Assembly (NCBI GenBank): GCA_963662465.1
Contig: OY759599.1
Coordinates: forward strand, 1,728,001-1,792,000
Reading direction: 5' to 3'
Origin: Desulfatiglandales bacterium
GTDB lineage: Bacteria > Desulfobacterota > DSM-4660 > Desulfatiglandales > Desulfatiglandaceae
Length of the DNA: 64,000 bases
Program-made: the position numbers and the translations under genes
The notes under the pieces: generated by a model
What the model was told of the DNA's origin: nothing
The model's input: the letters and a program-made list of their open reading frames with translations, nothing else
Database searches by the model: none
Shown: positions 1-64,000 of the stretch, piece after piece
How the letters are laid out: every line of letters starts with the position of its first letter
Position numbering within the stretch: position 1 is the stretch's first letter

Positions 1-394
1 GGAAGAGGAGGGACGACTGATCGACACTATCTCCGGCGATAACGTAGATGGTACAACCAATATCCTCCCCAGGATGGGGATCGATGCCTTGCGTGAAGGA
101 TACGTAAGCTTGATGCGGCACATTTACTCGCCCGAGCACTATTATGCACGCGCGATGACCTTCCTTCGGGAATACAAGAGACCAGAGGTCAGAACCCCCC
201 TGGATTTTCAACGGTTGCTGGCAGTCTTACGTTCAAGCATCAGACTGGGTATTTTCGGGAAGGAGCGATTCCAGTATTGGAAGATCCTGTCCTGGACCCT
301 TTTCCGTCGTCCTCAATTTTTGGCGTTGGCTGTCACTCTTGCAATTTATGGCCATCATTTCCGCAAGATCTGCGAACAGAAAATGACTCAGTGA
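1..394 (+). CDS. B12-binding radical SAM protein with DUF4070-like C-terminus, 3' part only (runs off window start)
   Basis: Frame open from position 2 (EEEGRLIDTISGDNVDGTTNILPRMG...YGHHFRKI). Closely similar to the C-terminus of 47938-49419. Confidence 0.85.
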   Translation, partial: EEEGRLIDTISGDNVDGTTNILPRMGIDALREGYVSLMRHIYSPEHYYARAMTFLREYKRPEVRTPLDFQRLLAVLRSSIRLGIFGKERFQYWKILSWTLFRRPQFLALAVTLAIYGHHFRKICEQKMTQ

Positions 395-399
395 GTCGG

Positions 400-521
400 G
401 AAATTCCGAAAGAGGGCATGGCCTCAAGGACTAAGACCGATACATCCTGCTGGGCCATGCGCAACGCAGCGCTGAGGCCGCCGGCGCCGCTGCCGACCAC
501 TATGGCGTCAAAATCCGCCAT
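400..521 (-). pseudogene. N-terminal remnant of an FAD-dependent oxidoreductase (phytoene desaturase-like)
   Basis: MADFDAIVVGSGAGGLSAALRMAQQDVSVLVLEA is a GxGxxG dinucleotide-binding start with an RBS. The motif-like part ends after ~40 codons. Confidence 0.7.
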
Positions 522-540
522 CACGTCCTTCACTCCCCCT

Positions 541-690
541 TGTTTTGACGAAGCTCTTTGATCTGCCCTCGTAGTTGATTTTCGTCTTTGCATCCGCCTT
601 CGAGGTTTCTCGGTCTAATCCCTCAATATCCTTATCCCATTCGTCAAGTTGCGCTTTGAGCTTTTCCAAATAGGCCTCTCTGGTAGTCAT
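541..690 (-). pseudogene. Truncated copy of the coiled-coil (Sll1863-like) gene at 9224-9538
   Basis: Near-identical DNA to ~9390-9540 (MTTREAYLEKLKAQLDEWDKDIEGL...), then frameshifted and truncated. Confidence 0.85.
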
Positions 691-740
691 GATCAATTCT
701 CCCGCTATTTGTTCTTGTATTAGACCTTTAAATAGTTACC

Positions 741-999
741 GCAAATGTCCTGCCAACAAGTGGAAGAAAGTGGAAGGCTGGATTCACCCATTAATAACGA
801 AGGATTAGATTAACAGGCTGGAGCAGCGGGAAAATTTGAAATGATCGCTTTCCCTCAATATATGGAGATTCCACCAAATATTGAGGGATATACAATGCTT
901 TCAACCTTCTTTATGGTTCTCTCCTGTTTATATAACCAACCGTTATTAAAAAATGATGAAAACCTCTTGTTTTTCCCCGGTTGTTGGCAGGCCCTTTGC
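741..999. promoter_or_regulatory. Bidirectional sigma54 promoter cassette (copy 1): two -24/-12 boxes sharing one tandem-palindrome UAS
   Basis: TGGCAGGACATTTGC on minus (755-741). Palindrome pair at 852-887. TGGCAGGCCCTTTGC on plus (985-999). Both boxes fit GG-N10-GC. Confidence 0.85.
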
Positions 1000-1252
1000 G
1001 TAAACAGTTTGCATGATCCTGGTCACCATACAAACGAGGAATACCATAAAATCGAACAAGAAGGACCCATCAATCATGGAGGTTCGTTATGAAAGACGAA
1101 AGATCTGAACGATATGGCAAAACTATGTGAAACCCGCCTGTTGGCATGCCTGCGTGTCACAGCCCAGTCATTGGTTGGCGGGTTCAGTTTCCATTGACTT
1201 TTAAAGACGTTAAGTATAAAAAACAGTCAGAAATACGCCTGAAAAAAGTTTT

Positions 1253-1378
1253 GGCCTTGATTATCCTTTCTGCCACCAAATGTAGGGGCGAACCTGGGTG
1301 TTCGCCCTTTACCTGGGCAGAAACACATGTCTGCCCCTACAAGCAATATCGACGTTGGCCGAAACGATGATCAAGGCC
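1253..1378. mobile_element. MITE-like element with 23-bp inverted ends enclosing a GTAG-type REP doublet
   Basis: IRs GGCCTTGATTATCCTTTCTGCCA / TGGCCGAAACGATGATCAAGGCC (20/23 match). Internal GTAGGGGCGAAC...GTTCGCCC and GGGCAGA...TCTGCCCCTAC at 1282-1340. The right IR is identical to 9114-9136. Confidence 0.6.
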
Positions 1379-1451
1379 GATAAGACAATCAAGAAGCATC
1401 TTCCGAAGGGAATTCGATATTCATCATTCATCATTCCAACAGGGGGCAAGA

Positions 1452-2582
1452 ATGGTTGATCAGCTTGAACTGAAAAGCATAGAGTTGAAAGGGTTTAAGT
1501 CCATCGATGCAGAAGTACAAACGATAGAATTGCACCCAATAACAGTTATGCTGGGCGCCAATGGCGCTGGTAAAAGCAACCTGGTGTCTTTTTTCAAGAT
1601 GTTGAACTACATGACTACCGGCGGTCTGCAGCAATATGTGGCGGACCAGGGGTTTGCAGATTCTCTGCTGTATCTGGGGGCCAAGGTAACGTCGGAGGTG
1701 TCGGTGCGACTTCGGTTTGAGAACGCAGGAGCTAAGGATGAGTATGCTTTTGTGATGAACCGCGATGCGACGGGGCGGCTGTTCCTGAAAGAAGAGACGA
1801 TCGTTTATCATGCGATGGGAAGAGATACGTCTCAAATTCGCAAGCTCGGAGGAGGTGTGCGGGAATCTCAGTTGAAGGAGTGTTCAGAAAAGGGGGACCG
1901 GACCTGTCAGGCTGTCTATTCCCTGCTCTCACAGTGCCGGGTATTTCAGTTTCATGATACCTCGACGACCGCTAAAATCCGCGGTGAAGGCTATGTTGAC
2001 GATGCAAGGTTTCTGAGAAGCGATGGTGGAAATCTGGCTGCATTCCTGCGCCGACTACACCTCCGAGACCCCGGAAAACGATATTACGATCGCATCGTGC
2101 GTCATATCCGGTTGATAGTGCCCCAGTTCTCGGACTTCGACCTGGCGCCTTTACCGGAGAATGACAAGTATGTTCGGCTTAATTGGAGGGAAAAGGGGTC
2201 GGATTACCTTTTCGGGCCGCACCAGTTGTCCGACGGTTCCTTGCGCTTCATGGCGCTGGCGACCCTCTTTATGCAGCCGCCGGACCTTCGGCCAAGGGTC
2301 ATCGTTGTGGACGAGCCGGAACTGGGGCTCCATCCGGCAGCTATATCGGCGTTGGCGGGCATGGCCAAGGCGGCTTCGCCGGCAACGCAGGTGATCCTGG
2401 CAACCCAGTCCTCTCGATTGATCGATGAGTTCATGGCGGATCAAGTGATGATTGTCGAACGTGATGAGAAGCGATCTCGGACGTTATTTCGACGGTTGAG
2501 CGAGGAGGGGTTGAGCGAATGGCTTGAAAGATACTGTCTGAGCGATCTGTGGGAAAAGAACGTGCTGGGGGGGCGCCCGTAA
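1452..2582 (+). CDS. ABC/SMC-like AAA ATPase (AAA_21-type)
   Basis: Walker A GANGAGKSN, signature LSDGSLRF, Walker B VVDEPELGLHP, ATQS switch region. Confidence 0.9.
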   Translation: MVDQLELKSIELKGFKSIDAEVQTIELHPITVMLGANGAGKSNLVSFFKMLNYMTTGGLQQYVADQGFADSLLYLGAKVTSEVSVRLRFENAGAKDEYAFVMNRDATGRLFLKEETIVYHAMGRDTSQIRKLGGGVRESQLKECSEKGDRTCQAVYSLLSQCRVFQFHDTSTTAKIRGEGYVDDARFLRSDGGNLAAFLRRLHLRDPGKRYYDRIVRHIRLIVPQFSDFDLAPLPENDKYVRLNWREKGSDYLFGPHQLSDGSLRFMALATLFMQPPDLRPRVIVVDEPELGLHPAAISALAGMAKAASPATQVILATQSSRLIDEFMADQVMIVERDEKRSRTLFRRLSEEGLSEWLERYCLSDLWEKNVLGGRP

Positions 2583-3295
2583 TGCCGATACGACTTCACA
2601 TTACCGCGGAAGGACAGACCGAGGAACGTTTTGTGAAAGAAGTCCTGGCGCCGTATTTAGGCGAACGGGAAGTTTGGACCGATGCCCGAAGCATCCTGAC
2701 GAGCAAAGACAACCGGCTGGGCGTTGAATATCGGGGCGGATGGCGGCGGACCAGTGCCTACGCCACGGTGAAAAGGGATATCTGCACCTGGATGAAGGAA
2801 GACCGGAACCCGGACGTCCGGTTTACGACCATGTTCGATTTCTATGCGCTGCCGAGAGATTTTCCCGGATACACCAAGGCACAGAGAGAAACGGACCCTT
2901 ACCGCCGTGTTGCAACCCTGGAAAAAAACCTTGCCGTGGATATAAACGGTGAGTTGAACGACACGCGCTTCATTCCCTACATTCAACTTCATGAATTCGA
3001 GGCACTGATACTGGCGGACCCGAAACAACTCGGCTGGGAGTTTCTCGAACATGATGACCCCATCCAGCGGCTGATCAATATGGTCGAAATTGAAGGCGGA
3101 AATCCCGAATTAATCGATGATGGTGTGACAACCGCTCCCTCCAAACGCATTATCGCTGAGATAGCCGAATACGCGGGAAATAAAGCGACATCCGGTCCCC
3201 TGGTGGCCGGCAAGATCGGCATGCCGTTGTTATGCGAACGCTGCCGGCATTTCGGCCAATGGATTGCCGGGCTTGTGAGGCTTGGGAATTTATAA
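2582..3295 (+). CDS. DUF4276-family (TOPRIM-like) protein, translationally coupled to the ATPase
   Basis: ATG overlaps the ATPase stop (TAATG). Motifs AEGQTEERFV, TTMFDFYALP, PYIQLHEFEALIL, APSKRI, C-x-HF-x-W. Confidence 0.85.
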   Translation: MPIRLHITAEGQTEERFVKEVLAPYLGEREVWTDARSILTSKDNRLGVEYRGGWRRTSAYATVKRDICTWMKEDRNPDVRFTTMFDFYALPRDFPGYTKAQRETDPYRRVATLEKNLAVDINGELNDTRFIPYIQLHEFEALILADPKQLGWEFLEHDDPIQRLINMVEIEGGNPELIDDGVTTAPSKRIIAEIAEYAGNKATSGPLVAGKIGMPLLCERCRHFGQWIAGLVRLGNL

Positions 3296-3371
3296 CTTAC
3301 AACCTTATGTCTTTCTGCGAGATGCTCACCCCTCAGACGGAACATTTTTTCACGTTAATCTGCGTTAAGCC

Positions 3372-3619
3372 AAAGATCGGAACCACGGCCAGTGATGTGG
3401 GGGAATGGATCGATGACTCGTCCATTACCGCCTTGGTCAAAGCGACGTTGCTGTATCATCGTTCGACCAGTAGCCTCAACACCAAGGTCGAGACGACCGA
3501 AGGCGTTGTCAAGTTGAGCAGCTGGCGATGAAGCATGGGAATCCGTCAAAGCAGGTGCGGAAAAAGCCTGGGCTGAAGTCAAGACCGCCTATCACGATGC
3601 GGCCTCGAAGTTCAAATAA
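3372..3619 (+). pseudogene. Chimeric remnant: BON-domain fragment fused to the 3' end of a Sll1863-like gene
   Basis: ~3372-3517 matches ~30220-30366 (VGEWIDDSSITALVK...GVVKL). ~3523-3619 matches ~5369-5465. Confidence 0.85.
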
Positions 3620-3777
3620 GACAGAAATTCTGAATGTATGGGCTTGGCGGTATGCTGTTTTCCGTTGAAACTCCCTGTAATACCGACCCACGCAAAATGA
3701 GAGTCGACTATCAGATGTGAACGCATTTCTGGTAGAAAGAAGTTAGATTCCGATCCGACACTCCCAAAAGCTTCCCT

Positions 3778-4587
3778 TCAATACAGATTGCCGGTTGTGA
3801 GGGTCAATCCCCCCTTTTTTCCATTGCCTACGGTGTAGCGGGTGCTGCCGGATATGCGTGTCTCTATCTCCAGCTCTGAGAGTTCAAGTGTCGTCGGACG
3901 ACAGCTTTCGTGGGTCCGGATCAACTGCGGTGGGAGGGAATATCTTTGACGGCCTTCTCGGTTTGAAAGTAGATAATGAACCGTTTGATCTGACTCATTA
4001 ACCAACTGGAAGCGAATCCCCATGGATTTGGGGCGCCCGAACATCTGCACGGCAAAATACACCCCGGACGCCGGGTCTTGAGCAACACCCACACCTATTT
4101 CCACGACATCGGGATCCACCATATTCTTGCGGTGTTCCGGGGACTTTTCCCATCCTATGACGAAAATCTTTCCCAGTTTTTCCGTACTGAATCCCTCGGA
4201 ACGAAACTGGTAGGCAATGTTCTCGGAGACGATACAAAATTGATATCCCTGGGCCTGCGCCCGCTCAGACGGTAAACGGCCATCGGCCGTGTGGCCGAAC
4301 TTCTTTGTGCGGGCCATGAAATCGGCGAACCGCTGTGATGTTTTGTTCAGCGCTTTGTTTGGCCCAACCGGTTCAAGGCCTTCCCCCTTCCGGAAACGAT
4401 TGGTTTGTTTGACAATTAATGCCTTAACAGCGGAAATTTCCGCCTCTTTCTTCTTAAAACCCTCTTTCTTAAAAACCCCGGCGAGTTGTGGCATGGGCGG
4501 CTCGTCGCGTTCCGGCTGCTCGGTCATCCCGCCGGAAGCCGTTATAAAAGACAACAGGAAAATCAACGATAACAGGATGTTTTGCAA
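3778..4587 (-). CDS. Secreted CAP/SCP-domain protein
   Basis: Signal-peptide-like N-terminus. Motifs TNRFR, FGH, ENIA, WEKSPEHRKNM, EIGVGVA, YFAVQMFG. Confidence 0.85.
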   Translation of the reverse strand: MQNILLSLIFLLSFITASGGMTEQPERDEPPMPQLAGVFKKEGFKKKEAEISAVKALIVKQTNRFRKGEGLEPVGPNKALNKTSQRFADFMARTKKFGHTADGRLPSERAQAQGYQFCIVSENIAYQFRSEGFSTEKLGKIFVIGWEKSPEHRKNMVDPDVVEIGVGVAQDPASGVYFAVQMFGRPKSMGIRFQLVNESDQTVHYLLSNREGRQRYSLPPQLIRTHESCRPTTLELSELEIETRISGSTRYTVGNGKKGGLTLTTGNLY

Positions 4588-4772
4588 GTATTAACTCCTT
4601 TTCGCGAGTTTCATCCCCCCCAATAGGGATATGAATATGGACCCGATTTTATGAGTCAATTTAATCATATTGAGGATATATAAAATCGTCGTACATGTCA
4701 AAAACAAGAGGTGTGGCTTACAATATTGCGAAATGTGACCGAGGATGCCGAACCTGATTGATGTTTTGCCTC

Positions 4773-4913
4773 CTGGAAACCCGATGGCGCATCAAGGGAA
4801 AGGACGGGGGAAAGGACGGGGCCGCAGAGATCCCGGGTCTCAACGCAAGTACCTTGAGAGCCAGGATGCATAAGCTCGGGATCGTCCTTAATCAGACCAA
4901 AAAGCCGGATTAA
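4773..4913 (+). pseudogene. Orphan 3' tail (Fis-type HTH) of a sigma54 bEBP gene
   Basis: Translates [36 protein letters not shown], homologous to the 26083-27825 C-terminus. Contains a 12-bp tandem duplication GGAAAGGACGGG. Confidence 0.85.
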
Positions 4914-4936
4914 GATTCGACTCTTCCAGAAGTCCC

Positions 4937-5084
4937 CCCTCAATATATGGAAGTTCCACCAAATATTGAGGGCTAACCAATGATTTAAACCTTCTTAATG
5001 GTTCTCTCCTGTTCATATAACCAACCGTTATTAAAGGATAATGAAAACCTCTTGCTTTTTTCCAATTGTTGGCAAGCCCTTTGC
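4937..5084 (+). promoter_or_regulatory. Sigma54 promoter cassette (copy 2)
   Basis: Palindrome pair 4937-4972. TAACCAACCGTTA IHF-like box. TGGCAAGCCCTTTGC at 5070-5084. ATG at 5098. Confidence 0.85.
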
Positions 5085-5174
5085 ATAAACAGTTTGCATG
5101 ATCCTGGTCGCCATAACATAAGGTGGAATACCATAAAATCGAACAAGAAGGACCCATCAATCATGGAGGTCGTT

Positions 5175-5465
5175 ATGAAAGACGAAAGAAAAGCGTACGA
5201 AGAAAAGTTGGATGCACAGTTGAAGGAATGGAATGCGCGGATCGCTCTGCTCAAGGCCAAGGATGAGAATGCCAAGGCCGATGCGAAGATGGATTACCAC
5301 AAAATCATCGAGGCATTGGAGCACAAACAGGGTGAAGCCAAGGCCAAGTTGACGGAGTTAAAAACCGCCGGCGATGAGGCATGGGAATCCGTCAAAGCAG
5401 GTGCGGAAAAAGCCTGGACTGAAGTCAAGACCGCCTATCACGATGCGGCCTCGAAGTTCAAATAA
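5175..5465 (+). CDS. Small coiled-coil stress protein (Sll1863-like)
   Basis: RBS GGAGG. MKDERKAYEEKLDAQLKEWNARI...AWESVKAGAEKAW. Start placed at ATG 5175 rather than 4998. Confidence 0.8.
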   Translation: MKDERKAYEEKLDAQLKEWNARIALLKAKDENAKADAKMDYHKIIEALEHKQGEAKAKLTELKTAGDEAWESVKAGAEKAWTEVKTAYHDAASKFK

Positions 5466-5502
5466 GGCAGGGATTCTGAATAGAAAGGGGGTAAATGAAC
5501 CC

Positions 5503-8500
5503 ATGGATACTCCTGAAAGCGAGCCGCTTCGCAAACATTGGCTGATGAGAGTTTTGCTGGGCAAAGCCTTCATCGTCGCTGTTGCCCTTATGATCACCTA
5601 CACCCTGGCGGGCTTTTTTCTTGCCCCTTATCTGATCAAGCGCCAGGCGATCCGGTTTGCCCAGGAATCCCTCAAGTGCCTCGTGGTCATGGAAAAGGTC
5701 CGGGTGAACCCATACACTCTCACCCTGGAAATCAGGAACTTCGACCTCAAAGAAAGAGACGGATCCCCGCTACTCGCATTCAAGTCGTTTTTCATCAACT
5801 TCGAGATCGCCAGTCTCTGGCACTGGGCCTGGACCTTTGCGGATGTTCGCATGGATGGCCCGGTCGTGAACCTGCAAATAAAACCTGAGGGCCGCATCAA
5901 CTTTGTTGATCTTGCAGACCGGATCCCAAGAAAAGAAAATGAAGGGAAAACTTCCCTGCAAGAAAAACCCGAAGAAAAGGCGCCCCCGCCGCGCGTCATC
6001 TTTGAACACATTGCCTTGAACCAGGGGCAACTCTTTTTCACGGACCGATCCGGCCCCACTCCCGGCAGTATTGTGCTTGAGACGATTGGCCTGGAACTCA
6101 AAAACCTTACCACGCTGCTGGACAAGAAGGGCGTCTATTCCATTGAAGCAACCCTTCCCTACGGCGGAAAGCTCGCAGGGGCCGGGGATGTTTCCCTCCA
6201 TCCTCTCTGGTCCGAAGGCAGGGTAAAAGTGGAGGGATTCAAGACCGTTTCGGCATGGGCGTTTTTGCAGGATGAAATCCTGGTGAACAAACCGGGGGGT
6301 GAAGTAGACCTCGAAGCCCGCTACCGATTTGAAAATGCGGCAAAATCCCCTTCTTTTGTCATTGAGGGATTGAAAGTGCTTGTCTCGGCCCTGGAACTCA
6401 AGGCCCGGGGGGACCGGGAGCCGATTCTCGCAGTTGACGCCATTCGTCTCGATGACGGCCGGTTTGATCTGGCCTCTCGATCGCTCCAGGTGGGGGCGTT
6501 GGCGCTTTGCCGGGGTCGCGCGACAGCGGACATCAACGAACAGGGGCGGTTGAACTGGCAGGCGCTTTTAAAGGCCGGCGGAGAAGTCCGGTCTTCCGCC
6601 CAAAAGGTGGCGCCCTTGGAAGGACCGCCATGGCGCGTGGCGCTCAAGACCCTCAGCCTTGATGATTTCACGGTGGCCTATAGTGATCACAGCAGGTTTT
6701 ATCCTCTTGAAATAGGCGTTTCCAGACTCGGTGTGAAGGGCAAGGCCGATCTTTCTTTTATGCCTGAGAAAGTGGGGGTCCTGGCAGAGAATTTTAATGT
6801 CCTCTTCGAGGGCGTATCCTTGAAAGAGACGGGGCAGGATGCGCCCCTGGTCACCCTGGAAAGTCTTGCCGTGAAAGAAGGCCGCATGGACCTTGAAACC
6901 CGACAGGTGACCCTGGAGAGGATCATGATGGAAGGCGGGCATGCCGCCATGGTGCTGGAAAAGACCGGCAACCTGAACCTGTTGCGCGTGCTCGGAAGGA
7001 GAAATGTCGGCAAACTTCGAGAAAAAATTGCAGGCGCCGTGGAAAAGGCGCAAGCTGAAGGACGGCCCTGGTCTGTTGCCGTCGGCGCACTGGCTGCGGC
7101 CGGGTTGAACGTCGCTTTCAGGGATCAGACGCTTTCGCCCGCGCCCGCCGTGAACCTTCAAGACATCTCGCTGAAGCTTGCCGATTTCCACAGTGAAGGC
7201 AAGACCTCTGCTCCCTTTGAGGTGTCTCTAACGGTACAGGAAGGGGGCGCCGTGAATGCCAAGGGACGCTTCACTCTCACTCAAAAAAGCGCTGAAGCGA
7301 CTGTGCATGTGTCGAACCTGGCCCTGACGCCTTTTCAGCCCTACGTGGCACAATACGCCTACCTGAGTGTGGATGCGGGGAATTTCAACGCTGCGGGAAA
7401 GGTGCGCTATGGTGAGGGGGAAAAAGGCCCGAACCTGCAATTCTCCGGCGATGCGCACATCCTTGATCTGCTCGTTTCCGAGTTGGGCGCCAAGTTGCAA
7501 ACCAAGCCGGATACCACTCAAAAATTTCTTGCCTGGCATGCCTTGAAGGCGAACAATATCAAGCTGGGCCTTTGGCCTGAACGTCTTGACATCGGAGAAC
7601 TCCGCCTCATAGAGCCGTACGGAAAGCTGATCATATATGAAGACATGAGCCTGAACCTGACCAAGGTGCTGCGGCATAAAGAGGAAACGGTTGAGGAAAA
7701 AAAACCGGTGTCCCAAGGGGAAACTCCCGGCGGGTTTCCGGTGGATGTTCGGAGAATCCGCATCGAGAAAGGCGTCCTCGATTTCGCGGACCTGAGTCTC
7801 CGCATACCATTTGCCGCAAAGATCTATGAATTGAAGGGAGCCATCGTCGGGCTCTCCACGAAAGAAGGCGCGCGGGCGCGGATTCAGCTCGAGGGCAAGG
7901 TGGATGAATATGGCATGTCCAAAATCCAGGGGCAGATTGAGTCGCTCAATGTCAAGCATTTCGCCGACATCACCATGATTTTCAAGAACGTGGAGATGAC
8001 CAACCTCACCCCTTACACGGGGAAATTCGCCGGGTACAGGATCAGCTCCGGAAAGCTCTCCCTTGATCTTCATTACCTGATCGAGCAGAGTGAACTCAAA
8101 GGGAGCAACCAGATCATCCTGGACAACCTCACGCTGGGCGAGAAGGTGGAAAGCGCCCGCTTCGCCTGACATCCCCCTTGAGCTCGCCCTTGCGCTCCTG
8201 AAGGATGCTGATGGTCGGATTGACATCGGGCTCCCGGTTTCCGGCAACCTGGATGATCCTCAGTTCAGCTACGCGCATCTCATGTGGAAAACCCTTATCA
8301 GCTTTTTCACCAAAATCGTCACTTCCCCTTTCAGAGCACTGGCCGGCATGCTCGGGGTGGAACAAGAGAATTTCGAGACCATTGGGTTTGAGCCGGGTCG
8401 GGCCGTGTTGCTTCCTCCTGAGCGAGAAAAAGTGAAGACCCTTTCAGAAGCGCTTGCCAAGCGCCCGCAACTTGCGCTGAAAATCCAGGGCCGGTTTGAT

Positions 8501-8986
8501 CCGGTTGCAGACGGTGAGGCCCTGAAGTCCATGCTGATCCGGCTCGAAATTGCCGGACGGACGGGTAGAAAGGTGGGTCCCGGCGAAGATCCGGGGCCGG
8601 TGAATGTGAGCAATCCGCTGGTCCAGCAGGCCATCGAGATAATGGTCATGGACCGAATTTCCGCCGATATGCCGGCTGCGGCCAAGGAGAGTGCGGCAAA
8701 ACGGGCGGCGGTGATGGACAAGGAAGCCGGAAAAGCTGCCGCGCTCCCGCCGGACCTGCCCCGTGAGCGTTACACCGCCCTGCTGCAAAAACTTATGGAA
8801 GCGCACCCGGTGACAGAAATCCGCTTGAATGAATTGGCCCGTGAACGGGCGGAAGCGATCAAGCGGGAATTTGTGGCAGCGGGGACGATCGATGAGGGGA
8901 GGCTGACGGTCCTTGAACCCTCAGCTACCCAAGAAAACAACGAGAAAACCGTATCTTCCGAGCTCACCCTGGATGTTCGTCGTTGA
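5503..8986 (+). pseudogene. DUF748-domain (AsmA-like) protein, frameshifted near 8150-8165
   Basis: Repeated DUF748-like units. The conserved 'LTLGEKVES...PLELALALLKDADGRIDIGLPVSGNLDDPQFS' is split between ORFs ending 8169 and 8986. Could be a sequencing error. Confidence 0.75.
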
Positions 8987-8991
8987 GTCCA

Positions 8992-9136
8992 TGATCATCG
9001 TTTCGGCCATTTGCCACCAGGGGTTGAAACCCCTGGCTATTATCAACCGTCCCTACAGGACGGTAAAAGCCCCATCGGGGCGACAGACAATAGCCCGGCA
9101 ATTTATTGCCGGGTGGCCGAAACGATGATCAAGGCC
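8992..9136. mobile_element. MITE-like element with 18-bp perfect inverted ends, internal REP-like hairpins and a long flanking direct repeat
   Basis: TGATCATCGTTTCGGCCA (8992-9009) / TGGCCGAAACGATGATCA (9114-9131). Direct repeat CGTCGTTGAGTCCATG at 8978-8993 and 9136-9151. Hairpins CCAGGGG-TTGAAA-CCCCTGG and CCCGGCAAT-TT-ATTGCCGGG. Confidence 0.7.
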
Positions 9137-9151
9137 GTCGTTGAGTCCATG

Positions 9152-9210
9152 TGAGAGCAAGGATCCATAAGCTCGGGATACTCCGGCCGGGGACCAAGGT
9201 GTCGGATTAA
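9152..9210 (+). pseudogene. Orphan bEBP 3' tail without downstream UAS
   Basis: Translates [18 protein letters not shown], almost identical to 27767-27825. Confidence 0.85.
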
Positions 9211-9223
9211 ACTGCCTTTTTTG

Positions 9224-9538
9224 TTATTCTTCCAAGCCTTCCCGATAGCCTCGTTTAAACTCGGATTTAGCCATTTTAAAGCTGTTTTTATACATATCCC
9301 AGATGCTTTCCGCGCCTTGCTTAAGATCCTCCCAGGTATTTTCATTTGCATCACGGATCTTTGTAAGCGTTTGTTGTGCCTCTTCCACGTTTTGACGAAG
9401 CGCTTTGATCTGCTCCTCGTACTTGATTTTCGTCTTTGCATCCGCCTTCGAGGTTTCTCGGTCTAATCCCTCAATATCCTTATCCCATTCGTCAAGCTGC
9501 GCTTTGAGCCTTTCCAAATAGGCCTCTCTGGTAGTCAT
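9224..9538 (-). CDS. Small coiled-coil stress protein (Sll1863-like)
   Basis: RBS GGGAGG. MTTREAYLERLKAQLDEWDKDI...TWEDLKQGAESIW. Paralog of 5175-5465. Confidence 0.8.
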   Translation of the reverse strand: MTTREAYLERLKAQLDEWDKDIEGLDRETSKADAKTKIKYEEQIKALRQNVEEAQQTLTKIRDANENTWEDLKQGAESIWDMYKNSFKMAKSEFKRGYREGLEE

Positions 9539-9724
9539 GATCAATCCTCCCGCTATTTGTTATTGTATTAGTCTGTGCTTGACTTTGCTTTTGGGCTTGC
9601 GGCGATCTCGCCCATTTTTTGCCTCTCGCCTATCGTGACCGGGATCATGGAGTGGTTAGATAGTCCGTCACGATGAGAAAATCCTGAAGATCGTTTCCAC
9701 CATTATCCGAATCATCCAGGTCAT

Positions 9725-11305
9725 TCAAGGTAACGCCTCGTAATCCTCCTTTTGAAAAGAATTGCTTGTTTCCCATTCAAAGCCAACGATATTGCGCTCG
9801 CTGCGGTCAAACTCCACGCCGACGAGGTAGATTTCCAAATTTTGTCCCCGGTATTTGTCCGCATAATCTTTTTTGCGGATTTGTTCCAGGGCGGTGCCGG
9901 GGGTCTTGTCGATGTCCGTAACCTTGAATTCAAAGATGAAGACCCGGTTTTCAAGGCGCACAGTCATGTCAATGCGGCCGTGATTTGTTGTGTCTTCAGC
10001 CGTGACATCAAGTCCCAGAGCCGTAAAGTAACAGTAGAAAACAGAGGCGTAATATCCTTCGTATGCAGCCAGTTTGTTTTTGCGATACCAGTCATGGGGA
10101 ATGGCGGAAAACAGGGCGTGAAAGACCTTCCGAATATCATCGATCCGGGCAGCGGACAGGGCCTGATACAGATCAATTTTACATTTTTCATAAACATCCC
10201 GCTGAGAAACCAGATAGGCGGAAAGGCTATCCGCAAAACTCATGCGCACTTCCAGATTGGGATAATCAAGCCGGTAAGCGGTCAGGTTTCCAAACTGCTG
10301 CCGGTCTTGAATGGTCAGATAGCCGGTCTGGAACATTATGGTTTCGACTTCGATGCTGTCCAAATCAAAGCTGCCCAGCAGACGTTCCGTGGCCACGGTG
10401 TTTTGCAGGCCGGGAGCCAGATACTTGCGCGTAAGAAAAAGCTTGAGCAGAAATTCCGGGGTGCCGCTTTCAAACCAGTAGTTGCGGAATTCCCCCGATC
10501 GCAGATAATTGAGGACACTAAAGGGGTTGTAAACCTTTTCGGCAAGCCAGGAATACCCATTGTACCATTTGCGGATTTCCGCTACGGGTTTGTCTTTGAG
10601 ATGTTCGGCAAACACCTCGGTCATCTCGGCTTCGGTATAACCGCAGATGGTGGCGTAATGCACATCAAGGGTGATATCGGTCAGGTTGTTGAGCCCGGAA
10701 AACAGGCTGACTTTGGAGAACTTGGAGACCCCGGTGAGAAAAGCGAACCGGATATGGGCGTCGCTGTCTTTGATGACGGAATAAAGATTTTTCAACCCTT
10801 CCCGGATTTCAACAGCCCTGTCCGGGTCCGTGATATTGTCCAGAATCGGCTTGTCGTATTCATCCACCAGGACAACGGCTCGCAGGCCGTATTTGTCGGC
10901 GCTGTTTCGGATCAGTTCGCCGAAACAGCCGGGGATATCTCCGGGGTCCCGGCAGGTGATGCCCAGGGTTTTCTGATTTCGGTACAGAAGATCCACAATG
11001 CGCCGATCCAGTTCCTCCCGGTTGCGGACCACGCCGCCGGCAAAGGAAATATGAATCACGGGATATTTTTTTCCCCAGTCCCAGTGATCGTGAAGCCACA
11101 GCCCCCGGAACAGGTCCTGGTTGCCTTCAAAGGCTTCCTTCAGGGTGTCAATGAACAGGGATTTGCCGAACCGGCGGGGCCGGGAGAGAAAATAGTAGAC
11201 GCCGCTTTCAACAAGCTGATGGACCATGGGTGACTTATCCACATACGCATATCCGTCGTTAATGATCTTACTGAGGGTGCTGACCCCGATCGGTAGCTTT
11301 TTCAT
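9725..11305 (-). CDS. AAA-ATPase-like domain fused to PD-(D/E)xK nuclease (AAA-ATPase_like + PDDEXK_9 architecture)
   Basis: MKKLPIG, YVDKS, RPRRFGKSL, VDEYDKP, WYNGY, YNPFS, YWFESGTP, GRID...FIFEFK. Confidence 0.9.
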   Translation of the reverse strand: MKKLPIGVSTLSKIINDGYAYVDKSPMVHQLVESGVYYFLSRPRRFGKSLFIDTLKEAFEGNQDLFRGLWLHDHWDWGKKYPVIHISFAGGVVRNREELDRRIVDLLYRNQKTLGITCRDPGDIPGCFGELIRNSADKYGLRAVVLVDEYDKPILDNITDPDRAVEIREGLKNLYSVIKDSDAHIRFAFLTGVSKFSKVSLFSGLNNLTDITLDVHYATICGYTEAEMTEVFAEHLKDKPVAEIRKWYNGYSWLAEKVYNPFSVLNYLRSGEFRNYWFESGTPEFLLKLFLTRKYLAPGLQNTVATERLLGSFDLDSIEVETIMFQTGYLTIQDRQQFGNLTAYRLDYPNLEVRMSFADSLSAYLVSQRDVYEKCKIDLYQALSAARIDDIRKVFHALFSAIPHDWYRKNKLAAYEGYYASVFYCYFTALGLDVTAEDTTNHGRIDMTVRLENRVFIFEFKVTDIDKTPGTALEQIRKKDYADKYRGQNLEIYLVGVEFDRSERNIVGFEWETSNSFQKEDYEALP

Positions 11306-11566
11306 CGCGTAGACTCCATCGCCTTAGAAAAGTTGAATGCAGATTTTACGTTTCAATGTTATCCGAGCAGGGTTTCCAAGTCAACGCACAACCATCACGA
11401 TCAGCAGTTCTCATTAGGCTAGTAAATCCGACGGGTAGGTGTTTCATGTTTCCTCCTTATAAAACGGATGTTTTCAACGGCCGGCTCATCGCAGGAATCA
11501 GCCTGGCAATCTTGAAAACTCGAATCGCCCGAATAAAACGAATAAATCGCAGCATGGTGGAAGGGT

Positions 11567-11880
11567 TTATATCAGGCCATGGGCTGCGGCGTAGCGCACC
11601 AGATCGGCGGTGGTGTGAATGTTGAGCTTTTGCATGATATGGGTGCGGTGAGTGTCTACGGTCTTGATGCTGATGTGCAGGATTTTGGCAATTTTTTTGT
11701 TACTGAAGCCCAATGAAATACTTTTCAGAACTTCCAGTTCCCGCGGCGTCAATCGGGATTTGTTTTCGTTGCCTGTTGCGCCACCCGCGGACAACCGGGA
11801 TGTAACCGCCGGGCTCACATAGGTTTCCCCTTTTCCCACAGTCTTCAGGGCTGTCATCAATTTGCGATCCGACGCTCCCC
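11567..11880 (-). pseudogene. C-terminal part of a NarL/LuxR-family response regulator, 5'-truncated at the promoter cassette
   Basis: LTPRELEVLKSISLGFSNKKIAKILHISIKTVDTHRTHIMQKL HTH plus only the end of a receiver domain. The ORF start at 11914 lies inside the palindrome. Confidence 0.8.
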
Positions 11881-11888
11881 AAAGCTTA

Positions 11889-12034
11889 CCCTCGATATAT
11901 GGAGGTTCCACCAAATATTGAGGGTAAACGATCCTTCCAAACTTTTCCGCTGTTCCATCCTTTTAACCTAATTTATTGTTATTAATGGATAAATCCATCC
12001 TTCCGCTTTCTTCCACTGTTGGCAGGAGATTTGC
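11889..12034 (+). promoter_or_regulatory. Sigma54 promoter cassette (copy 3), upstream of the DGC/HK/HD-GYP operon
   Basis: Palindrome pair 11889-11924. TAATTTATTGTTA box. TGGCAGGAGATTTGC at 12020-12034. ATG at 12048. Confidence 0.85.
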
Positions 12035-12071
12035 ATTGCATATTTGCATGAGTTTGATCATCATACGAATA

Positions 12072-12161
12072 CACTGAATATCCCTACCGAAATACCGGTG
12101 CTATGAGCTGTATAAGCAGCTGCGGCCTGTCAAACATTACTATTTGGGGAATTCAGAATCT
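12072..12161 (+). pseudogene. Remnant of gpmA 3' region
   Basis: Closely similar to ~21590-21682 (CTGAATAT..CTACCG..AAACATTACTATTTGGGGAATTCAGAATCT). Confidence 0.85.
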
Positions 12162-12254
12162 CTGATAGCGCACTGCGACGGTGTTGCGATCCCACTGGAA
12201 AACACCCGAATCCTGTGGCAGCGATGATCCGATTGACAAGAAAGGAGATAGGTA

Positions 12255-13655
12255 ATGACCAGGGAAAAGAGCCTGAAACAATCCCGGGAATTCGCTGAGA
12301 GCATCATCAACACCGTGCGTGAACCCTTAATCGTTCTGGATCAGGACCTCAGGGTGGTCACCGTCAGCCGTTCCTTCTACGGGGTCTTCAAGGTAAAGCC
12401 CGAAGAGACCGTGGGGCAACTTATCTATGACCTCGGCAACAAACAGTGGAATATCCCCAGGCTGCGGGAATTACTGGAAACCATCCTGCCCGAAAAGACC
12501 AGCTTTGACAACTATGAGGTTGAACACGATTTTGCCATTATCGGCAGGCGCACAATGCTGTTGAATGCCCGCCAGATTGAACAAGCGTGGGGCAAAGAGC
12601 GGATCATCCTGCTGGCCATCGAGGACGTTACCGAACGTAAGAAGATAGAAGCCGGCCTGGAAAAGACCCGAAAAGAACTGGCGGTCATAAAAAAAACCGC
12701 GGATGAAGCCAGTGAATTCGCTGAGAGCGTCATCAACACCGTACGCGAACCCTTAATTTCCCTGGACCAGGACCTCAGGGTAGTCACCGTCAGCCGTTCC
12801 TTCTATGAATTCTTTAAGGTAAAACCTGAAGAGACCATAGGGCAGCTTATCTATGACCTGGGAAACAAACAGTGGGATATCCCCAGGCTGCGGGAATTAC
12901 TGGAAACCATCCTGCCCGAAAAGACCAGCTTTGATAACTATGAGGTTAAACACGATTTTGCCACCATCGGCAGGCGCGTCATGCTGTTGAATGCCCGGCA
13001 GATTCAAAGAGTATCGGGAAAGGAACGGATCATCCTTCTGGCTATTGAAGACATTACTGAACGTAAGCATTCAGAGGAAAAGATCCAGCAGATGGCCCTC
13101 CATGATTCCCTGACGGGTCTTCCCAACCGGAAGCTTTTCTCCGATCGCTTGGGCATTGACCTGGCCCAGGCCCAGCGGAATCAAAGAAAAATAGGAATCA
13201 TGATGCTTGACCTCGATAATTTCAAGGACGTTAATGACACCCTTGGCCACGATGTTGGGGATATCCTTCTCAAAGCAACAGCAGAGCGGCTAAGTGCAGC
13301 GCTGAGGAAGGGTGATACCGTTGCGCGCTTTGGCGGCGACGAGTTTGTGCTGATCGTTCATGACATGGAAGCAATAGAATCTGCGACCCAGTTTGCACAG
13401 AGGATCGTTGACAGGTTTCGTAAGCCCTTTTTTATTGACACCCATCAACTTGTTGTGACAACGAGTATCGGCATCGCTGTCTATCCCAATGATGGAATAG
13501 ATGAAGGTATCCTCCTGAAAAATGCAGATATCGCCATGTATCAAGCCAAGCAAGCAGGGCGGTCCCGATACCAGCTCTGTAAAAAGCCTGTAGATGCTAT
13601 ATCAATTGCATCTACCTATTCAAATGCGAAAGAAATCGGCCAATTTATTAAGTGA
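12255..13655 (+). CDS. PAS-PAS-GGDEF diguanylate cyclase
   Basis: Two near-identical PAS domains. Motifs HDSLTGLPNR, DLDNFKDVNDTLGHDVGD, RFGGDEF, ADIAMYQAK. Confidence 0.92.
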   Translation: MTREKSLKQSREFAESIINTVREPLIVLDQDLRVVTVSRSFYGVFKVKPEETVGQLIYDLGNKQWNIPRLRELLETILPEKTSFDNYEVEHDFAIIGRRTMLLNARQIEQAWGKERIILLAIEDVTERKKIEAGLEKTRKELAVIKKTADEASEFAESVINTVREPLISLDQDLRVVTVSRSFYEFFKVKPEETIGQLIYDLGNKQWDIPRLRELLETILPEKTSFDNYEVKHDFATIGRRVMLLNARQIQRVSGKERIILLAIEDITERKHSEEKIQQMALHDSLTGLPNRKLFSDRLGIDLAQAQRNQRKIGIMMLDLDNFKDVNDTLGHDVGDILLKATAERLSAALRKGDTVARFGGDEFVLIVHDMEAIESATQFAQRIVDRFRKPFFIDTHQLVVTTSIGIAVYPNDGIDEGILLKNADIAMYQAKQAGRSRYQLCKKPVDAISIASTYSNAKEIGQFIK

Positions 13656-14456
13656 GTTTCTAATCCGTTCTGAAATCAAGTTCAATGGGGGGGTAGACGA
13701 TGAAAGACAAATTGGTAATCTTAGTAATCGATGATCAGCCCGAAAACACAGAACTTCTCGAAGCACATCTTGTCCCGCAGGGCTATGAAGTTGTCAAGGC
13801 GGCAAGCGGTGAAGAAGCGCTGAAAATACTTTCCGGTAATCAAATCGATCTGGTTCTGCTGGACATAATGATGCCCCGCATGTCCGGCTTCGAAGTGCTG
13901 GAGAAAATACGCGCCGATAAAAAGACACGGCTTATTCCGGTAGTGATGGTCACGGCGCTTAAAGAGACCGAAGACAGAATAAAGGCCCTTGAGGCAGGAT
14001 GTGATGATTTTATCTCCAAGCCTTTTGACAGGCATGCGCTTTTGGTCAGGGTAAAGTCGCTTCTAAGAATAAAATCTCTGCATGACGAAGTAGAAGAAGC
14101 CCGCAAATACGCTGAGAACATCATCAACACCGTGCGTGAACCCTTAATCGCTCTGGATCAGGATCTAAGGGTGGTCACCGTCAACCGCTCCTTCTATGAA
14201 TTTTTCAAGGTAACACCTGAAGAAACCGTAGGGCAGCTTATTTATGACCTGGGCAACAAACAGTGGGATATTCCCAAGCTGCGGGAATTGCTGGAAACCA
14301 TCCTTCCTGAAAAGACCAGCTTTGACAACTATGAGGTTGAACACGATTTTGCCACCATCGGCAGGCGCGTCATGCTGTTGAATGCCCGCCGGATTGAACA
14401 AGCGATGGGCAAGAAACGGATCATCCTGCTGGCCATCGAGGACATCACCGAGCGTA
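12288..14456 (+). repeat. Three near-identical ~350-bp PAS-coding units (~12288-12641, ~12714-13067, ~14110-14456)
   Basis: All encode AESIINTVREPL..LDQDLRVVTV..SFY..FKV.PEET.GQLIYDLGNKQW.IP.LRELLETILPEKTSFDNYEV.HDFA.IGRR.MLLNAR, with high DNA identity. Confidence 0.9.
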
Positions 14457-16348
14457 GTCATCTTGAAGACCTGTTGACAGAGTCTGAAGAGCGCTACAGG
14501 CGCATTTTTGAGACCGCCACCGACGGAATCGTGCTTTTAGAAAAGCGCGAAGGACATATCGTCCGTGCGAATCCGGCCGCCGAGACAATGTTGGGTTATT
14601 CCGAAGCGGAATACATCGGAAAAATGCTGGAGGATATCGGTGTCCCAATCGATATGAATGATTTTCCAATGATAATGGAATCTTTGAACAAGAACGGCAT
14701 TCTTAATTACGAGGATGTTCCGATAAAATCCAAGTCCGGACAGGATTCCCACGCGGACGTATATATGGTCGACAGAGCAAACCTGGCCCAATGTAATATT
14801 CGCGATGTCAGTGAAAGGAAACTGGCCGAGAAAATACTTGCTGAAGAGAAAAAGTTCATTGACAATGCCCTCAATACACTGCAAGACGCGTTCTTTGTTT
14901 TAGATTTAGAGGGAAGATTCCTCAGGTGGAATAAGACATTGACTGCTGTCACCGGCTACACCGACAGGGAAATTTCTTTGAAGAAGGCTACTGATTTATT
15001 CCAGGCGGATGAAAAAGAGCGAGTATCCGGAAGCATTCTGAAAGTGATTGAAGAAGGAAGCGACCATGTTGAAGCAATAATGGTTACCAAAGACGGGAGG
15101 GAAATTCCCTATGCATTCAACGCAGCGATATTGAGTGATGCTCAAAACCAACCCGTAGGCATAAGTGGTGTTGGCAGAGACATCTCCGAGCATCAAAGGC
15201 TTGAAGCCCAACTCCGTCACGCCCAGAAGATGGAGGCAGTCGGCACGCTGGCAGGGGGGATTGCCCACGATTTCAATAATATCCTCAATGTGATCATGGG
15301 CTATGGCGCCATTGTCGAGGACACGCTGGAACCCGGCAGTCCTGTTAGGGAAGATATGAAGGAGGTACTCATTGCCGCCGACAGGGCCGCGGATCTTACC
15401 CGAAGGCTGCTTGTCTTCAGCAGAAAAGATGTTGTTAATATTATGCCCATTGACATCAATGAAATTATTCTTGGCTTGAAGAAGATGCTTGAACGCATTA
15501 TCAGTGAGAGTATTGAGTTTGATATTGAGCTTAGCGACATGCCTTTGACAGTGCTGGCTGATGCGGGGCAGATAGAGCAGGTCCTGATAAATCTGGCTGT
15601 AAATTCCAAAGACGCAATGCAGGAAGGCGGTCGGTTGACGATCAGCACGGGCCTTCAAGAATTGAATGATGAATATGTTGCGGCGTATGGATATGGCAAA
15701 CCAGGGACATATGCACTGATCACGGTTGCCGATACAGGTCAGGGAATGGATGCGGAGACACAGAAGAAGATATTCGACCCTTTTTTTACCACAAAAGAGA
15801 TTGGAAAAGGAACAGGGCTTGGCCTTTCAATTTCTTACGGAATCATAAAACAGCATGGCGGATACACAAATGTTTACAGCGAACCGGGACAAGGCACGGT
15901 ATTCAAGATATACCTGCCGCTCAATGAAGACGCGGCATCCCTGGAGAAGGAAAAGGAGGCCGCCGCTTCTGTCAAGCACGGAAATGAGACTGTCCTTGTG
16001 GTCGAAGACGACGCTTCCGTAAGGAAATTGGCGACCATAGTGCTGGAGTCTTTCGGATACAGTGTTATCGCCGCTGTAGACGGCGAAGATGCCATCGCAA
16101 AATTCATGGAAAACAGGGAACGGATCAGCATCGTCCTGCTTGATATGATCATGCCGAAGAAAAGCGGGGAAGAAGTCGGTGAGGCAATCAGAAAAGTAAG
16201 CCCGGGGGTAAAAATACTCTTTGCGAGTGGATATACCATGGATATGATCAAAGGCAAAGAATTGATGGAGGCCGGTTCTGACTTTATCCAAAAGCCTTTC
16301 ACGCCGAAAGCTCTTCTGATAAAGGTGAGGGAGGTTCTGGACAGATGA
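13700..16348 (+). CDS. Hybrid sensor histidine kinase (REC-PAS-PAS-PAS-HisKA-HATPase-REC)
   Basis: N-terminal receiver (LLDIMMP), AGGIAHDFNN H-box, GKGTGLGLS G2 box, C-terminal receiver. Confidence 0.92.
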   Translation: MKDKLVILVIDDQPENTELLEAHLVPQGYEVVKAASGEEALKILSGNQIDLVLLDIMMPRMSGFEVLEKIRADKKTRLIPVVMVTALKETEDRIKALEAGCDDFISKPFDRHALLVRVKSLLRIKSLHDEVEEARKYAENIINTVREPLIALDQDLRVVTVNRSFYEFFKVTPEETVGQLIYDLGNKQWDIPKLRELLETILPEKTSFDNYEVEHDFATIGRRVMLLNARRIEQAMGKKRIILLAIEDITERSHLEDLLTESEERYRRIFETATDGIVLLEKREGHIVRANPAAETMLGYSEAEYIGKMLEDIGVPIDMNDFPMIMESLNKNGILNYEDVPIKSKSGQDSHADVYMVDRANLAQCNIRDVSERKLAEKILAEEKKFIDNALNTLQDAFFVLDLEGRFLRWNKTLTAVTGYTDREISLKKATDLFQADEKERVSGSILKVIEEGSDHVEAIMVTKDGREIPYAFNAAILSDAQNQPVGISGVGRDISEHQRLEAQLRHAQKMEAVGTLAGGIAHDFNNILNVIMGYGAIVEDTLEPGSPVREDMKEVLIAADRAADLTRRLLVFSRKDVVNIMPIDINEIILGLKKMLERIISESIEFDIELSDMPLTVLADAGQIEQVLINLAVNSKDAMQEGGRLTISTGLQELNDEYVAAYGYGKPGTYALITVADTGQGMDAETQKKIFDPFFTTKEIGKGTGLGLSISYGIIKQHGGYTNVYSEPGQGTVFKIYLPLNEDAASLEKEKEAAASVKHGNETVLVVEDDASVRKLATIVLESFGYSVIAAVDGEDAIAKFMENRERISIVLLDMIMPKKSGEEVGEAIRKVSPGVKILFASGYTMDMIKGKELMEAGSDFIQKPFTPKALLIKVREVLDR

Positions 16349-17997
16349 AAGGAAATACTCTACCCAACACCAACGAGCAACTCCAGAGAGAGCTTGCCGA
16401 GAGCAAGAAGCTGGAACAGGAACTGTTGGACCTTTCCTCTCGCCAGGAAGCCATACTGGCCGCTGTGCCGGAGTTGATCATGGAGGTGGACAACCACAAT
16501 ATCTATACCTGGGCGAATCAGGCCGGCTTTGCCTTCTTCGGCGATGATGTGATCGGCAAGGAAGCCGCCTTTTACTTTATGGGCGAACAGGTTTCCGACA
16601 CAGCGGTTCAGCCTCAGTTCGATGGCCACCAAGACCTGATCTGTGTCCAGAGTTGGCAGCGGCGCAAGGATGGGGAAAAGCGCCTGCTCGCCTGGCAGTG
16701 CCGGGTGCTTAAGGATAAAAGCGGAAACGTCACTGGCGCTCTGTCTTTTGCGCGTGACATTACCGAGCAGAATCAAGCGGCGGAGGAGCGTAAAGAAATG
16801 ATCCTGTGGCAGGAGGGTATCAGCCTGCTCCAGCAGTCGCTTCTCACGCCGGCTTCGCTTGAAGACAAACTCAGGCTTATCACCGACTACATTGTCCGGT
16901 TCTTCGGGGCCGATTTCTGTCGAATTTGGCTGATTCGGGCAGGCGACTTATGTGAACGCGGCTGCGTCCACGCCGGAGTGCAGGAAGGGCCGCATGTCTG
17001 CCATTACCGCGACCGATGTCTGCACTTGCTGGCGAGTTCCGGCCGCTATACCCACATAGACGGAAAGGTCCACTGTCGGGTCCCGTATGGCGCCTACAAA
17101 ATCGGGCGCATCGCGTCGGACGAAGATCACAAGTTCTTGACCAACGATGTGACGAACGATCCTCGCGTTCATCACCACGAATGGGCACGCGAGCTGGAGC
17201 TGGTCTCCTTCGCGGGATATCAGCTCCGAATTCCCGGCGCAGAGACACTGGGGGTTCTCGCTCTCTTTAGCAAGCACCCCATACTCCCTGCTGAAGACGC
17301 CCTGCTGGATGCAGTGAGCAGCACCCTCGCTCTAACCATTCAACAAGCCCAAGGGGAGGAGGCGTTGCGGAAGAGCGAGTTTTTTATGAATAAGCTGCTG
17401 GAAACCATCCCGATCCCGGTTTTCTATAAGGACAGGGAAGGGCGATATCTGGGGTTCAACAAGACGTTCGAGACCTTTTTCGGGAAAAGCAAGGAAGAAC
17501 TGATTGGCAAAAGTGTGTTTGATTTCAACCCTACCGAACTTGCGGAAACCTATCATGCCCAGGACTGCAAGCTATTCGAGAACCCAGCTGTTCAGGTATA
17601 TGATTCACAGGTACTGGACGCGCACGGCGCCATGCACGACGTGATATTTCACAAGGCCTCGCTCACCGACACACAAGGCGCAATCACCGGTCTGGTTGGA
17701 GCGATCCTTGATGTTACCAAGCGCAAGCATGCTGAAGAGGAATTACAACGATATTCCGCTGAACTCGAAAAGAAAAACAAGGAGCTTCTCGATGCTCTTG
17801 CGAATGTGAAGCAATTAACCGGCATGTTGCCCATATGCGCGTCATGTAAAAAGATCAGGGACGACAAAGGATACTGGAGTGCCGTTGAATCTTACATAGG
17901 CAAGCATTCAGAAGCTGTGTTCAGTCATGGCCTCTGCCCGGAGTGTGAAAAAAAGGCGTATGAGGATTTGGAGAAATTACTCAAGAAAGACAATTGA
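16345..17997 (+). CDS. PAS-GAF-PAS sensor with C-terminal Cys/His (putative Zn) tail and no catalytic output domain
   Basis: Ends [17 protein letters not shown]...FSHGLCPEC. The GAF region is Cys-rich. Confidence 0.85.
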
Positions 17998-18034
17998 AAT
18001 GCATATTCAGGAGAAGGGGTCAAGGGAATCTCAA

Positions 18035-19081
18035 ATGCCGGATGAAAAAATATTGCTTGTGGACGATGAGGATAGCAACCTCAGGCTGTTTACTAAGTGG
18101 CTCATTCCATTAGGCTATGACGTTGAACTTGCCTCAAACGGGGAGGAGGCGGTGCGGAAGGTCAGGGAGAGCAAGCCCGACCTGATCATACTTGATATCA
18201 TGATGCCGGTCATGGATGGCTTCGAGGCATGCAAAATATTAAAAGAAGACCCGAAGACAAAGAATATACCGATCATTATGGTGACGGCGCTTCACGAAAG
18301 GAAATCAAAATTAAAAGGGCTCTCAGTTTCCGCAAATGATTTTCTTTCCAAACCCATCGATCAGACCGAATTAACCATCCGTGTCAAAAACCTTCTTAAG
18401 ATCAAGGCCTTCGACGACTTTATGCTCAGGCATAATGAGATACTTGAAAAGCAGGTGCGGGAAAAAACCCGGGACATTAAAAATATGAGCAACGAGATGG
18501 TGCAGAAACTGACGGCAGCCGCGGAATTTCGTGATACGGACACAGGCGCTCATATAGCGAGGATAGGGTTTTATGCCAACAAGATCGCAGCTGCGCTGAA
18601 TATGCCGATAGACTTCATTGAGACGATAACCTTTTCGAGCCAGCTGCATGACATCGGCAAGATCGGGATTCCGGACAGCATCCTCTTAAAGCCGGGTCCT
18701 CTTACCCGTGATGAATATGAGATCATGAAAACTCATGCCGCCATGGGCGGGAAGATCCTCTCGGGATCAACCCATCCCGGTATTCGGATGGCCGCCTCCA
18801 TTGCCTTACATCATCACGAACGGTGGGACGGCGGGGGGTATCCAAGAGGGCTGAAAGGAGAAGAAACGCCGATTGAGGGCAGGATAGTCATCCTTGTCGA
18901 CCAATATGACGCACTCCGGAGTCATAGGCCCTACAAACCTGCTTTTGACCATCAACAGACGTTCAAGATTATCACCGAGGGTGATGGAAGAACCATGCCG
19001 GAACATTTTGACACGGCGGTCCTCAAGACCTTCAAGGAAATCGCACCCCTATTTGAAGAGATATTTGATCAGCATCAATAG
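18035..19081 (+). CDS. Response regulator with HD-GYP phosphodiesterase domain (RpfG-like)
   Basis: Receiver domain, [25 protein letters not shown]. Confidence 0.92.
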
Positions 19082-19234
19082 GGATGAGATATGGAAAAAA
19101 CGGCGTTTTATTCGGGAGAAACCCGAAATCCCGCCTCTTATGCGGATCAATCTAATCATTATTCGTCACGAATGGCCCATCGTAAGTATCGCGTGGACAT
19201 GGGGCCATTTTTGAGTTGTTCTGGAGGTTTGACG

Positions 19235-19855
19235 ATGCGACAAATATGGGTTATGGCCTGTTTATCGATAATACTTATCGCAGGTCAGACGAGTGCGGCT
19301 GACAGAGCACATAAGGCGGAAGCCGCTGAGAACAAAGCGGGGGTACTGGAGCAGAACTCCGCAGTAGAGGGGAGTAAGAGGCCCCCTTCTCGATCCGAGA
19401 TCATCACGAAGATTGAAGTGCAGGCAGTCGATCCGGTCGGTGAAGAGCCCCTGGACGATGCGATCACCTGTCTTTCACGCGCCATCTACTGGGAGGCCAA
19501 AAACGAGGGCGCTGCCGGCATGGAAGCAGTTGCCGGTGTTGTTATGAACCGGTTAGGCTATCAGGGCTTTCCAAACACGATTTGTGGCGTTGTCACACAA
19601 GGCAATGAGGTGGGTGCCTGTCAGTTCTCGTGGTGGTGCGATGGCCGTTCTGATGACGCAGAAGAGGATAAACACTACGCGATCGCCAAGGAAATAGCGA
19701 GAAAAGCTCTCAACCGGCAACTACCGGACCGGACTTGTGGAGCGATGTATTTCCACCAGCGGAAAGCTACCCCAGGTTGGTCAGCGCAATACATCAAGAC
19801 TGTGGAGATTGGCGAGCATATCTTCTACAAGCTTCACGATGACATAGCAAAATAA
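19235..19855 (+). CDS. Cell wall hydrolase (SleB/CwlJ, Hydrolase_2 family)
   Basis: RBS GGAGG, signal peptide, CLSRAIYWEA, AVAGVVMNR, FPNTICGVV, CQFSW, IGEHIFY. Confidence 0.88.
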   Translation: MRQIWVMACLSIILIAGQTSAADRAHKAEAAENKAGVLEQNSAVEGSKRPPSRSEIITKIEVQAVDPVGEEPLDDAITCLSRAIYWEAKNEGAAGMEAVAGVVMNRLGYQGFPNTICGVVTQGNEVGACQFSWWCDGRSDDAEEDKHYAIAKEIARKALNRQLPDRTCGAMYFHQRKATPGWSAQYIKTVEIGEHIFYKLHDDIAK

Positions 19856-19918
19856 GCACCTACTCATTCAGGCTTCATCCGATGACTCACTGGGATTAAG
19901 AGAAGCCACGTTCGTTCA

Positions 19919-20356
19919 TTACGGCGCCGTTTTAAACAACCTTTCATAGATGCTCCGTGCCTGCCTTAGGTTGCCGCTGCGCTCGTAACCTTCGCTGATC
20001 TCGATCAGGCCTTTCCGGGCCTGGACCGCTTCCAGGGTGTCGGGGTGGCAGTCAATCAATTCAAAGTACATTTCGGCCGCCTGGTGGGGGGCGTTGGTTG
20101 CCTGGTAGGCGTCGGCCATTTTCAGAAGGCGATTCAGTAGTCCGGAACCGGCTTCAACTACGGCGGCGGCTTCAACCACTGCGGCCGTTTCAATCACCGA
20201 AGCGGCTTCAACCACGGCGGCGGCTTTAGCCACAGCGGCCGTTTGAACCACCGAAGCGGCTTCAACCACGGCGGTATCAGCGGCGTGATTGACGGCCGCA
20301 ACAAGGGTGGCTTCGTCGGTATCTCTATGAACTTTTGTTCTTCGCTCCTGTTTCAT
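19919..20356 (-). CDS. Hypothetical protein with Ala/Val-rich hexapeptide repeats and TPR-like helical C-terminus
   Basis: RBS GGAGGG. AAVVEA-type 18-bp tandem repeats at ~20150-20275. Lies downstream of cassette copy 4. Confidence 0.65.
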   Translation of the reverse strand: MKQERRTKVHRDTDEATLVAAVNHAADTAVVEAASVVQTAAVAKAAAVVEAASVIETAAVVEAAAVVEAGSGLLNRLLKMADAYQATNAPHQAAEMYFELIDCHPDTLEAVQARKGLIEISEGYERSGNLRQARSIYERLFKTAP

Positions 20357-20425
20357 TTTTCCCTCCTGTGACAACAGATTATGGAACAGCTCATTGTTTT
20401 TATAGTAATCATGCAAATTGTATCT

Positions 20426-20575
20426 GCAAAGGGCCTGCCAACAATTGGAGAAAAAGCAAAATCCTGCAATAATCCATTAATAACGATTTGTTATATGAAT
20501 AGGAGAGGCGCGTGGAGGAGTTTAAAATGATAGCTTAGCCCTCAATATTTGGTGGAAACCTCAATATACTGAGGG
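20426..20575 (-). promoter_or_regulatory. Sigma54 promoter cassette (copy 4, inverted)
   Basis: Palindrome pair 20539-20575. TGGCAGGCCCTTTGC on minus (20440-20426). ATG at 20412. Confidence 0.85.
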
Positions 20576-20599
20576 AGCTTTTGAGGATAGCAGGGAAGT

Positions 20600-20700
20600 T
20601 TAATCCGGCACTTTGGCCTCCGGACGGACGATCCCGAGCTTATGCATCCTTACTCTCAAGGTACTCGGGTGGATGCACAGGATCTCCACGGCTCCGTTCT
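20600..20700 (-). pseudogene. Orphan bEBP 3' tail
   Basis: Minus strand translates NGAVEILCIHPSTLRVRMHKLGIVRPEAKVPD*. Confidence 0.85.
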
Positions 20701-20701
20701 T

Positions 20702-20770
20702 TTAGAGGAACAACGTGATAAGCTAATTTCGGAACTTCAAAAGACACTATCAGAGGTTAAAACATTAAAG
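20702..20770 (+). pseudogene. Remnant of a sensor-protein coiled-coil linker
   Basis: LEEQRDKLISELQKTLSEVKTLK resembles the linker before the LPIC tail of 16345-17997 ([13 protein letters not shown]). Confidence 0.5.
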
Positions 20771-20774
20771 TTTC

Positions 20775-20921
20775 CCCTCGATATATGGAGGTTCCACCAA
20801 ATATTGAGGGTAAACGATCATTTCAAACTTTTCCGTTTTTCCATCATTTCAATCTAACGCTTTGTTATTAATGGATGAATCCATCCTCCCACTTTCTTCC
20901 ACTTGTTGGCATGAGATTTGC
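20775..20921 (+). promoter_or_regulatory. Sigma54 promoter cassette (copy 5), upstream of gpmA
   Basis: Palindrome pair 20775-20810. TAACGCTTTGTTA box. TGGCATGAGATTTGC at 20907-20921. ATG at 20935. Confidence 0.85.
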
Positions 20922-20983
20922 AGTACCTATTTGCATGAGTTTGATTATCATACGAATAGCAAGGAATAACATAGGGTGACAGG

Positions 20984-21730
20984 ATGATGAAATTGGCGCT
21001 ATTGCGGCACGGTGAAAGCTTGTGGAATAGGGAAAACCGTTTTTCGGGGTGGACGGATGTTGATCTTTCCGACCATGGGATGATCGAAGCTCGAGAAGCC
21101 GGCAAAACACTCAAATCTGAAGGCTACGACTTCGATATCGCCTATACCTCAGTGCTGAGGCGCGCCATACGCACACTTTGGATTGTGCTGGATGAACTTG
21201 ATCAAATGTGGATTCCTGTCGAACGTTCGTGGCGTCTGAATGAGCGGCACTATGGGGCTCTGCAAGGTCTGAACAAGGCGGAGACCGCAAAACGCTTTGG
21301 GAATGATCAGGTACTTCTTTGGCGCAGAAGCTATGATATCAGGCCCCCGGCTTTGGAGAAGACGGACGACCGATATCCGGTCCATGATCCGCGTTATCGG
21401 GAATTGGATGATCGCGATTTGCCGCTAACAGAGTGTTTAAGAGACGCGGTCGAGCGCTTTTTGTCCTATTGGCGCGGATCTATTGCACCAACCATCAAAG
21501 CGGGAAAAAATGCAATCATCGTAGCTCACGGTAACAGCCTGCGGGCACTGGTGAAGTATCTCGACAATGTTTCAGACGAAGACATCGTTACGCTGAATAT
21601 TCCTACCGGAATACCGTTGGTGTATGAGCTGGATAAGGAGCTGCGGCCTATCAAACATTACTATTTGGGGAATTCAGAATCTGTGGTGCAAGCAGCGAAG
21701 GCTGTGGCGAACCAAGGTAAAGCGCACTAA
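20984..21730 (+). CDS. gpmA: 2,3-bisphosphoglycerate-dependent phosphoglycerate mutase
   Basis: [43 protein letters not shown]. Confidence 0.95.
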
Positions 21731-21737
21731 AAAGATC

Positions 21738-21790
21738 AGCCAACAAGGCGGATTCAGGCGACGACAAATTAGTGGTCGCTATCATCTGCC
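21738..21790 (+). other. Degenerate integron attC-like site (no R' end)
   Basis: AGCCAAC-AA-GGCGGAT..GCGAC pairs with GTCGC..ATCTGCC. Lies just after the gpmA stop. Confidence 0.4.
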
Positions 21791-21811
21791 AACAGGAAGG
21801 AGGTGATTAAT

Positions 21812-21952
21812 ATGCCAAATAAAGACGGAACCGGACCCAAAGGTCAGGGACCAAAAGACGGCCATGGTAAAGGTAAGGGCAAGGGCAATAGCCCTGGTCA
21901 AGGTCCGATGACTGGAGGAAAGAAAGGAATTAAGGAAGAAACCAAAAAGTAA
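21812..21952 (+). CDS. 46-aa Gly/Lys-rich small protein (DUF5320-like MPxxDGTGPxGxGP start)
   Basis: Strong RBS AAGGAGGTGA. MPNKDGTGPKGQGPKDGHGKGKGKGNSPGQGPMTGGKKGIKEETKK*. Absent from the ORF track. Confidence 0.75.
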   Translation: MPNKDGTGPKGQGPKDGHGKGKGKGNSPGQGPMTGGKKGIKEETKK

Positions 21953-21981
21953 GCCGGATTTAAAAGCGAGAATTGAAGGCT

Positions 21982-22089
21982 TGCGAACAATCGCATGAGC
22001 GCAGACCAGAAAGGCCGGGGCAAATATTATTGTGGATCTTCATGTCCTGTGCCCCGGCCTTTTTTGGCTGCTTATGCGGAGCGTTATGT
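21982..22089 (+). other. Integron attC-like recombination site
   Basis: AAC-AAT-CGCATGAGCGCAGACC-AGAAAGGCCGGGGCA ... TGCCCCGGCCTTTTTT-GGCTGCTTATGCG-GAGC-GTTATGT. Has AAC/GTT ends, an unpaired spacer, an L-box stem with extra bases and a terminal stem. Confidence 0.65.
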
Positions 22090-22121
22090 ATGAAGCAACA
22101 AAACGAGAAGAGGCGTTACGA

Positions 22122-23144
22122 ATGAACAACGATACACTCAGATCTGTAGCAAAAGCAATCGTCGCGAAACAGAAGGGCGTGCTGGCGGCGGACGAAAGCA
22201 ATCCCACGATCAAGAAGCGCTTCGCTTCGATCAAGGTCGAGTCCACCGAAGAAAATCGCCGGCGGTACCGCGAAATCCTTTTTACAGGCGAAGGGATTGA
22301 ACGTTATATCGGAGGGGTCATTCTCTTCGACGAAACGCTGCGCCAAGGCACTCGGGACGGTACTCCCTTTGCGGAGCTGCTATCGAGCCGGGGGATCGTA
22401 CCGGGGATCAAGGTGGACAAAGGCGCTAAAGCGCTGGCATTGTACCCTGGCGACAAAATCACCGAGGGGCTTGACGGCCTGCGCGAGCGGCTCGTCGAGT
22501 ACAAACAGATGGGGGCTAAGTTCGCTAAGTGGCGGGCGGTTATTGAGATCAACGAGCGCGATGTTCCTTCGGCGTTCGGTATTCGTGCGAATGCCCACGT
22601 ATTAGCGCGTTATGCCGCGCTCTGCCAGGAATTGGACATTGTGCCGATCGTGGAACCGGAAGTACTCATGGATGGCGCCCACAACATGGAACGGTGTGAA
22701 GTTGTCACATCCAGGGTTCTCGAAGCAGTGTTCACCGAACTTGATGCCCACGGTGTGCTTTTCGAGGGTATGTTGCTAAAGCCGAATATGGTTATCGCCG
22801 GTATGAAATGCGCGCGTCAGGAAAACGTGCAGCGGGTTGCAGAGGCCACGGTCCGTTGCCTGAACCGCTATGTGCCGGCGGCTGTTCCTGGAATCGTATT
22901 CCTGTCCGGTGGGCAGAGCGCAGAAGATGCCACTGACCACCTGAACGCCATAAACATGATGGGCCCGCATCCGTGGCAAGTCAGTTTTTCTTATGGGCGT
23001 GCGTTGCAGGCGCCGGTGCTTGCGACCTGGAAAGGTCAGGAAGGCAATCTGGCTGCCGCTCAGAAGACGCTTTTGAAACGTTGCCGGTTAAACGGTCTCG
23101 CTCGCGACGGAAAGTATGCCCGGGCAATGGAAACGGCTGGATAA
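22122..23144 (+). CDS. Class I fructose-bisphosphate aldolase (glycolytic/eukaryote-like family)
   Basis: KGVLAADES, PGIKVDKG, FAKWRAVI, VPIVEPEVLMDG, LLKPNMV (Schiff-base Lys), FLSGGQS, FSYGRALQ. Confidence 0.95.
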   Translation: MNNDTLRSVAKAIVAKQKGVLAADESNPTIKKRFASIKVESTEENRRRYREILFTGEGIERYIGGVILFDETLRQGTRDGTPFAELLSSRGIVPGIKVDKGAKALALYPGDKITEGLDGLRERLVEYKQMGAKFAKWRAVIEINERDVPSAFGIRANAHVLARYAALCQELDIVPIVEPEVLMDGAHNMERCEVVTSRVLEAVFTELDAHGVLFEGMLLKPNMVIAGMKCARQENVQRVAEATVRCLNRYVPAAVPGIVFLSGGQSAEDATDHLNAINMMGPHPWQVSFSYGRALQAPVLATWKGQEGNLAAAQKTLLKRCRLNGLARDGKYARAMETAG

Positions 23145-23753
23145 TCAGCATGATTTAATCGTAATAAAAACCAGAACGCTACCACACTACCGTGGCCGAC
23201 GTAGCCCTTCGCAAAAGCCCTTTTTGGGAGGAAATGTTCAGTAAAGGAAGAGTTGACGGGAGACAAACATTTTAATCCTGGAGGTTATTATGAAAGAAAA
23301 AAGGGCTCAACGCGGATTAACGTGAAAAAATGTTTCGCCACCAAGAAAAACCTCGCTGCATTCGTCATAAAGAATCGTATGTATTCGGAACCCGACGATC
23401 CCATGGTTATTTTTCCCACGCGGTAGGTCAGGGTGCGGCGCGTTCCGTTTTTTCCTCTGACGCTGTTAAATCCCAAATGGGTTGAAATCCATCAAACGAC
23501 CGAAAAAACCCCAACGCGCCGTTCCCTGACATTCTCACCACCCCAACGTTGCCAATGGGATTATCGGTTTATGCCGAATTAATGTCAGGTAATCCCGCGT
23601 GTGGACATGTTGAATTTTGTACGTTCATGGGGGCTGGCATGAAAATCGAAATTTCGAGGTAAAAATGTGAACGCGGGACAACCTGACCTACGGACTATAC
23701 AACTTTTCCCCTCCGGGAATGTTTTCACGCCAATCCGCGATGAGCCGAAAAAA

Positions 23754-23808
23754 GAAAAGCGTACGAAGAAAAGCTCGATGCACAGTTGGCTGAAAATTTC
23801 AAATAAGC
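23754..23808 (+). pseudogene. Internally deleted remnant of the Sll1863-like gene
   Basis: GAAAAGCGTACGAAGAAAAGCTCGATGCACAGTTG (cf. 5188-5222) joined to TTCAAATAAG (cf. 5457-5466). Confidence 0.7.
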
Positions 23809-23988
23809 AAGGACGCCGGCGCCGTTGGACCGGTTCTCTTCAAAAGTTCCCACAACATATAAACGGCGGCTTCTTTATTCAATCGGGGGTGCCCCTTCTG
23901 AACTCAAATCGACGTTTATAGTCTTCCATCAATAATTCCAACCTATCATGATTTTTGATCGTTCATGGCCAGAGTGCTGTAGTTCGAC

Positions 23989-25909
23989 CACGGTAAATTT
24001 GTTCTAACAGGTATCACGCTTGGGGCACTGAATTTTTGGTCATCTTGAGATAGTCGAAGACACCCCTTACGTTCTGCGTGAGCTGGCGCATTTTCTGGGC
24101 TACACTGCGAACGCCTTTCGCCTTAATGACGCCCACCGCGAATCTACGCAGCCTGGTCATGTTTTCAGGACCATTGCCGGTTCTTATTCGGCTTCGATCT
24201 TCGTCGTAGTTCCAGTCGATGATGTAATGGCACTCGTTTTCAATGCTCCAGTGACCGCGATTGATAGAAAGTACACGTTCGGGATTCGCCTGATCAGGTG
24301 ATTGACTCGTTATGCCGTAAGCAACCTCAACTGTGCATTTACCGGTTTTCTTGTTTGTAACTTCTCTCTGGATCATAAAAGCCTGGCCGACATACGGGAA
24401 ATCCAGGTATAGGTTAAGTTCGGTAGTCGTCCATATTTTGCGCACTTCGATGCGACCATGATCGGGAGCATCGTGTTGTATGAAATCAGGATCGTTGCAG
24501 CCCTCAAAATACAGGGAAATGTCTTGAAGTAATGTGGGCTGGTTGTTTTTGGCGATGAAATGGTAATGGGCGTTGCGTTGCTCGACCAAATATTTAGCAA
24601 AAGTCCTTTGGGTTAGCAGTGCGTCAGCTGAAATGACTTTGCCTTCGATATCGATCGCGTCCAGTAAAGGGGCAGCCGTTTTGATTTCATTGGTTCGCTT
24701 GAGTTCGTCTTTGCCTTCTACAGGGAGAGAACCGACTTTTTTTGGGTGTAACAGGTCTTAGTTTGATGGCCGACAGCACTCATGATGTGAGTCTGATAAC
24801 CTTGTTCATCGATGGCATTACACATGGTTTTTCCATCGATGGCCAAGCTTTCGTCCTGTTCACCGTAAAGCAGATTCCAACGCTGGAGAGCTTTGTCGAG
24901 TTCTGTGGGGTCAACGCGAACCAGAACATCACGGATAGTAGACTGACTGGGAGCTACATAGCGCTTATTTTCATATCGGCAACGGAAACGCTCAAGGGCT
25001 TTTTGTCCAAGACCATTTACCCAATCGGATATCGCCAGATAACCGCGCATTCCGCACAGTGTTGCGGCGGTGGCAATGGCCAGAACAGTGGAGAGCCTGT
25101 GACGTCGTCCCTGGGATCGACGCGGGTCGGGAATTTGAGCAAAAAAGTCGGGTAGAGATTTCATATGTTCCGCACTGAGCATGATTTTGTAACCTCCTGT
25201 AAGATATGGTTTTTTGAGAACAGGTCGGGATAACAGTGCTTGAACATTGGAAACCAATGGTTTAAGAAAAACCATTTTCGGTGAATCCGCTTTATCGCTG
25301 TAGCCTTGGCGAGTTCGATGAAAACCCTTTGTTTTACCAACATATATCCAATTGGACGCTCGATATACGGTTCCGTGGAATTGCTTTGGGTCCACAAAGG
25401 TTTCCAGGAGTACAACCGGATGCCCGAAACGCTCCTGCCAATCAGCCTGCATTCGCTTCCGACATAATGAAAGGATACGGGATGCGAGATTCGGAATATG
25501 CCATTCGGGCAAAATTAGAAAACGACTGTTATTGGTTACCAGTTTCAGTCGATCGTATTGATGGCGAAAATTCCATCCGATCCAGCTGTCCCTTGGTGTA
25601 CATTTCAAAGCGGGAGCAGAAAAACTGACAAGCGCAATCCACTCACTATTTAGTCTAGCTGTATACCAGAGGGTTTCGCTGATCTTGGGAAGAGCGCCCA
25701 AATAATGATGCGACTGCATCAGATGCTGAAAGCGTTGTTCTTCAAGCGGGCGGACTATTTGAATGCGGACTTGCTTAACGTTCAAGAATTTAAACCCCGA
25801 ATTGGTTTGGTGCCTGTCACAGTATATACACCATCCGAGGGTTTCTGTCCATAATGTAGCGCAACTTTTATATTTTATTTGGATAATTCGGAAGAATAAA
25901 TTCACCCTG
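23989..25909 (-). mobile_element. ISAs1-family insertion sequence, 1921 bp
   Basis: Imperfect 17-bp IRs CAGGGTGAATTTATTCT / CACGGTAAATTTGTTCT. Perfect 10-bp TSD GTAGTTCGAC at 23979-23988 and 25910-25919. Confidence 0.92.
24014..25790 (-). CDS. DUF4338/DruA-like domain fused to ISAs1 DDE transposase, split by a probable -1 frameshift (start codon uncertain)
   Basis: HHYLG, NNSRFLILP, LLETFVDP, GTVYRASNW, then IPDPRRSQGRRH and LAIDGKT. Slippery CAAAAAAAG near 24735-24744. The downstream frame has TNEI, ADALLTQ, RGHWSIEN, EDRSRIR. Confidence 0.85.
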
Positions 25910-26082
25910 GTAGTTCGACTGAAAGTCTTGACCATTCCCCCCGAATATGGCAATCTGATCCAATTCAGGAAAACATAACCCTCATTTAAAATTCATTCGG
26001 TGCTTATTGAAATTTAAGTTGATTTAAATTCCAATCGCGAAATGGGATTTTGTCTGGTGGGTGGTAGGCATTGGGGATTGGG

Positions 26083-27825
26083 ATGGATGTGAAGGAATTA
26101 AAGTTGAAAGAAAATCAGAGAGAGTCCGAACTCAGGCGAAGCGCTGAGGAAAAACTGAAAGAAGTGACCTCAGGCATGGGAGATCTCTCCGAAGTCCCGC
26201 CCGAAAGCATGGCGAACCTCATACACGAGCTTCAGGTTCACCAGATTGAGTTGAAAATACAAAACGAAGAGCTCCGTCGCATTCAGGGGGAATTGGAAAA
26301 GGGGCGGGATCAATATTCTCATTTGTATGATTTCTCACCGGTCGGCTATGTTACGTTGACTGAAAAGGGAATCATCCATGAGGCCAATCTCACCCTTGCT
26401 TCCATGTTTGGTGTAGAGCGGAGCGTCTTGGTTGGAAAGCCGTTCGCCCTTTTCGTTTTTAGAGACGACCAGGATGCTTTCTATAAATTTCGGCATCGTC
26501 TACTGGAAACGGAGAAATCCCAGTCCTGCGAACTGCGTTTTTTGAAAAAGGACGAACATGCGTTTTTTGCCGGTTTAGACTGTATGGTTGTAAAAAACAC
26601 GGACGACGATTTCAGGTTTATCAGAGGGGCAGTGAGCGATATCAACGAACGGCACCTTATCGCCGAAGCTTTGCAGGAAGCCCACAACGGACTGGAACAG
26701 CGAGTGGAAGAACGGACAGCCGAACTCCGGACGGCGAATGCGGAATTGGCGCGGGAAGTCGAAGAACATCGACAGTCAGCGGAATCCCTCTGCAAAGCCC
26801 TTTCTGAAATCAAGAAAATGAAAGACCACCTTGAAGCCGAAAACATTTACTTTCGACGAGAAATGAAAATAAAACATCGATTCAATGAGATTCTCGGGCA
26901 AAGCGATAGCCTCAGGCATGTTCTTTTTCGGGCGGAGCAGGTTGCTCCTCAGAACACGACGGTTCTTATCCTCGGCGAGACCGGTACGGGAAAGGAGTTG
27001 ATCGCCGCCGCCATCCACAACATGAGTCCACGCAAGGATCGGGCGCTCATCACGGTCAACTGTGCCGCCCTGCCGGCCAATTTAATAGAAAGTGAATTGT
27101 TCGGCCGGGAGAAGGGGGCCTTTACCGGGGCCGATACCCGGCAGATAGGCCGGTTCGAGGTTGCCCAGGAGTCCACCCTTTGCCTGGACGAGATCGGAGA
27201 ACTGCCGCTGGAGTTGCAGGCCAAACTGCTGCGGGTGATCCAGCATAACGAGTTTGAGCGCCTGGGCTCCTCCCGTACCATCAAAGTCGATGTGAGGGTC
27301 ATCGCAACAACCAATCGAAACCTTGAGGAAGAGATTCAAAAGGGCCGATTCCGGCAGGACCTTTACTATCGGCTCAATGTTTTCCCGATCACGGTACCGC
27401 CATTACGGCAACGGAAAGAAGACATCCCTTTATTGGTCCATGCCTTCATAGAGCGCTATGCCAGAAAAATGGGGAAAAAGATCACATCGATGCAAAAGGG
27501 GACGATGAAGGTTCTGCAGGATTACCCGTGGCCCGGGAACATCCGGGAGCTGGAAAGTATCATTGAACGAGCCGTGATTTTGTGCCCCGGGCCGGTTTTG
27601 CATTTGGCGGACAAACTGACGATTTCATCCCTTCCCCTGTCATCCGGCATGAAAACGCTGGAAGAGACCGAGCGAAACCAAATCCTCAACACCCTCTTGG
27701 AAACCCGGTATCGCATTGAGGGAAAGAACGGGGCCGCGGAGGTCCTGGGCCTCCACCCGAGTACCTTGAGAGCACGGATGCATAAGCTCGGAATACTCCG
27801 GCCGGGGACCAAGGTCTCGGATTAA
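26083..27825 (+). CDS. Sigma54-dependent transcriptional activator (PAS + coiled coil + AAA+ + Fis HTH; FhlA/NifA-like bEBP)
   Basis: [70 protein letters not shown]. Confidence 0.95.
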
Positions 27826-27849
27826 ACGTTCCCGCTATCCTCAAAAACT

Positions 27850-27998
27850 CCCTCAGTATATTGCGGTTCCACCAAATATTGAGGGCTAAGCAATCATTTC
27901 AAACTCCTCTACGCTCCTATCCTATTAATATAAATAATTGTTATTAATGGATTATTGCAGCGTTTTGCCTTTTCTCCAGTTGTTGGCAGGCCCTTTGC
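27850..27998 (+). promoter_or_regulatory. Sigma54 promoter cassette (copy 6), the native copy directly after the intact bEBP gene
   Basis: Palindrome pair 27850-27885, 24 nt after the bEBP stop. TAAATAATTGTTA box. TGGCAGGCCCTTTGC at 27984-27998. ATG at 28012. Confidence 0.88.
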
Positions 27999-28113
27999 AG
28001 ATACAATTTGCATGATCCTGGTCGACATATGAATGAAACGGTTGTTTATTCCTCTATCCTTGCTGGGACCATCGTGGCGATTCCGGCTTTGCCGAAGCTG
28101 GGAAAAAAATCTC

Positions 28114-28275
28114 TTCATGAAAGGCGTATGGACAAAGAGATCCACAAATTAAAGGAAAGACCTGAGTTCTTCCAGTGGAAATGCCTGGGAGCAATTAAAA
28201 ACAGGTATCGATGCGGCTCTGGAGGATTTGGGTAACGCCAACAAAAAGGCAGCGGCCGAGTTCAGTAAATCCTGA
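28114..28275 (+). pseudogene. Chimeric remnants: a gene start shared with ~37030-37080 plus the 3' end of a Sll1863-like gene
   Basis: CATGAAAGGCGTATGGACAAAGAGATCCACAAATTAAAG vs CATGAAAGGAGTATGAATAGCGAGATTCATAAATTGAAAG. Then SGNAWEQLKTGIDAALEDLGNANKKAAAEFSKS*. Confidence 0.6.
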
Positions 28276-28406
28276 GAACAGTGATTTTACCTTATTCGGT
28301 CAGGTCAAAGAGGTATTGGGGAAGTAGTGAAAGCTGGGTATCATGTACCAGCGGATGAATCCGAAGCCGCACAGATGTTCAAAAAAAAGAAAGGGAGGGA
28401 ATTACC

Positions 28407-28496
28407 ATGAGTACTACAACACTTATTCTTGTCATTGTCGTTTTGTTACTATTATTCGGCGGGGGTGGCGGTTACTATTGGCGTAGACGGCGGTAG
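28407..28496 (+). CDS. 29-aa membrane peptide (DUF3309-like)
   Basis: RBS GGGAGG. MSTTTLILVIVVLLLLFGGGGGYYWRRRR*. Confidence 0.75.
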   Translation: MSTTTLILVIVVLLLLFGGGGGYYWRRRR

Positions 28497-28606
28497 GTAT
28501 GTCGGGTGCCGCTGATTGGAGATTGATATCTGATCTGGATGTCTTTTTTGTTCGAGTGGGAAAACCTCCTTTCGAGTGGCATCCTCTGCATAATTCTTAC
28601 AAAAGG

Positions 28607-28710
28607 ATATGGAGGTTCCACCAAATATTGAGGGAAGACCAGACATTCCATACCCTGCCGCTACACGCTCCTGTTAACCTAACGAACTGTTATTAATTCA
28701 GTAATCCAAA
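28607..28710 (+). promoter_or_regulatory. Partial promoter cassette (right part of palindrome plus IHF-like box; -24/-12 lost)
   Basis: ATATGGAGGTTCCACCAAATATTGAGGG at 28607-28634 and TAACGAACTGTTA. No GG-N10-GC at the expected place. Confidence 0.7.
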
Positions 28711-28765
28711 ATTCTGTGGGGGATTGCGCTTGTTGAGCTGTTTAAAAAAATCAAAGGCGGTTGTC

Positions 28766-29302
28766 ATGAAAAGATATCTATTTTCCAGAATGGTTGTAAC
28801 AGGGGTTGTAGTCGTGTTGATAAGCTTTGGCGTCAACGCATTTGCAGAAACGGGCGGAGGCTCCGGAAAAATTGTCGTCATTCGGGATTCCGATGGCGAC
28901 GGGGTGTCTGACAACCTGGACAAACGTCCGGGAACCCCGAATGGTGCAAACGTAAACCAGTTTGGTTACTGGGTCCTCGAAAATGTGCTTTTTGATTTTA
29001 AGAAATATGACATCAAACCACAATTCTACGGATACTTAGACCAAGTCGCAGTAGTTTTTGAGAAGAATCCTTCCATCAAAGTGCAAATCCAAGGAAATAC
29101 GGATAACATCGGGACTGCGGCCAACAACATAAAAATCTCTTTAAAAAGAGCGGAAGCTGTTATGAACTATCTCATCAAAAAGGGCGTTGCCAAAAACAGG
29201 CTTTCGGCCAAGGGGTATGGTTTCACAAGACCGATAGCCACCAACGCAACAGCAGAAGGCAGGGCGCTCAACCGGAGGGTCGAACTGAGACCCATTCCCT
29301 GA
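28766..29302 (+). CDS. OmpA-family peptidoglycan-binding protein with a TSP3-like DxDGDG motif
   Basis: Signal peptide, DSDGDGVSDNLD, VLFDF, IQGNTDNIG, SLKRAEAV, GRALNRRVE. Confidence 0.9.
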   Translation: MKRYLFSRMVVTGVVVVLISFGVNAFAETGGGSGKIVVIRDSDGDGVSDNLDKRPGTPNGANVNQFGYWVLENVLFDFKKYDIKPQFYGYLDQVAVVFEKNPSIKVQIQGNTDNIGTAANNIKISLKRAEAVMNYLIKKGVAKNRLSAKGYGFTRPIATNATAEGRALNRRVELRPIP

Positions 29303-29360
29303 AGATTCATCAAACTCCGTGCAGGTACGGAGGATACCATGCCGCCCTATGCAGGCAAAA

Positions 29361-29488
29361 TTTGAGCGCCTGGGCTCCTCCCGAGTACCTTGAGAGCAAG
29401 GATGCATAAGCTCGGGATCGTCCGGCCGGAGGCCAAGGCGCCGGATTAACCTGTCCCGCTATCCTCAAAAACGCCCTCAACATATGGA
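29361..29488 (+). pseudogene. Internally deleted bEBP remnant plus left part of the palindrome
   Basis: TTTGAGCGCCTGGGCTCCTCCCG (=27253-27275) joined to CCCGAGTACCTTGAGAGC...GGATTAA (=27756-27825). CCCTCAACATATGGA at 29474-29488. Confidence 0.85.
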
Positions 29489-29599
29489 AGGGTTTCACAA
29501 AGAAAAGGGAAAGAGACGTAAACGCGTACGACGTGAGGTATTCAGTGTAAATCGTCAAGAAGACAAAAACAAAACATTACAAAAAAAGGAGAACGTACC

Positions 29600-30466
29600 A
29601 TGAAAGCAATACATTCTGCAGTTCTGATGGCAGCCGCATTCGCTCTGCTGGTGATCAGCGTGCCCGTTTATGGGTCCAAAACGGATAACGGCATCGAATC
29701 ATCGGCCAGGAAGACTTATGTTTTCAGGACCTACCTCAAGGACGATGACATTAAGATCCAGTCCAAAGACGGCGCCGTCACCTTGACGGGGACTGTCGCC
29801 GAAGAACCTAATATAATGTTGGCCCAGGCGACCGTGGAGGGCTTACCAGGGGTCAAGAGTGTGGACAATCAGCTGAAACTGAAGGATGAACCAGGCGCCG
29901 GAAGCCCGGACGCGCTGGTCAGTGCAAGAGTGAAGCTTGATCTGTTGTCCCATCGCAACCTGCGTGGCAGTAAGACGGACGTTCAAGTGAAAGATGGGAT
30001 CGTCACCTTGAGCGGCGAAGCCGAGAACCAGGCCCAAATCGATCTGACGACCGAATACATCAGGGACGTCGAGGGCGTCAAGGATGTGAAGAACGATATG
30101 ACCCTGTCGGTGGCCGAAAAAACGATGGGCGAAAAGGCCGGGGACGTGGGCAAGAAGATCGGCGATACGGCCAGTAGCGTGAGCAAGAAGATTGGTGATA
30201 CGGCCGGGGACGTGGGTAAAAAGATCGGCAACACGGCCGGTGATGTGGGGGAATGGATCGATGACGCATCCATTACCGCTTTGGTCAAAGGGACGTTGCT
30301 GTATCATCGTTCGACCAGTGGCCTCAACACCAAGGTCGAGACGACCAAAGGCGTGGTCAAGTTGACTGGCTCGGCCAAGAACCCATCCGAGAAGGAATTG
30401 GCTACCAAATTCGTGGAAGACGTTTATGGCGTGAAGAGTGTCAATAACCAGATGACCATCAAGTAA
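29600..30466 (+). CDS. Secreted triple BON-domain (OsmY-like) protein
   Basis: RBS AGGAG and signal peptide. Three BON units (DGAVTLTGTV..GVKSVDNQL; DGIVTLSG..GVKDVKNDM; IDDASITALVK..GVKSVNNQM). Confidence 0.92.
   Translation: MKAIHSAVLMAAAFALLVISVPVYGSKTDNGIESSARKTYVFRTYLKDDDIKIQSKDGAVTLTGTVAEEPNIMLAQATVEGLPGVKSVDNQLKLKDEPGAGSPDALVSARVKLDLLSHRNLRGSKTDVQVKDGIVTLSGEAENQAQIDLTTEYIRDVEGVKDVKNDMTLSVAEKTMGEKAGDVGKKIGDTASSVSKKIGDTAGDVGKKIGNTAGDVGEWIDDASITALVKGTLLYHRSTSGLNTKVETTKGVVKLTGSAKNPSEKELATKFVEDVYGVKSVNNQMTIK
30128..30259 (+). repeat. Four tandem 33-bp (11-aa) repeats in the BON gene
   Basis: GEKAGDVGKKI / GDTASSVSKKI / GDTAGDVGKKI / GNTAGDVGEWI. Confidence 0.9.
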
Positions 30467-30616
30467 TACGAGTCGTTTATCAAAGAAATCCCGGCTATGT
30501 TGCCCTTGGGCGCTGAAAAACGAACGTGGGTAACAGGCCGGCGAAACTCAAAAAGATCATGAAATATTGTAGCGCATCGCTGTGGTACTGTTCATATTAT
30601 GGTTTCCGGGGAAGAC

Positions 30617-30690
30617 GTCAAAGCAGGTTTGGAAAAAGCCTGGGCTGAAGTCAAGACCGCCTATCAGGATGTGGCCTCAAAGTTCAAATA
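30617..30690 (+). pseudogene. 3' remnant of a Sll1863-like gene
   Basis: GTCAAAGCAGG...AAGTTCAAATAA matches 5391-5465 and 3545-3619. The downstream spacer also matches 3620-3670. Confidence 0.8.
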
Positions 30691-30791
30691 AAGCAGGGAT
30701 TCTGTATGTATGGGCTTTTCGGTAGGCTGTTTTCTGTTCAAGCGAAGGGGTATGCGTTGGCCACATCAGTGTTCACAAAAGGAGGAATATC

Positions 30792-30971
30792 ATGAAATCA
30801 AGCACAAAGGACGAGGCAGAAGGCAAGTTGCACCAAGTGAAGGGTAAGATCAAGGAGATCGCCGGGAAAGTCATCCTGAATCCTGACTTGGAGGCCGAAG
30901 GCAAAAAGGAAAATAAAACCGGCAAAGTTCAAGAAAAAATCGGTGAGATCAAGAAGGTCGGTGGTAAGTAA
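30792..30971 (+). CDS. csbD: CsbD-family general stress protein (59 aa)
   Basis: RBS AGGAGG. MKSSTKDEAEGKLHQVKGKIKEIAGKVILNPDLEAEGKKENKTGKVQEKIGEIKKVGGK*. Absent from the ORF track. Confidence 0.88.
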   Translation: MKSSTKDEAEGKLHQVKGKIKEIAGKVILNPDLEAEGKKENKTGKVQEKIGEIKKVGGK

Positions 30972-31021
30972 ACAAAGGCTTCCATAAAAAGGCTTTTGCA
31001 GGCGTTAGAGAGGAGACTGAA

Positions 31022-31171
31022 ATGCTTTGGACCATATTTGTAATTCTTTTGATTCTGTGGGTGCTGGGTTTGTTGACAAGCTACACGATGGGTGGCGCCA
31101 TCCATATCCTGCTGGTCATTGCCATCATCGTGGTGCTGATCCAGGTGATTCAAGGACGAAGACGAGGGTAA
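31022..31171 (+). CDS. lmo0937-family small membrane protein (49 aa)
   Basis: RBS GAGGAG. MLWTIFVILLILWVLGLLTSYTMGGAIHILLVIAIIVVLIQVIQGRRRG*. Confidence 0.88.
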   Translation: MLWTIFVILLILWVLGLLTSYTMGGAIHILLVIAIIVVLIQVIQGRRRG

Positions 31172-31202
31172 CCATCTAAAGCGGCAAAGCCGCAGTTTTA
31201 AG

Positions 31203-33130
31203 GGGCGACCTGCAGCCCCAGTTTTCTAAGTGACAGTGATAGTCTGTCTATGCTGTACCGCAAAATGGCATAAGGTCAACATTAGGATTATCTCTCCGGA
31301 GGCAAAGTTTCCGTCGTGCCCATCGAACGGGAACGCCGGAGGTAAGTGACTCACTACGCCGTAAGGCGGGTGGGAGAAGGGCTTGAGACCGATGCTCAGA
31401 TCCGATTTCAGATGCCTAAGCGACGGCCGGCATTTGATTAGACCGAGGTGGCGTGGCCGTGGGACGAGGGTACCTTAAAGCCTGTAGTCCGGCCCGTTGG
31501 GGGAAAAGACGGGATCAAAGTCGAGGCATATTGCGGATAGCCTTGCTGGAAACGGTTATAAGTGATTAGGTTTGGAGAGGAGCAGAATAGAGAACTGGGG
31601 TGACCGGGTGAGATCTTGTGGAAGTCTCGCAGAATGCGAGTAGGGAACTGGGAACCTGATGCGACCATGAGAAGTCAGCGCCGTCATATTAGGCACATGG
31701 GGTCAACCTGTGCCGAAGGACGACACCGTGAAAGGTAGGTAAAGGGATATTGCGCGGGCAGGGGTACGTTCCAAGCGAAAACGGCCCGGAACTGGCAGAC
31801 AGTACCGCCGTGGTATACAGACCTATCTGGTGTAGGATGGTATCAATTGGCTAAGATTTTACACAGTGTCATAGACAAAGTTTACAACTGGGTCAACCTG
31901 GAAAAGGCATCGGCCAAGGTAATTGCCAACCGAGGCAGTGCCGGTGTTGACGGCATGGATGTGAAGGCATGGAGAGGCAAACTTAAGGAACACCTGAGCA
32001 CTTTACGGCACAGACTGATGAACGACACCTATCGGAGCAAGGCGGTCAAGCGGACTTACATTGACAAGCCTGGCAGCCGGAAGAAGCGCCCACTGGGTAT
32101 TCCGGTGGTAGTGGATCGCGTGTGTCAGCAAGCTGTGCATGCGCAGCTGAGCCCTGTGTTTGAAGAATACTTCCACCCAAACAGCTATGGTTTCCGTCCG
32201 GGGCGCAGTACACATACTGCTGCCGTCCAGGTTCAGGAGTTGAGAGGCAAAGGATATGGCTATGTGGTAGATCTTGACATCAGAGGTTTCTTTGACCATG
32301 TGGATCATGAAATCCTGATGAAGTTGGTCGGCAAGGTGGTGAAGGATCGACGGGTCCTGGGCCTGATACGCGGCTGGCTGACGGCTGGAGTAATGGAGGA
32401 GGGCAATATACGCTTTCAGGTCTCCGGCACACCGCAGGGTGGGGTAATCAGTCCTTTACTGAGTAACATTTACCTCACAGTGCTGGATAATGCGTTGGCG
32501 GCAAAAGGACATCCATTTGTCCGATATGCCGATGACGTGGTAATTTTCTGCCACGGGCGCGAGCAAGCAGACCAAATACTTGTCTATGTACGCCAGGTAC
32601 TCAGCGAGCTCAAGCTGGAGCTTAACGATGAAAAGACCTGCGTGCGGTCATTTTCCGAAGGATTTGATTTTCTTGGATTCCATTTCAATACGCGTGGGAT
32701 GAAGGTCGGGACCAAATCGCTCAAAGGCCTGTACCGTAAGGTGCGGGAGGTAACCCGACGGCAACAAGGTGATCTACCTGTGGAATTACTGATAGAAAGG
32801 CTCAATCCGATTTTGAGAGGGTGGGGCAACTATCACAAAAGAGGCCGCAATGTAGGACTGCTCACAAGGCTGGATAGATGGGTAAGAAAGCGCTTGCGTG
32901 CTTATATACACAAGCGTTGGCGTACCACTGAAGGGCATCCGTCTAACAACGAACTGGCCCAAAAGGGATTGGTGTCAATGCGAAGCATTATCCGGCCAAG
33001 GTGGCATGGTCAATTGCTGCTGTTTGAAGCTCCCCGGATGGGGTAATTCACGGGACCGCCGGATGCGGGAAAACTGCCTGTCCGGTGGTAACGGGGGCTT
33101 GGCTCTGGCGACAGAGTCATTCTACCCACT
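31203..33130 (+). mobile_element. Group II intron (ribozyme plus RT/maturase ORF)
   Basis: 5' GGGCGACC after hairpin GCGGC-AAA-GCCGC (31181-31193). Domain V ACCGCCGGATGCGGGAAAACTGCCTGTCCGGTGGT (33055-33089). Domain VI ending CTACCCACT. Boundaries inferred to about +/-1 nt. Confidence 0.85.
31847..33046 (+). CDS. ltrA: Group II intron reverse transcriptase/maturase, no endonuclease domain
   Basis: AGVDG, RPLGIP, SYGFRPGRS, DLDIRGFFD, GTPQGGVISPLLSNIYL, RYADD, FDFLGF, LNPILRGWGNY. Confidence 0.95.
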   Translation: MAKILHSVIDKVYNWVNLEKASAKVIANRGSAGVDGMDVKAWRGKLKEHLSTLRHRLMNDTYRSKAVKRTYIDKPGSRKKRPLGIPVVVDRVCQQAVHAQLSPVFEEYFHPNSYGFRPGRSTHTAAVQVQELRGKGYGYVVDLDIRGFFDHVDHEILMKLVGKVVKDRRVLGLIRGWLTAGVMEEGNIRFQVSGTPQGGVISPLLSNIYLTVLDNALAAKGHPFVRYADDVVIFCHGREQADQILVYVRQVLSELKLELNDEKTCVRSFSEGFDFLGFHFNTRGMKVGTKSLKGLYRKVREVTRRQQGDLPVELLIERLNPILRGWGNYHKRGRNVGLLTRLDRWVRKRLRAYIHKRWRTTEGHPSNNELAQKGLVSMRSIIRPRWHGQLLLFEAPRMG

Positions 33131-33218
33131 TTTTAGGTTTTGTTCTTTCACCGGAGGATATCGATCGAGAAATTGTACGAATTTCGCACGCTCAGGAAAT
33201 GGAAATGGAATCTGACCC

Positions 33219-34341
33219 ATGAATAAACTCAAGCAAATTTGGAGCCATCTGCGGTCAAGCTTTTGGTTTGTGCCTTCGCTGATTGTTGCCGTCAGCATCG
33301 CCCTCGCCGTGGCTTTGATTGGAGCTGATTTCACAGAGAGCGAACAATGGCTGGCTCGTTGGCCGCGCCTGTTTGGCGTCGGCGCGGATGGCGCACGCGG
33401 GACGTTGTCCACGATTGCCGGATCGATGATGACCGTGGTGGGGGTCACGTTTTCGATGGTTTTGATGACGCTGGCGCTGGCCTCAAGCCAATACACCTCG
33501 CGCATCCTTCGGAACTTCATGCGTGACCGTGTCACGCAGGTTGTGCTCGGAATCTTCGCTGGTATTTTCACCTATTGCCTGATCGTGTTGCGGACCGGTT
33601 GACAGCGATGAGGACCCGGCAGTACTCACTCTGCCGGCGCAACACTGGCATGCCGTCCCGGCCAGGAGGAATGGTTACATCCAAGGCATGGATAATGCGG
33701 CGCTCCTGCGTTTGGCTCGGGAGTACAACACCATTGTGCGGATGGAACGGGGCATCGGCGATTTTGTGGTCTATGACGCCACGCTGGCTTCGCTCGCTTT
33801 GGAGCTCCCGCCGGGACAAGAGCTCATCACCGCTCTGCGGGAGTCCTACCGCATCGACCGGTATCGCACGGTGGAACAGGATCTCGCTTTCGGCGTCAGA
33901 CAGATCGTGGACATAGCGTTACGGGCGCTATCCCCCGGCATCAACGACACCACGACGGCCGTGATATGTGTGGATTATCTGACGGCGATTCTGGCACGGC
34001 TGGCCTCCCGGTCAATCCCTTCATCGCACCGCTATGAGGACCGGGAATTGAGGGTGATCGCCATCGGACCCACCTTTTCAAGCCTCGTGGCCGAAGCGTT
34101 CGATCAAATTTGCCGCAATGCCGGCGGCAATGTCGCCATCATGTTACGGATGCTTGGCGCGATCCAAACCATCGCCGGTCTGACGGCCGGCCCGAGCCGA
34201 CTGCGGGCGCTCCGTGAACAAGTGCAATGGATCGCTGAATTGGCCGAACGTACCACCGAGTCCCCGCACGACCGGGCACGGCTTGAGAGCCGGCTGGCGC
34301 GTGTGCGCGAAGCACTCGAAACAGAGCCGTTAGGCAGATAG
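33219..34341 (+). pseudogene. DUF2254-family membrane protein, disrupted near 33600
   Basis: SFWFVP, LALASSQYTSRILRNFMRD in the first ORF. GYIQ, RTVEQDLAFG, DIALRALSPGINDTTTA in a second frame. The junction looks like an internal deletion with frameshift. Confidence 0.8.
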
Positions 34342-34375
34342 GGGTTTCTCTACGTTGAAATCAGGAGACATAATT

Positions 34376-34849
34376 ATGCGCAAACGAATCATCATCCCAG
34401 TTCAGCAAGAAACGGCATCACCAGACCTGGCCTGGTTGAATCTGGAAAAACTCGCGGAGGTGGAAATCACCTCGGAGGACGCTGATCATCCAATTGAGTC
34501 CGCGTTGCTTCCCGTTCGAGCCTCGGGGTGGCGTGCCGCAGGGCCTGGAAAGCAGACGATCCGGCTTCTGTTCGACGACCCGCAACGGCTTCAGCGGATA
34601 TGGCTGAACTTCGTGGAGACCCGCACTGAGCGCACGCAAGAATACGTCTTGCGTTGGTCGCCGGATGGTGGGCAGTCGTTCCGAGAAATCGTGCGGCAGC
34701 AGTGGAACTTCAGTCCCCAAGGCGCAACCAGCGAGACGGAAGACCTTCACGTCGAACTCCCGGCGGTCACTGTGCTCGAGTTGAGTATCATTCCGGACAT
34801 AAGTGGGGAAAATGCGTTCGCTTCTTTAGCGCAGTTGAGGCTTGCCTAA
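34376..34849 (+). CDS. Conserved beta-rich protein (putative carbohydrate-binding/galactose-binding-like fold)
   Basis: RBS AGGAG. VEITSED..PIESAL..GWRAA.PG.QTIRLLFD..ERTQEYVLRWS..EIVRQQWNFSP. Start placed at ATG 34376. Confidence 0.75.
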   Translation: MRKRIIIPVQQETASPDLAWLNLEKLAEVEITSEDADHPIESALLPVRASGWRAAGPGKQTIRLLFDDPQRLQRIWLNFVETRTERTQEYVLRWSPDGGQSFREIVRQQWNFSPQGATSETEDLHVELPAVTVLELSIIPDISGENAFASLAQLRLA

Positions 34850-34931
34850 GCGTATCCGGCGGATAGCCAAAAGCGCCACGCCTTTTGCTATCGGAAAAGT
34901 CCCACCACTTTTTGCCGCCGCTGATGCAAGT
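34844..34931 (+). other. Degenerate attC-like site, right end replaced by the promoter cassette
   Basis: GCCTAA(G) overlaps the stop codon and is complementary to GTTAGGC (34329-34335) upstream of the gene. Stem ATCCGGCGG..AAAAG / CTTTT..CCGCTGAT. Confidence 0.55.
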
Positions 34932-35125
34932 GGGGACCAAGGTCTCGGATTAAACGTCCCCGCTACCCTCAAAGACTCCCTCAGCATATTGAGGTTCCAC
35001 CACATATTGAGGGCAAATCAGCCATTCCATACGCTGCCGCTATACGCTCCTGTTGACGTAACGAACTGTTATTAGTTAAGTAATCCAAAATATTGCCGAT
35101 TCGCGGTTGTTGGCAGGATGGTTGC
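34932..35125 (+). promoter_or_regulatory. Sigma54 promoter cassette (copy 7) with last 22 nt of bEBP gene
   Basis: GGGGACCAAGGTCTCGGATTAA at 34932-34953. Palindrome pair 34978-35013. TAACGAACTGTTA box. TGGCAGGATGGTTGC at 35111-35125. Confidence 0.85.
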
Positions 35126-35590
35126 ACTTCCCAGTTCCATTGACGGCTGAGAAAACAAGCATGCTTCCGCTTCCACCGATCGTGGACGGACAGTGGATCA
35201 GCAAGAGGAGAGATGAAGAACAAAACGACTCATTCGAACATCGGCCTCTCCCCGGCCTTGCCGAAGCGGAAAAGGAATCTGAACGATATGGCAAAACGAT
35301 GTGAAGACATGAATGAAGAGAGCAAGAACGGCAGTTCGAAAGATGAAGTTATGAGATGGGCCGGTATTGGGCCGGAGCTTGTTGCGTTCGTGTTGGAGTT
35401 TATCGAAAAGCCCGAGATCCTCTTTTCGATGTCTTCTGAAAGACGCAACGAAATTGAAAACCAGATGGACGCAATTCTATCTTCGTTAATTCCAACCTGG
35501 GATAGATGATATGTCGAACCAGTATGGGAGCAATATAGACGAAAAGCCAAAAACACATGAAAGGTGACTTTGCCCATGGATAGAATCACT

Positions 35591-36728
35591 ATGGATATAT
35601 TGAAACAAGCGTTTCTGGACCGCCATTCCGGCTGGTGTGTCTCGCTGTTCATGCCGACGCACCGGGCGGGTTGGGGTATGGAACAGGGTCCGATTCGTTT
35701 CAAGAACCTGCTTCGGGAGGCGGAAGAACGCCTCACTGCAAAAGGTTTGCGCGCTCCGGAGGTTCAGGAGTTGCTCAAAGAGGCCCAGCGGTTGTTGCAG
35801 GATCGGGGTTTCTGGCGGCGGCAGAGCGACGGCCTGGCCGTATTTTTTTCCGCAGACACATTACACTTTTTCAGACTGCCGATGGTCTTCAAGGAACTGG
35901 CGGTGGTTTCCCATCGTTTTCATGTCAAACCACTGCTTCCGATTTTAGCCGGCGACGGCCCTTTTCACATCCTGGCCCTCAGTCAGAACCAGATTCGGCT
36001 GCTGGAAGGCACAACGGCATACGGTGGACGAAATCGCGCTGGATGCTACAGCCCAAAGCCTCTCCGAAGCCTTTCCGGAGGTATCCACAGAGAAGCAATT
36101 GCAGTTTCATACGGGCACGCCATCGGGAACAGGAAGCCGCGCGGCAATGTTCCATGGGCATGAGGGCAGCAACGAAGACAAAAACATGATACTCCAGTGG
36201 TTTCGCATGATCGACAGGCAGGTGCGCGATTTGCTTCCAGACGGACAATCACCACTGGTCCTGGCTGGGGTCGACTCGCTTTTTCCCATTTACCGGGAGG
36301 TGAACACCTATCCACATTTGATGGAAGGGGGGATTCCGGGAAATCCCGAGGGTTTGAAGCCCGAGGAACTCCATGGTCAGGCATGGGCGCGGGTGGAGTC
36401 CGTATTCAAAAAAGCGCGGGAGGCGTCGGCAGCCCGCTACCGTCAACTGGCTGGCACTGGACGGACTACCAGTGACGTCAAGGAAGCGGTTTTGGCCGCC
36501 CATCACGGGCGGATCGATGTGCTCTTTGTCGCCGTCGGCGTACAGATATGGGGAGGGTTTGATCCGGAAAAAGACAAGGTTTATATGCACGATCCCCCTG
36601 AACCCGGCGATGAGGACCTCCTCGATTTAACGGCAATCCAGACCCTCATCAATGGAGGCACGGTTTACGCCATTTTGCCGGAAGAAGTCCCTGATCACGC
36701 GCTTCTTGCAGCGCTGATGCGGTACTGA
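35591..36728 (+). pseudogene. Bacterial archaeo-eukaryotic release-factor-like (baeRF) protein, frameshifted near 36010-36025
   Basis: CVSLFMPTHRAG..IRFKNLL..DGLAVF..FHVKPLLP..LALSQNQIRLLEG in one frame. LQFH..PLVLAGV..GNPE..GRIDVLFV..DLLDLTAIQTLINGGTVY..ALMRY in another. Confidence 0.75.
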
Positions 36729-36809
36729 ACAAGACAGATGCAATGTATGGTCTAACAGGATGTGTTGCAGGTGTTAACTCCTTTTACCTGAAAAGATGTC
36801 AAAGGTTGT

Positions 36810-36945
36810 GGTTATATTTGACCGTTTATCATATTTGACCAGCATTTCGGTTCCTCCACCAACCTTTCGATTTTGAATATTATCGGATAAATCAATGTGT
36901 TGCATCAAATAGAAGTTCGCTCATCCAGCTTGGCATAAAACTTGA
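36810..36945 (+). promoter_or_regulatory. Second-type sigma54 promoter: tandem GGTCA-N4-TGACC-like sites, IHF site, -24/-12
   Basis: GGTTATATTTGACC at 36810-36823 and TATCATATTTGACC at 36827-36840. AATCAATGTGTTG at 36890-36902 matches WATCAANNNNTTR. TGGCATAAAACTTGA at 36931-36945 (GA at -12). Confidence 0.65.
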
Positions 36946-37174
36946 ATATATCATAATGGACATTGATGTTTTAGACGGCGGAAAGGTCGGAGAGATTTCT
37001 GAATTTGGGAGTATGCTGCGATCATCAGCTCATGAAAGGAGTATGAATAGCGAGATTCATAAATTGAAAGAAAAGATGTAAGCGTTGGCAAAAGGACATA
37101 TAGGCAGGTCCTGAACAGAATGGCCCTTTCTTGAAAGATAAGGGTGAGGTGCTTACGAATAAGGAGTAATTGCT

Positions 37175-37915
37175 ATGAAAAAGAGAAATATCGTTATCCG
37201 CTTTTTACTTTTTGGAACAATAGTTTGGTCATTGGTACTTTTATCTCATACTCCAACGATGGCAGTGGATGTGAGTGTGAATGTAGGCGTGAATATTCCT
37301 CTGCCTCCCGCTATCGTATTTTCGGCGCCTCCACAGTTGGTAGTGATGCCTGAGACATATGTATATGTGGACCCTGACGTAGATGTGGATATCTTCTTCT
37401 ACGGTGGTTGGTGGTGGCGTCCGTGGGAAGGGCGCTGGTATCGATCGCGGAATTATAATTCAGGTTGGGGTCACTATAAAAACGTTCCATCCTTTTATAG
37501 AGAAGTACCATCACGTTGGAGGGATGACTATCGGGGGCATAAATGGAAAGGACATAAATGGGACCACAAACGAATACCTCACAATCAAGTTCAACGGAAC
37601 TGGAACAAATGGGAAAAGGACAAACATTGGGAGAAACAAAACACTTGGGGTGTCAGAGATTTGAAGCCCCAAAAGAACTCCCGAGGACAACATAATGAGG
37701 GCCAAAAACAACACCAACCGCAATCCCCAGAGGCGGCCAAGCCACAACACCAACCACAACACCAGCCACAACAGTCTCAGTCTCGACATGAAAAATCTGA
37801 TAGGAATAATCAGAGGAATAATCAGAGGGAAGATGTAAGGGATAATAAAAAGGATAATAAAAAGGATAATGGAAGGGATGATAAAAAAGATCATGGAAAG
37901 GGAAATGGAAAGTAG
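37175..37915 (+). CDS. Secreted hypothetical protein with Trp/aromatic-rich core and low-complexity charged tail
   Basis: RBS AAGGAG and signal peptide. VDIFFYGGWWWRPWEGRWY core. 12-bp tandem repeats at ~37740-37890. Confidence 0.8.
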   Translation: MKKRNIVIRFLLFGTIVWSLVLLSHTPTMAVDVSVNVGVNIPLPPAIVFSAPPQLVVMPETYVYVDPDVDVDIFFYGGWWWRPWEGRWYRSRNYNSGWGHYKNVPSFYREVPSRWRDDYRGHKWKGHKWDHKRIPHNQVQRNWNKWEKDKHWEKQNTWGVRDLKPQKNSRGQHNEGQKQHQPQSPEAAKPQHQPQHQPQQSQSRHEKSDRNNQRNNQREDVRDNKKDNKKDNGRDDKKDHGKGNGK

Positions 37916-37940
37916 GATGACAAAAGATTATCCCACATGC

Positions 37941-38001
37941 CCTGGTGGTCATTGCCATCATCGTGGTGCTGATCCAGGTTATTCAAGGACGACGAGTGTA
38001 A
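37941..38001 (+). pseudogene. 3' remnant of an lmo0937-family gene
   Basis: Near-identical to ~31108-31171. Confidence 0.8.
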
Positions 38002-38037
38002 CCATTTGAAACATTTCTAGATAGAGGAGTAACGGCT

Positions 38038-38166
38038 ATGAAAAAGAGCACTATTCAACTGAGCGGATTCGTTAACTCTCAAAAGGCCGTCGATAAAGCG
38101 ATTGAAATCGCACGGAGCGTAAAAGGGGTCACCTCCGTAAAGAGCGATCTGATCGTGAAAGAATAG
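38038..38166 (+). pseudogene. Internally deleted BON-domain gene (42 aa)
   Basis: MKKSTIQLSGFVNSQKAVDKAIEIARSVKGVTSVKSDLIVKE*. RBS and start resemble those of 37175. Confidence 0.75.
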
Positions 38167-38256
38167 GGTGCGGAAAAAAAGAGGAAAGGTGTGCCTCGCG
38201 CGAAATTAGACGTAAGTCGACAAAAGTATCTTGAAAGTATTTGAGAGGTGGGGAAG

Positions 38257-38412
38257 GTGGTTTTAACCATATTTGTGATTGCTTTAATTCTGTTGGGGTT
38301 GGGCATATTTACAGGGTACACGATGGGTGGTGTGATTCACGACATAAAGGAAAAAAAAGCCCTCAAAGTTCAAGTTGAAATCGGCGAGATCAAGAATGGC
38401 GTTGGTAAGTAA
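38257..38412 (+). pseudogene. Chimera of lmo0937-like 5' part and CsbD 3' end
   Basis: LTIFVIALILLGLGIFTGYTMGGVIH, then AAATCGGCGAGATCAAGAATGGCGTTGGTAAGTAA (cf. 30937-30971). Confidence 0.7.
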
Positions 38413-38457
38413 ATATAGATTCGTACACTATACTTCAATTACAACCGAAAGGAGGAA

Positions 38458-38682
38458 ATGATGGAAAAATGCACTTATGGGCCTGGAAGCCTTGTGAAAG
38501 GTTGGAAAATAGGGATTATGGTATTGGTGATGGCTTTTTCATTCGGGTTGGCTTCATGTGAAAAGGAAGGGCCGGCGGAAAAGGCCGGCAAAAAAATGGA
38601 TAACGCCATGGAAAAAATGGGAGACCAACTGGAAAAGGCGGGGGATAAAGTGAAACAGGCGACCGACAAGGTGAACCAATAG
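38458..38682 (+). CDS. Small lipoprotein (CEKEGPAEKAGKK type)
   Basis: RBS AGGAGG. Hydrophobic stretch, lipobox LASC, Lys/Asp/Glu-rich helix. Confidence 0.8.
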   Translation: MMEKCTYGPGSLVKGWKIGIMVLVMAFSFGLASCEKEGPAEKAGKKMDNAMEKMGDQLEKAGDKVKQATDKVNQ

Positions 38683-38881
38683 CGTTTGACATGAAGATGC
38701 TTCTTTATTTGCAGGAGTGTGGACGTGCATCAACCAAAGAACCCAAGGAAAATAAAACCTCCCAACACGGGACTTATTACCGAAAATGTCACCAACTGGA
38801 GGCTCGCGGAACGTCAGTCGCAATTGAAAATTTCTGTCGGCCAGAGGCGGCGATGAAACAGGAGAAAAGAACAACCGTCCT

Positions 38882-40057
38882 ATGACCCCCATTGTTTCAA
38901 ACAATCAGATCACCCTGTTGCAGCACGGTGAAGCTTATTTCCCGGCGATCGAAACGGCGCTGGACCGGGCGATTCATGAAATTTATCTGGAAAGCTATAT
39001 TTTCGAAAATGACAATACCGGACGACGCATTGCCGAAGCGCTCAGGCAGGCGGCCCTTCGTGGGGTAAAGACTCATGTCCTGATCGATGGATTCGGTTCG
39101 ATTAATCTGCCGAAAACCATGGTTGATCATCTTAAGGGGGCCGGCGTAATGGTGCTCAAGTTCCGGCCCAAGACATCGCCCTGGACGTTTCAGCGGCAGA
39201 GATTGCGCCGTTTGCACCGGAAAATAGTAGTCGTGGACCAGACGATTGCATTTGTCGGAGGCATTAACATTATTGACGACGTGGATATGCCGGATGAAAC
39301 ATCTCCTCGTTATGATTACGCCGTAGGTGTGGAAGGACCCCTGGTGAAAGAAATTTATGCATCCGCACGCCGGGTATGGAGGCGAGTGGCATGGACCCGT
39401 TTACGTTCCGGGTGGGGCCGGGAAAGCCACAGATATGCTTTTACAACCGAATCCGGGGGCCGTATGGGTGCAGCTTTTCTGGTACGGGACAATATCCGCC
39501 ATCGCCGCGATATTGAAGAGGCCTATCTACAGGCAATTGGAAAGGCTCAATTCGAAATTATTCTTGCAAATGCCTACTTTCTCCCCGGACTGAATTTTCG
39601 TCATGCCCTTCTCAATGCAGCCGGGCGCGGTGTCCGCGTGATATTGCTGTTACAGGGAAGGGTGGAATATCGACTGCTGCATTATGCCTCGCATGCCCTA
39701 TACGGCAGCTTTTTAGATGCGGGGATTGAGATCCACGAATATCACAAGAGCCTCATGCACGCCAAAGTTGCCGTGATTGATGAACATTGGGCTACGGTGG
39801 GATCATCAAATCTCGACCCCCTCAGCCTGCTTCTTGCTCTTGAGGCAAATGTCGTTGTGGAGGATGAAGGCTTTGCCAAAGTATTGAAGGTAAGCCTGGC
39901 GCTGGCGATCAAGACAGGGGCCCGACGCATATTTAAAGGTAACTTGAGAACGCAGAACTTCCGCATGCGATTAGCGAGCTGGCTGAGTTACGGTCTGGTG
40001 CGATTCATGACCGGAATGACGGGGTATGCCCCCGGGAAACAATCCGGCCGGGCATAA
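38882..40057 (+). CDS. clsB: Cardiolipin synthase B
   Basis: Two HKD motifs (LHRKIVVVD, MHAKVAVID), GEAYFPAI, ANAYFLPG, VGSSNLDPLSL. No N-terminal TM segments. Confidence 0.88.
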   Translation: MTPIVSNNQITLLQHGEAYFPAIETALDRAIHEIYLESYIFENDNTGRRIAEALRQAALRGVKTHVLIDGFGSINLPKTMVDHLKGAGVMVLKFRPKTSPWTFQRQRLRRLHRKIVVVDQTIAFVGGINIIDDVDMPDETSPRYDYAVGVEGPLVKEIYASARRVWRRVAWTRLRSGWGRESHRYAFTTESGGRMGAAFLVRDNIRHRRDIEEAYLQAIGKAQFEIILANAYFLPGLNFRHALLNAAGRGVRVILLLQGRVEYRLLHYASHALYGSFLDAGIEIHEYHKSLMHAKVAVIDEHWATVGSSNLDPLSLLLALEANVVVEDEGFAKVLKVSLALAIKTGARRIFKGNLRTQNFRMRLASWLSYGLVRFMTGMTGYAPGKQSGRA

Positions 40058-40320
40058 CCAGCGAACCTTAACCGTCGTTGTTGGGGGCGAGAAATGATCC
40101 CTCCGCTCATGGCATCCGGCAAGATCAACGTTCCCCTTTACGGGTCGGAAGGATTCCGCCGAAGGGACCCTTTCCGTATCCGATGCCTTACGGGTTTTTT
40201 TCCATTCGAACGCTGGTTGCCGCCAAGCAAACTGATTTGAACAAACAGATTATCACCCGCATCGTGCGGGATTACAAAAGCAAATCTCTTGCAACCGATT
40301 TTATCCTATAAAGAAACCCC

Positions 40321-40554
40321 TTGAGAGTTCGTATGAATAAGCCCGGGCTCGCCCGCAAAGGGACTCAAAGGCGGGATTAAGATCTGACGACGCTCCCCAA
40401 AGGTCACCCTCAACATATGGAGGTTCCACCAAATATTGAGGGGAAATCAACCATTTTATACGCTGCCACTACTCTCTCCTGTTGACCTAACGACCTGTTA
40501 TTAAATCATTAATCCGAAATATTGCCGATTCGCGGTTGTTGGCAGGATAGTTGC
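40321..40554 (+). promoter_or_regulatory. Sigma54 promoter cassette (copy 8) with degenerate bEBP tail
   Basis: LRVRMNKPGLARKGTQRRD* at 40321-40380. Palindrome pair 40407-40442. TAACGACCTGTTA box. TGGCAGGATAGTTGC at 40540-40554. Confidence 0.85.
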
Positions 40555-40567
40555 AGTTCCCAGTTCC

Positions 40568-40858
40568 ATGATCGAGTTCATCATACGAATGAAAGTCCTC
40601 GCACAAAAGCGCAAGGAACTTTCCCAGACGATCGCATTACTGATTGGCGCCATAAAGACAGAGAAGGGATGCCGGCGTTGCGACTTTTGCTGGAGTGTGG
40701 AAGATGAAAACCAACTCTTTCTTCTTGAAGAATGGGATACCCGCGCGGACCTTGACCGCTATCTGAAGTCGGAGCATTTTAAGATACTTCGGGGCGCGAT
40801 GAGCCTTCTTAAGGAACCTTGTGAAACGGTTTTTCACACCATATCAGAGGAGAAGTGA
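40568..40858 (+). CDS. ABM-family (antibiotic biosynthesis/quinol monooxygenase-like) protein, probably leaderless
   Basis: EKGCRRC, LLEEWDT..L..YLKSEHF. No Shine-Dalgarno. ATG is 14 nt after the -12 C. Confidence 0.85.
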   Translation: MIEFIIRMKVLAQKRKELSQTIALLIGAIKTEKGCRRCDFCWSVEDENQLFLLEEWDTRADLDRYLKSEHFKILRGAMSLLKEPCETVFHTISEEK

Positions 40859-40984
40859 AAAATGGAAGGGGGCATATTTCCCTTACTATTGGGTGTGAGC
40901 CATGTATTTTCACTTCGGCAAAGACGACTGGCGCTATAAGAACACTGCCCATTATGTCCGGGCAGTTCGGTACGGGCAGTGATG

Positions 40985-41129
40985 GGCCATATATGACCAT
41001 CGGTCAAATATGACCCTGCTTATTGGCCTACTTATATCTGTTCCGTCAATGTCTTTTCACTGTTTATTATTACAAATCAGTCCATTAGGCATAAAAAAAC
41101 AGGAATTATATTTATGGTATTAACTTTGC
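40985..41129 (+). promoter_or_regulatory. Second-type sigma54 promoter: tandem GGTCA-N4-TGACC sites, IHF site, -24/-12
   Basis: GGCCATATATGACC at 40985-40998 and GGTCAAATATGACC at 41002-41015. AATCAGTCCATTA at 41075-41087. TGGTATTAACTTTGC at 41115-41129. Confidence 0.7.
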
Positions 41130-41230
41130 ATATCTAAAAGACAGCGTAGCAAATTTCAAATGTTTTTGCAGGGAGAGCACTTGCACTCAAGCGATAGCGA
41201 CCGCATGTTCGCTGTGAGATAGAGGGAGAT

Positions 41231-41590
41231 ATGATCATGAAACCGGAAAATGCATCGAAAATCAAGTATGGTGTTTGGGGTATTATTGTTGGCGCAATCG
41301 TCGTAATGATCACCGGTTTTGCGTGGGGGGGATGGACGACCTCCGGCACTACCGAGAAAATGAACGAAGCGGCGGTCCTGGAAAGCCAGGTGGAGATTTG
41401 CGTAGGCCAGTTCATGGCGGAACCGAACCACAAGGAGAAACTTAAAGAAATGGGAGCCCTGGAATCATGGAAGAGGTCTGAATACATCGAAAAAGGCGGC
41501 TGGGACAAAATGCCGGGACAAACGGAAAAGCCTGACTATACCGTGAGTCGCTCATGTGCCGATGGGCTCTCGCTTCTTATTGAGAAATGA
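41231..41590 (+). CDS. Hypothetical membrane-anchored protein
   Basis: RBS GAGGGAG. TM segment, GFAWGGW, two Cys, GGWDKMPG. Confidence 0.75.
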   Translation: MIMKPENASKIKYGVWGIIVGAIVVMITGFAWGGWTTSGTTEKMNEAAVLESQVEICVGQFMAEPNHKEKLKEMGALESWKRSEYIEKGGWDKMPGQTEKPDYTVSRSCADGLSLLIEK

Positions 41591-41634
41591 GTTGGCCGTT
41601 AAAAATGATGAATTCGGAAAGAGTGTCCAAATTC

Positions 41635-41703
41635 GTCGTCCCCGCGAGAGCGGGGGTCCGTAAAAACCTTGTTTTCATGGATTTCCGTGTTCGCGGGAAT
41701 AGC
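41635..41703. repeat. REP-like inverted doublet (GTCnTCCCCGCG...GCGGGAAT type)
   Basis: GTCGTCCCCGCGAGAGCGGGGGTCC ... GGATTTCCGTGTTCGCGGGAATAGC. Confidence 0.5.
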
Positions 41704-41780
41704 GGAAACGGATAATTTTTAACCCATTACCGGGTTCATTATGATGGGATGAAAACTTTTTTTGAGGAAGAGGAGATTGA

Positions 41781-41906
41781 ATGGGAGACAAAGGCAAAAA
41801 AGACAAAGGCAAACGCGAAGACCAGAAAAAAGCCCAACACACAAAAAAGGAGAAACGGCAGGAAAAGAAAGATAAGTTGAAATCCATATGGGAAAACGAG
41901 AAATAA
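41781..41906 (+). CDS. 41-aa Lys-rich small protein
   Basis: RBS GAGGAG. MGDKGKKDKGKREDQKKAQHTKKEKRQEKKDKLKSIWENEK*. Confidence 0.65.
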   Translation: MGDKGKKDKGKREDQKKAQHTKKEKRQEKKDKLKSIWENEK

Positions 41907-41930
41907 ACGAAAAACAAAAAGGGCACGGTT

Positions 41931-44237
41931 ATGACATCTGTTATTAAGTATTATGAGGGAATCAACTCGGTTGCCGTCATCGGCAACTATCTCCCACGCC
42001 AGTGCGGTATCGCGACCTTCACCACGGATCTGGTCGAGGCCCTGTCATTGGAAGCCCCCGATATTGACTGCTGGGCGGCGGCCATGAATGACAAACCCGA
42101 GGGATATGCCTATCCGGAAAAAGTGCGCTTTGAGATCAATCAGAACAAGTTGTCCGATTATAGCGTCGCATCTCAATTCCTCAATATCAGTCAGATGGAT
42201 ATTGTCTGCGTGCAGCATGAATACGGCCTTTTCGGGGGGCCTGCCGGCAGCCATCTGCTGAAATTGTTGGGCGATCTGCGGATGCCGGTGGTGACGACGC
42301 TGCATACGGTTTTAAAAGACCCCGCGCCGGAATATCGTGCGGTGATGTGCAAGCTCGCTGCTCTGTCGGACAAACTGGTGGTCATGAGCCACAAGGCCGT
42401 TGATTTTCTCAAAGACATCTATGAAGTTCCCGAGGAGAAAATTGCCTTTATCCATCACGGCATTCCGGATACCCCGTTTATTGATTCAAGCTTCTACAAA
42501 GACAAGTTCGGCGTGGAAGGGAAAAAGGTGCTGCTCACCTTCGGTTTGCTTTCCCCGAATAAGGGCATTGAAACGGTATTGCAGGCCCTTCCAGCGGTTA
42601 TAAAAAATCACCCGGATGTGGTCTATATTATCCTGGGGGCAACCCATCCCCATATATTGAAATTTCATGGGGATGCCTACCGTATCATGCTGCAGCAGCT
42701 TGTGCATAAACTCCATATCAGCGAGCATGTCATTTTTCAGAATCGTTTTGTTGAACTGAAAGAGTTATGCGAGTTTTTGGGCATCGCCGATATCTACGTC
42801 ACCCCTTATCTTGAAGAAGCTCAGATTACCTCCGGGACCCTTGCCTATGCCATGGGCACGGGCAAGGCCGTCATTTCGACACCCTACTGGTATGCCACCG
42901 AAATGCTTGCCGAAGGCCGGGGCCGAATTGTCCCGTTCCATAATCCGGATGCCATGGCGCAACAAATTTGCGGACTTTTTGACAATGATATAGAACGGCA
43001 CGGCATGCGCAAAAAAGCCTATACCTTCACCCGGGACGCAGTCTGGAAGGAAGTCGCCCGAAATTATCTTCAGGTTTTCACTGAGGTCCGGCAAAACCGC
43101 ACCCGAAACCCCCGTCCAAGACATTCCTATGTTGAAAAGATCATGGCCATCACGAATTTCGAACTTCCCGAGATCAAGCTCAATCACCTGAAGGCCTTTA
43201 CCGATGATACGGGCATTCTGCAGCATGCCAACTATACCATTCCCGATCGCACCCATGGCTACTGCACCGATGATAATGCCAGAGCGTTGCTGGTTGCCGC
43301 CATGGGTCAAAAATATCTGCCCACAAACGGCTTTGGGCTTGATTCCCTCAGCGGACATTATCTCGGATTTCTTCTTTATGCCTATAATGAAAAAACTGAG
43401 CGCTTTCGCAATTTCATGACGTATTCGCGGCAGTGGATGGAGGAGATCGGGTCCGAGGATGCCCATGGCAGAGCTATCTGGTGCCTTGGTAAAGCCGTGG
43501 CGTTTCTTGATAATCCGGGACATCTGGCCATGAGTACAACCCTTTTCAAAAAAGCATTGAGAACCGTCGAGAATTTTCATGCGCCCCGTGCCGTCGCTTT
43601 TTGTTTGGTGGGCATGAATGCTTATCTGCAAAAATTTTCGGGCGACAGTGATGTGCGCAGGATCCGAGAAGTTCTTGCCGACAGGCTTTTTAATCAGTTC
43701 AAAAGCAACGCAACAGACGATTGGCCCTGGCTTGAGAACGCGCTAAACTACGCCAACGGCAAACTGCCCCATGCCCTTTTGGTGTCCGGCCACCGGATGC
43801 AACGCAGCGATATGATCGATTTGGGATTAGTTTCCCTCAAATGGCTGCTTGCCATTCAAACCGAAGAGCATCACTTCGTGCCCATCGGCAGCAACGGATG
43901 GTATAGAAAAAGTGAACCCAGGGCCCGTTTCGACCAGCAACCCGTCGAAGCCAACGCCATGGTTGAGGCTTGTGTGGAAGCTTTTAATATTACCCGGGAT
44001 AAATTCTGGTTTGACAATGCCGTCATGTGTTTCAACTGGTTTCTCGGACACAATGATCTGAACATGCCACTCTATGATCCCAAAACCGGCGGCTGCCGGG
44101 ATGGATTGATGGCGGACGGCATCAACCAGAATGAAGGGGCAGAGTCCTCCCTTGCCTGGCTGCTTTCGTTGATGACATTGCAGACGCTTTATGCGAACGA
44201 AATTTTAAACCAGCCGTTGACAAAGAAAACAGAATAA
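41931..44237 (+). CDS. GT4 glycosyltransferase fused to a helical-barrel (glycosidase-like) domain
   Basis: PRQCGIATFT, QHEYGLFGG, FGLLSPNKG, QITSGTLAYA. Then TDDTGILQHA, GYCTDDNARAL, FDQQPVEA, NQNEGAES. Confidence 0.9.
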   Translation: MTSVIKYYEGINSVAVIGNYLPRQCGIATFTTDLVEALSLEAPDIDCWAAAMNDKPEGYAYPEKVRFEINQNKLSDYSVASQFLNISQMDIVCVQHEYGLFGGPAGSHLLKLLGDLRMPVVTTLHTVLKDPAPEYRAVMCKLAALSDKLVVMSHKAVDFLKDIYEVPEEKIAFIHHGIPDTPFIDSSFYKDKFGVEGKKVLLTFGLLSPNKGIETVLQALPAVIKNHPDVVYIILGATHPHILKFHGDAYRIMLQQLVHKLHISEHVIFQNRFVELKELCEFLGIADIYVTPYLEEAQITSGTLAYAMGTGKAVISTPYWYATEMLAEGRGRIVPFHNPDAMAQQICGLFDNDIERHGMRKKAYTFTRDAVWKEVARNYLQVFTEVRQNRTRNPRPRHSYVEKIMAITNFELPEIKLNHLKAFTDDTGILQHANYTIPDRTHGYCTDDNARALLVAAMGQKYLPTNGFGLDSLSGHYLGFLLYAYNEKTERFRNFMTYSRQWMEEIGSEDAHGRAIWCLGKAVAFLDNPGHLAMSTTLFKKALRTVENFHAPRAVAFCLVGMNAYLQKFSGDSDVRRIREVLADRLFNQFKSNATDDWPWLENALNYANGKLPHALLVSGHRMQRSDMIDLGLVSLKWLLAIQTEEHHFVPIGSNGWYRKSEPRARFDQQPVEANAMVEACVEAFNITRDKFWFDNAVMCFNWFLGHNDLNMPLYDPKTGGCRDGLMADGINQNEGAESSLAWLLSLMTLQTLYANEILNQPLTKKTE

Positions 44238-44251
44238 CAAAAGGATCAGTC

Positions 44252-45271
44252 ATGCATATCGCAATGCTCTCGCCCATTGCCTGGCGTACGCCGCCGCGGC
44301 ATTACGGCCCCTGGGAAAATGTGGCATCCCTTATAACCGAAGGTCTGGTGTCGTGCGGGCATGAGGTCGCCTTGTTTGCCACCGCGGATTCTCAAACCAG
44401 CGGTACGCTGCATGCCGTTTGCCCGCGGGGCTATGAAGAAGACCGCTCGCTCATACCGAAAGTATGGGAGTGCCTGCATATTTCCGAACTTTTCGACCAT
44501 GCCGGGGAGTTTGACATCATTCACAACAATTTTGATTTTCTGCCCCTGACGTATACCGGCCTCACAGCCACCCCGGTGGTGACCACCATTCACGGTTTTT
44601 CATCGCCCGGGATTCTGCCCGTTTACAAAAAATACAACCACACAGTATCGTACGTTTCCATCAGCGATGCCGACCGGTCGCCGGAACTTGATTATATTAA
44701 AACGATCCATCACGGTATTGATATCCGGCAATTTAATTTCCAGCCTGCCCCTGACAATTATTTGCTTTTTTTCGGGCGTATTCACAACGATAAGGGCGCT
44801 CGCCAAGCCATTGAAATAGCCAGGGCCTGCAACAAAAAGCTTATCATGGCGGGCATTATTCAGGACCAGGCTTACCATGATCAATATGTGGCGCCGCACG
44901 TAGACGATGACAAGGTGGTTTATGTGGGCAGCGTCGGACCCGTTGAGCGCGACCGGCTGCTCGGCAAGGCCGGCGCGTTATTGCACCCCATACAGTTTGA
45001 TGAGCCTTTCGGTCTATCCGTTATCGAATCCATGGCCTGTGGTACGCCCGTGATTGCCTTTAACCGGGGCAGCATGCCTGAATTGATCGAAAATAATAAA
45101 AATGGGTTTTTGGTGGACAACGTGGATGAGGCCATTGATTCGGTTGCCCATATCAAAGAGATTGATCGTGCCGGCTGTCGCGGGCATGTTGAACGGCATT
45201 TTACGGTTGATCGCATGGTCGAACAATACATTGAAGTTTATGAAATGATTTTGCGGGACGGTGAACGATGA
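44252..45271 (+). CDS. GT4 glycosyltransferase
   Basis: PPRHYGPWE, FFGRIHNDKG, EPFGLSVIESMACGTPVIA. Confidence 0.92.
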   Translation: MHIAMLSPIAWRTPPRHYGPWENVASLITEGLVSCGHEVALFATADSQTSGTLHAVCPRGYEEDRSLIPKVWECLHISELFDHAGEFDIIHNNFDFLPLTYTGLTATPVVTTIHGFSSPGILPVYKKYNHTVSYVSISDADRSPELDYIKTIHHGIDIRQFNFQPAPDNYLLFFGRIHNDKGARQAIEIARACNKKLIMAGIIQDQAYHDQYVAPHVDDDKVVYVGSVGPVERDRLLGKAGALLHPIQFDEPFGLSVIESMACGTPVIAFNRGSMPELIENNKNGFLVDNVDEAIDSVAHIKEIDRAGCRGHVERHFTVDRMVEQYIEVYEMILRDGER

Positions 45272-46209
45272 AAATGCAGAACCCGATTATAACACGTTTT
45301 AAACATAACCCCATCCTGACCAGAAAGGATGTGCCCTATCCGGTGGCTACCGTTCACAATGCGGGCATCGTCAAACACAACGATCGTTACATTATGCTTT
45401 TCAGATCGCATCTGGAAAACGGGCGGTCCATCATCGGCAGAGCCGACAGTGAAGATGGTTTTTCATTTACGGTTCATCCCAAACCTTTTCTGATCCCTTC
45501 AACGGACACTGTTTTTGCCGAATATGAAGCGTTCGGCGTCGAAGACCTCAGGATTTGCCCGGTGGAGGAGGAGTACCTGCTGACCTACAGTGCCTATTCC
45601 CGTCACGGCGTGCGAATTGCCCTGGCGCGTACAAGGGATTTTGAAACAGTGGAACGCATTGCGCTGATCACCCAGGCCGATCTGCGCAACGTGGTCATTT
45701 TCCCCGAAAAGTTCGGCGGCAGGTATGTGCGTCTGGACCGGCCCCATTCGGAAATTTCCCCCTGGTCCATCTGGATTTCCTATTCTCCCGACCTGGTTCA
45801 CTGGGGTGATTCCCGGGTCATTATGAAGCCGGTGGCCTATCACTGGGATGAAATGAAAATCGGACCCGGGGCGCCGCCCTTCAAAACCGACAAGGGATGG
45901 CTTCATATTTACCATGGCGTTTTCAAGACCATGTCCGGAACAGTGTATCGACTTGGCGCGGCCCTGCATGACCTTGATGATCCGGCCAACATCATCGGCG
46001 TATCCGATCAGTGGATATTGCAGCCGGAGGATCCCTGGGAGGTCACAGGCTATGTGCCCAATGTTGTCTTTACCTGCGGCGCGGTCCCGGAAGACGACGG
46101 CACGGTAAAAATATACTGGGGCGGGGCGGATACGGTCATGTGCGCCGGCACAGCCGTCATTGACGAACTGGTAGCGCTCTGCCTCTCGGTTTCCCGTCCG
46201 GCGTTGTAA
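45268..46209 (+). CDS. GH130 mannoside phosphorylase/glycosidase
   Basis: NPIL, GVEDLRI, FPEKFGGRY, KIGPGAPP, IYHGV, GYVPNVVFTCG, YWGGAD. Confidence 0.9.
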   Translation: MKMQNPIITRFKHNPILTRKDVPYPVATVHNAGIVKHNDRYIMLFRSHLENGRSIIGRADSEDGFSFTVHPKPFLIPSTDTVFAEYEAFGVEDLRICPVEEEYLLTYSAYSRHGVRIALARTRDFETVERIALITQADLRNVVIFPEKFGGRYVRLDRPHSEISPWSIWISYSPDLVHWGDSRVIMKPVAYHWDEMKIGPGAPPFKTDKGWLHIYHGVFKTMSGTVYRLGAALHDLDDPANIIGVSDQWILQPEDPWEVTGYVPNVVFTCGAVPEDDGTVKIYWGGADTVMCAGTAVIDELVALCLSVSRPAL

Positions 46210-46256
46210 ATTGTCCAAAGAACAAGATTTCAACTGACATTAAGGACATCTTTGAT

Positions 46257-47735
46257 ATGCATCATGAAAAGCACCAAAAACTGAAAGTCAAAAGAAGAGC
46301 AACCCAAATCGTAGGGGACACATCGCGGGTTATAACCCGACCTCACATTCCCGAGAACACCCATCGTATATCCAGGATTATTCAACGCATCGTAGACTTG
46401 TCTGATCCTGCGGCCGAAAAGCTTCTTTCAGAAATAATGACTGATTTTTCCAGAAGACACGAGGACATCGGAACCATTTTTGAGCGGCATCTAAATAGGG
46501 TGAAAGATTATCTTCCCCGGAATGCAATCCTCAATGATGTTAAAAGGGCTCTCATCGGGGCCTATTTTACCATGGAGTACGCCATTGAAGCGGCTGCCCT
46601 TTTTAACCCATCCATTATTCAGCATCCTGATCAAAGGCATCTGGAAAAAGGGAGCTTGCGTTTTATTATGAGCTTGCGAGCAACCGGCGAAGGACATGTT
46701 TCATCAATTGTATTTCGCAGCGGCATTCTTGACCGGAACAATAAGTTTCTCTTGGACCCGATCAGTGATTTTGTGGAAACGCCGGATCTCCATCTGGACC
46801 TTGTTTACAAACGCGACGTTTTCCAGCGTAAGCTGAACGAGATGGGCGCCATCCATGAGATAACCGTCCATATTCTTAAACGGATGTCGGAAGATTTTAC
46901 CTATAGTGAGTTATCAGACAAGATTGCAGTGCTTCGCGCAAAACCGCTGTTTTCCAAAGAACACCAAAACAGAACTTTCGAGGTAATGCGCTGGCTTGCG
47001 GATTCCAATTATGAGGTGAGTTTCCACGCGGATCATTGCATCTCCGAACGGGTGATCTTTCCTGTTTCGAAAAACGAAAGCAGGGGCATTGAAGATGCCC
47101 GGTTCGTTCAATTTTTCGATGATAGCCAAGACTTTACCTATTATGCGACCTATACCGCCTATAACGGTTTTACAATCCTCCCGCAGCTGATTGAAACAAA
47201 GGATTTTATAAAATTCAAAGTGATTACGCTCAACGGTAAAGCCGTACAAAACAAAGGCATGGCGCTTTTTCCGCGAAAAATCGGCGGTCGCTATGTCATG
47301 CTCTCACGTCAGGACGGTGAAAACAATCATATTATGTTCTCGGACAATATCCATTTCTGGCAGGAGTCCGAAATTATCCAGGAGCCCACACAGCCCTGGG
47401 AGTTTGTTCAGATCGGCAACTGCGGATCCCCCCTGGAAACCAATAAAGGCTGGATCGTACTTACCCACGGTGTCGGCCCCATGCGCAAATATTGCATCGG
47501 CGCCATGCTGCTTGATCTTGAAAACCCGGCAAAAGTCATTGCCCGCCTTGAAGCACCGTTAATTGCACCTTGTGAGGAAGACCGCGAGGGGTATGTCCCC
47601 AATGTCGTTTATACCTGCGGCGCTATTTTGCACAACAGTGATCTGGTTATTCCCTATGGCATGTCTGATATTAAAACCGGCATCGCCACTGTTGACGTCA
47701 GTGATTTAATCAACGGTATGCAGGCAGTCTCTTAG
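46257..47735 (+). CDS. GH130-related glycosidase with N-terminal extension
   Basis: EYAIEAAALFNPS, SLRATGEGHVSSI, GIEDARFV, NKGMALFPRKI, QIGNCGSP, REGYVPNVVYTCG. Confidence 0.88.
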   Translation: MHHEKHQKLKVKRRATQIVGDTSRVITRPHIPENTHRISRIIQRIVDLSDPAAEKLLSEIMTDFSRRHEDIGTIFERHLNRVKDYLPRNAILNDVKRALIGAYFTMEYAIEAAALFNPSIIQHPDQRHLEKGSLRFIMSLRATGEGHVSSIVFRSGILDRNNKFLLDPISDFVETPDLHLDLVYKRDVFQRKLNEMGAIHEITVHILKRMSEDFTYSELSDKIAVLRAKPLFSKEHQNRTFEVMRWLADSNYEVSFHADHCISERVIFPVSKNESRGIEDARFVQFFDDSQDFTYYATYTAYNGFTILPQLIETKDFIKFKVITLNGKAVQNKGMALFPRKIGGRYVMLSRQDGENNHIMFSDNIHFWQESEIIQEPTQPWEFVQIGNCGSPLETNKGWIVLTHGVGPMRKYCIGAMLLDLENPAKVIARLEAPLIAPCEEDREGYVPNVVYTCGAILHNSDLVIPYGMSDIKTGIATVDVSDLINGMQAVS

Positions 47736-47937
47736 AGCCTTTTTGCTAATAACTTCTTTTTGTTGAAGTCCCGATGGATCTTCTGGTATAAAAAAAAATA
47801 CCGATAGCGTTGTAAAAAAAATGGAGGGGATAGAATTACGTTCAAAATTCAAATAGGTTAAACGTATTGATAATTGGGTAACAACCAACCACCTGGTAAA
47901 ATGAGCGAGGGTGATTTTGATATGCGAAAGGAGCGCT

Positions 47938-49419
47938 ATGAAAATCTTGCTGATTTATCCGGAGTACCCGGCTACCTTTTGGAGTTTCAAGTACGCCCTT
48001 AAATTTATTCATAAAAGAGCGGCTTTGCCTCCTTTAGGCCTTTTGACCATAGGCGCAATGCTGCCCGAAAAATGGCCTAAAAAGTTGGTTGATTTGAATG
48101 TGACAAAACTTAAGGATGGGGATCTGGCATGGGCGGATTGCGCCTTTATCAGCGCCATGGTTTTGCAGAGAGCGTCAGCACGCGACATCATCGCCCGGTG
48201 CAAGGCGGCGAATCTCAAAGTCGTTGCCGGCGGGCCTCTATTTACCACCGAATATGAACAATTTGAGGATGTGGACCATTTTGTGTTGAATGAGGCGGAA
48301 CTGACCCTCCCCCCATTTCTGGCGGATCTGGAGAACGGGCGCGTCCAGCGCATCTACGAGACACGCGAGTTTTGCGACATCCATAAAACGCCTGTTCCCC
48401 TGTGGGAATTGATCGATTTTAAACACTATGCCACCATGGGCATTCAGTTTTCCCGCGGCTGTCCCTTCAATTGCGACTTTTGTAACATCACCGCATTATT
48501 CGGACACAAGTCACGTGTGAAAACAGCCGGGCAGATCATTGCCGAACTGGACGGGCTTTACAATCTGGGATGGCGTGGTTCCGGCTTTTTTGTGGATGAC
48601 AACTTTATCGGCAACAAAAGCTATTTAAAGAATCATCTTCTGCCCGCACTCACAAAATGGCAGAAAGACAGGAAAGGCCTTCCGTTCAATACGGAGGCTT
48701 CGGTCAATCTGGCCGATGATCCGGTATTGATGGAGATGATGGTCAAAGCGGGTTTTGATACGGTTTTTATCGGTATCGAAACACCCAATGAAGAGAGTTT
48801 GGGAGAATGCAACAAACAACAGAATCAGAATCGGGATTTGATTGAAAGTGTAAAGCTGATGCAGCGGGCCGGGCTGCAAGTGCAGGGCGGTTTCATTGTG
48901 GGATTCGATAATGACACGCCTTCCATTTTCCAGCGGCAGATTGACTTTATCCAGGAGAGCGGCATCGTGACGGCCATGGTGGGCTTGTTGAACGCTCCTC
49001 CCGGCACAAGGCTTCACGAACGAATGAGAGAGGAGGGGCGCCTTATCGATGTCATGAGCGGCGATAACGTGGATGGCACGACTAACTTCATGCCCAGAAT
49101 GGGGCTCGATGTTCTGCGCAAGGGACACGGAAATTTAATGCGGCACATATACGCCCCCGAGCATTACTATAAACGAGCGATGACCTTCCTCAGAGAGTAC
49201 CGGAAACCAAAGGTCAGGACCCCCATGGATTTTCAACGCCTGCTGGCAGTTTTACGGTCGAGTATCCGTCTGGGAATTTTCGGCGAGGAACGATTCCAGT
49301 ATTGGAAAATCCTGTCCTGGACCCTTTTTTGCCGTCCTCAATCTTTTGCGCTGGCCGTAAGCCTGGCAATTTACGGTCATCATTTTCGGAAAATCAGCAA
49401 CAGGAAGATAACACCATGA
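47938..49419 (+). CDS. B12-binding radical SAM protein with DUF4070-like C-terminus
   Basis: RBS AAGGAG. PPLGLLT, SRGCPFNCDFC (CxxxCxxC), FVDDNFIGN, FIGIETP, GGFIVGFD. Confidence 0.92.
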   Translation: MKILLIYPEYPATFWSFKYALKFIHKRAALPPLGLLTIGAMLPEKWPKKLVDLNVTKLKDGDLAWADCAFISAMVLQRASARDIIARCKAANLKVVAGGPLFTTEYEQFEDVDHFVLNEAELTLPPFLADLENGRVQRIYETREFCDIHKTPVPLWELIDFKHYATMGIQFSRGCPFNCDFCNITALFGHKSRVKTAGQIIAELDGLYNLGWRGSGFFVDDNFIGNKSYLKNHLLPALTKWQKDRKGLPFNTEASVNLADDPVLMEMMVKAGFDTVFIGIETPNEESLGECNKQQNQNRDLIESVKLMQRAGLQVQGGFIVGFDNDTPSIFQRQIDFIQESGIVTAMVGLLNAPPGTRLHERMREEGRLIDVMSGDNVDGTTNFMPRMGLDVLRKGHGNLMRHIYAPEHYYKRAMTFLREYRKPKVRTPMDFQRLLAVLRSSIRLGIFGEERFQYWKILSWTLFCRPQSFALAVSLAIYGHHFRKISNRKITP

Positions 49420-50201
49420 TTGAAGAATCCACGGAAGTTGTTTTCAATAAGCGGGTAGCCCCGAATACCTTCTTTATGGGGGTTCGTTCCGGCCCCATGG
49501 CAACAGAGGCCAAACCGGGTCAGTTTGTAATGATTCGAGTCCGTTCCGGAATAGACCCCCTGTTAAGACGGCCCTTTTCCATCTGTGGGGTTAAAGGAGA
49601 CGTATTGTTGATCCTTTACCGGGTGGTGGGCCATGGCACCGCCATCCTGGGGCAAAAAAAACCGGGGGACCTTTTGCGGGTTCTGGGGCCCCTCGGCAAA
49701 GGGTTTGAGCCCCCAGGCGGTGACGTGCAACCCATACTGGCGGCAGGCGGCATGGGCATCGCTCCTCTTATTTTCCTGTCGTTGACCCTGGAGCGGAAGG
49801 ACCAGCAATTTCTCGTGGGTTACGGTAATTCTTCCGAAGTCGTTTCCCTTGACCCACTGGGCATCGTGGGGCTTGTCCTCTTCATTGCCACCGAGGACGG
49901 TTCTCAGGGGCATCACGGACGGGTGACGGACCTGCTGGATTTACGCCTCTCGACCCTGAAAGGGAAATCCCCCGCTATCTTCACCTGCGGTCCTTTGCCC
50001 ATGTTGAAGGCCGTGGCAAAAATAGCCCTTGATCGCGCCATTCCCTGCCAGGTTTCCCTGGAATCCGCCATGGCCTGCGGCGTGGGCGCCTGTCAGGGGT
50101 GCGCCGTCAGAAAGGGCCGTGGTTCGACCAAACTCTATGCTCACGTGTGTCAGGATGGCCCTGTATTTGAGGCAAAAACCCTTGATTGGGAGGCATTTTA
50201 A
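49416..50201 (+). CDS. pyrK: Dihydroorotate dehydrogenase electron transfer subunit
   Basis: PGQFVM, LLRRPFSI, GPLGKGF, AGGMGIAP, CGPLPML, MACGVGACQGC, VCQDGPVF. ATG overlaps the upstream stop (ATGA). Confidence 0.9.
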   Translation: MIEESTEVVFNKRVAPNTFFMGVRSGPMATEAKPGQFVMIRVRSGIDPLLRRPFSICGVKGDVLLILYRVVGHGTAILGQKKPGDLLRVLGPLGKGFEPPGGDVQPILAAGGMGIAPLIFLSLTLERKDQQFLVGYGNSSEVVSLDPLGIVGLVLFIATEDGSQGHHGRVTDLLDLRLSTLKGKSPAIFTCGPLPMLKAVAKIALDRAIPCQVSLESAMACGVGACQGCAVRKGRGSTKLYAHVCQDGPVFEAKTLDWEAF

Positions 50202-50204
50202 ACC

Positions 50205-50240
50205 ATGAGCAACCCCGATCCGGCGGTTCAAATAAGCTGA
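50205..50240 (+). pseudogene. Possible 11-codon remnant of pyrD start
   Basis: MSNPDPAVQIS* directly after pyrK with RBS GGGAGG. Position and pattern resemble a PyrD type B N-terminus. Confidence 0.35.
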
Positions 50241-50284
50241 TTTTTATAGCTGCATTGTTTTGTAGGGACTACTTTACTGTCATG

Positions 50285-50338
50285 GCGTGAATAATTGCAC
50301 AAACTTTTATTGACATGTATTTGAGAACATGCTAGTTG
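50285..50338 (+). promoter_or_regulatory. Rex-like operator and sigma70 promoter upstream of sat
   Basis: GCGTGAATAATTGCACAA (50285-50302) resembles TTGTGAA-N4-TTCACAA. TTGACA at 50310-50315. Confidence 0.5.
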
Positions 50339-50500
50339 ACATCTGATTTACAGGTGTGGAAAGTTTTTTTGACTGCACCTGTTTTTTGATTGCACCGGAT
50401 GGTCCTTTGGAATTTGATGGTTTGCATGGGAACGCAGCCATGATGTTGGAAGTGTGATGTTTTTGTTAACCCATATTATTTAGAAATAGGAGAATTCACA

Positions 50501-51691
50501 ATGATTAAACCCCATGGATCCGATACCCTGAATCCCCTGTACGTTGAAGACGATGCCAAACGCGCCGCGCTGATCAAGGAAGCTGCGGGTCTGCCCTCTA
50601 TCGTCATCAGCTCCGCCGCCGCCGGCAATGCCGTGATGCTGGGCTCCGGATATTTTAATCCGCTGACCGGTTTCATGAACAAAGCCGACGCCATGGCCGT
50701 TGCCAAGAACATGCACATGGCAAACGGCTTTTTCTGGCCTACCCCCGTACTTAACATGGTGGAAGACGCTTCCGCCATCAAAGACGCCAAACGTATTGCG
50801 CTGCTGGATCCCAATGTGGAAGGGAACCCCGTGATCGCTATTCAAGACGTGGAAGCCATTGAGGAATACACCGATGACGAGATGAAAGCAATGACCGAGA
50901 GCATTTTCCGCACCCTCGACATGGATCATCCCGGCGTCAACGCCTTTAATACCGTCGGTAAAATCGGCATCTCCGGTCCCATCCAGGTGCTGAATTACTC
51001 CTACTTTGACAAAGAATTTCCGGATACATTCCGCACCGCCACGCAGATCCGCGACGAAATCGGCAAACTGGGCTGGGAAACGGTCGTGGCCTTTCAGACC
51101 CGTAACCCCATGCATCGCGCCCATGAGGGCCTGACCAAGATGGCCATGGAAGCCGTGAACGCCGATGGCGCCGTCATCCACATGCTGCTCGGCAAACTGA
51201 AACCGGGTGATATTCCCGCCGACGTGCGTGATGCCGCCATCCGTAAGATGGTTGAGTTGTATTTCAAGCCCAACACCGCTCTGATCACTGGATACGGTTT
51301 TGACATGCTTTATGCCGGTCCCAAAGAAGCCGTACTGCACGCTGTGTTCCGCCAGAACATGGGCTGTACCCACCTTATTGTGGGCCGTGACCATGCCGGC
51401 GTCGGCGATTACTACGGCGGATTTGACGCTCAGACCATCTTTGACGACATCACCAAAGACGATCTGTTGATTGATATTTACCGCGGCGATCATACCGCCT
51501 ATTCCAAGAAATTGGGCAAGGTGATCATGATGGGCAGCGTTACCGATCATAAGAAAGAAGACTGGGTCTTCCTGTCAGGCACCAAGGTTCGTGAAATGCT
51601 GGCCGCCGGCCAGGATCTGCCCCCGGAATTTGCGCGTCCGGAAGTGGCCAAGATTTTGATGGGTTACTATCAGGCGGAAGCCGCCAAGTAG
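50501..51691 (+). CDS. sat: Sulfate adenylyltransferase
   Basis: MIKPHG, PLTGFM, FQTRNPMHRAH, YAGPKEAVLHAVFRQNMGC, IVGRDHAGVG, LSGTKVREML. Confidence 0.96.
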   Translation: MIKPHGSDTLNPLYVEDDAKRAALIKEAAGLPSIVISSAAAGNAVMLGSGYFNPLTGFMNKADAMAVAKNMHMANGFFWPTPVLNMVEDASAIKDAKRIALLDPNVEGNPVIAIQDVEAIEEYTDDEMKAMTESIFRTLDMDHPGVNAFNTVGKIGISGPIQVLNYSYFDKEFPDTFRTATQIRDEIGKLGWETVVAFQTRNPMHRAHEGLTKMAMEAVNADGAVIHMLLGKLKPGDIPADVRDAAIRKMVELYFKPNTALITGYGFDMLYAGPKEAVLHAVFRQNMGCTHLIVGRDHAGVGDYYGGFDAQTIFDDITKDDLLIDIYRGDHTAYSKKLGKVIMMGSVTDHKKEDWVFLSGTKVREMLAAGQDLPPEFARPEVAKILMGYYQAEAAK

Positions 51692-51723
51692 TTCTGATCG
51701 ATTTGGATCAATTATAGCCGATT

Positions 51724-51765
51724 AAAAAAAGCGCCTGCCTGATTTCAGGTGGGCGCTTTCTTTTT
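51724..51765. terminator. Bidirectional intrinsic terminator
   Basis: A-tract, GCGCCTGCCTGA/TCAGGTGGGCGC stem, T-tract, between convergent genes. Confidence 0.85.
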
Positions 51766-51787
51766 GTTCAATTCCGCATTCCGCAAT

Positions 51788-51979
51788 CTATAATATCTCT
51801 TTAACTCTCCCCACCTGCCCATCCACGAGTCGTACCTTGATGCCGTGAGGATGGGTGGGCGAGCGGGTCAGGATGTCCTTGACGATGCCCATCGTTCGTT
51901 TGCCCGAGCGCTGGTCCGATTTTGTGACGATGGAAACTTGCGCCCCCTGTTGGATGTCTTTCCGTTTTTGGCCGTCCAT
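51788..51979 (-). CDS. YwbE-family (DUF2196) small protein
   Basis: MDGQKRKDIQQG..V.IVTKSDQRSGK.T.G.VKDILT.SPTHPHGIKVRL.DGQVGRVKEI. Confidence 0.85.
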   Translation of the reverse strand: MDGQKRKDIQQGAQVSIVTKSDQRSGKRTMGIVKDILTRSPTHPHGIKVRLVDGQVGRVKEIL

Positions 51980-53679
51980 TTTTTCTTAGGCTCCCGTTTC
52001 TTACCCGATCTGCTCGATTTTTCGTTCTTTTTTTCCGCATAGCCCATGGAAACCCTTTTGCCGTCCAGACTGGCGCCTTTCATGGATTTCATGACATGCG
52101 CCGCCTCATCAGCGGCCACTTCCAGGAAGGAAAACTCTCTCATCACCTCAATTTTCCCAATATGGCTGGAGGGAATGCCGCTTTTGTCGCACACCAGCCG
52201 CGTGATGGCTCCCTTTTGAACATTGTCCAGTTCCCCCATATTGAGGAACAGTTTTAAAATCCGGTCCGGCGCTTGCGGGAAATCCTTTGGGGATCTTTTT
52301 CCCGTGGCACCCTTTTTCCGAGGCGCCTTGTTCTGAGGTGCCTTGTTTTGAGGGGTGCGGGCATTGATATCCCCGGAATCCTTGTAGTAGTCCAGGAACC
52401 GGTTGAATTCGATGGCCACGAAATGCTGGATCAATTCTTCTTTTGACAGGGTCACCAGCAAATCGTACACGGGGGGAAGAAAAGGCGCTATTTCTTCATG
52501 ATTGATATCGGTCGCTACCAGCCTTTCCACCATGCCGTAGATTTGTTTCTCGCAGATGGCGCGGCCACTGGGGACTTTCTCATATTGAAACCGGACGCCT
52601 GTCACCTGTTCCACATGGGCCAGTTTTCGATTTTCCCGGGTATTGATGAGAACAATGGACGTTCCTGATTTTCCGGCCCTTGCGGTTCGTCCGCTTCGGT
52701 GGGTATAGCTCCCGGGTTCATCGGGAAGATTGTACTGGATGACATGGCTGATATCATCCACATCCAGGCCGCGTGCGGCCACGTCGGTTGCCACGAGAAT
52801 TTGGAGGCTTTTTTCCCTGAACCGCCGCATGACGTAATCCCGTTGGGTCTGGGACAAATCCCCGTGCAGGCTTTCCGCATTATAGCCGTCTTTGATGAGT
52901 TTTTCGGCCACGGTTTGGGTTTCCTTTCGGGTGCGGCAGAAAACCAGGCTGAAGATATTGGGATGATAGTCGATGATCCGTTTCAGCGCCGGATAGCGGT
53001 TTTTTTCCATCACCATATATTTGAAATGGGAGATGTTCCCGGCGCCGCTGTTTTTCCGTCCGATGGTAATTTCCACCTGATCCTTCATGTAATTGCGCGA
53101 AATTCTGGCCACCGGTTCCGTCATGGTAGCGGAAAAAAGCCAGGTCCTTTTTTCCGGAGGGGTTTTGGCCAGGATTTCATCCAGGTCGTCCAAAAACCCC
53201 ATGGTGAGCATTTCATCGGCCTCATCGAGAACCACATAATCAATGCGTTTCAGGTTGACGATGCCTCTGTGAATCAGGTCCAGGAGCCGACCCGGGGTTG
53301 CCGCGATGATTTGGGCGCCGTTTTTGATTTGCCGGATTTGCGGTTCCATGCCGGCGCCCCCATAGACAGCGACGATTTTGGCGTTTTTGATATATCGACT
53401 GTAACGGATCAAATCCTTTGAAATCTGTACGCATAGTTCACGGGTGGGACACAGGATCAGGCCTTGAGCCTGCGGCCTTGAAAAATCGATCAACTGGAGC
53501 AGGGGCAAGCCGTATGCCGCTGTTTTGCCGGTTCCCGTCTGTGCCAGGCCCACCAGGTCCTGGCGACCTGAAATAATGGCGGGGATGGCCTTTTCCTGTA
53601 TGGGGGTGGGTTCTTTAAATCCTAAGTGGTGAACCGCTCTGATGAGATGTTGCTCTAAGCCTAATGTTTCAAAATCCAT
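51868..53679 (-). CDS. DEAD-box RNA helicase with DbpA-type RNA-binding domain
   Basis: AQTGTGKT, PTREL, TPGRLLD, LDEADEM, SAT, ARGLD, HRSGRTARAG. Confidence 0.95.
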   Translation of the reverse strand: MDFETLGLEQHLIRAVHHLGFKEPTPIQEKAIPAIISGRQDLVGLAQTGTGKTAAYGLPLLQLIDFSRPQAQGLILCPTRELCVQISKDLIRYSRYIKNAKIVAVYGGAGMEPQIRQIKNGAQIIAATPGRLLDLIHRGIVNLKRIDYVVLDEADEMLTMGFLDDLDEILAKTPPEKRTWLFSATMTEPVARISRNYMKDQVEITIGRKNSGAGNISHFKYMVMEKNRYPALKRIIDYHPNIFSLVFCRTRKETQTVAEKLIKDGYNAESLHGDLSQTQRDYVMRRFREKSLQILVATDVAARGLDVDDISHVIQYNLPDEPGSYTHRSGRTARAGKSGTSIVLINTRENRKLAHVEQVTGVRFQYEKVPSGRAICEKQIYGMVERLVATDINHEEIAPFLPPVYDLLVTLSKEELIQHFVAIEFNRFLDYYKDSGDINARTPQNKAPQNKAPRKKGATGKRSPKDFPQAPDRILKLFLNMGELDNVQKGAITRLVCDKSGIPSSHIGKIEVMREFSFLEVAADEAAHVMKSMKGASLDGKRVSMGYAEKKNEKSSRSGKKREPKKKWTAKNGKTSNRGRKFPSSQNRTSARANERWASSRTS

Positions 53680-53872
53680 AGGGTAAAATATTCAACCTTT
53701 CGTTTGCTTGGATCCGGATGTGGACCGCAAAGGCGGCGCATCCAGTCTGCTGTTAAATTTAAAACTTTTTAATCTATAACATATACGATAAGAAATCAAT
53801 AGCTATTTAAAATTTAAGGGTTCTTTATGTTAATTGTTTATAGATTTTAAAGGGATGGCTGTTTTTTACTTC

Positions 53873-53901
53873 TTGACTCGTAACCTCAATTCTCATAAAC
53901 T
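53873..53901 (+). promoter_or_regulatory. Putative sigma70 promoter for PEPCK
   Basis: TTGACT-N17-TAAACT. Confidence 0.5.
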
Positions 53902-53985
53902 CCTAATTTTTCGAGCTGTGTGGCCAACGGCTAACCGCTCACAGGTCTATTTTTTTCAGAAACTTCCGAAAAGGAGATAAGCGAG

Positions 53986-55947
53986 ATGCTGCAAAACAAG
54001 GTAGGATACGATATTATCCAGAAAATTGGTGGCGTATCAACGATGGAAGAGGTCAGCACGGTTTTCGAAAAACACATGGACGCGGTCAATCTGGCCAAGA
54101 TTCGGAGAATCAAGAACGTTGATGCCCTCCTGAAAATCGCCAATGCCATTGTCATGTGTACTCCCGATGACATTTTCGTAAATACCGGTTCAAAGGAAGA
54201 TGTTCAAAGGGTCAACGAACTGGCGCTGGAAAAGAGTGAAGAGGCTAAGCTGGCCATGCAGGGTCACACCATCCATTTTGATCTGGCGGCCGAACAGGGC
54301 CGGATTATCGACCGCACCTTTTATATCACCAATCCGGATGAGGAGATCAGTTCCCTGGCCAATCGAATGGACCGGGATGATGCGCTGAAAGATGTGCAGG
54401 AGAAGATGAGCGGCATTATGAAAGGCAAAACCATGGTGATCGGATTTTACAGTCGCGGTCCCGTGGGTTCTCCGGGATCCAACCCTGCCATTGAAGTCAC
54501 CAGTTCTCTCTATGTGTGTCACAGCGCCGAACTCCTCTACCGGAATGCGTTTGACGCTTTTGATAAAGAAGTGGCGCGGTTGGGCCATTTCTATGCCAAT
54601 ATTCACAGCGAAGGGCTTAACCGAACGGAAGATCTGCCCAATGCGCGCGTGTTCATGGACCGTAGTTTCCAGACCACCTACAGTATGAATTGCACTTACG
54701 CCGGGAATACCTTGCTGTTGAAAAAAGGAAATCACCGCTTTTCCGTGGACAAGGCCGTCTATACGAATCGGGGCAATGAACTGGCGGAACACATGTTTAT
54801 CACGGGAATTGAAGGTTCCGACAAAAAGCGGGTCACCTGGTTTGCGGGAGCGGCCCCCAGCGGTTGTGGAAAGACGACCACGGCCATGGCCGGTACGCAC
54901 TTTCTTGGAGACGACCTGGCCCAGATGTGGATCGCCGAAGACGGCGGCGTTCGGTCCGTCAACCCGGAAGCGGGTATTTTCGGGATCGTGGAAGACGTGA
55001 ACCGGGAAGGGGATCCCCTTTTGATGGATTGCCTGCGAAAACCCGGTACGGAAGTGATCTGGACCAATGTGCTGATCGATGAAAACAAGGTTCCCCACTG
55101 GGTGGGCAACGGCGAGACGCCGCCCAAAAAGGGCTTTAACTTTCAGGGACCCTGGGAAGAGGGGATGCTGGATGAAAAGGGCAAGCCTGTGCCCATGAGT
55201 CATCCCAACTCAAGATGTACCTTGGATGCAACGGCTTTGGCCAATTGCTCGGACCGGTTTGAAGATCCTGCCGGCGTTGAGACCAGCGTGATCACTTACA
55301 GCGGCCGCGACAGCGACACCATGCCGCCGGTGTGGGTGGCGCTTACCCCGGATCATGGGGTGGTCATCGGCGCCTCCATTGTTTCGGCGGCAACGGCAAC
55401 CGAAGTGGGCGCCACCGGCGTCAAGCGCGCCCCCTGGGCCAACGCCCCTTTTATTCCGGGTGCTTTGGCGGATTATATGGATGCGCAGTTCAAGTTTTTC
55501 AACAGTAAAAAAATTAATGACAAGAAGCGGCCTATTCTGGCCGGTCTCAACTATTTTCTGACTGATGGGGCCAGGGGAGGGGAATCCAAAAAACTGCTGG
55601 GCGAAAAGCGGGACGTGAAAGTGTGGCTGGGGTGGCTGGAGAGGCGCTTCCATAAGGAAGCGGACGCCATTGAAACCCCCATGGGATTTATCCCAAAATA
55701 TGAGGATTTAAAAAAGCTGTTCAAGGATATTATTGGTAAAGAATACCCCGAAGATCTTTATGTCAAACAATTCTCCCTTTATATTGACAACATCGTTGCT
55801 CGCTTGGATCTACAGAAGGCGGCTTATGGAAAAGAGAAGAATGTTCCGGCACGGCTTTTTGAAATTTTAGATGAGCAAAGAGAGGGATTGGCGGCACTCA
55901 AAGAAAAATTCGGGGCTATTGTCGCCCCGGCTCAGCTTATGAAATAG
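53986..55947 (+). CDS. pckG: Phosphoenolpyruvate carboxykinase (GTP)
   Basis: YAGNTLLLKK, LAEHMFI, GAAPSGCGKT, LGDDLA, NPEAGIFG, SHPNSR. Confidence 0.92.
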   Translation: MLQNKVGYDIIQKIGGVSTMEEVSTVFEKHMDAVNLAKIRRIKNVDALLKIANAIVMCTPDDIFVNTGSKEDVQRVNELALEKSEEAKLAMQGHTIHFDLAAEQGRIIDRTFYITNPDEEISSLANRMDRDDALKDVQEKMSGIMKGKTMVIGFYSRGPVGSPGSNPAIEVTSSLYVCHSAELLYRNAFDAFDKEVARLGHFYANIHSEGLNRTEDLPNARVFMDRSFQTTYSMNCTYAGNTLLLKKGNHRFSVDKAVYTNRGNELAEHMFITGIEGSDKKRVTWFAGAAPSGCGKTTTAMAGTHFLGDDLAQMWIAEDGGVRSVNPEAGIFGIVEDVNREGDPLLMDCLRKPGTEVIWTNVLIDENKVPHWVGNGETPPKKGFNFQGPWEEGMLDEKGKPVPMSHPNSRCTLDATALANCSDRFEDPAGVETSVITYSGRDSDTMPPVWVALTPDHGVVIGASIVSAATATEVGATGVKRAPWANAPFIPGALADYMDAQFKFFNSKKINDKKRPILAGLNYFLTDGARGGESKKLLGEKRDVKVWLGWLERRFHKEADAIETPMGFIPKYEDLKKLFKDIIGKEYPEDLYVKQFSLYIDNIVARLDLQKAAYGKEKNVPARLFEILDEQREGLAALKEKFGAIVAPAQLMK

Positions 55948-55993
55948 CAAGGGGTTTTGCCCCGGCTGTTTTGGGCGTAAAGAGGATTTGATG

Positions 55994-56033
55994 AAAAGGG
56001 CAGGGCGCTTTTTTGTACACTGCCCTTTTTTTT
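55994..56033 (+). terminator. Intrinsic terminator after PEPCK
   Basis: AAAAGGGCAG...CTGCCCTTTTTTTT. Confidence 0.75.
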
Positions 56034-56115
56034 GTTATTGTTTGCCCTTTACCGCAAGATGGTCGGGAGGAGATGTTCCAGCCGATGAATGGGGCAATCT
56101 TTAAGAGGGATTAAG

Positions 56116-58263
56116 ATGGCGAAAGAAACAGTGACCGGTATATGTGGCATATGCCCCGGTGGATGTGGTGTGAAGGTGATCCTGGTGGACGGCAAAATTG
56201 AGAAAATTCTGCCCGTTAAGGATCATCCCGTGGGCGTCGTATGTATTCGGGGCATTCATTCAAAGGACATCATCTATTCAAAGGATCGTTTGAAATATCC
56301 GTTGCTCCGGGTGGGCAAAAAGGGCGAGGGGAAATTCGAGAAAATCACCTGGGATGAGGCCATGGACCGCATTGTTCACGGGTTTCAAAAGACCCGGGAT
56401 GAATACGGCGCCCGAGCCGTTATGAGCTACTTCGGCCGCGGCAGTTTCGATTCAAACCTTGTGGATGTCTTTGGTGCGCCCAATCCCACCAGCAAAGGCG
56501 TCACCGGATTTTTGTATCCCTTTGGCTCCCCCAACGGCACAGGGGTTTCTTCCCTTTGCTCCGTGTCCTATAATCTCCTTTCCGCAATCCCGACCATCGG
56601 CGCCTCCATGCACGCCACTTATCCGGATTTTGAGAATACGGATCTGGTTGTGATATGGGGCGCCAATCCACCAACGGACTCGCCGCCGAACAAGGTGAAA
56701 AAGATCCTGGCCGCTAAAAAGCGGGGCGCTAAGGTGGTGGTCATCGATCACATGCGAAGCCGGATGGCGAAAATGGCGAATCAGTGGATTGGCATCCGCT
56801 CCGGTACGGACGGGGCACTGGCGCTCTGTATCATGCATGTTATTATAAAAGAAGGCCTTTATGACCAGGAGTTTGTGCGGGACTGGACTTCGGGTTTTGA
56901 GGCCCTTCGAGACTATGTGCGGGGGTTTTCCCCGGAAAAGGTGGAAAAAATTACCCGCGTACCCCATGAGACCATCGTCGCCCTGGCGCGGTCCATTGCC
57001 GGGGCCAAGGGGGCTTCCCTGCTCATGTATACGGGACTGGAATACAGCAACAGCGGGGTCCAGAGCATCCGGGCCGTGTTGTGCCTCTGGGCTGTCACGG
57101 GCAACCTGGACGTGAAAGGCGGGTTGATGTTCAGGCCCCTCAGCCCCGCGAAATTCCCGCGTATCCAGCTTGACCCGCCCGTGGGCGTAAACCCCATCGG
57201 CGCGGACCGGCATCCTTTTTTTTGCCACATGCTGAAATCGGCGCAGTTTATGGAAGCGCCCCGGGCAATTCTTGAGGGCAACCCCTATCCCGTCAAGACC
57301 CTGTTGATTTTCGGCGCGTCGCTTTTGACCAGTCTGCCCGATCCGAATCTGTGGAAGAAATCTTTTGAAGCCCTTGATTTCATGGTGGTGTACGACCGGT
57401 TCATGACGGCGGATGCCATGTATGCCGATGTGGTACTTCCCGCCATCACCCAGTATGAAAATATGGGGTATCAGAAATATCCCAACGGATACTGTCAGTT
57501 ACGGCCGAAGATGATTGATCCCATAGGGGAGGGCAGGTCCGGATACACGTTTTTGTCGGATCTGGCCAAGGGGCTCGGGTATGGGAATCTGTTTCCGGCC
57601 ACGGAGGAGGACCGTCTTGAATTTGTCTTTAAAACCGGCCCCGTAACGTTGGCCGAACTGAAGGCGAATCCGGAAGGGGTTCGGTATGATGCCGGTCGGC
57701 AGGCATACCGGAAATATGCCGGGGGCCTTTTGCGTCACGATGGAGAACCGGGATTTGACACCCCTTCGGGGAAGATAGAACTGGTATCCAGCCTTTTGGA
57801 AGAATATGGCTATAACGGGCTGCCCGTATACTCCGAGCCTACCGAAGGCCCCCTTGGCAGTCCCGAACTCTTCAAAAAATATCCCCTGGTATTCAATAGC
57901 GGGGCCAGGCTCCAGTCTGCGTTTCGATCACAGCACCTGAATATTCCGGGGTTATTGAAGTTACACCCCAGGCCCCTGGTTTTGATTCACCCCGTAGATG
58001 CCGGGGTCAGGGGAATTGAAGATCAGGACCGGGTATGGGTGGAATCCCCCAGGGGGCGCGTGGGCTTTTGGGCCAGGGTTACGGACGACGTGATGACGGG
58101 ACAGGTGGAGGTGAACGTGGGTGGCGGGAGCCCCATCCATTCAGCGCCGTGGCGGGAAGCCAACACCAACTATCTGACCGATCCCGAGAATCGCGATCCG
58201 ATTTCAGGTTTCCCCGTATACAAGGCCCTGTTGTGTGAGGTGAGAAAAAGGGATTGCCCTTAG
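56116..58263 (+). CDS. Molybdopterin-dependent oxidoreductase (DMSO reductase family) catalytic subunit
   Basis: CGICPGGC..C 4Fe-4S motif, DRLKYPL, WGANP, GTDGALAL, ADVVLPA, TPSGKIE, IHPVDA. Confidence 0.9.
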   Translation: MAKETVTGICGICPGGCGVKVILVDGKIEKILPVKDHPVGVVCIRGIHSKDIIYSKDRLKYPLLRVGKKGEGKFEKITWDEAMDRIVHGFQKTRDEYGARAVMSYFGRGSFDSNLVDVFGAPNPTSKGVTGFLYPFGSPNGTGVSSLCSVSYNLLSAIPTIGASMHATYPDFENTDLVVIWGANPPTDSPPNKVKKILAAKKRGAKVVVIDHMRSRMAKMANQWIGIRSGTDGALALCIMHVIIKEGLYDQEFVRDWTSGFEALRDYVRGFSPEKVEKITRVPHETIVALARSIAGAKGASLLMYTGLEYSNSGVQSIRAVLCLWAVTGNLDVKGGLMFRPLSPAKFPRIQLDPPVGVNPIGADRHPFFCHMLKSAQFMEAPRAILEGNPYPVKTLLIFGASLLTSLPDPNLWKKSFEALDFMVVYDRFMTADAMYADVVLPAITQYENMGYQKYPNGYCQLRPKMIDPIGEGRSGYTFLSDLAKGLGYGNLFPATEEDRLEFVFKTGPVTLAELKANPEGVRYDAGRQAYRKYAGGLLRHDGEPGFDTPSGKIELVSSLLEEYGYNGLPVYSEPTEGPLGSPELFKKYPLVFNSGARLQSAFRSQHLNIPGLLKLHPRPLVLIHPVDAGVRGIEDQDRVWVESPRGRVGFWARVTDDVMTGQVEVNVGGGSPIHSAPWREANTNYLTDPENRDPISGFPVYKALLCEVRKRDCP

Positions 58264-58505
58264 ACATTTAAAATTATCCTTGCTGCGGTTGGCCGTGGCT
58301 TCCAATCGCTGCGTCAGCGACGAAAATGGGTCTTCAAGGTCAGGAACAAGATTTGCGGGAATTGCGAAGTGCTGATCACGGAACTGAACAAGTATCCCGT
58401 CAAAAATCAATGACGGCCGTCTACGATGCCCTTTTTTCCTATAAAATCGGCCCCTTGAACAAAAAATCACGCGAATCAGCGATGAGCCAAGAAAAAGGCC
58501 GTCGG

Positions 58506-58793
58506 TTAAAGCAAATGTTTGCGTGCTGATCTTTCCAGTTTCAAGGTCACAAGGTTCTTTTTATCAGAACATTCAACCTCGATCGTATCGCCGGTCCACC
58601 AGGGGAGATGCCCCCCAAACTGGAAAATTGAAAGCGTCGGGAAAATATCATGATAAAAAAAACCGCATAATCCGCCGGGATTGTGACAACTGATTTCAAA
58701 TGTATCACCTTTCCGGTGTCCGGCGCTGCATTTTCCTTTTGCACTAATGACTGTTGCAACAACTTTTTGGCCGATTCCGGGATCAATCGCCAT
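58506..58793 (-). CDS. TIGR04076-like small Cys protein
   Basis: KGKCSAGHRKGD.F...GLCGFFYHDIFP..QFGG...VECSD. Confidence 0.75.
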   Translation of the reverse strand: MAIDPGIGQKVVATVISAKGKCSAGHRKGDTFEISCHNPGGLCGFFYHDIFPTLSIFQFGGHLPWWTGDTIEVECSDKKNLVTLKLERSARKHLL

Positions 58794-58837
58794 TTTAATG
58801 TCTCCTCTCTTGTTTCCCTGATTGTTTACCTCTCCAT

Positions 58838-60775
58838 TTATGGATGCTTTTTTTTTGCCTTATCCAGGATTCTTCTCACGGTATTTGCCATTTTTTCTTG
58901 TTCTACCGGCTTCATCAAGAACGCATCAATCGGCAAATCGGTTGCTGTTTTGGCATTGACCTTTTCACTGAAACCCGTACACAGAATCACGGGAATATCC
59001 GGTCGGATTCCCTTCACCGCCATCGCCAGTTTGTCCCCGGTCATGGCCGGCATTGTCATGTCCGTAATCATTAAATCAAAAGAACCTGGCCCTGCCCGAA
59101 AAGTTTCCAGCGCTTCCCTGCTGCCGGTTCGGATGATGACGGTATACCCCAAACGCTCCAGGCTTTGTTTTTGCATCTTTACGATCGTCGGTTCATCATC
59201 CACCACCAATATACGTTCGATGCCCAACGGCAGTGATTCTGATTCCCAAGGTTTTTCACTCTCGGAGGGTTGTCCGGCCAGCGGCAAATAGACGTGGAAC
59301 GTCGTTCCTTTGTCAGGTTCGCTGTAAACGGTGATATGCCCCCCGTGAATTTTCACAATGCCGTGGACCACGGAAAGTCCCAGCCCCGTGCCCTTGTCCG
59401 GATCCTTGGTGGTGAAGTAAGGGTCGAAAATCAGGTTTAAATTTTCTTTTGGAATGCCGCATCCATTATCGCTTACAAGAATTTCAGCATACTTCCCCGG
59501 CGAAAGATCCGGATATTGATTGGCCATGTTTTCATCGAAACTTACCGCTTCCAGGCCGATTTCGATGATACCGTTCTCATGGACGGCATGAGATGCGTTG
59601 GTGACGAGATTTAATAAAACCTGATTCATTTGAGATGGATTGGCGTCTATGATGAGCATTGCTTCGCTGATGCGTTCTTTGATTTCAATATTTGTCGGGA
59701 TCGTTGACCGGAGCATTCGGATGGTTTCCGTGACCAGCGGGTTCAATGACATCGGTTTTTTTTCCTGCGCGCTCTTCCTGCTGAAGGTCATGATCTGCTT
59801 GATCAGATCCTTGGCCCTGTGGCCCGCGGTAAGAACTTCTTTGAGATTGTCGTGTAAGGGGGTTCCCGGTGTGACATCGTCTAATGAAAGTTCCGTGAAA
59901 CCGATCACTGAGGATAATATATTGTTGAAATCATGGGCAATGCCGCCGGCCAAGGTGCCAATGGCCTGTAATTTTTGTGCCTGTTGGAGTTGGGATTCCA
60001 TTTTTTTCATTCCCGTCACATCCTCCATTAGGCCTTCTAAAACGATTGCTCCTTCTTTATTTTTCGATTTTCGAATATGCAATTTCACCCAGATACTCTG
60101 ACCACCCTTTTGCCTGAATTCAAGCTCACCGATTAAAAAGCCCTCACGAATCACTTCATCAACAACTTTATCCCTTTCTTCCGGTCGAGCATAAAGATCG
60201 GCAATATGGTTAATCGCTTCCAATTCTTCATAGGAAGCATAACCTAATATTTTCACCAATTTTTGATTGGCAAAGATAAATTTGCCGTCAAGGGTAACCT
60301 GATAAACCCCTATCAATGCATTTTCTAATATTTTCCGGTATCTTTCCTCGCTTTTTTTCAGATCGGCTTCAGCCTTCTCGCGTTCATCTCTTAATGTCTT
60401 TTTTTCCATTACCGCAAGAATGGTCTGCGGCAATCTCCGGATATGGTTGGGTCGTTTGATCACATAATCGGATGCGCCTTGTTTGAGCGCCATCACCGCA
60501 ATTTCTTCAGAGCCGGTTCCGGTAACGATAACGACCGGTATCCGCGGATCATGCGCACGGACCATATCGAGAACCTGGAGCCCCTCAAACCCGGCAATGT
60601 TAAAATCGCTCAAGACCACATCAAATGGTCGATTTTTAATTAACGCTTCAAATTCCTGTCTGTTGGAGGCTTCAGTAACCTCGAACCCGCCATGCTCTTT
60701 TTCCAGAGCATCTCTTACCAGTTCACGGTCGAGGTCGTAATCATCGATATACAGTATCCTGATGTCGTCACTCAT
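58838..60775 (-). CDS. Hybrid histidine kinase (REC-PAS-HisKA-HATPase-REC)
   Basis: AGGIAHDFNN, KGTGLGLSVVHG, receivers at both ends. Confidence 0.92.
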   Translation of the reverse strand: MSDDIRILYIDDYDLDRELVRDALEKEHGGFEVTEASNRQEFEALIKNRPFDVVLSDFNIAGFEGLQVLDMVRAHDPRIPVVIVTGTGSEEIAVMALKQGASDYVIKRPNHIRRLPQTILAVMEKKTLRDEREKAEADLKKSEERYRKILENALIGVYQVTLDGKFIFANQKLVKILGYASYEELEAINHIADLYARPEERDKVVDEVIREGFLIGELEFRQKGGQSIWVKLHIRKSKNKEGAIVLEGLMEDVTGMKKMESQLQQAQKLQAIGTLAGGIAHDFNNILSSVIGFTELSLDDVTPGTPLHDNLKEVLTAGHRAKDLIKQIMTFSRKSAQEKKPMSLNPLVTETIRMLRSTIPTNIEIKERISEAMLIIDANPSQMNQVLLNLVTNASHAVHENGIIEIGLEAVSFDENMANQYPDLSPGKYAEILVSDNGCGIPKENLNLIFDPYFTTKDPDKGTGLGLSVVHGIVKIHGGHITVYSEPDKGTTFHVYLPLAGQPSESEKPWESESLPLGIERILVVDDEPTIVKMQKQSLERLGYTVIIRTGSREALETFRAGPGSFDLMITDMTMPAMTGDKLAMAVKGIRPDIPVILCTGFSEKVNAKTATDLPIDAFLMKPVEQEKMANTVRRILDKAKKKHP

Positions 60776-60800
60776 TTTTGAATCCTCCCCCTATCGCGCA

Positions 60801-61244
60801 TCAATCCATCGGAGGTTCCACATTTAGCGTGAACCAGTAGTCGGAGACTTGTTTGACCACTTCCAAAAAAGCATCAAAGGAAACCGGTTTCACCAGATAG
60901 CTGTTGGCGCCGTTGTCGTAGCTCATGGCTCTGTCACCCTCATCCCTTGAAGAGGTGAGAATGATGACCGGCAGGCGTTTCAGTTTGTCGGTGACTTTAA
61001 TCCGTTTCAGTACTTCGTGGCCGTCAATCCCAGGCATCTTGAGGTCCAACAGAACAATATCCGGCAAGGGGTATTGTTTACGATCCCCATATTTTCCTTC
61101 GCCGAATAGAAATTCAAGGGCTTCTTTTCCATCCCTGGCCACCTGGATTTTATTTCCCAGGCGGGCCTCTTTGAACGCATCGATAATCAGTTCAACATCC
61201 ATCGCATTGTCTTCAACCAGAAGTATGGTGGCGGCTTTTGTCAT
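60801..61244 (-). CDS. Single-domain response regulator (Rcp1-like)
   Basis: LLVEDN, LLDLKMP, ILTSS, GANSYLVKP. Confidence 0.92.
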   Translation of the reverse strand: MTKAATILLVEDNAMDVELIIDAFKEARLGNKIQVARDGKEALEFLFGEGKYGDRKQYPLPDIVLLDLKMPGIDGHEVLKRIKVTDKLKRLPVIILTSSRDEGDRAMSYDNGANSYLVKPVSFDAFLEVVKQVSDYWFTLNVEPPMD

Positions 61245-61261
61245 TGGGGTGTCCTCTCGTA

Positions 61262-63049
61262 TCAGTCGGTTGTTGCCGTTAAAAGTTTTATCTTGAAAAC
61301 GCTTCCTTTGGCAAGCGCCGATTCAACCCAGACCCGACCCCCCATGATTTGTACCGCTTTTTTAACGGCGGCCAGTCCGATGCCGGTTCCAGGATACGCT
61401 TCCTGGCTGTGAAGCCTCTGGAATATATTGAATATTTTTTCATGATACTCAGGTTCAATGCCGATCCCGTTGTCGGCGATGGATACGATTACGGTTTGAT
61501 TTTCCACCTCAAGCCTGACATCAACAAGTGGTGGCTCATTGGGCTTATGGTATTTTACGGCATTTTCCAGAAGGTTGATAAAAATATGGGTCGTTAGCGT
61601 TAAATCCCCTTGGATAATCGGCATCCCTTCGGGAAGATTGATGCGAGCTCCTGTCTTTTTTATAGGATCTGAAAGTGTCTCCAAGGCTGATGCAAAGACA
61701 TTATCAAGGGATACGGTTTCGGATTGGATGGCCTTTCGCCCCAGACGGGAAAATTTAAGCAGGTCATCGATCAGTTCTCCCATTTGCCCGCTTGCCTTGA
61801 CGATATTATCGAAATAGTGCCGGCCTTCTTCATTGAGAGACGCTTTATGCCGGCGATGGATGATCTGAGCGAAACCGCTGATGGAGCGCAGGGGGGCGCG
61901 CAAATCGTGGGATACCGAGTATACAAAATCTTCAAGCTCTTTGTTGGCTTCCTCCAGCGCCACGGTGCGTTGGTGAACCCGCAATTCAAGGTTCCGATTC
62001 AGCTCAAGGATCTCTTCCTCGGCTTTCTTGCGGTCGGTGATATCCTGCAAAGTGCCATACAATTTAAGGCATTGCTTTTCCTTTCTGATGGCCCGGCCAA
62101 TGGCACGGAACCATCTTATGTTGCCCTTTGCGGTTCGGGCCTGGGCCTCGAAATCCAAGGGTCGATCCTCTTCAACCAAAGCCTGCATGGCATCGGAAAC
62201 CAGGGGCCGGTATTCAGGAAGATAATAGGCAAGGTGTTCATCCGGGCCGGGAACGGGCTCATCGTATTTTATTTCAATGATATCATAGGCGCCCTGTGTC
62301 CATTTGGACCGGCCGGTAGCAAGATCCATTTCCCACCCGCCGATTTTGGCTATCCTGCCCACTTCATTCAGAAGTCTTTCGCTATTCTGACGTGCCTGCT
62401 CCGCCTGCTCGCGTTCACGAATTTCTTTTTCAAGCTGTATATTGGCAAAACTGACTCTGGAAATATAGGATGTAAATTTAGCCAGGAAATCCATCAGATG
62501 TGTAATGGTTTCCCGACTGTACCTCGGTATGCGTCGGAATGCATCCATATAAGACGCTGGGTCAAATCCGTATGTTTTCGCCTGCTGAATAAAAAAATCT
62601 TCATTTACCGGTTCATCATCATAGAAAAATTGCCCGGTATAGATGTTCCCCAAGTGTTTGCCGCCCACATACAGCGGCGTAACAACATCCCTCAAACCGT
62701 TTTTGCATTTATATTCGATATATTCACCCGGCTTAAGATTCCTTGCTAAAAAGAGATCGCTTTCTGTGCAGTTGAGTGCTGTTTTGGGATTGATGCGATG
62801 AAATTTAGTACAGATATCCTGCCATCCCGTGGCTTCGATCACGTTTCCTTTCAGATCCAGTACGGCGGTTGCCATCTTCGTCAGAGAATGAAAATCGTCC
62901 ATGATGGACTGGATTTCTTCGGCATTGATGATAGCGTGAAGGTCAAGATCCTGGATTAGGATATTTTTCATCTGATGACGTTCACGCTTTTCCTGCTCCA
63001 ACGCTTTCACTCTTTGTTCTAATTCTTCATAGGTTGGTTTTTCATCCAT
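61262..63049 (-). CDS. PocR-sensor/PAS histidine kinase
   Basis: GWQDICTKFHR..C.ESD..YKCKNGL..GQFF (PocR), PAS, SVSHDLRAPLR, GTGIGLA. Confidence 0.9.
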   Translation of the reverse strand: MDEKPTYEELEQRVKALEQEKRERHQMKNILIQDLDLHAIINAEEIQSIMDDFHSLTKMATAVLDLKGNVIEATGWQDICTKFHRINPKTALNCTESDLFLARNLKPGEYIEYKCKNGLRDVVTPLYVGGKHLGNIYTGQFFYDDEPVNEDFFIQQAKTYGFDPASYMDAFRRIPRYSRETITHLMDFLAKFTSYISRVSFANIQLEKEIREREQAEQARQNSERLLNEVGRIAKIGGWEMDLATGRSKWTQGAYDIIEIKYDEPVPGPDEHLAYYLPEYRPLVSDAMQALVEEDRPLDFEAQARTAKGNIRWFRAIGRAIRKEKQCLKLYGTLQDITDRKKAEEEILELNRNLELRVHQRTVALEEANKELEDFVYSVSHDLRAPLRSISGFAQIIHRRHKASLNEEGRHYFDNIVKASGQMGELIDDLLKFSRLGRKAIQSETVSLDNVFASALETLSDPIKKTGARINLPEGMPIIQGDLTLTTHIFINLLENAVKYHKPNEPPLVDVRLEVENQTVIVSIADNGIGIEPEYHEKIFNIFQRLHSQEAYPGTGIGLAAVKKAVQIMGGRVWVESALAKGSVFKIKLLTATTD

Positions 63050-63221
63050 TGGAAAAATCTCCTGTCCTCAAAAAGAAAAGTGTTTCGAGCATCTCTCCAT
63101 AAACGATAATGATCGGTCGTGGGAAGGGATATAATAGCCATCATAATGCTTTGGTTCCGGAAACGCAAACGGCAATATGGCGATTGAAGGCAGAGCCTTT
63201 TTATATGCTTTACGGTTAAGT

Positions 63222-64000
63222 CTATTTTTTCTCCGGCCTCAGCAGAAGCTGTTGCGCCGGGCCAAAGCAGCGCCTGCAAACAATGCGCACCCCCAAAAAA
63301 GACAGCATGGCCGTAGCGCCCACGAGCATGACCATCACCAGGATCTGATAGCGGATGGCCAGGACGGGATCGGCCCCGGCCAGGATCTGGCCGGTCATCA
63401 TGCCGGGTATGAACACCACGCCGGCCGCCATCATGGAATTGATGGCGGGAATCATGGCGGCTCGCATGGCATTTCCGACCATGTCCTTTGAGGCTTCCCG
63501 GTAGTTTGCGCCAAGACAGAGCATCATTTCCACTTCCTGCCGTCTTTTTTTCAGCTCGCCCAGGAGCCGATCCAGGGATATGGCTACCGCATTCATGGAG
63601 TTGCCGATGAGCATTCCGGCCAGCGGTATGAAATACTGAGGTTTCCACCATGGTTTAGCACCAATGACCACACCGGTAATCAGAAAGGCGATCAAGGCAT
63701 AACTGACGGTCATCGAAAGCAACATGGGCCAGAAAAAGGCAACCCGGCTTTCCTTGATGCGGCTTCGGATGATTCGAACCGCAAAAACGATCATGAACAG
63801 GAACACGGCCAAAACCGGCCAGACCGAATCCAGATGGAAGACGAATTTCAGCACATAGCCCAGCAGAAACAATTGTGCAAAGGTCCGGATGGTCCCCACC
63901 AGAAGGTCTTTTTCCAGTCTGAGGCCATGATACAGGGATGCGCCCCCGGCCGCAAGAACGAACACCAGGGCGAGAATGAGTTGATATGGGCCGATTTCAA
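63222..64000 (-). CDS. fetB: ABC transporter permease, FetB/YbbM (UPF0014) family, 5' end outside window
   Basis: RTFAQLFLLGYVL, PQYFIPLAGMLIGNSM, PGMMTGQILAGADP..AIRYQI. Confidence 0.85.
   Translation of the reverse strand, partial: EIGPYQLILALVFVLAAGGASLYHGLRLEKDLLVGTIRTFAQLFLLGYVLKFVFHLDSVWPVLAVFLFMIVFAVRIIRSRIKESRVAFFWPMLLSMTVSYALIAFLITGVVIGAKPWWKPQYFIPLAGMLIGNSMNAVAISLDRLLGELKKRRQEVEMMLCLGANYREASKDMVGNAMRAAMIPAINSMMAAGVVFIPGMMTGQILAGADPVLAIRYQILVMVMLVGATAMLSFLGVRIVCRRCFGPAQQLLLRPEKK

Follow-up and report, generated by a model that had tools for sequence, protein, structure and literature searches.

The 64-kb window (the whole stretch of DNA analysed) carries nine full copies of an apparent sigma-54 enhancer-promoter module, each built from a 34-bp dyad pair (two 16-bp dyads in a 16-2-16 layout, or a 35-bp variant with a 3-bp gap) and a -24/-12 box reading TGGCA-N6-TTGC. 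Leftmost is a two-way module (727..1038) in which a single dyad pair (853-886) is shared by a plus-strand promoter (-24/-12 box at 985-999, followed by an ABM-start stub) and a minus-strand promoter (755-741); the two arms belong to different copy clades and meet at the dyad pair, and the minus-strand promoter leads to a short open reading frame (ORF) of the sll1863 stress-protein family (508..690, minus strand), whose match covers just positions 1-44 of the 93-position model. The next module (4749..5115, plus strand) is a chimera that switches at the dyads (4938-4971), with a decayed bEBP HTH stub (4749-4910), a -24/-12 box at 5070-5084 and an ABM-start stub from 5098; its targets (5163..8986, plus strand) are an sll1863-family protein (5163-5453) and a DUF748 protein in two ORFs. 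A fragment holding the last bEBP codons and the spacer (9152..9238, plus strand) ends just before the dyads, and a further plus-strand module (11868..12092; dyads 11890-11923, -24/-12 box 12020-12034, ABM-start stub) stands ahead of PAS-GGDEF, hybrid kinase and HD-GYP genes (12255-19081). An inverted module (20406..20702, minus strand; bEBP HTH stub 20701-20603, dyads with a 3-bp gap 20574-20540, -24/-12 box 20440-20426) lies upstream of a repeat-containing ORF (20356-19919, minus strand), beside a plus-strand module (20772..20957; dyads 20776-20809, -24/-12 box 20907-20921, ABM-start stub) upstream of gpmA (20984-21730) and a class I aldolase gene (22032-23144).

Further along, an intact FhlA-like bEBP of coiled-coil/PAS-AAA+-Fis-HTH architecture (26071..27825, plus strand) has its Walker A, GAFTGA, Walker B, R-finger and HTH all present, and is followed, 25-28 nt past its stop, by a module at the ancestral position (27851..28037, plus strand; dyads 27851-27884, -24/-12 box 27984-27998, 6-codon ABM stub) whose promoter half and bEBP half come from different clades. 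Of two partial copies on the plus strand, one (28607..28717, in a match at 28600-28717) has a damaged first dyad and no -24/-12 box and stands before an OmpA-domain gene (28724-29302); the other (29369..29501, partial module at 29475) consists of a bEBP HTH stub and the first dyad, after which come BON/OsmY (29600-30466), CsbD (30792-30971) and lmo0937/DUF5670 (31022-31171) genes. A plus-strand module with a short bEBP stub (34932..35140; dyads 34979-35012, -24/-12 box 35111-35125) is followed by a small ORF and a split baeRF gene, and the last (40319..40858, plus strand; dyads 40408-40441, -24/-12 box 40540-40554) combines a bEBP stub with the sole intact ABM gene (40568-40858), the ATG of which lies 13 nt past the -12 box. 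All full and partial copies listed in the initial annotation are present where it placed them; the fragment at 9152-9238 was missing from its list.

The -24 GG/-12 GC box lies at fixed spacing in 9 of 9 full window copies, 98, 98, 96, 97, 99, 98 and 98 bp (left to right) past the dyad-pair end in the plus-strand promoters and 99 (20440) and 97 bp (755) in the minus-strand ones, which reproduces the 96-99 bp reported initially; the chance frequency of TGG-N8-TTGC 94-101 after a random genome position is 0.00075. In other genomes, TGG-N8-TTGC stands 95-100 bp from the core in 111 of the 118 cores with enough flank. In 35 of 73 copies a reverse-strand IHF-like site, with at most one mismatch to the general consensus, occurs at a fixed position (any other bin, at most 12), and the genome encodes RpoN and eight IHF/HU-family genes. 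These features support a predicted sigma-54 architecture of tandem dyads, IHF-like box and -24/-12 elements, as initially proposed. Column conservation over the 73 copies (dyads 0.91-0.93, -24 box 0.90 and -12 box 0.97, against 0.67-0.69 in the spacers) likewise supports the earlier suggestion that the dyad, -24 and -12 motifs are under selection. No window module matched Rfam above the gathering score.

The homologous unit exceeds the module as first delimited, extending upstream into the bEBP gene and downstream into the ABM gene. Upstream bEBP HTH stubs occur in the window at 4749, 9151, 20701 and 29372, and in other genomes a bEBP C-terminal match lies just upstream of 45 of 123 cores, with a long bEBP match in 18 of the 68 cores that have long flanks. 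On the downstream side, ATGAT is found 12-14 nt past the -12 box in 72 of 111 promoters and translates as the ABM start; in 32 promoters the reading frame continues to the ABM EEW motif, and the leaders of these 32 lack any SD-like word. The ABM gene is apparently leaderless. As read from these coding remnants, the ancestral module is the intergenic region between the PAS-bEBP gene and the ABM gene. The bEBP at 26071-27825, which the initial annotation had put forward as the regulator, is likely both the cognate activator and the donor of the upstream stubs; a second bEBP copy (93%) contains a stop. In relatives the bEBP often sits behind kaiC-kaiB-kaiB (kaiB just upstream in 11 of 18 long-bEBP loci); here it has no flanking kai genes and an IS-like element lies before it. 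Downstream of their own stop codons, sister bEBPs (HTH identity 55-64%) also carry two 16-bp dyads in tandem, whose symmetric sequence is a different one.

Searches of this genome and of other Desulfobacterota, which the initial annotation had recommended, returned 14 full promoter arms here and 124 loci in Desulfobacterota MAGs. The 40-kb span given there was too short: 12 of the 14 arms lie inside ~88 kb (window -47 kb to +41 kb), or ~1% of the 8.16-Mb chromosome, and a remote two-way copy (3,091,070 in this genome, G000) is 1.3 Mb distant. The spread of the core is patchy, with 22 of the 401 genomes and 14 of the 256 genera carrying it, and it occurs in 19 of 24 genomes with an orthologous HTH versus 3 of 377 without, a co-occurrence that is partly trivial because the two are adjacent neighbours; on inspection, four of the five HTH-positive exceptions held a full module and one the first dyad. 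Genome G010 carries matching promoter-plus-target pairs at 94-99%, ~20 module pieces and several long bEBP copies at 88-93%. In a tree that excludes one diverged arm (G010 81523 minus), the window copies fall into at least four clades common to G010, G006 and G004, and other genomes hold copies in clades of their own (bootstrap 98 for a G302 pair, 100 for G419 pairs, 100 for a G329 pair and 98 for a G397 pair). RNA runs X7 and X11 yielded only contigs from relatives, at 88-95% identity.

We favour, with a probability of roughly 0.7, a stress regulon built by copying a single bEBP-ABM intergenic sigma-54 promoter with ragged flanks. The two 16-bp dyads would hold two dimers of the adjacent PAS-bEBP, the IHF-like site would bend the DNA, and RpoN-polymerase would sit at the -24/-12 box ~98 bp downstream. 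The ancestral home would be the gap between the bEBP stop and the ABM gene, the start of which lies no more than ~3 nt from the expected start site, in a locus that, by homology, was often kaiC-kaiB-kaiB-bEBP-promoter-ABM. The regulon would have grown through ordinary local events in this donor region (duplication, deletion, recombination) inside a rearrangement-prone stress island: ragged pieces were probably copied, new genes then fused just past the start site, and stubs left to decay while the promoter was selected. Homologous crossovers at the dyad pair, perhaps RecA-mediated, would swap flanks and create head-to-head two-way promoters, and the output, judged by gene families, would be co-induced general-stress genes.

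The ends of the copies bear directly on this. Among 81 copies with both ends visible (a tally that leaves out seven training loci), the ABM side is full in 15, a stub in 40, promoter only in 18 and broken in 8, and the bEBP side is long in 10, a stub in 27 and lacking in 44. The 5' ends scatter from -400 to 0; in 75 of 83 cases the 3' end extends beyond the -12 box, with clustering at +143 to +215; these alignment ends are approximate, and short 5' ends may reflect decay and not breakpoints. Relative to G010 the island, which contains many IS elements, is a shuffled mosaic in which genes and gene pieces are duplicated as freely as the promoter. The module therefore has no fixed ends, and the moving unit is the promoter plus a variable flank, as follows from the ragged ends, the donor coding stubs, the duplicated island genes and the copies shared, target gene included, with the sister genome. 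Regulon growth by promoter duplication is thereby supported, as far as sequence comparison reaches, and portability as a discrete element, which the initial annotation had claimed, is not. Most window copies are nearer to G010 copies than to one another, and are therefore older than this genome or acquired from relatives; within-genome duplication of each individual copy is not shown.

Acquisition could in principle account for most of the copies, as xenologues brought in when complete homologous stress islands of related lineages recombined with the resident one, with within-genome duplication rare. The patchy spread over genomes and genera, the spacer likeness between a Geobacteraceae and a Syntrophaceae record (76% versus 40% for shuffles), the clades common to G010, G006 and G004 and the several long bEBP copies in G010 all fit such accretion. 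We nonetheless consider it improbable: the genome- or genus-specific copy clades point to local duplication, ABM stubs ahead of new genes require a fusion event wherever it occurred, and no carrier was found (the module was unmatched in viral contigs and in plasmids, seven stretches scanned around the island held no tRNA gene, and no integrase was found at the island). Accretion and duplication are compatible.

Duplication with ragged flanks also has to be weighed against a truly portable element, that is, a MITE-like or enzyme-mobilised promoter cassette, for which one could cite the 14 full arms here and ~20 pieces in G010, the occurrence in both orientations, the remote copy and the many IS elements of the island. 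It is largely refuted, and we rate it a slim prospect: at nine copies tested, terminal inverted repeats and target duplications amounted to 4-6 nt chance matches, in keeping with the earlier remark that transposon ends are lacking; the ends vary continuously, with host-gene stubs on both sides; and 12 of 14 arms crowd into ~1% of the chromosome, where other segments are likewise duplicated.

Six of 44 copies are chimeric, and in every case the switch interval overlaps the 34-bp dyad pair, although the test detects switches only near the core and the six cases are non-independent (two reciprocal pairs). Ends of synteny blocks fall inside modules in 7 of 57 cases (p = 0.005 versus all bases) and in 7 of 37 when compared with non-coding DNA only (p = 0.19), so the data do not mark the module out as a hotspot relative to other shared intergenic DNA. 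Under the duplication reading, crossovers would fall at the dyad pair because it is the sole tract nearly identical among otherwise diverged copies, and almost palindromic. The same overlap could suggest a lox/FRT-type site at which a tyrosine recombinase shuffles promoter-gene cassettes, since the core can also be parsed as a pair of inverted 13-bp arms flanking 8 bp of spacer, the 13-8-13 layout of lox. This is very unlikely: three of the six switch intervals miss the 8-bp spacer, variation tracks four equivalent half-sites in the 16-2-16 layout, the 35-bp variant exists, sister bEBPs share the layout with other letters, and 0 of 58 tyrosine-recombinase matches lie inside the island. Independent site-by-site origin, against which the initial annotation had argued, and assembly artefact have nothing in their favour and are refuted, since spacers align throughout and bear gene stubs, the copies differ among themselves by 5-45% and are matched in G010, and run X1 contigs with zero differing letters bridge module-flank junctions at 34365-35108, 39763-40441 and 28477-29409 (non-independent support, as X1 may be the source sample).

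More tentatively, the enhancer may have a dual role: kept nearly invariant through activator binding, and almost a palindrome, it would be the preferred crossover anchor of a recombinase-free cassette shuffling by which targets are continually rewired, added and flipped in an undescribed sigma-54 general stress regulon of anaerobic Desulfobacterota, with an activator gated by non-clock KaiC/KaiB and a leaderless founding transcript; we regard this composite as possible and somewhat doubtful.

The target families comprise CsbD, lmo0937, BON/OsmY, sll1863, OmpA, cardiolipin synthase and c-di-GMP enzymes, and by family assignment the targets are largely general-stress genes. The earlier description of the downstream genes as unrelated fails for several of them; some targets (gpmA, aldolase, GNAT) are not classic stress genes. 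SigmaS and SigmaB general stress regulons include CsbD, OsmY and ClsB; the target families overlap, with control here apparently by sigma-54 and a one-component PAS-bEBP that often lies behind kaiC-kaiB-kaiB.

Sigma-54 promoter design and promoter reuse as an idea are already known. In the portions of the literature available to us, classical sigma-54 promoters likewise have UAS dyads, IHF-assisted looping and a GAFTGA activator beside a target promoter, and bEBP regulons of Desulfovibrio vulgaris mostly comprise 1-4 operons and at most 12 (Kazakov 2015, PMC4641369), described by shared motifs and not by homologous whole promoters (PMC4641369; review PMC7175178). Relative to those partly available accounts, the entire 150-bp promoter is here homologous in every copy and the donor is readable from stubs. 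The dyad is absent from the available parts of PMC4641369 and PMC7175178, and those of PMC12316311, PMC2996986 and PMC3543383 make no mention of this system; 12 of 15 PMC2996986 supplements contain no match to the dyad, and the motif could be listed in the remaining three or in supplementary files to PMC4641369, PMC12316311 and PMC3543383. Literature searches, with subscription journals mostly outside their scope, found neither this dyad nor this bEBP family nor a Kai-linked sigma-54 stress regulon.

Putative mobile promoters are highly similar upstream regions before unrelated genes, within or between genomes, without a known mobile element; their families are mostly pairs of unknown function and route, with paralogous flanking coding sequences filtered out, and Correia elements, ERIC and REPIN are multi-copy intergenic DNA with promoter activity (Nijveen 2012, PMC3575422). 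Similar upstream DNA before different genes is found here too: 11881-12017 and 20767-20903 are 88% identical over 137 nt (at least 80% over at least 50 nt being the mobile-promoter definition), with a diguanylate cyclase downstream of one and gpmA of the other; as to paralogous flanks, the targets differ and many copies retain decayed bEBP/ABM stubs. Differences from such promoters are the 14 arms per genome, the defined enhancer-promoter anatomy, a candidate regulator, a traceable donor and crossovers within the enhancer. Promoter reuse of this kind was reportedly treated by Matus-Garcia in NAR in 2012, and capture of a promoter by E. coli citT through duplication is said to have been a single event in a laboratory line (Blount, 2012); there too a rearrangement sets a new gene behind an existing promoter, whereas here the promoter is of the enhancer type and repeated events would have become fixed across a phylum. 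Correia elements, ERIC and REPIN have defined ends and transposase links; the present module is likewise multi-copy, promoter-bearing and intergenic, with neither defined ends nor a transposase link.

How a regulator gains targets, by point-mutated new sites or by copied promoters, is usually argued from indirect data. Here, fossil stubs that name the donor locus, more than 100 sequenced versions and datable chimeras make the route directly testable and provide a rare readable record of regulon growth. The module may also serve as a small natural sigma-54 enhancer-promoter part that comes in many sequence variants, and the system is a candidate general-stress master switch in uncultured anaerobes.

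All of the listed copies of the sigma-54 enhancer-promoter module (two 16-bp dyads forming a 34-bp core, an IHF-like box and a -24/-12 box) were found again in the window, with the dyad pair 96-99 bp ahead of TGGCA-N6-TTGC in nine window promoters; at a random position, a -24/-12 box would fall at such a distance with a chance of 0.00075. A genome-wide profile search recovered 14 full promoter arms (an arm being one promoter side) and five partial pieces. The initial annotation had described a 40-kb island: a multi-copy island stands, its size does not, as 12 arms are spread from window -47 kb to +41 kb, with the remaining two paired head to head at 3,091,070 in the source genome. This remote two-way copy (G000:C1 3,091,070; L005 9900-10300), in which a single dyad pair is flanked by two promoters, precedes a GNAT gene; its conservation in G004, G006 and G016 extends to the flanks. 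The repeats are real rather than assembly artefacts, because contigs from sequencing run X1 (possibly the source sample) span three module-flank junctions without a differing letter and a genome of the same genus (G010) carries the same promoter-target pairings at 94-99%. Column conservation across 73 aligned arms was 0.91 and 0.93 for the dyads, 0.90 for the -24 box, 0.97 for the -12 box and 0.67-0.69 for the spacers; a sequence within one letter of an IHF consensus occurs at a constant position in 35 of the 73 arms, and RpoN and IHF/HU-family genes are encoded in the genome. Judged from sequence, the module looks like a functional sigma-54 promoter, a design that is itself already standard and whose layout is the textbook one (PMC7175178).

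Several copies carry more than a promoter: the 100-150 nt upstream (window 4749, 9151, 20701 and 29372) encode the end of the HTH of the sigma-54 activator (bEBP), whose intact gene has its stop codon 25-28 nt ahead of a dyad pair. Downstream, among the matches listed, ATGAT lies 12-14 nt past the -12 box in 72 of 111 promoters, in a reading frame that begins an ABM-family protein (intact at window 40568-40858), either complete or reduced to a few-codon stub ahead of another gene. This frame runs to the ABM EEW motif at 32 promoters, none with an SD-like word in the short leader, so that the founding transcript was probably leaderless, given the usual start-site distance. When the intact bEBP-module-ABM locus served as a profile, 5′ ends in this genome mapped to -400 or beyond, -156, -128, -107, -89, -87, -84, -47, -21 and about 0, and 3′ ends to +24 to +459. 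In the phylum set, 5′ ends ranged from -400 to 0 (the core being a search requirement) and 75 of 83 3′ ends lay beyond the -12 box, clustering at +143 to +215. The 81 copies with both ends visible (seven training loci excluded) comprised 15 with full ABM, 40 with an ABM stub, 18 promoter only and 8 broken. Our search of nine module copies for terminal inverted repeats or target duplications found none beyond chance matches of 4-6 nt, as had been claimed. Ragged ends and stubs on both sides thus suggest that the module is the kept core of larger, variable duplications. Whole-promoter homology and donor stubs bear out the proposal that the regulon was built by promoter duplication; the same ends, stubs and missing repeats speak against a self-contained portable cassette. 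We give a probability of roughly 0.7 to the functional-looking module being a selected remnant of ragged duplications of the bEBP-ABM intergenic region.

Within the island, 109 internal repeat matches cover bEBP, CsbD-lmo0937-BON genes, DUF748, DUF2254, radical SAM and LuxR pieces together with promoters. Several IS families are also present, as is a group II intron reverse transcriptase. The island's blocks recur in G010 in scrambled order. In a spacer tree, window copies fell into at least four clades and most adjoined a same-target copy from G010, so many fusions would be older than the split, or exchanged; in other lineages, copies from one genome clustered together, which indicates probable local duplication there. 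Of 44 copies taken from this genus and its family, six were chimeric. For example, copy 27851 matched one G010 copy at 90-95% over its upstream side and dyads and at 52% directly past them, where another clade matches at 86-100%; copy 4938 showed the same switch pattern, and the two-way promoter at 727-1038 has arms from two clades, joined at the dyad pair. All six switch intervals overlapped the dyad pair (in a test that sees only switches nearby), and two pairs were reciprocal. Block ends were enriched in modules relative to all bases (7 of 57, P = 0.005) but not significantly relative to other non-coding DNA (7 of 37, P = 0.19). Homologous recombination, seeded at the single invariant tract formed by the dyad pair, would be the simplest agent. 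A lox-like site would fit the 34-bp length, but the central 8 bp lie outside three of the six switch intervals and the island is without a tyrosine recombinase. Searches of viral contigs and plasmids, and a tRNA scan of seven stretches around the island, turned up no link to phage, plasmid or tRNA sites.

Elsewhere in the island, an IS-like element with a DruA/DDE_Tnp_1_assoc ORF (window 23989-25911; X1 depth ~12-fold) has a 99.9% identical copy ~21 kb before the window, and the intron reverse transcriptase (window 31202-33046), flanked by the lmo0937 gene on one side and a split DUF2254 gene on the other, has a higher X1 depth that suggests several copies. DUF748 (window 5374-8986), DUF2254 (33219-34341) and baeRF (35564-36728) genes are each broken into multiple ORFs, a sign that duplicated cargo is decaying. 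A partial ATP synthase alpha gene and a gamma subunit gene lie in the island shortly before the window (L004 12812-14900), and two adjacent Acido-Lenti-1 RNA matches occupy opposite strands at window 9017-9113.

A pattern scan of a genome collection found at least 124 module loci. Among the matches listed, all were MAG records, with titles mostly of Desulfobacterota or deltaproteobacteria, and the -24/-12 box, absent from the scan pattern, lay at 95-100 bp in 111 of the 118 cores with enough flank. Two short contigs with the module (L037 and L042) are filed as archaeal and Bacteriovoracaceae MAG, with mis-binning or transfer possible. The candidate activator (window 26071-27825) is a PAS-AAA+-HTH protein with GAFTGA and other motifs intact and FhlA as best NCBIfam match, below cut-off. 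Among 401 phylum genomes, the core occurred in 22, an orthologous HTH (E < 1e-23) in 24 and both in 19; the five HTH-only genomes, read directly, held the full module (four) or the first dyad (one), and three fragmented genomes had the core without an HTH match. Linkage accounts for part of this co-occurrence. More telling for the bEBP as putative dyad-binding activator are its relatives' altered dyads: several of 20 more distant ones (55-64% HTH identity) follow their own stop codon with tandem 16-bp dyads in the same frame with other symmetric letters (GTC...GAC instead of TCA...TGA). A paralogous bEBP-ABM-FtsH locus, which lies ~58 kb ahead of the window (L001 9665-13689), likewise has a tandem dyad with different letters. 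Module-ABM-FtsH is also seen in relatives, which hints at an older shared layout.

Predicted window targets include sll1863-family proteins, DUF748, c-di-GMP and kinase genes, gpmA-aldolase, OmpA, BON/OsmY, CsbD, lmo0937, baeRF, ClsB, ABM and glycosyl enzymes; first genes in other genomes include CsbD, lmo0937, OsmY, sll1863, OmpA, OmpW, CreA and an RpoH/RpoS-like sigma factor, with 22 of 42 scanned proteins from those genomes lacking an NCBIfam match. This set resembles the SigmaS/SigmaB general stress regulons. The ORF that follows the inverted promoter has in-frame tandem repeats of 18-bp units (window 20145-20274), and the BON protein has in-frame repeats of 33-bp units (30119-30283). Among the matches listed, 18 loci have a long bEBP upstream, and at 11 of them kaiB genes stand just before it, with kaiC where the flank reaches; kaiC-kaiB-kaiB lies immediately 5′ of the bEBP at L173 11522-13397 and 11 other loci. 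In the source genome, a kaiC-kaiB-kaiB cluster at 4.60 Mb is followed by another PAS protein, not the bEBP, which is itself preceded by an IS-like element. D. vulgaris bEBP regulons comprise mostly one to four operons, with a maximum of 12 (PMC4641369), and putative mobile promoters, a reported form of promoter reuse, were mainly pairs of unknown route (PMC3575422); neither this dyad nor the regulator or the island was described in the literature searched. A bolder and rather doubtful reading is that the enhancer is the crossover anchor of recombinase-free shuffling in a Kai-gated, leaderless-founded sigma-54 stress regulon. Some genomes have a gene for an RpoH/RpoS-like sigma-70 factor downstream of the module or close to it (L042 1898-2764; L173 15452-16330), an arrangement in which sigma-54 would feed a sigma-70 cascade.
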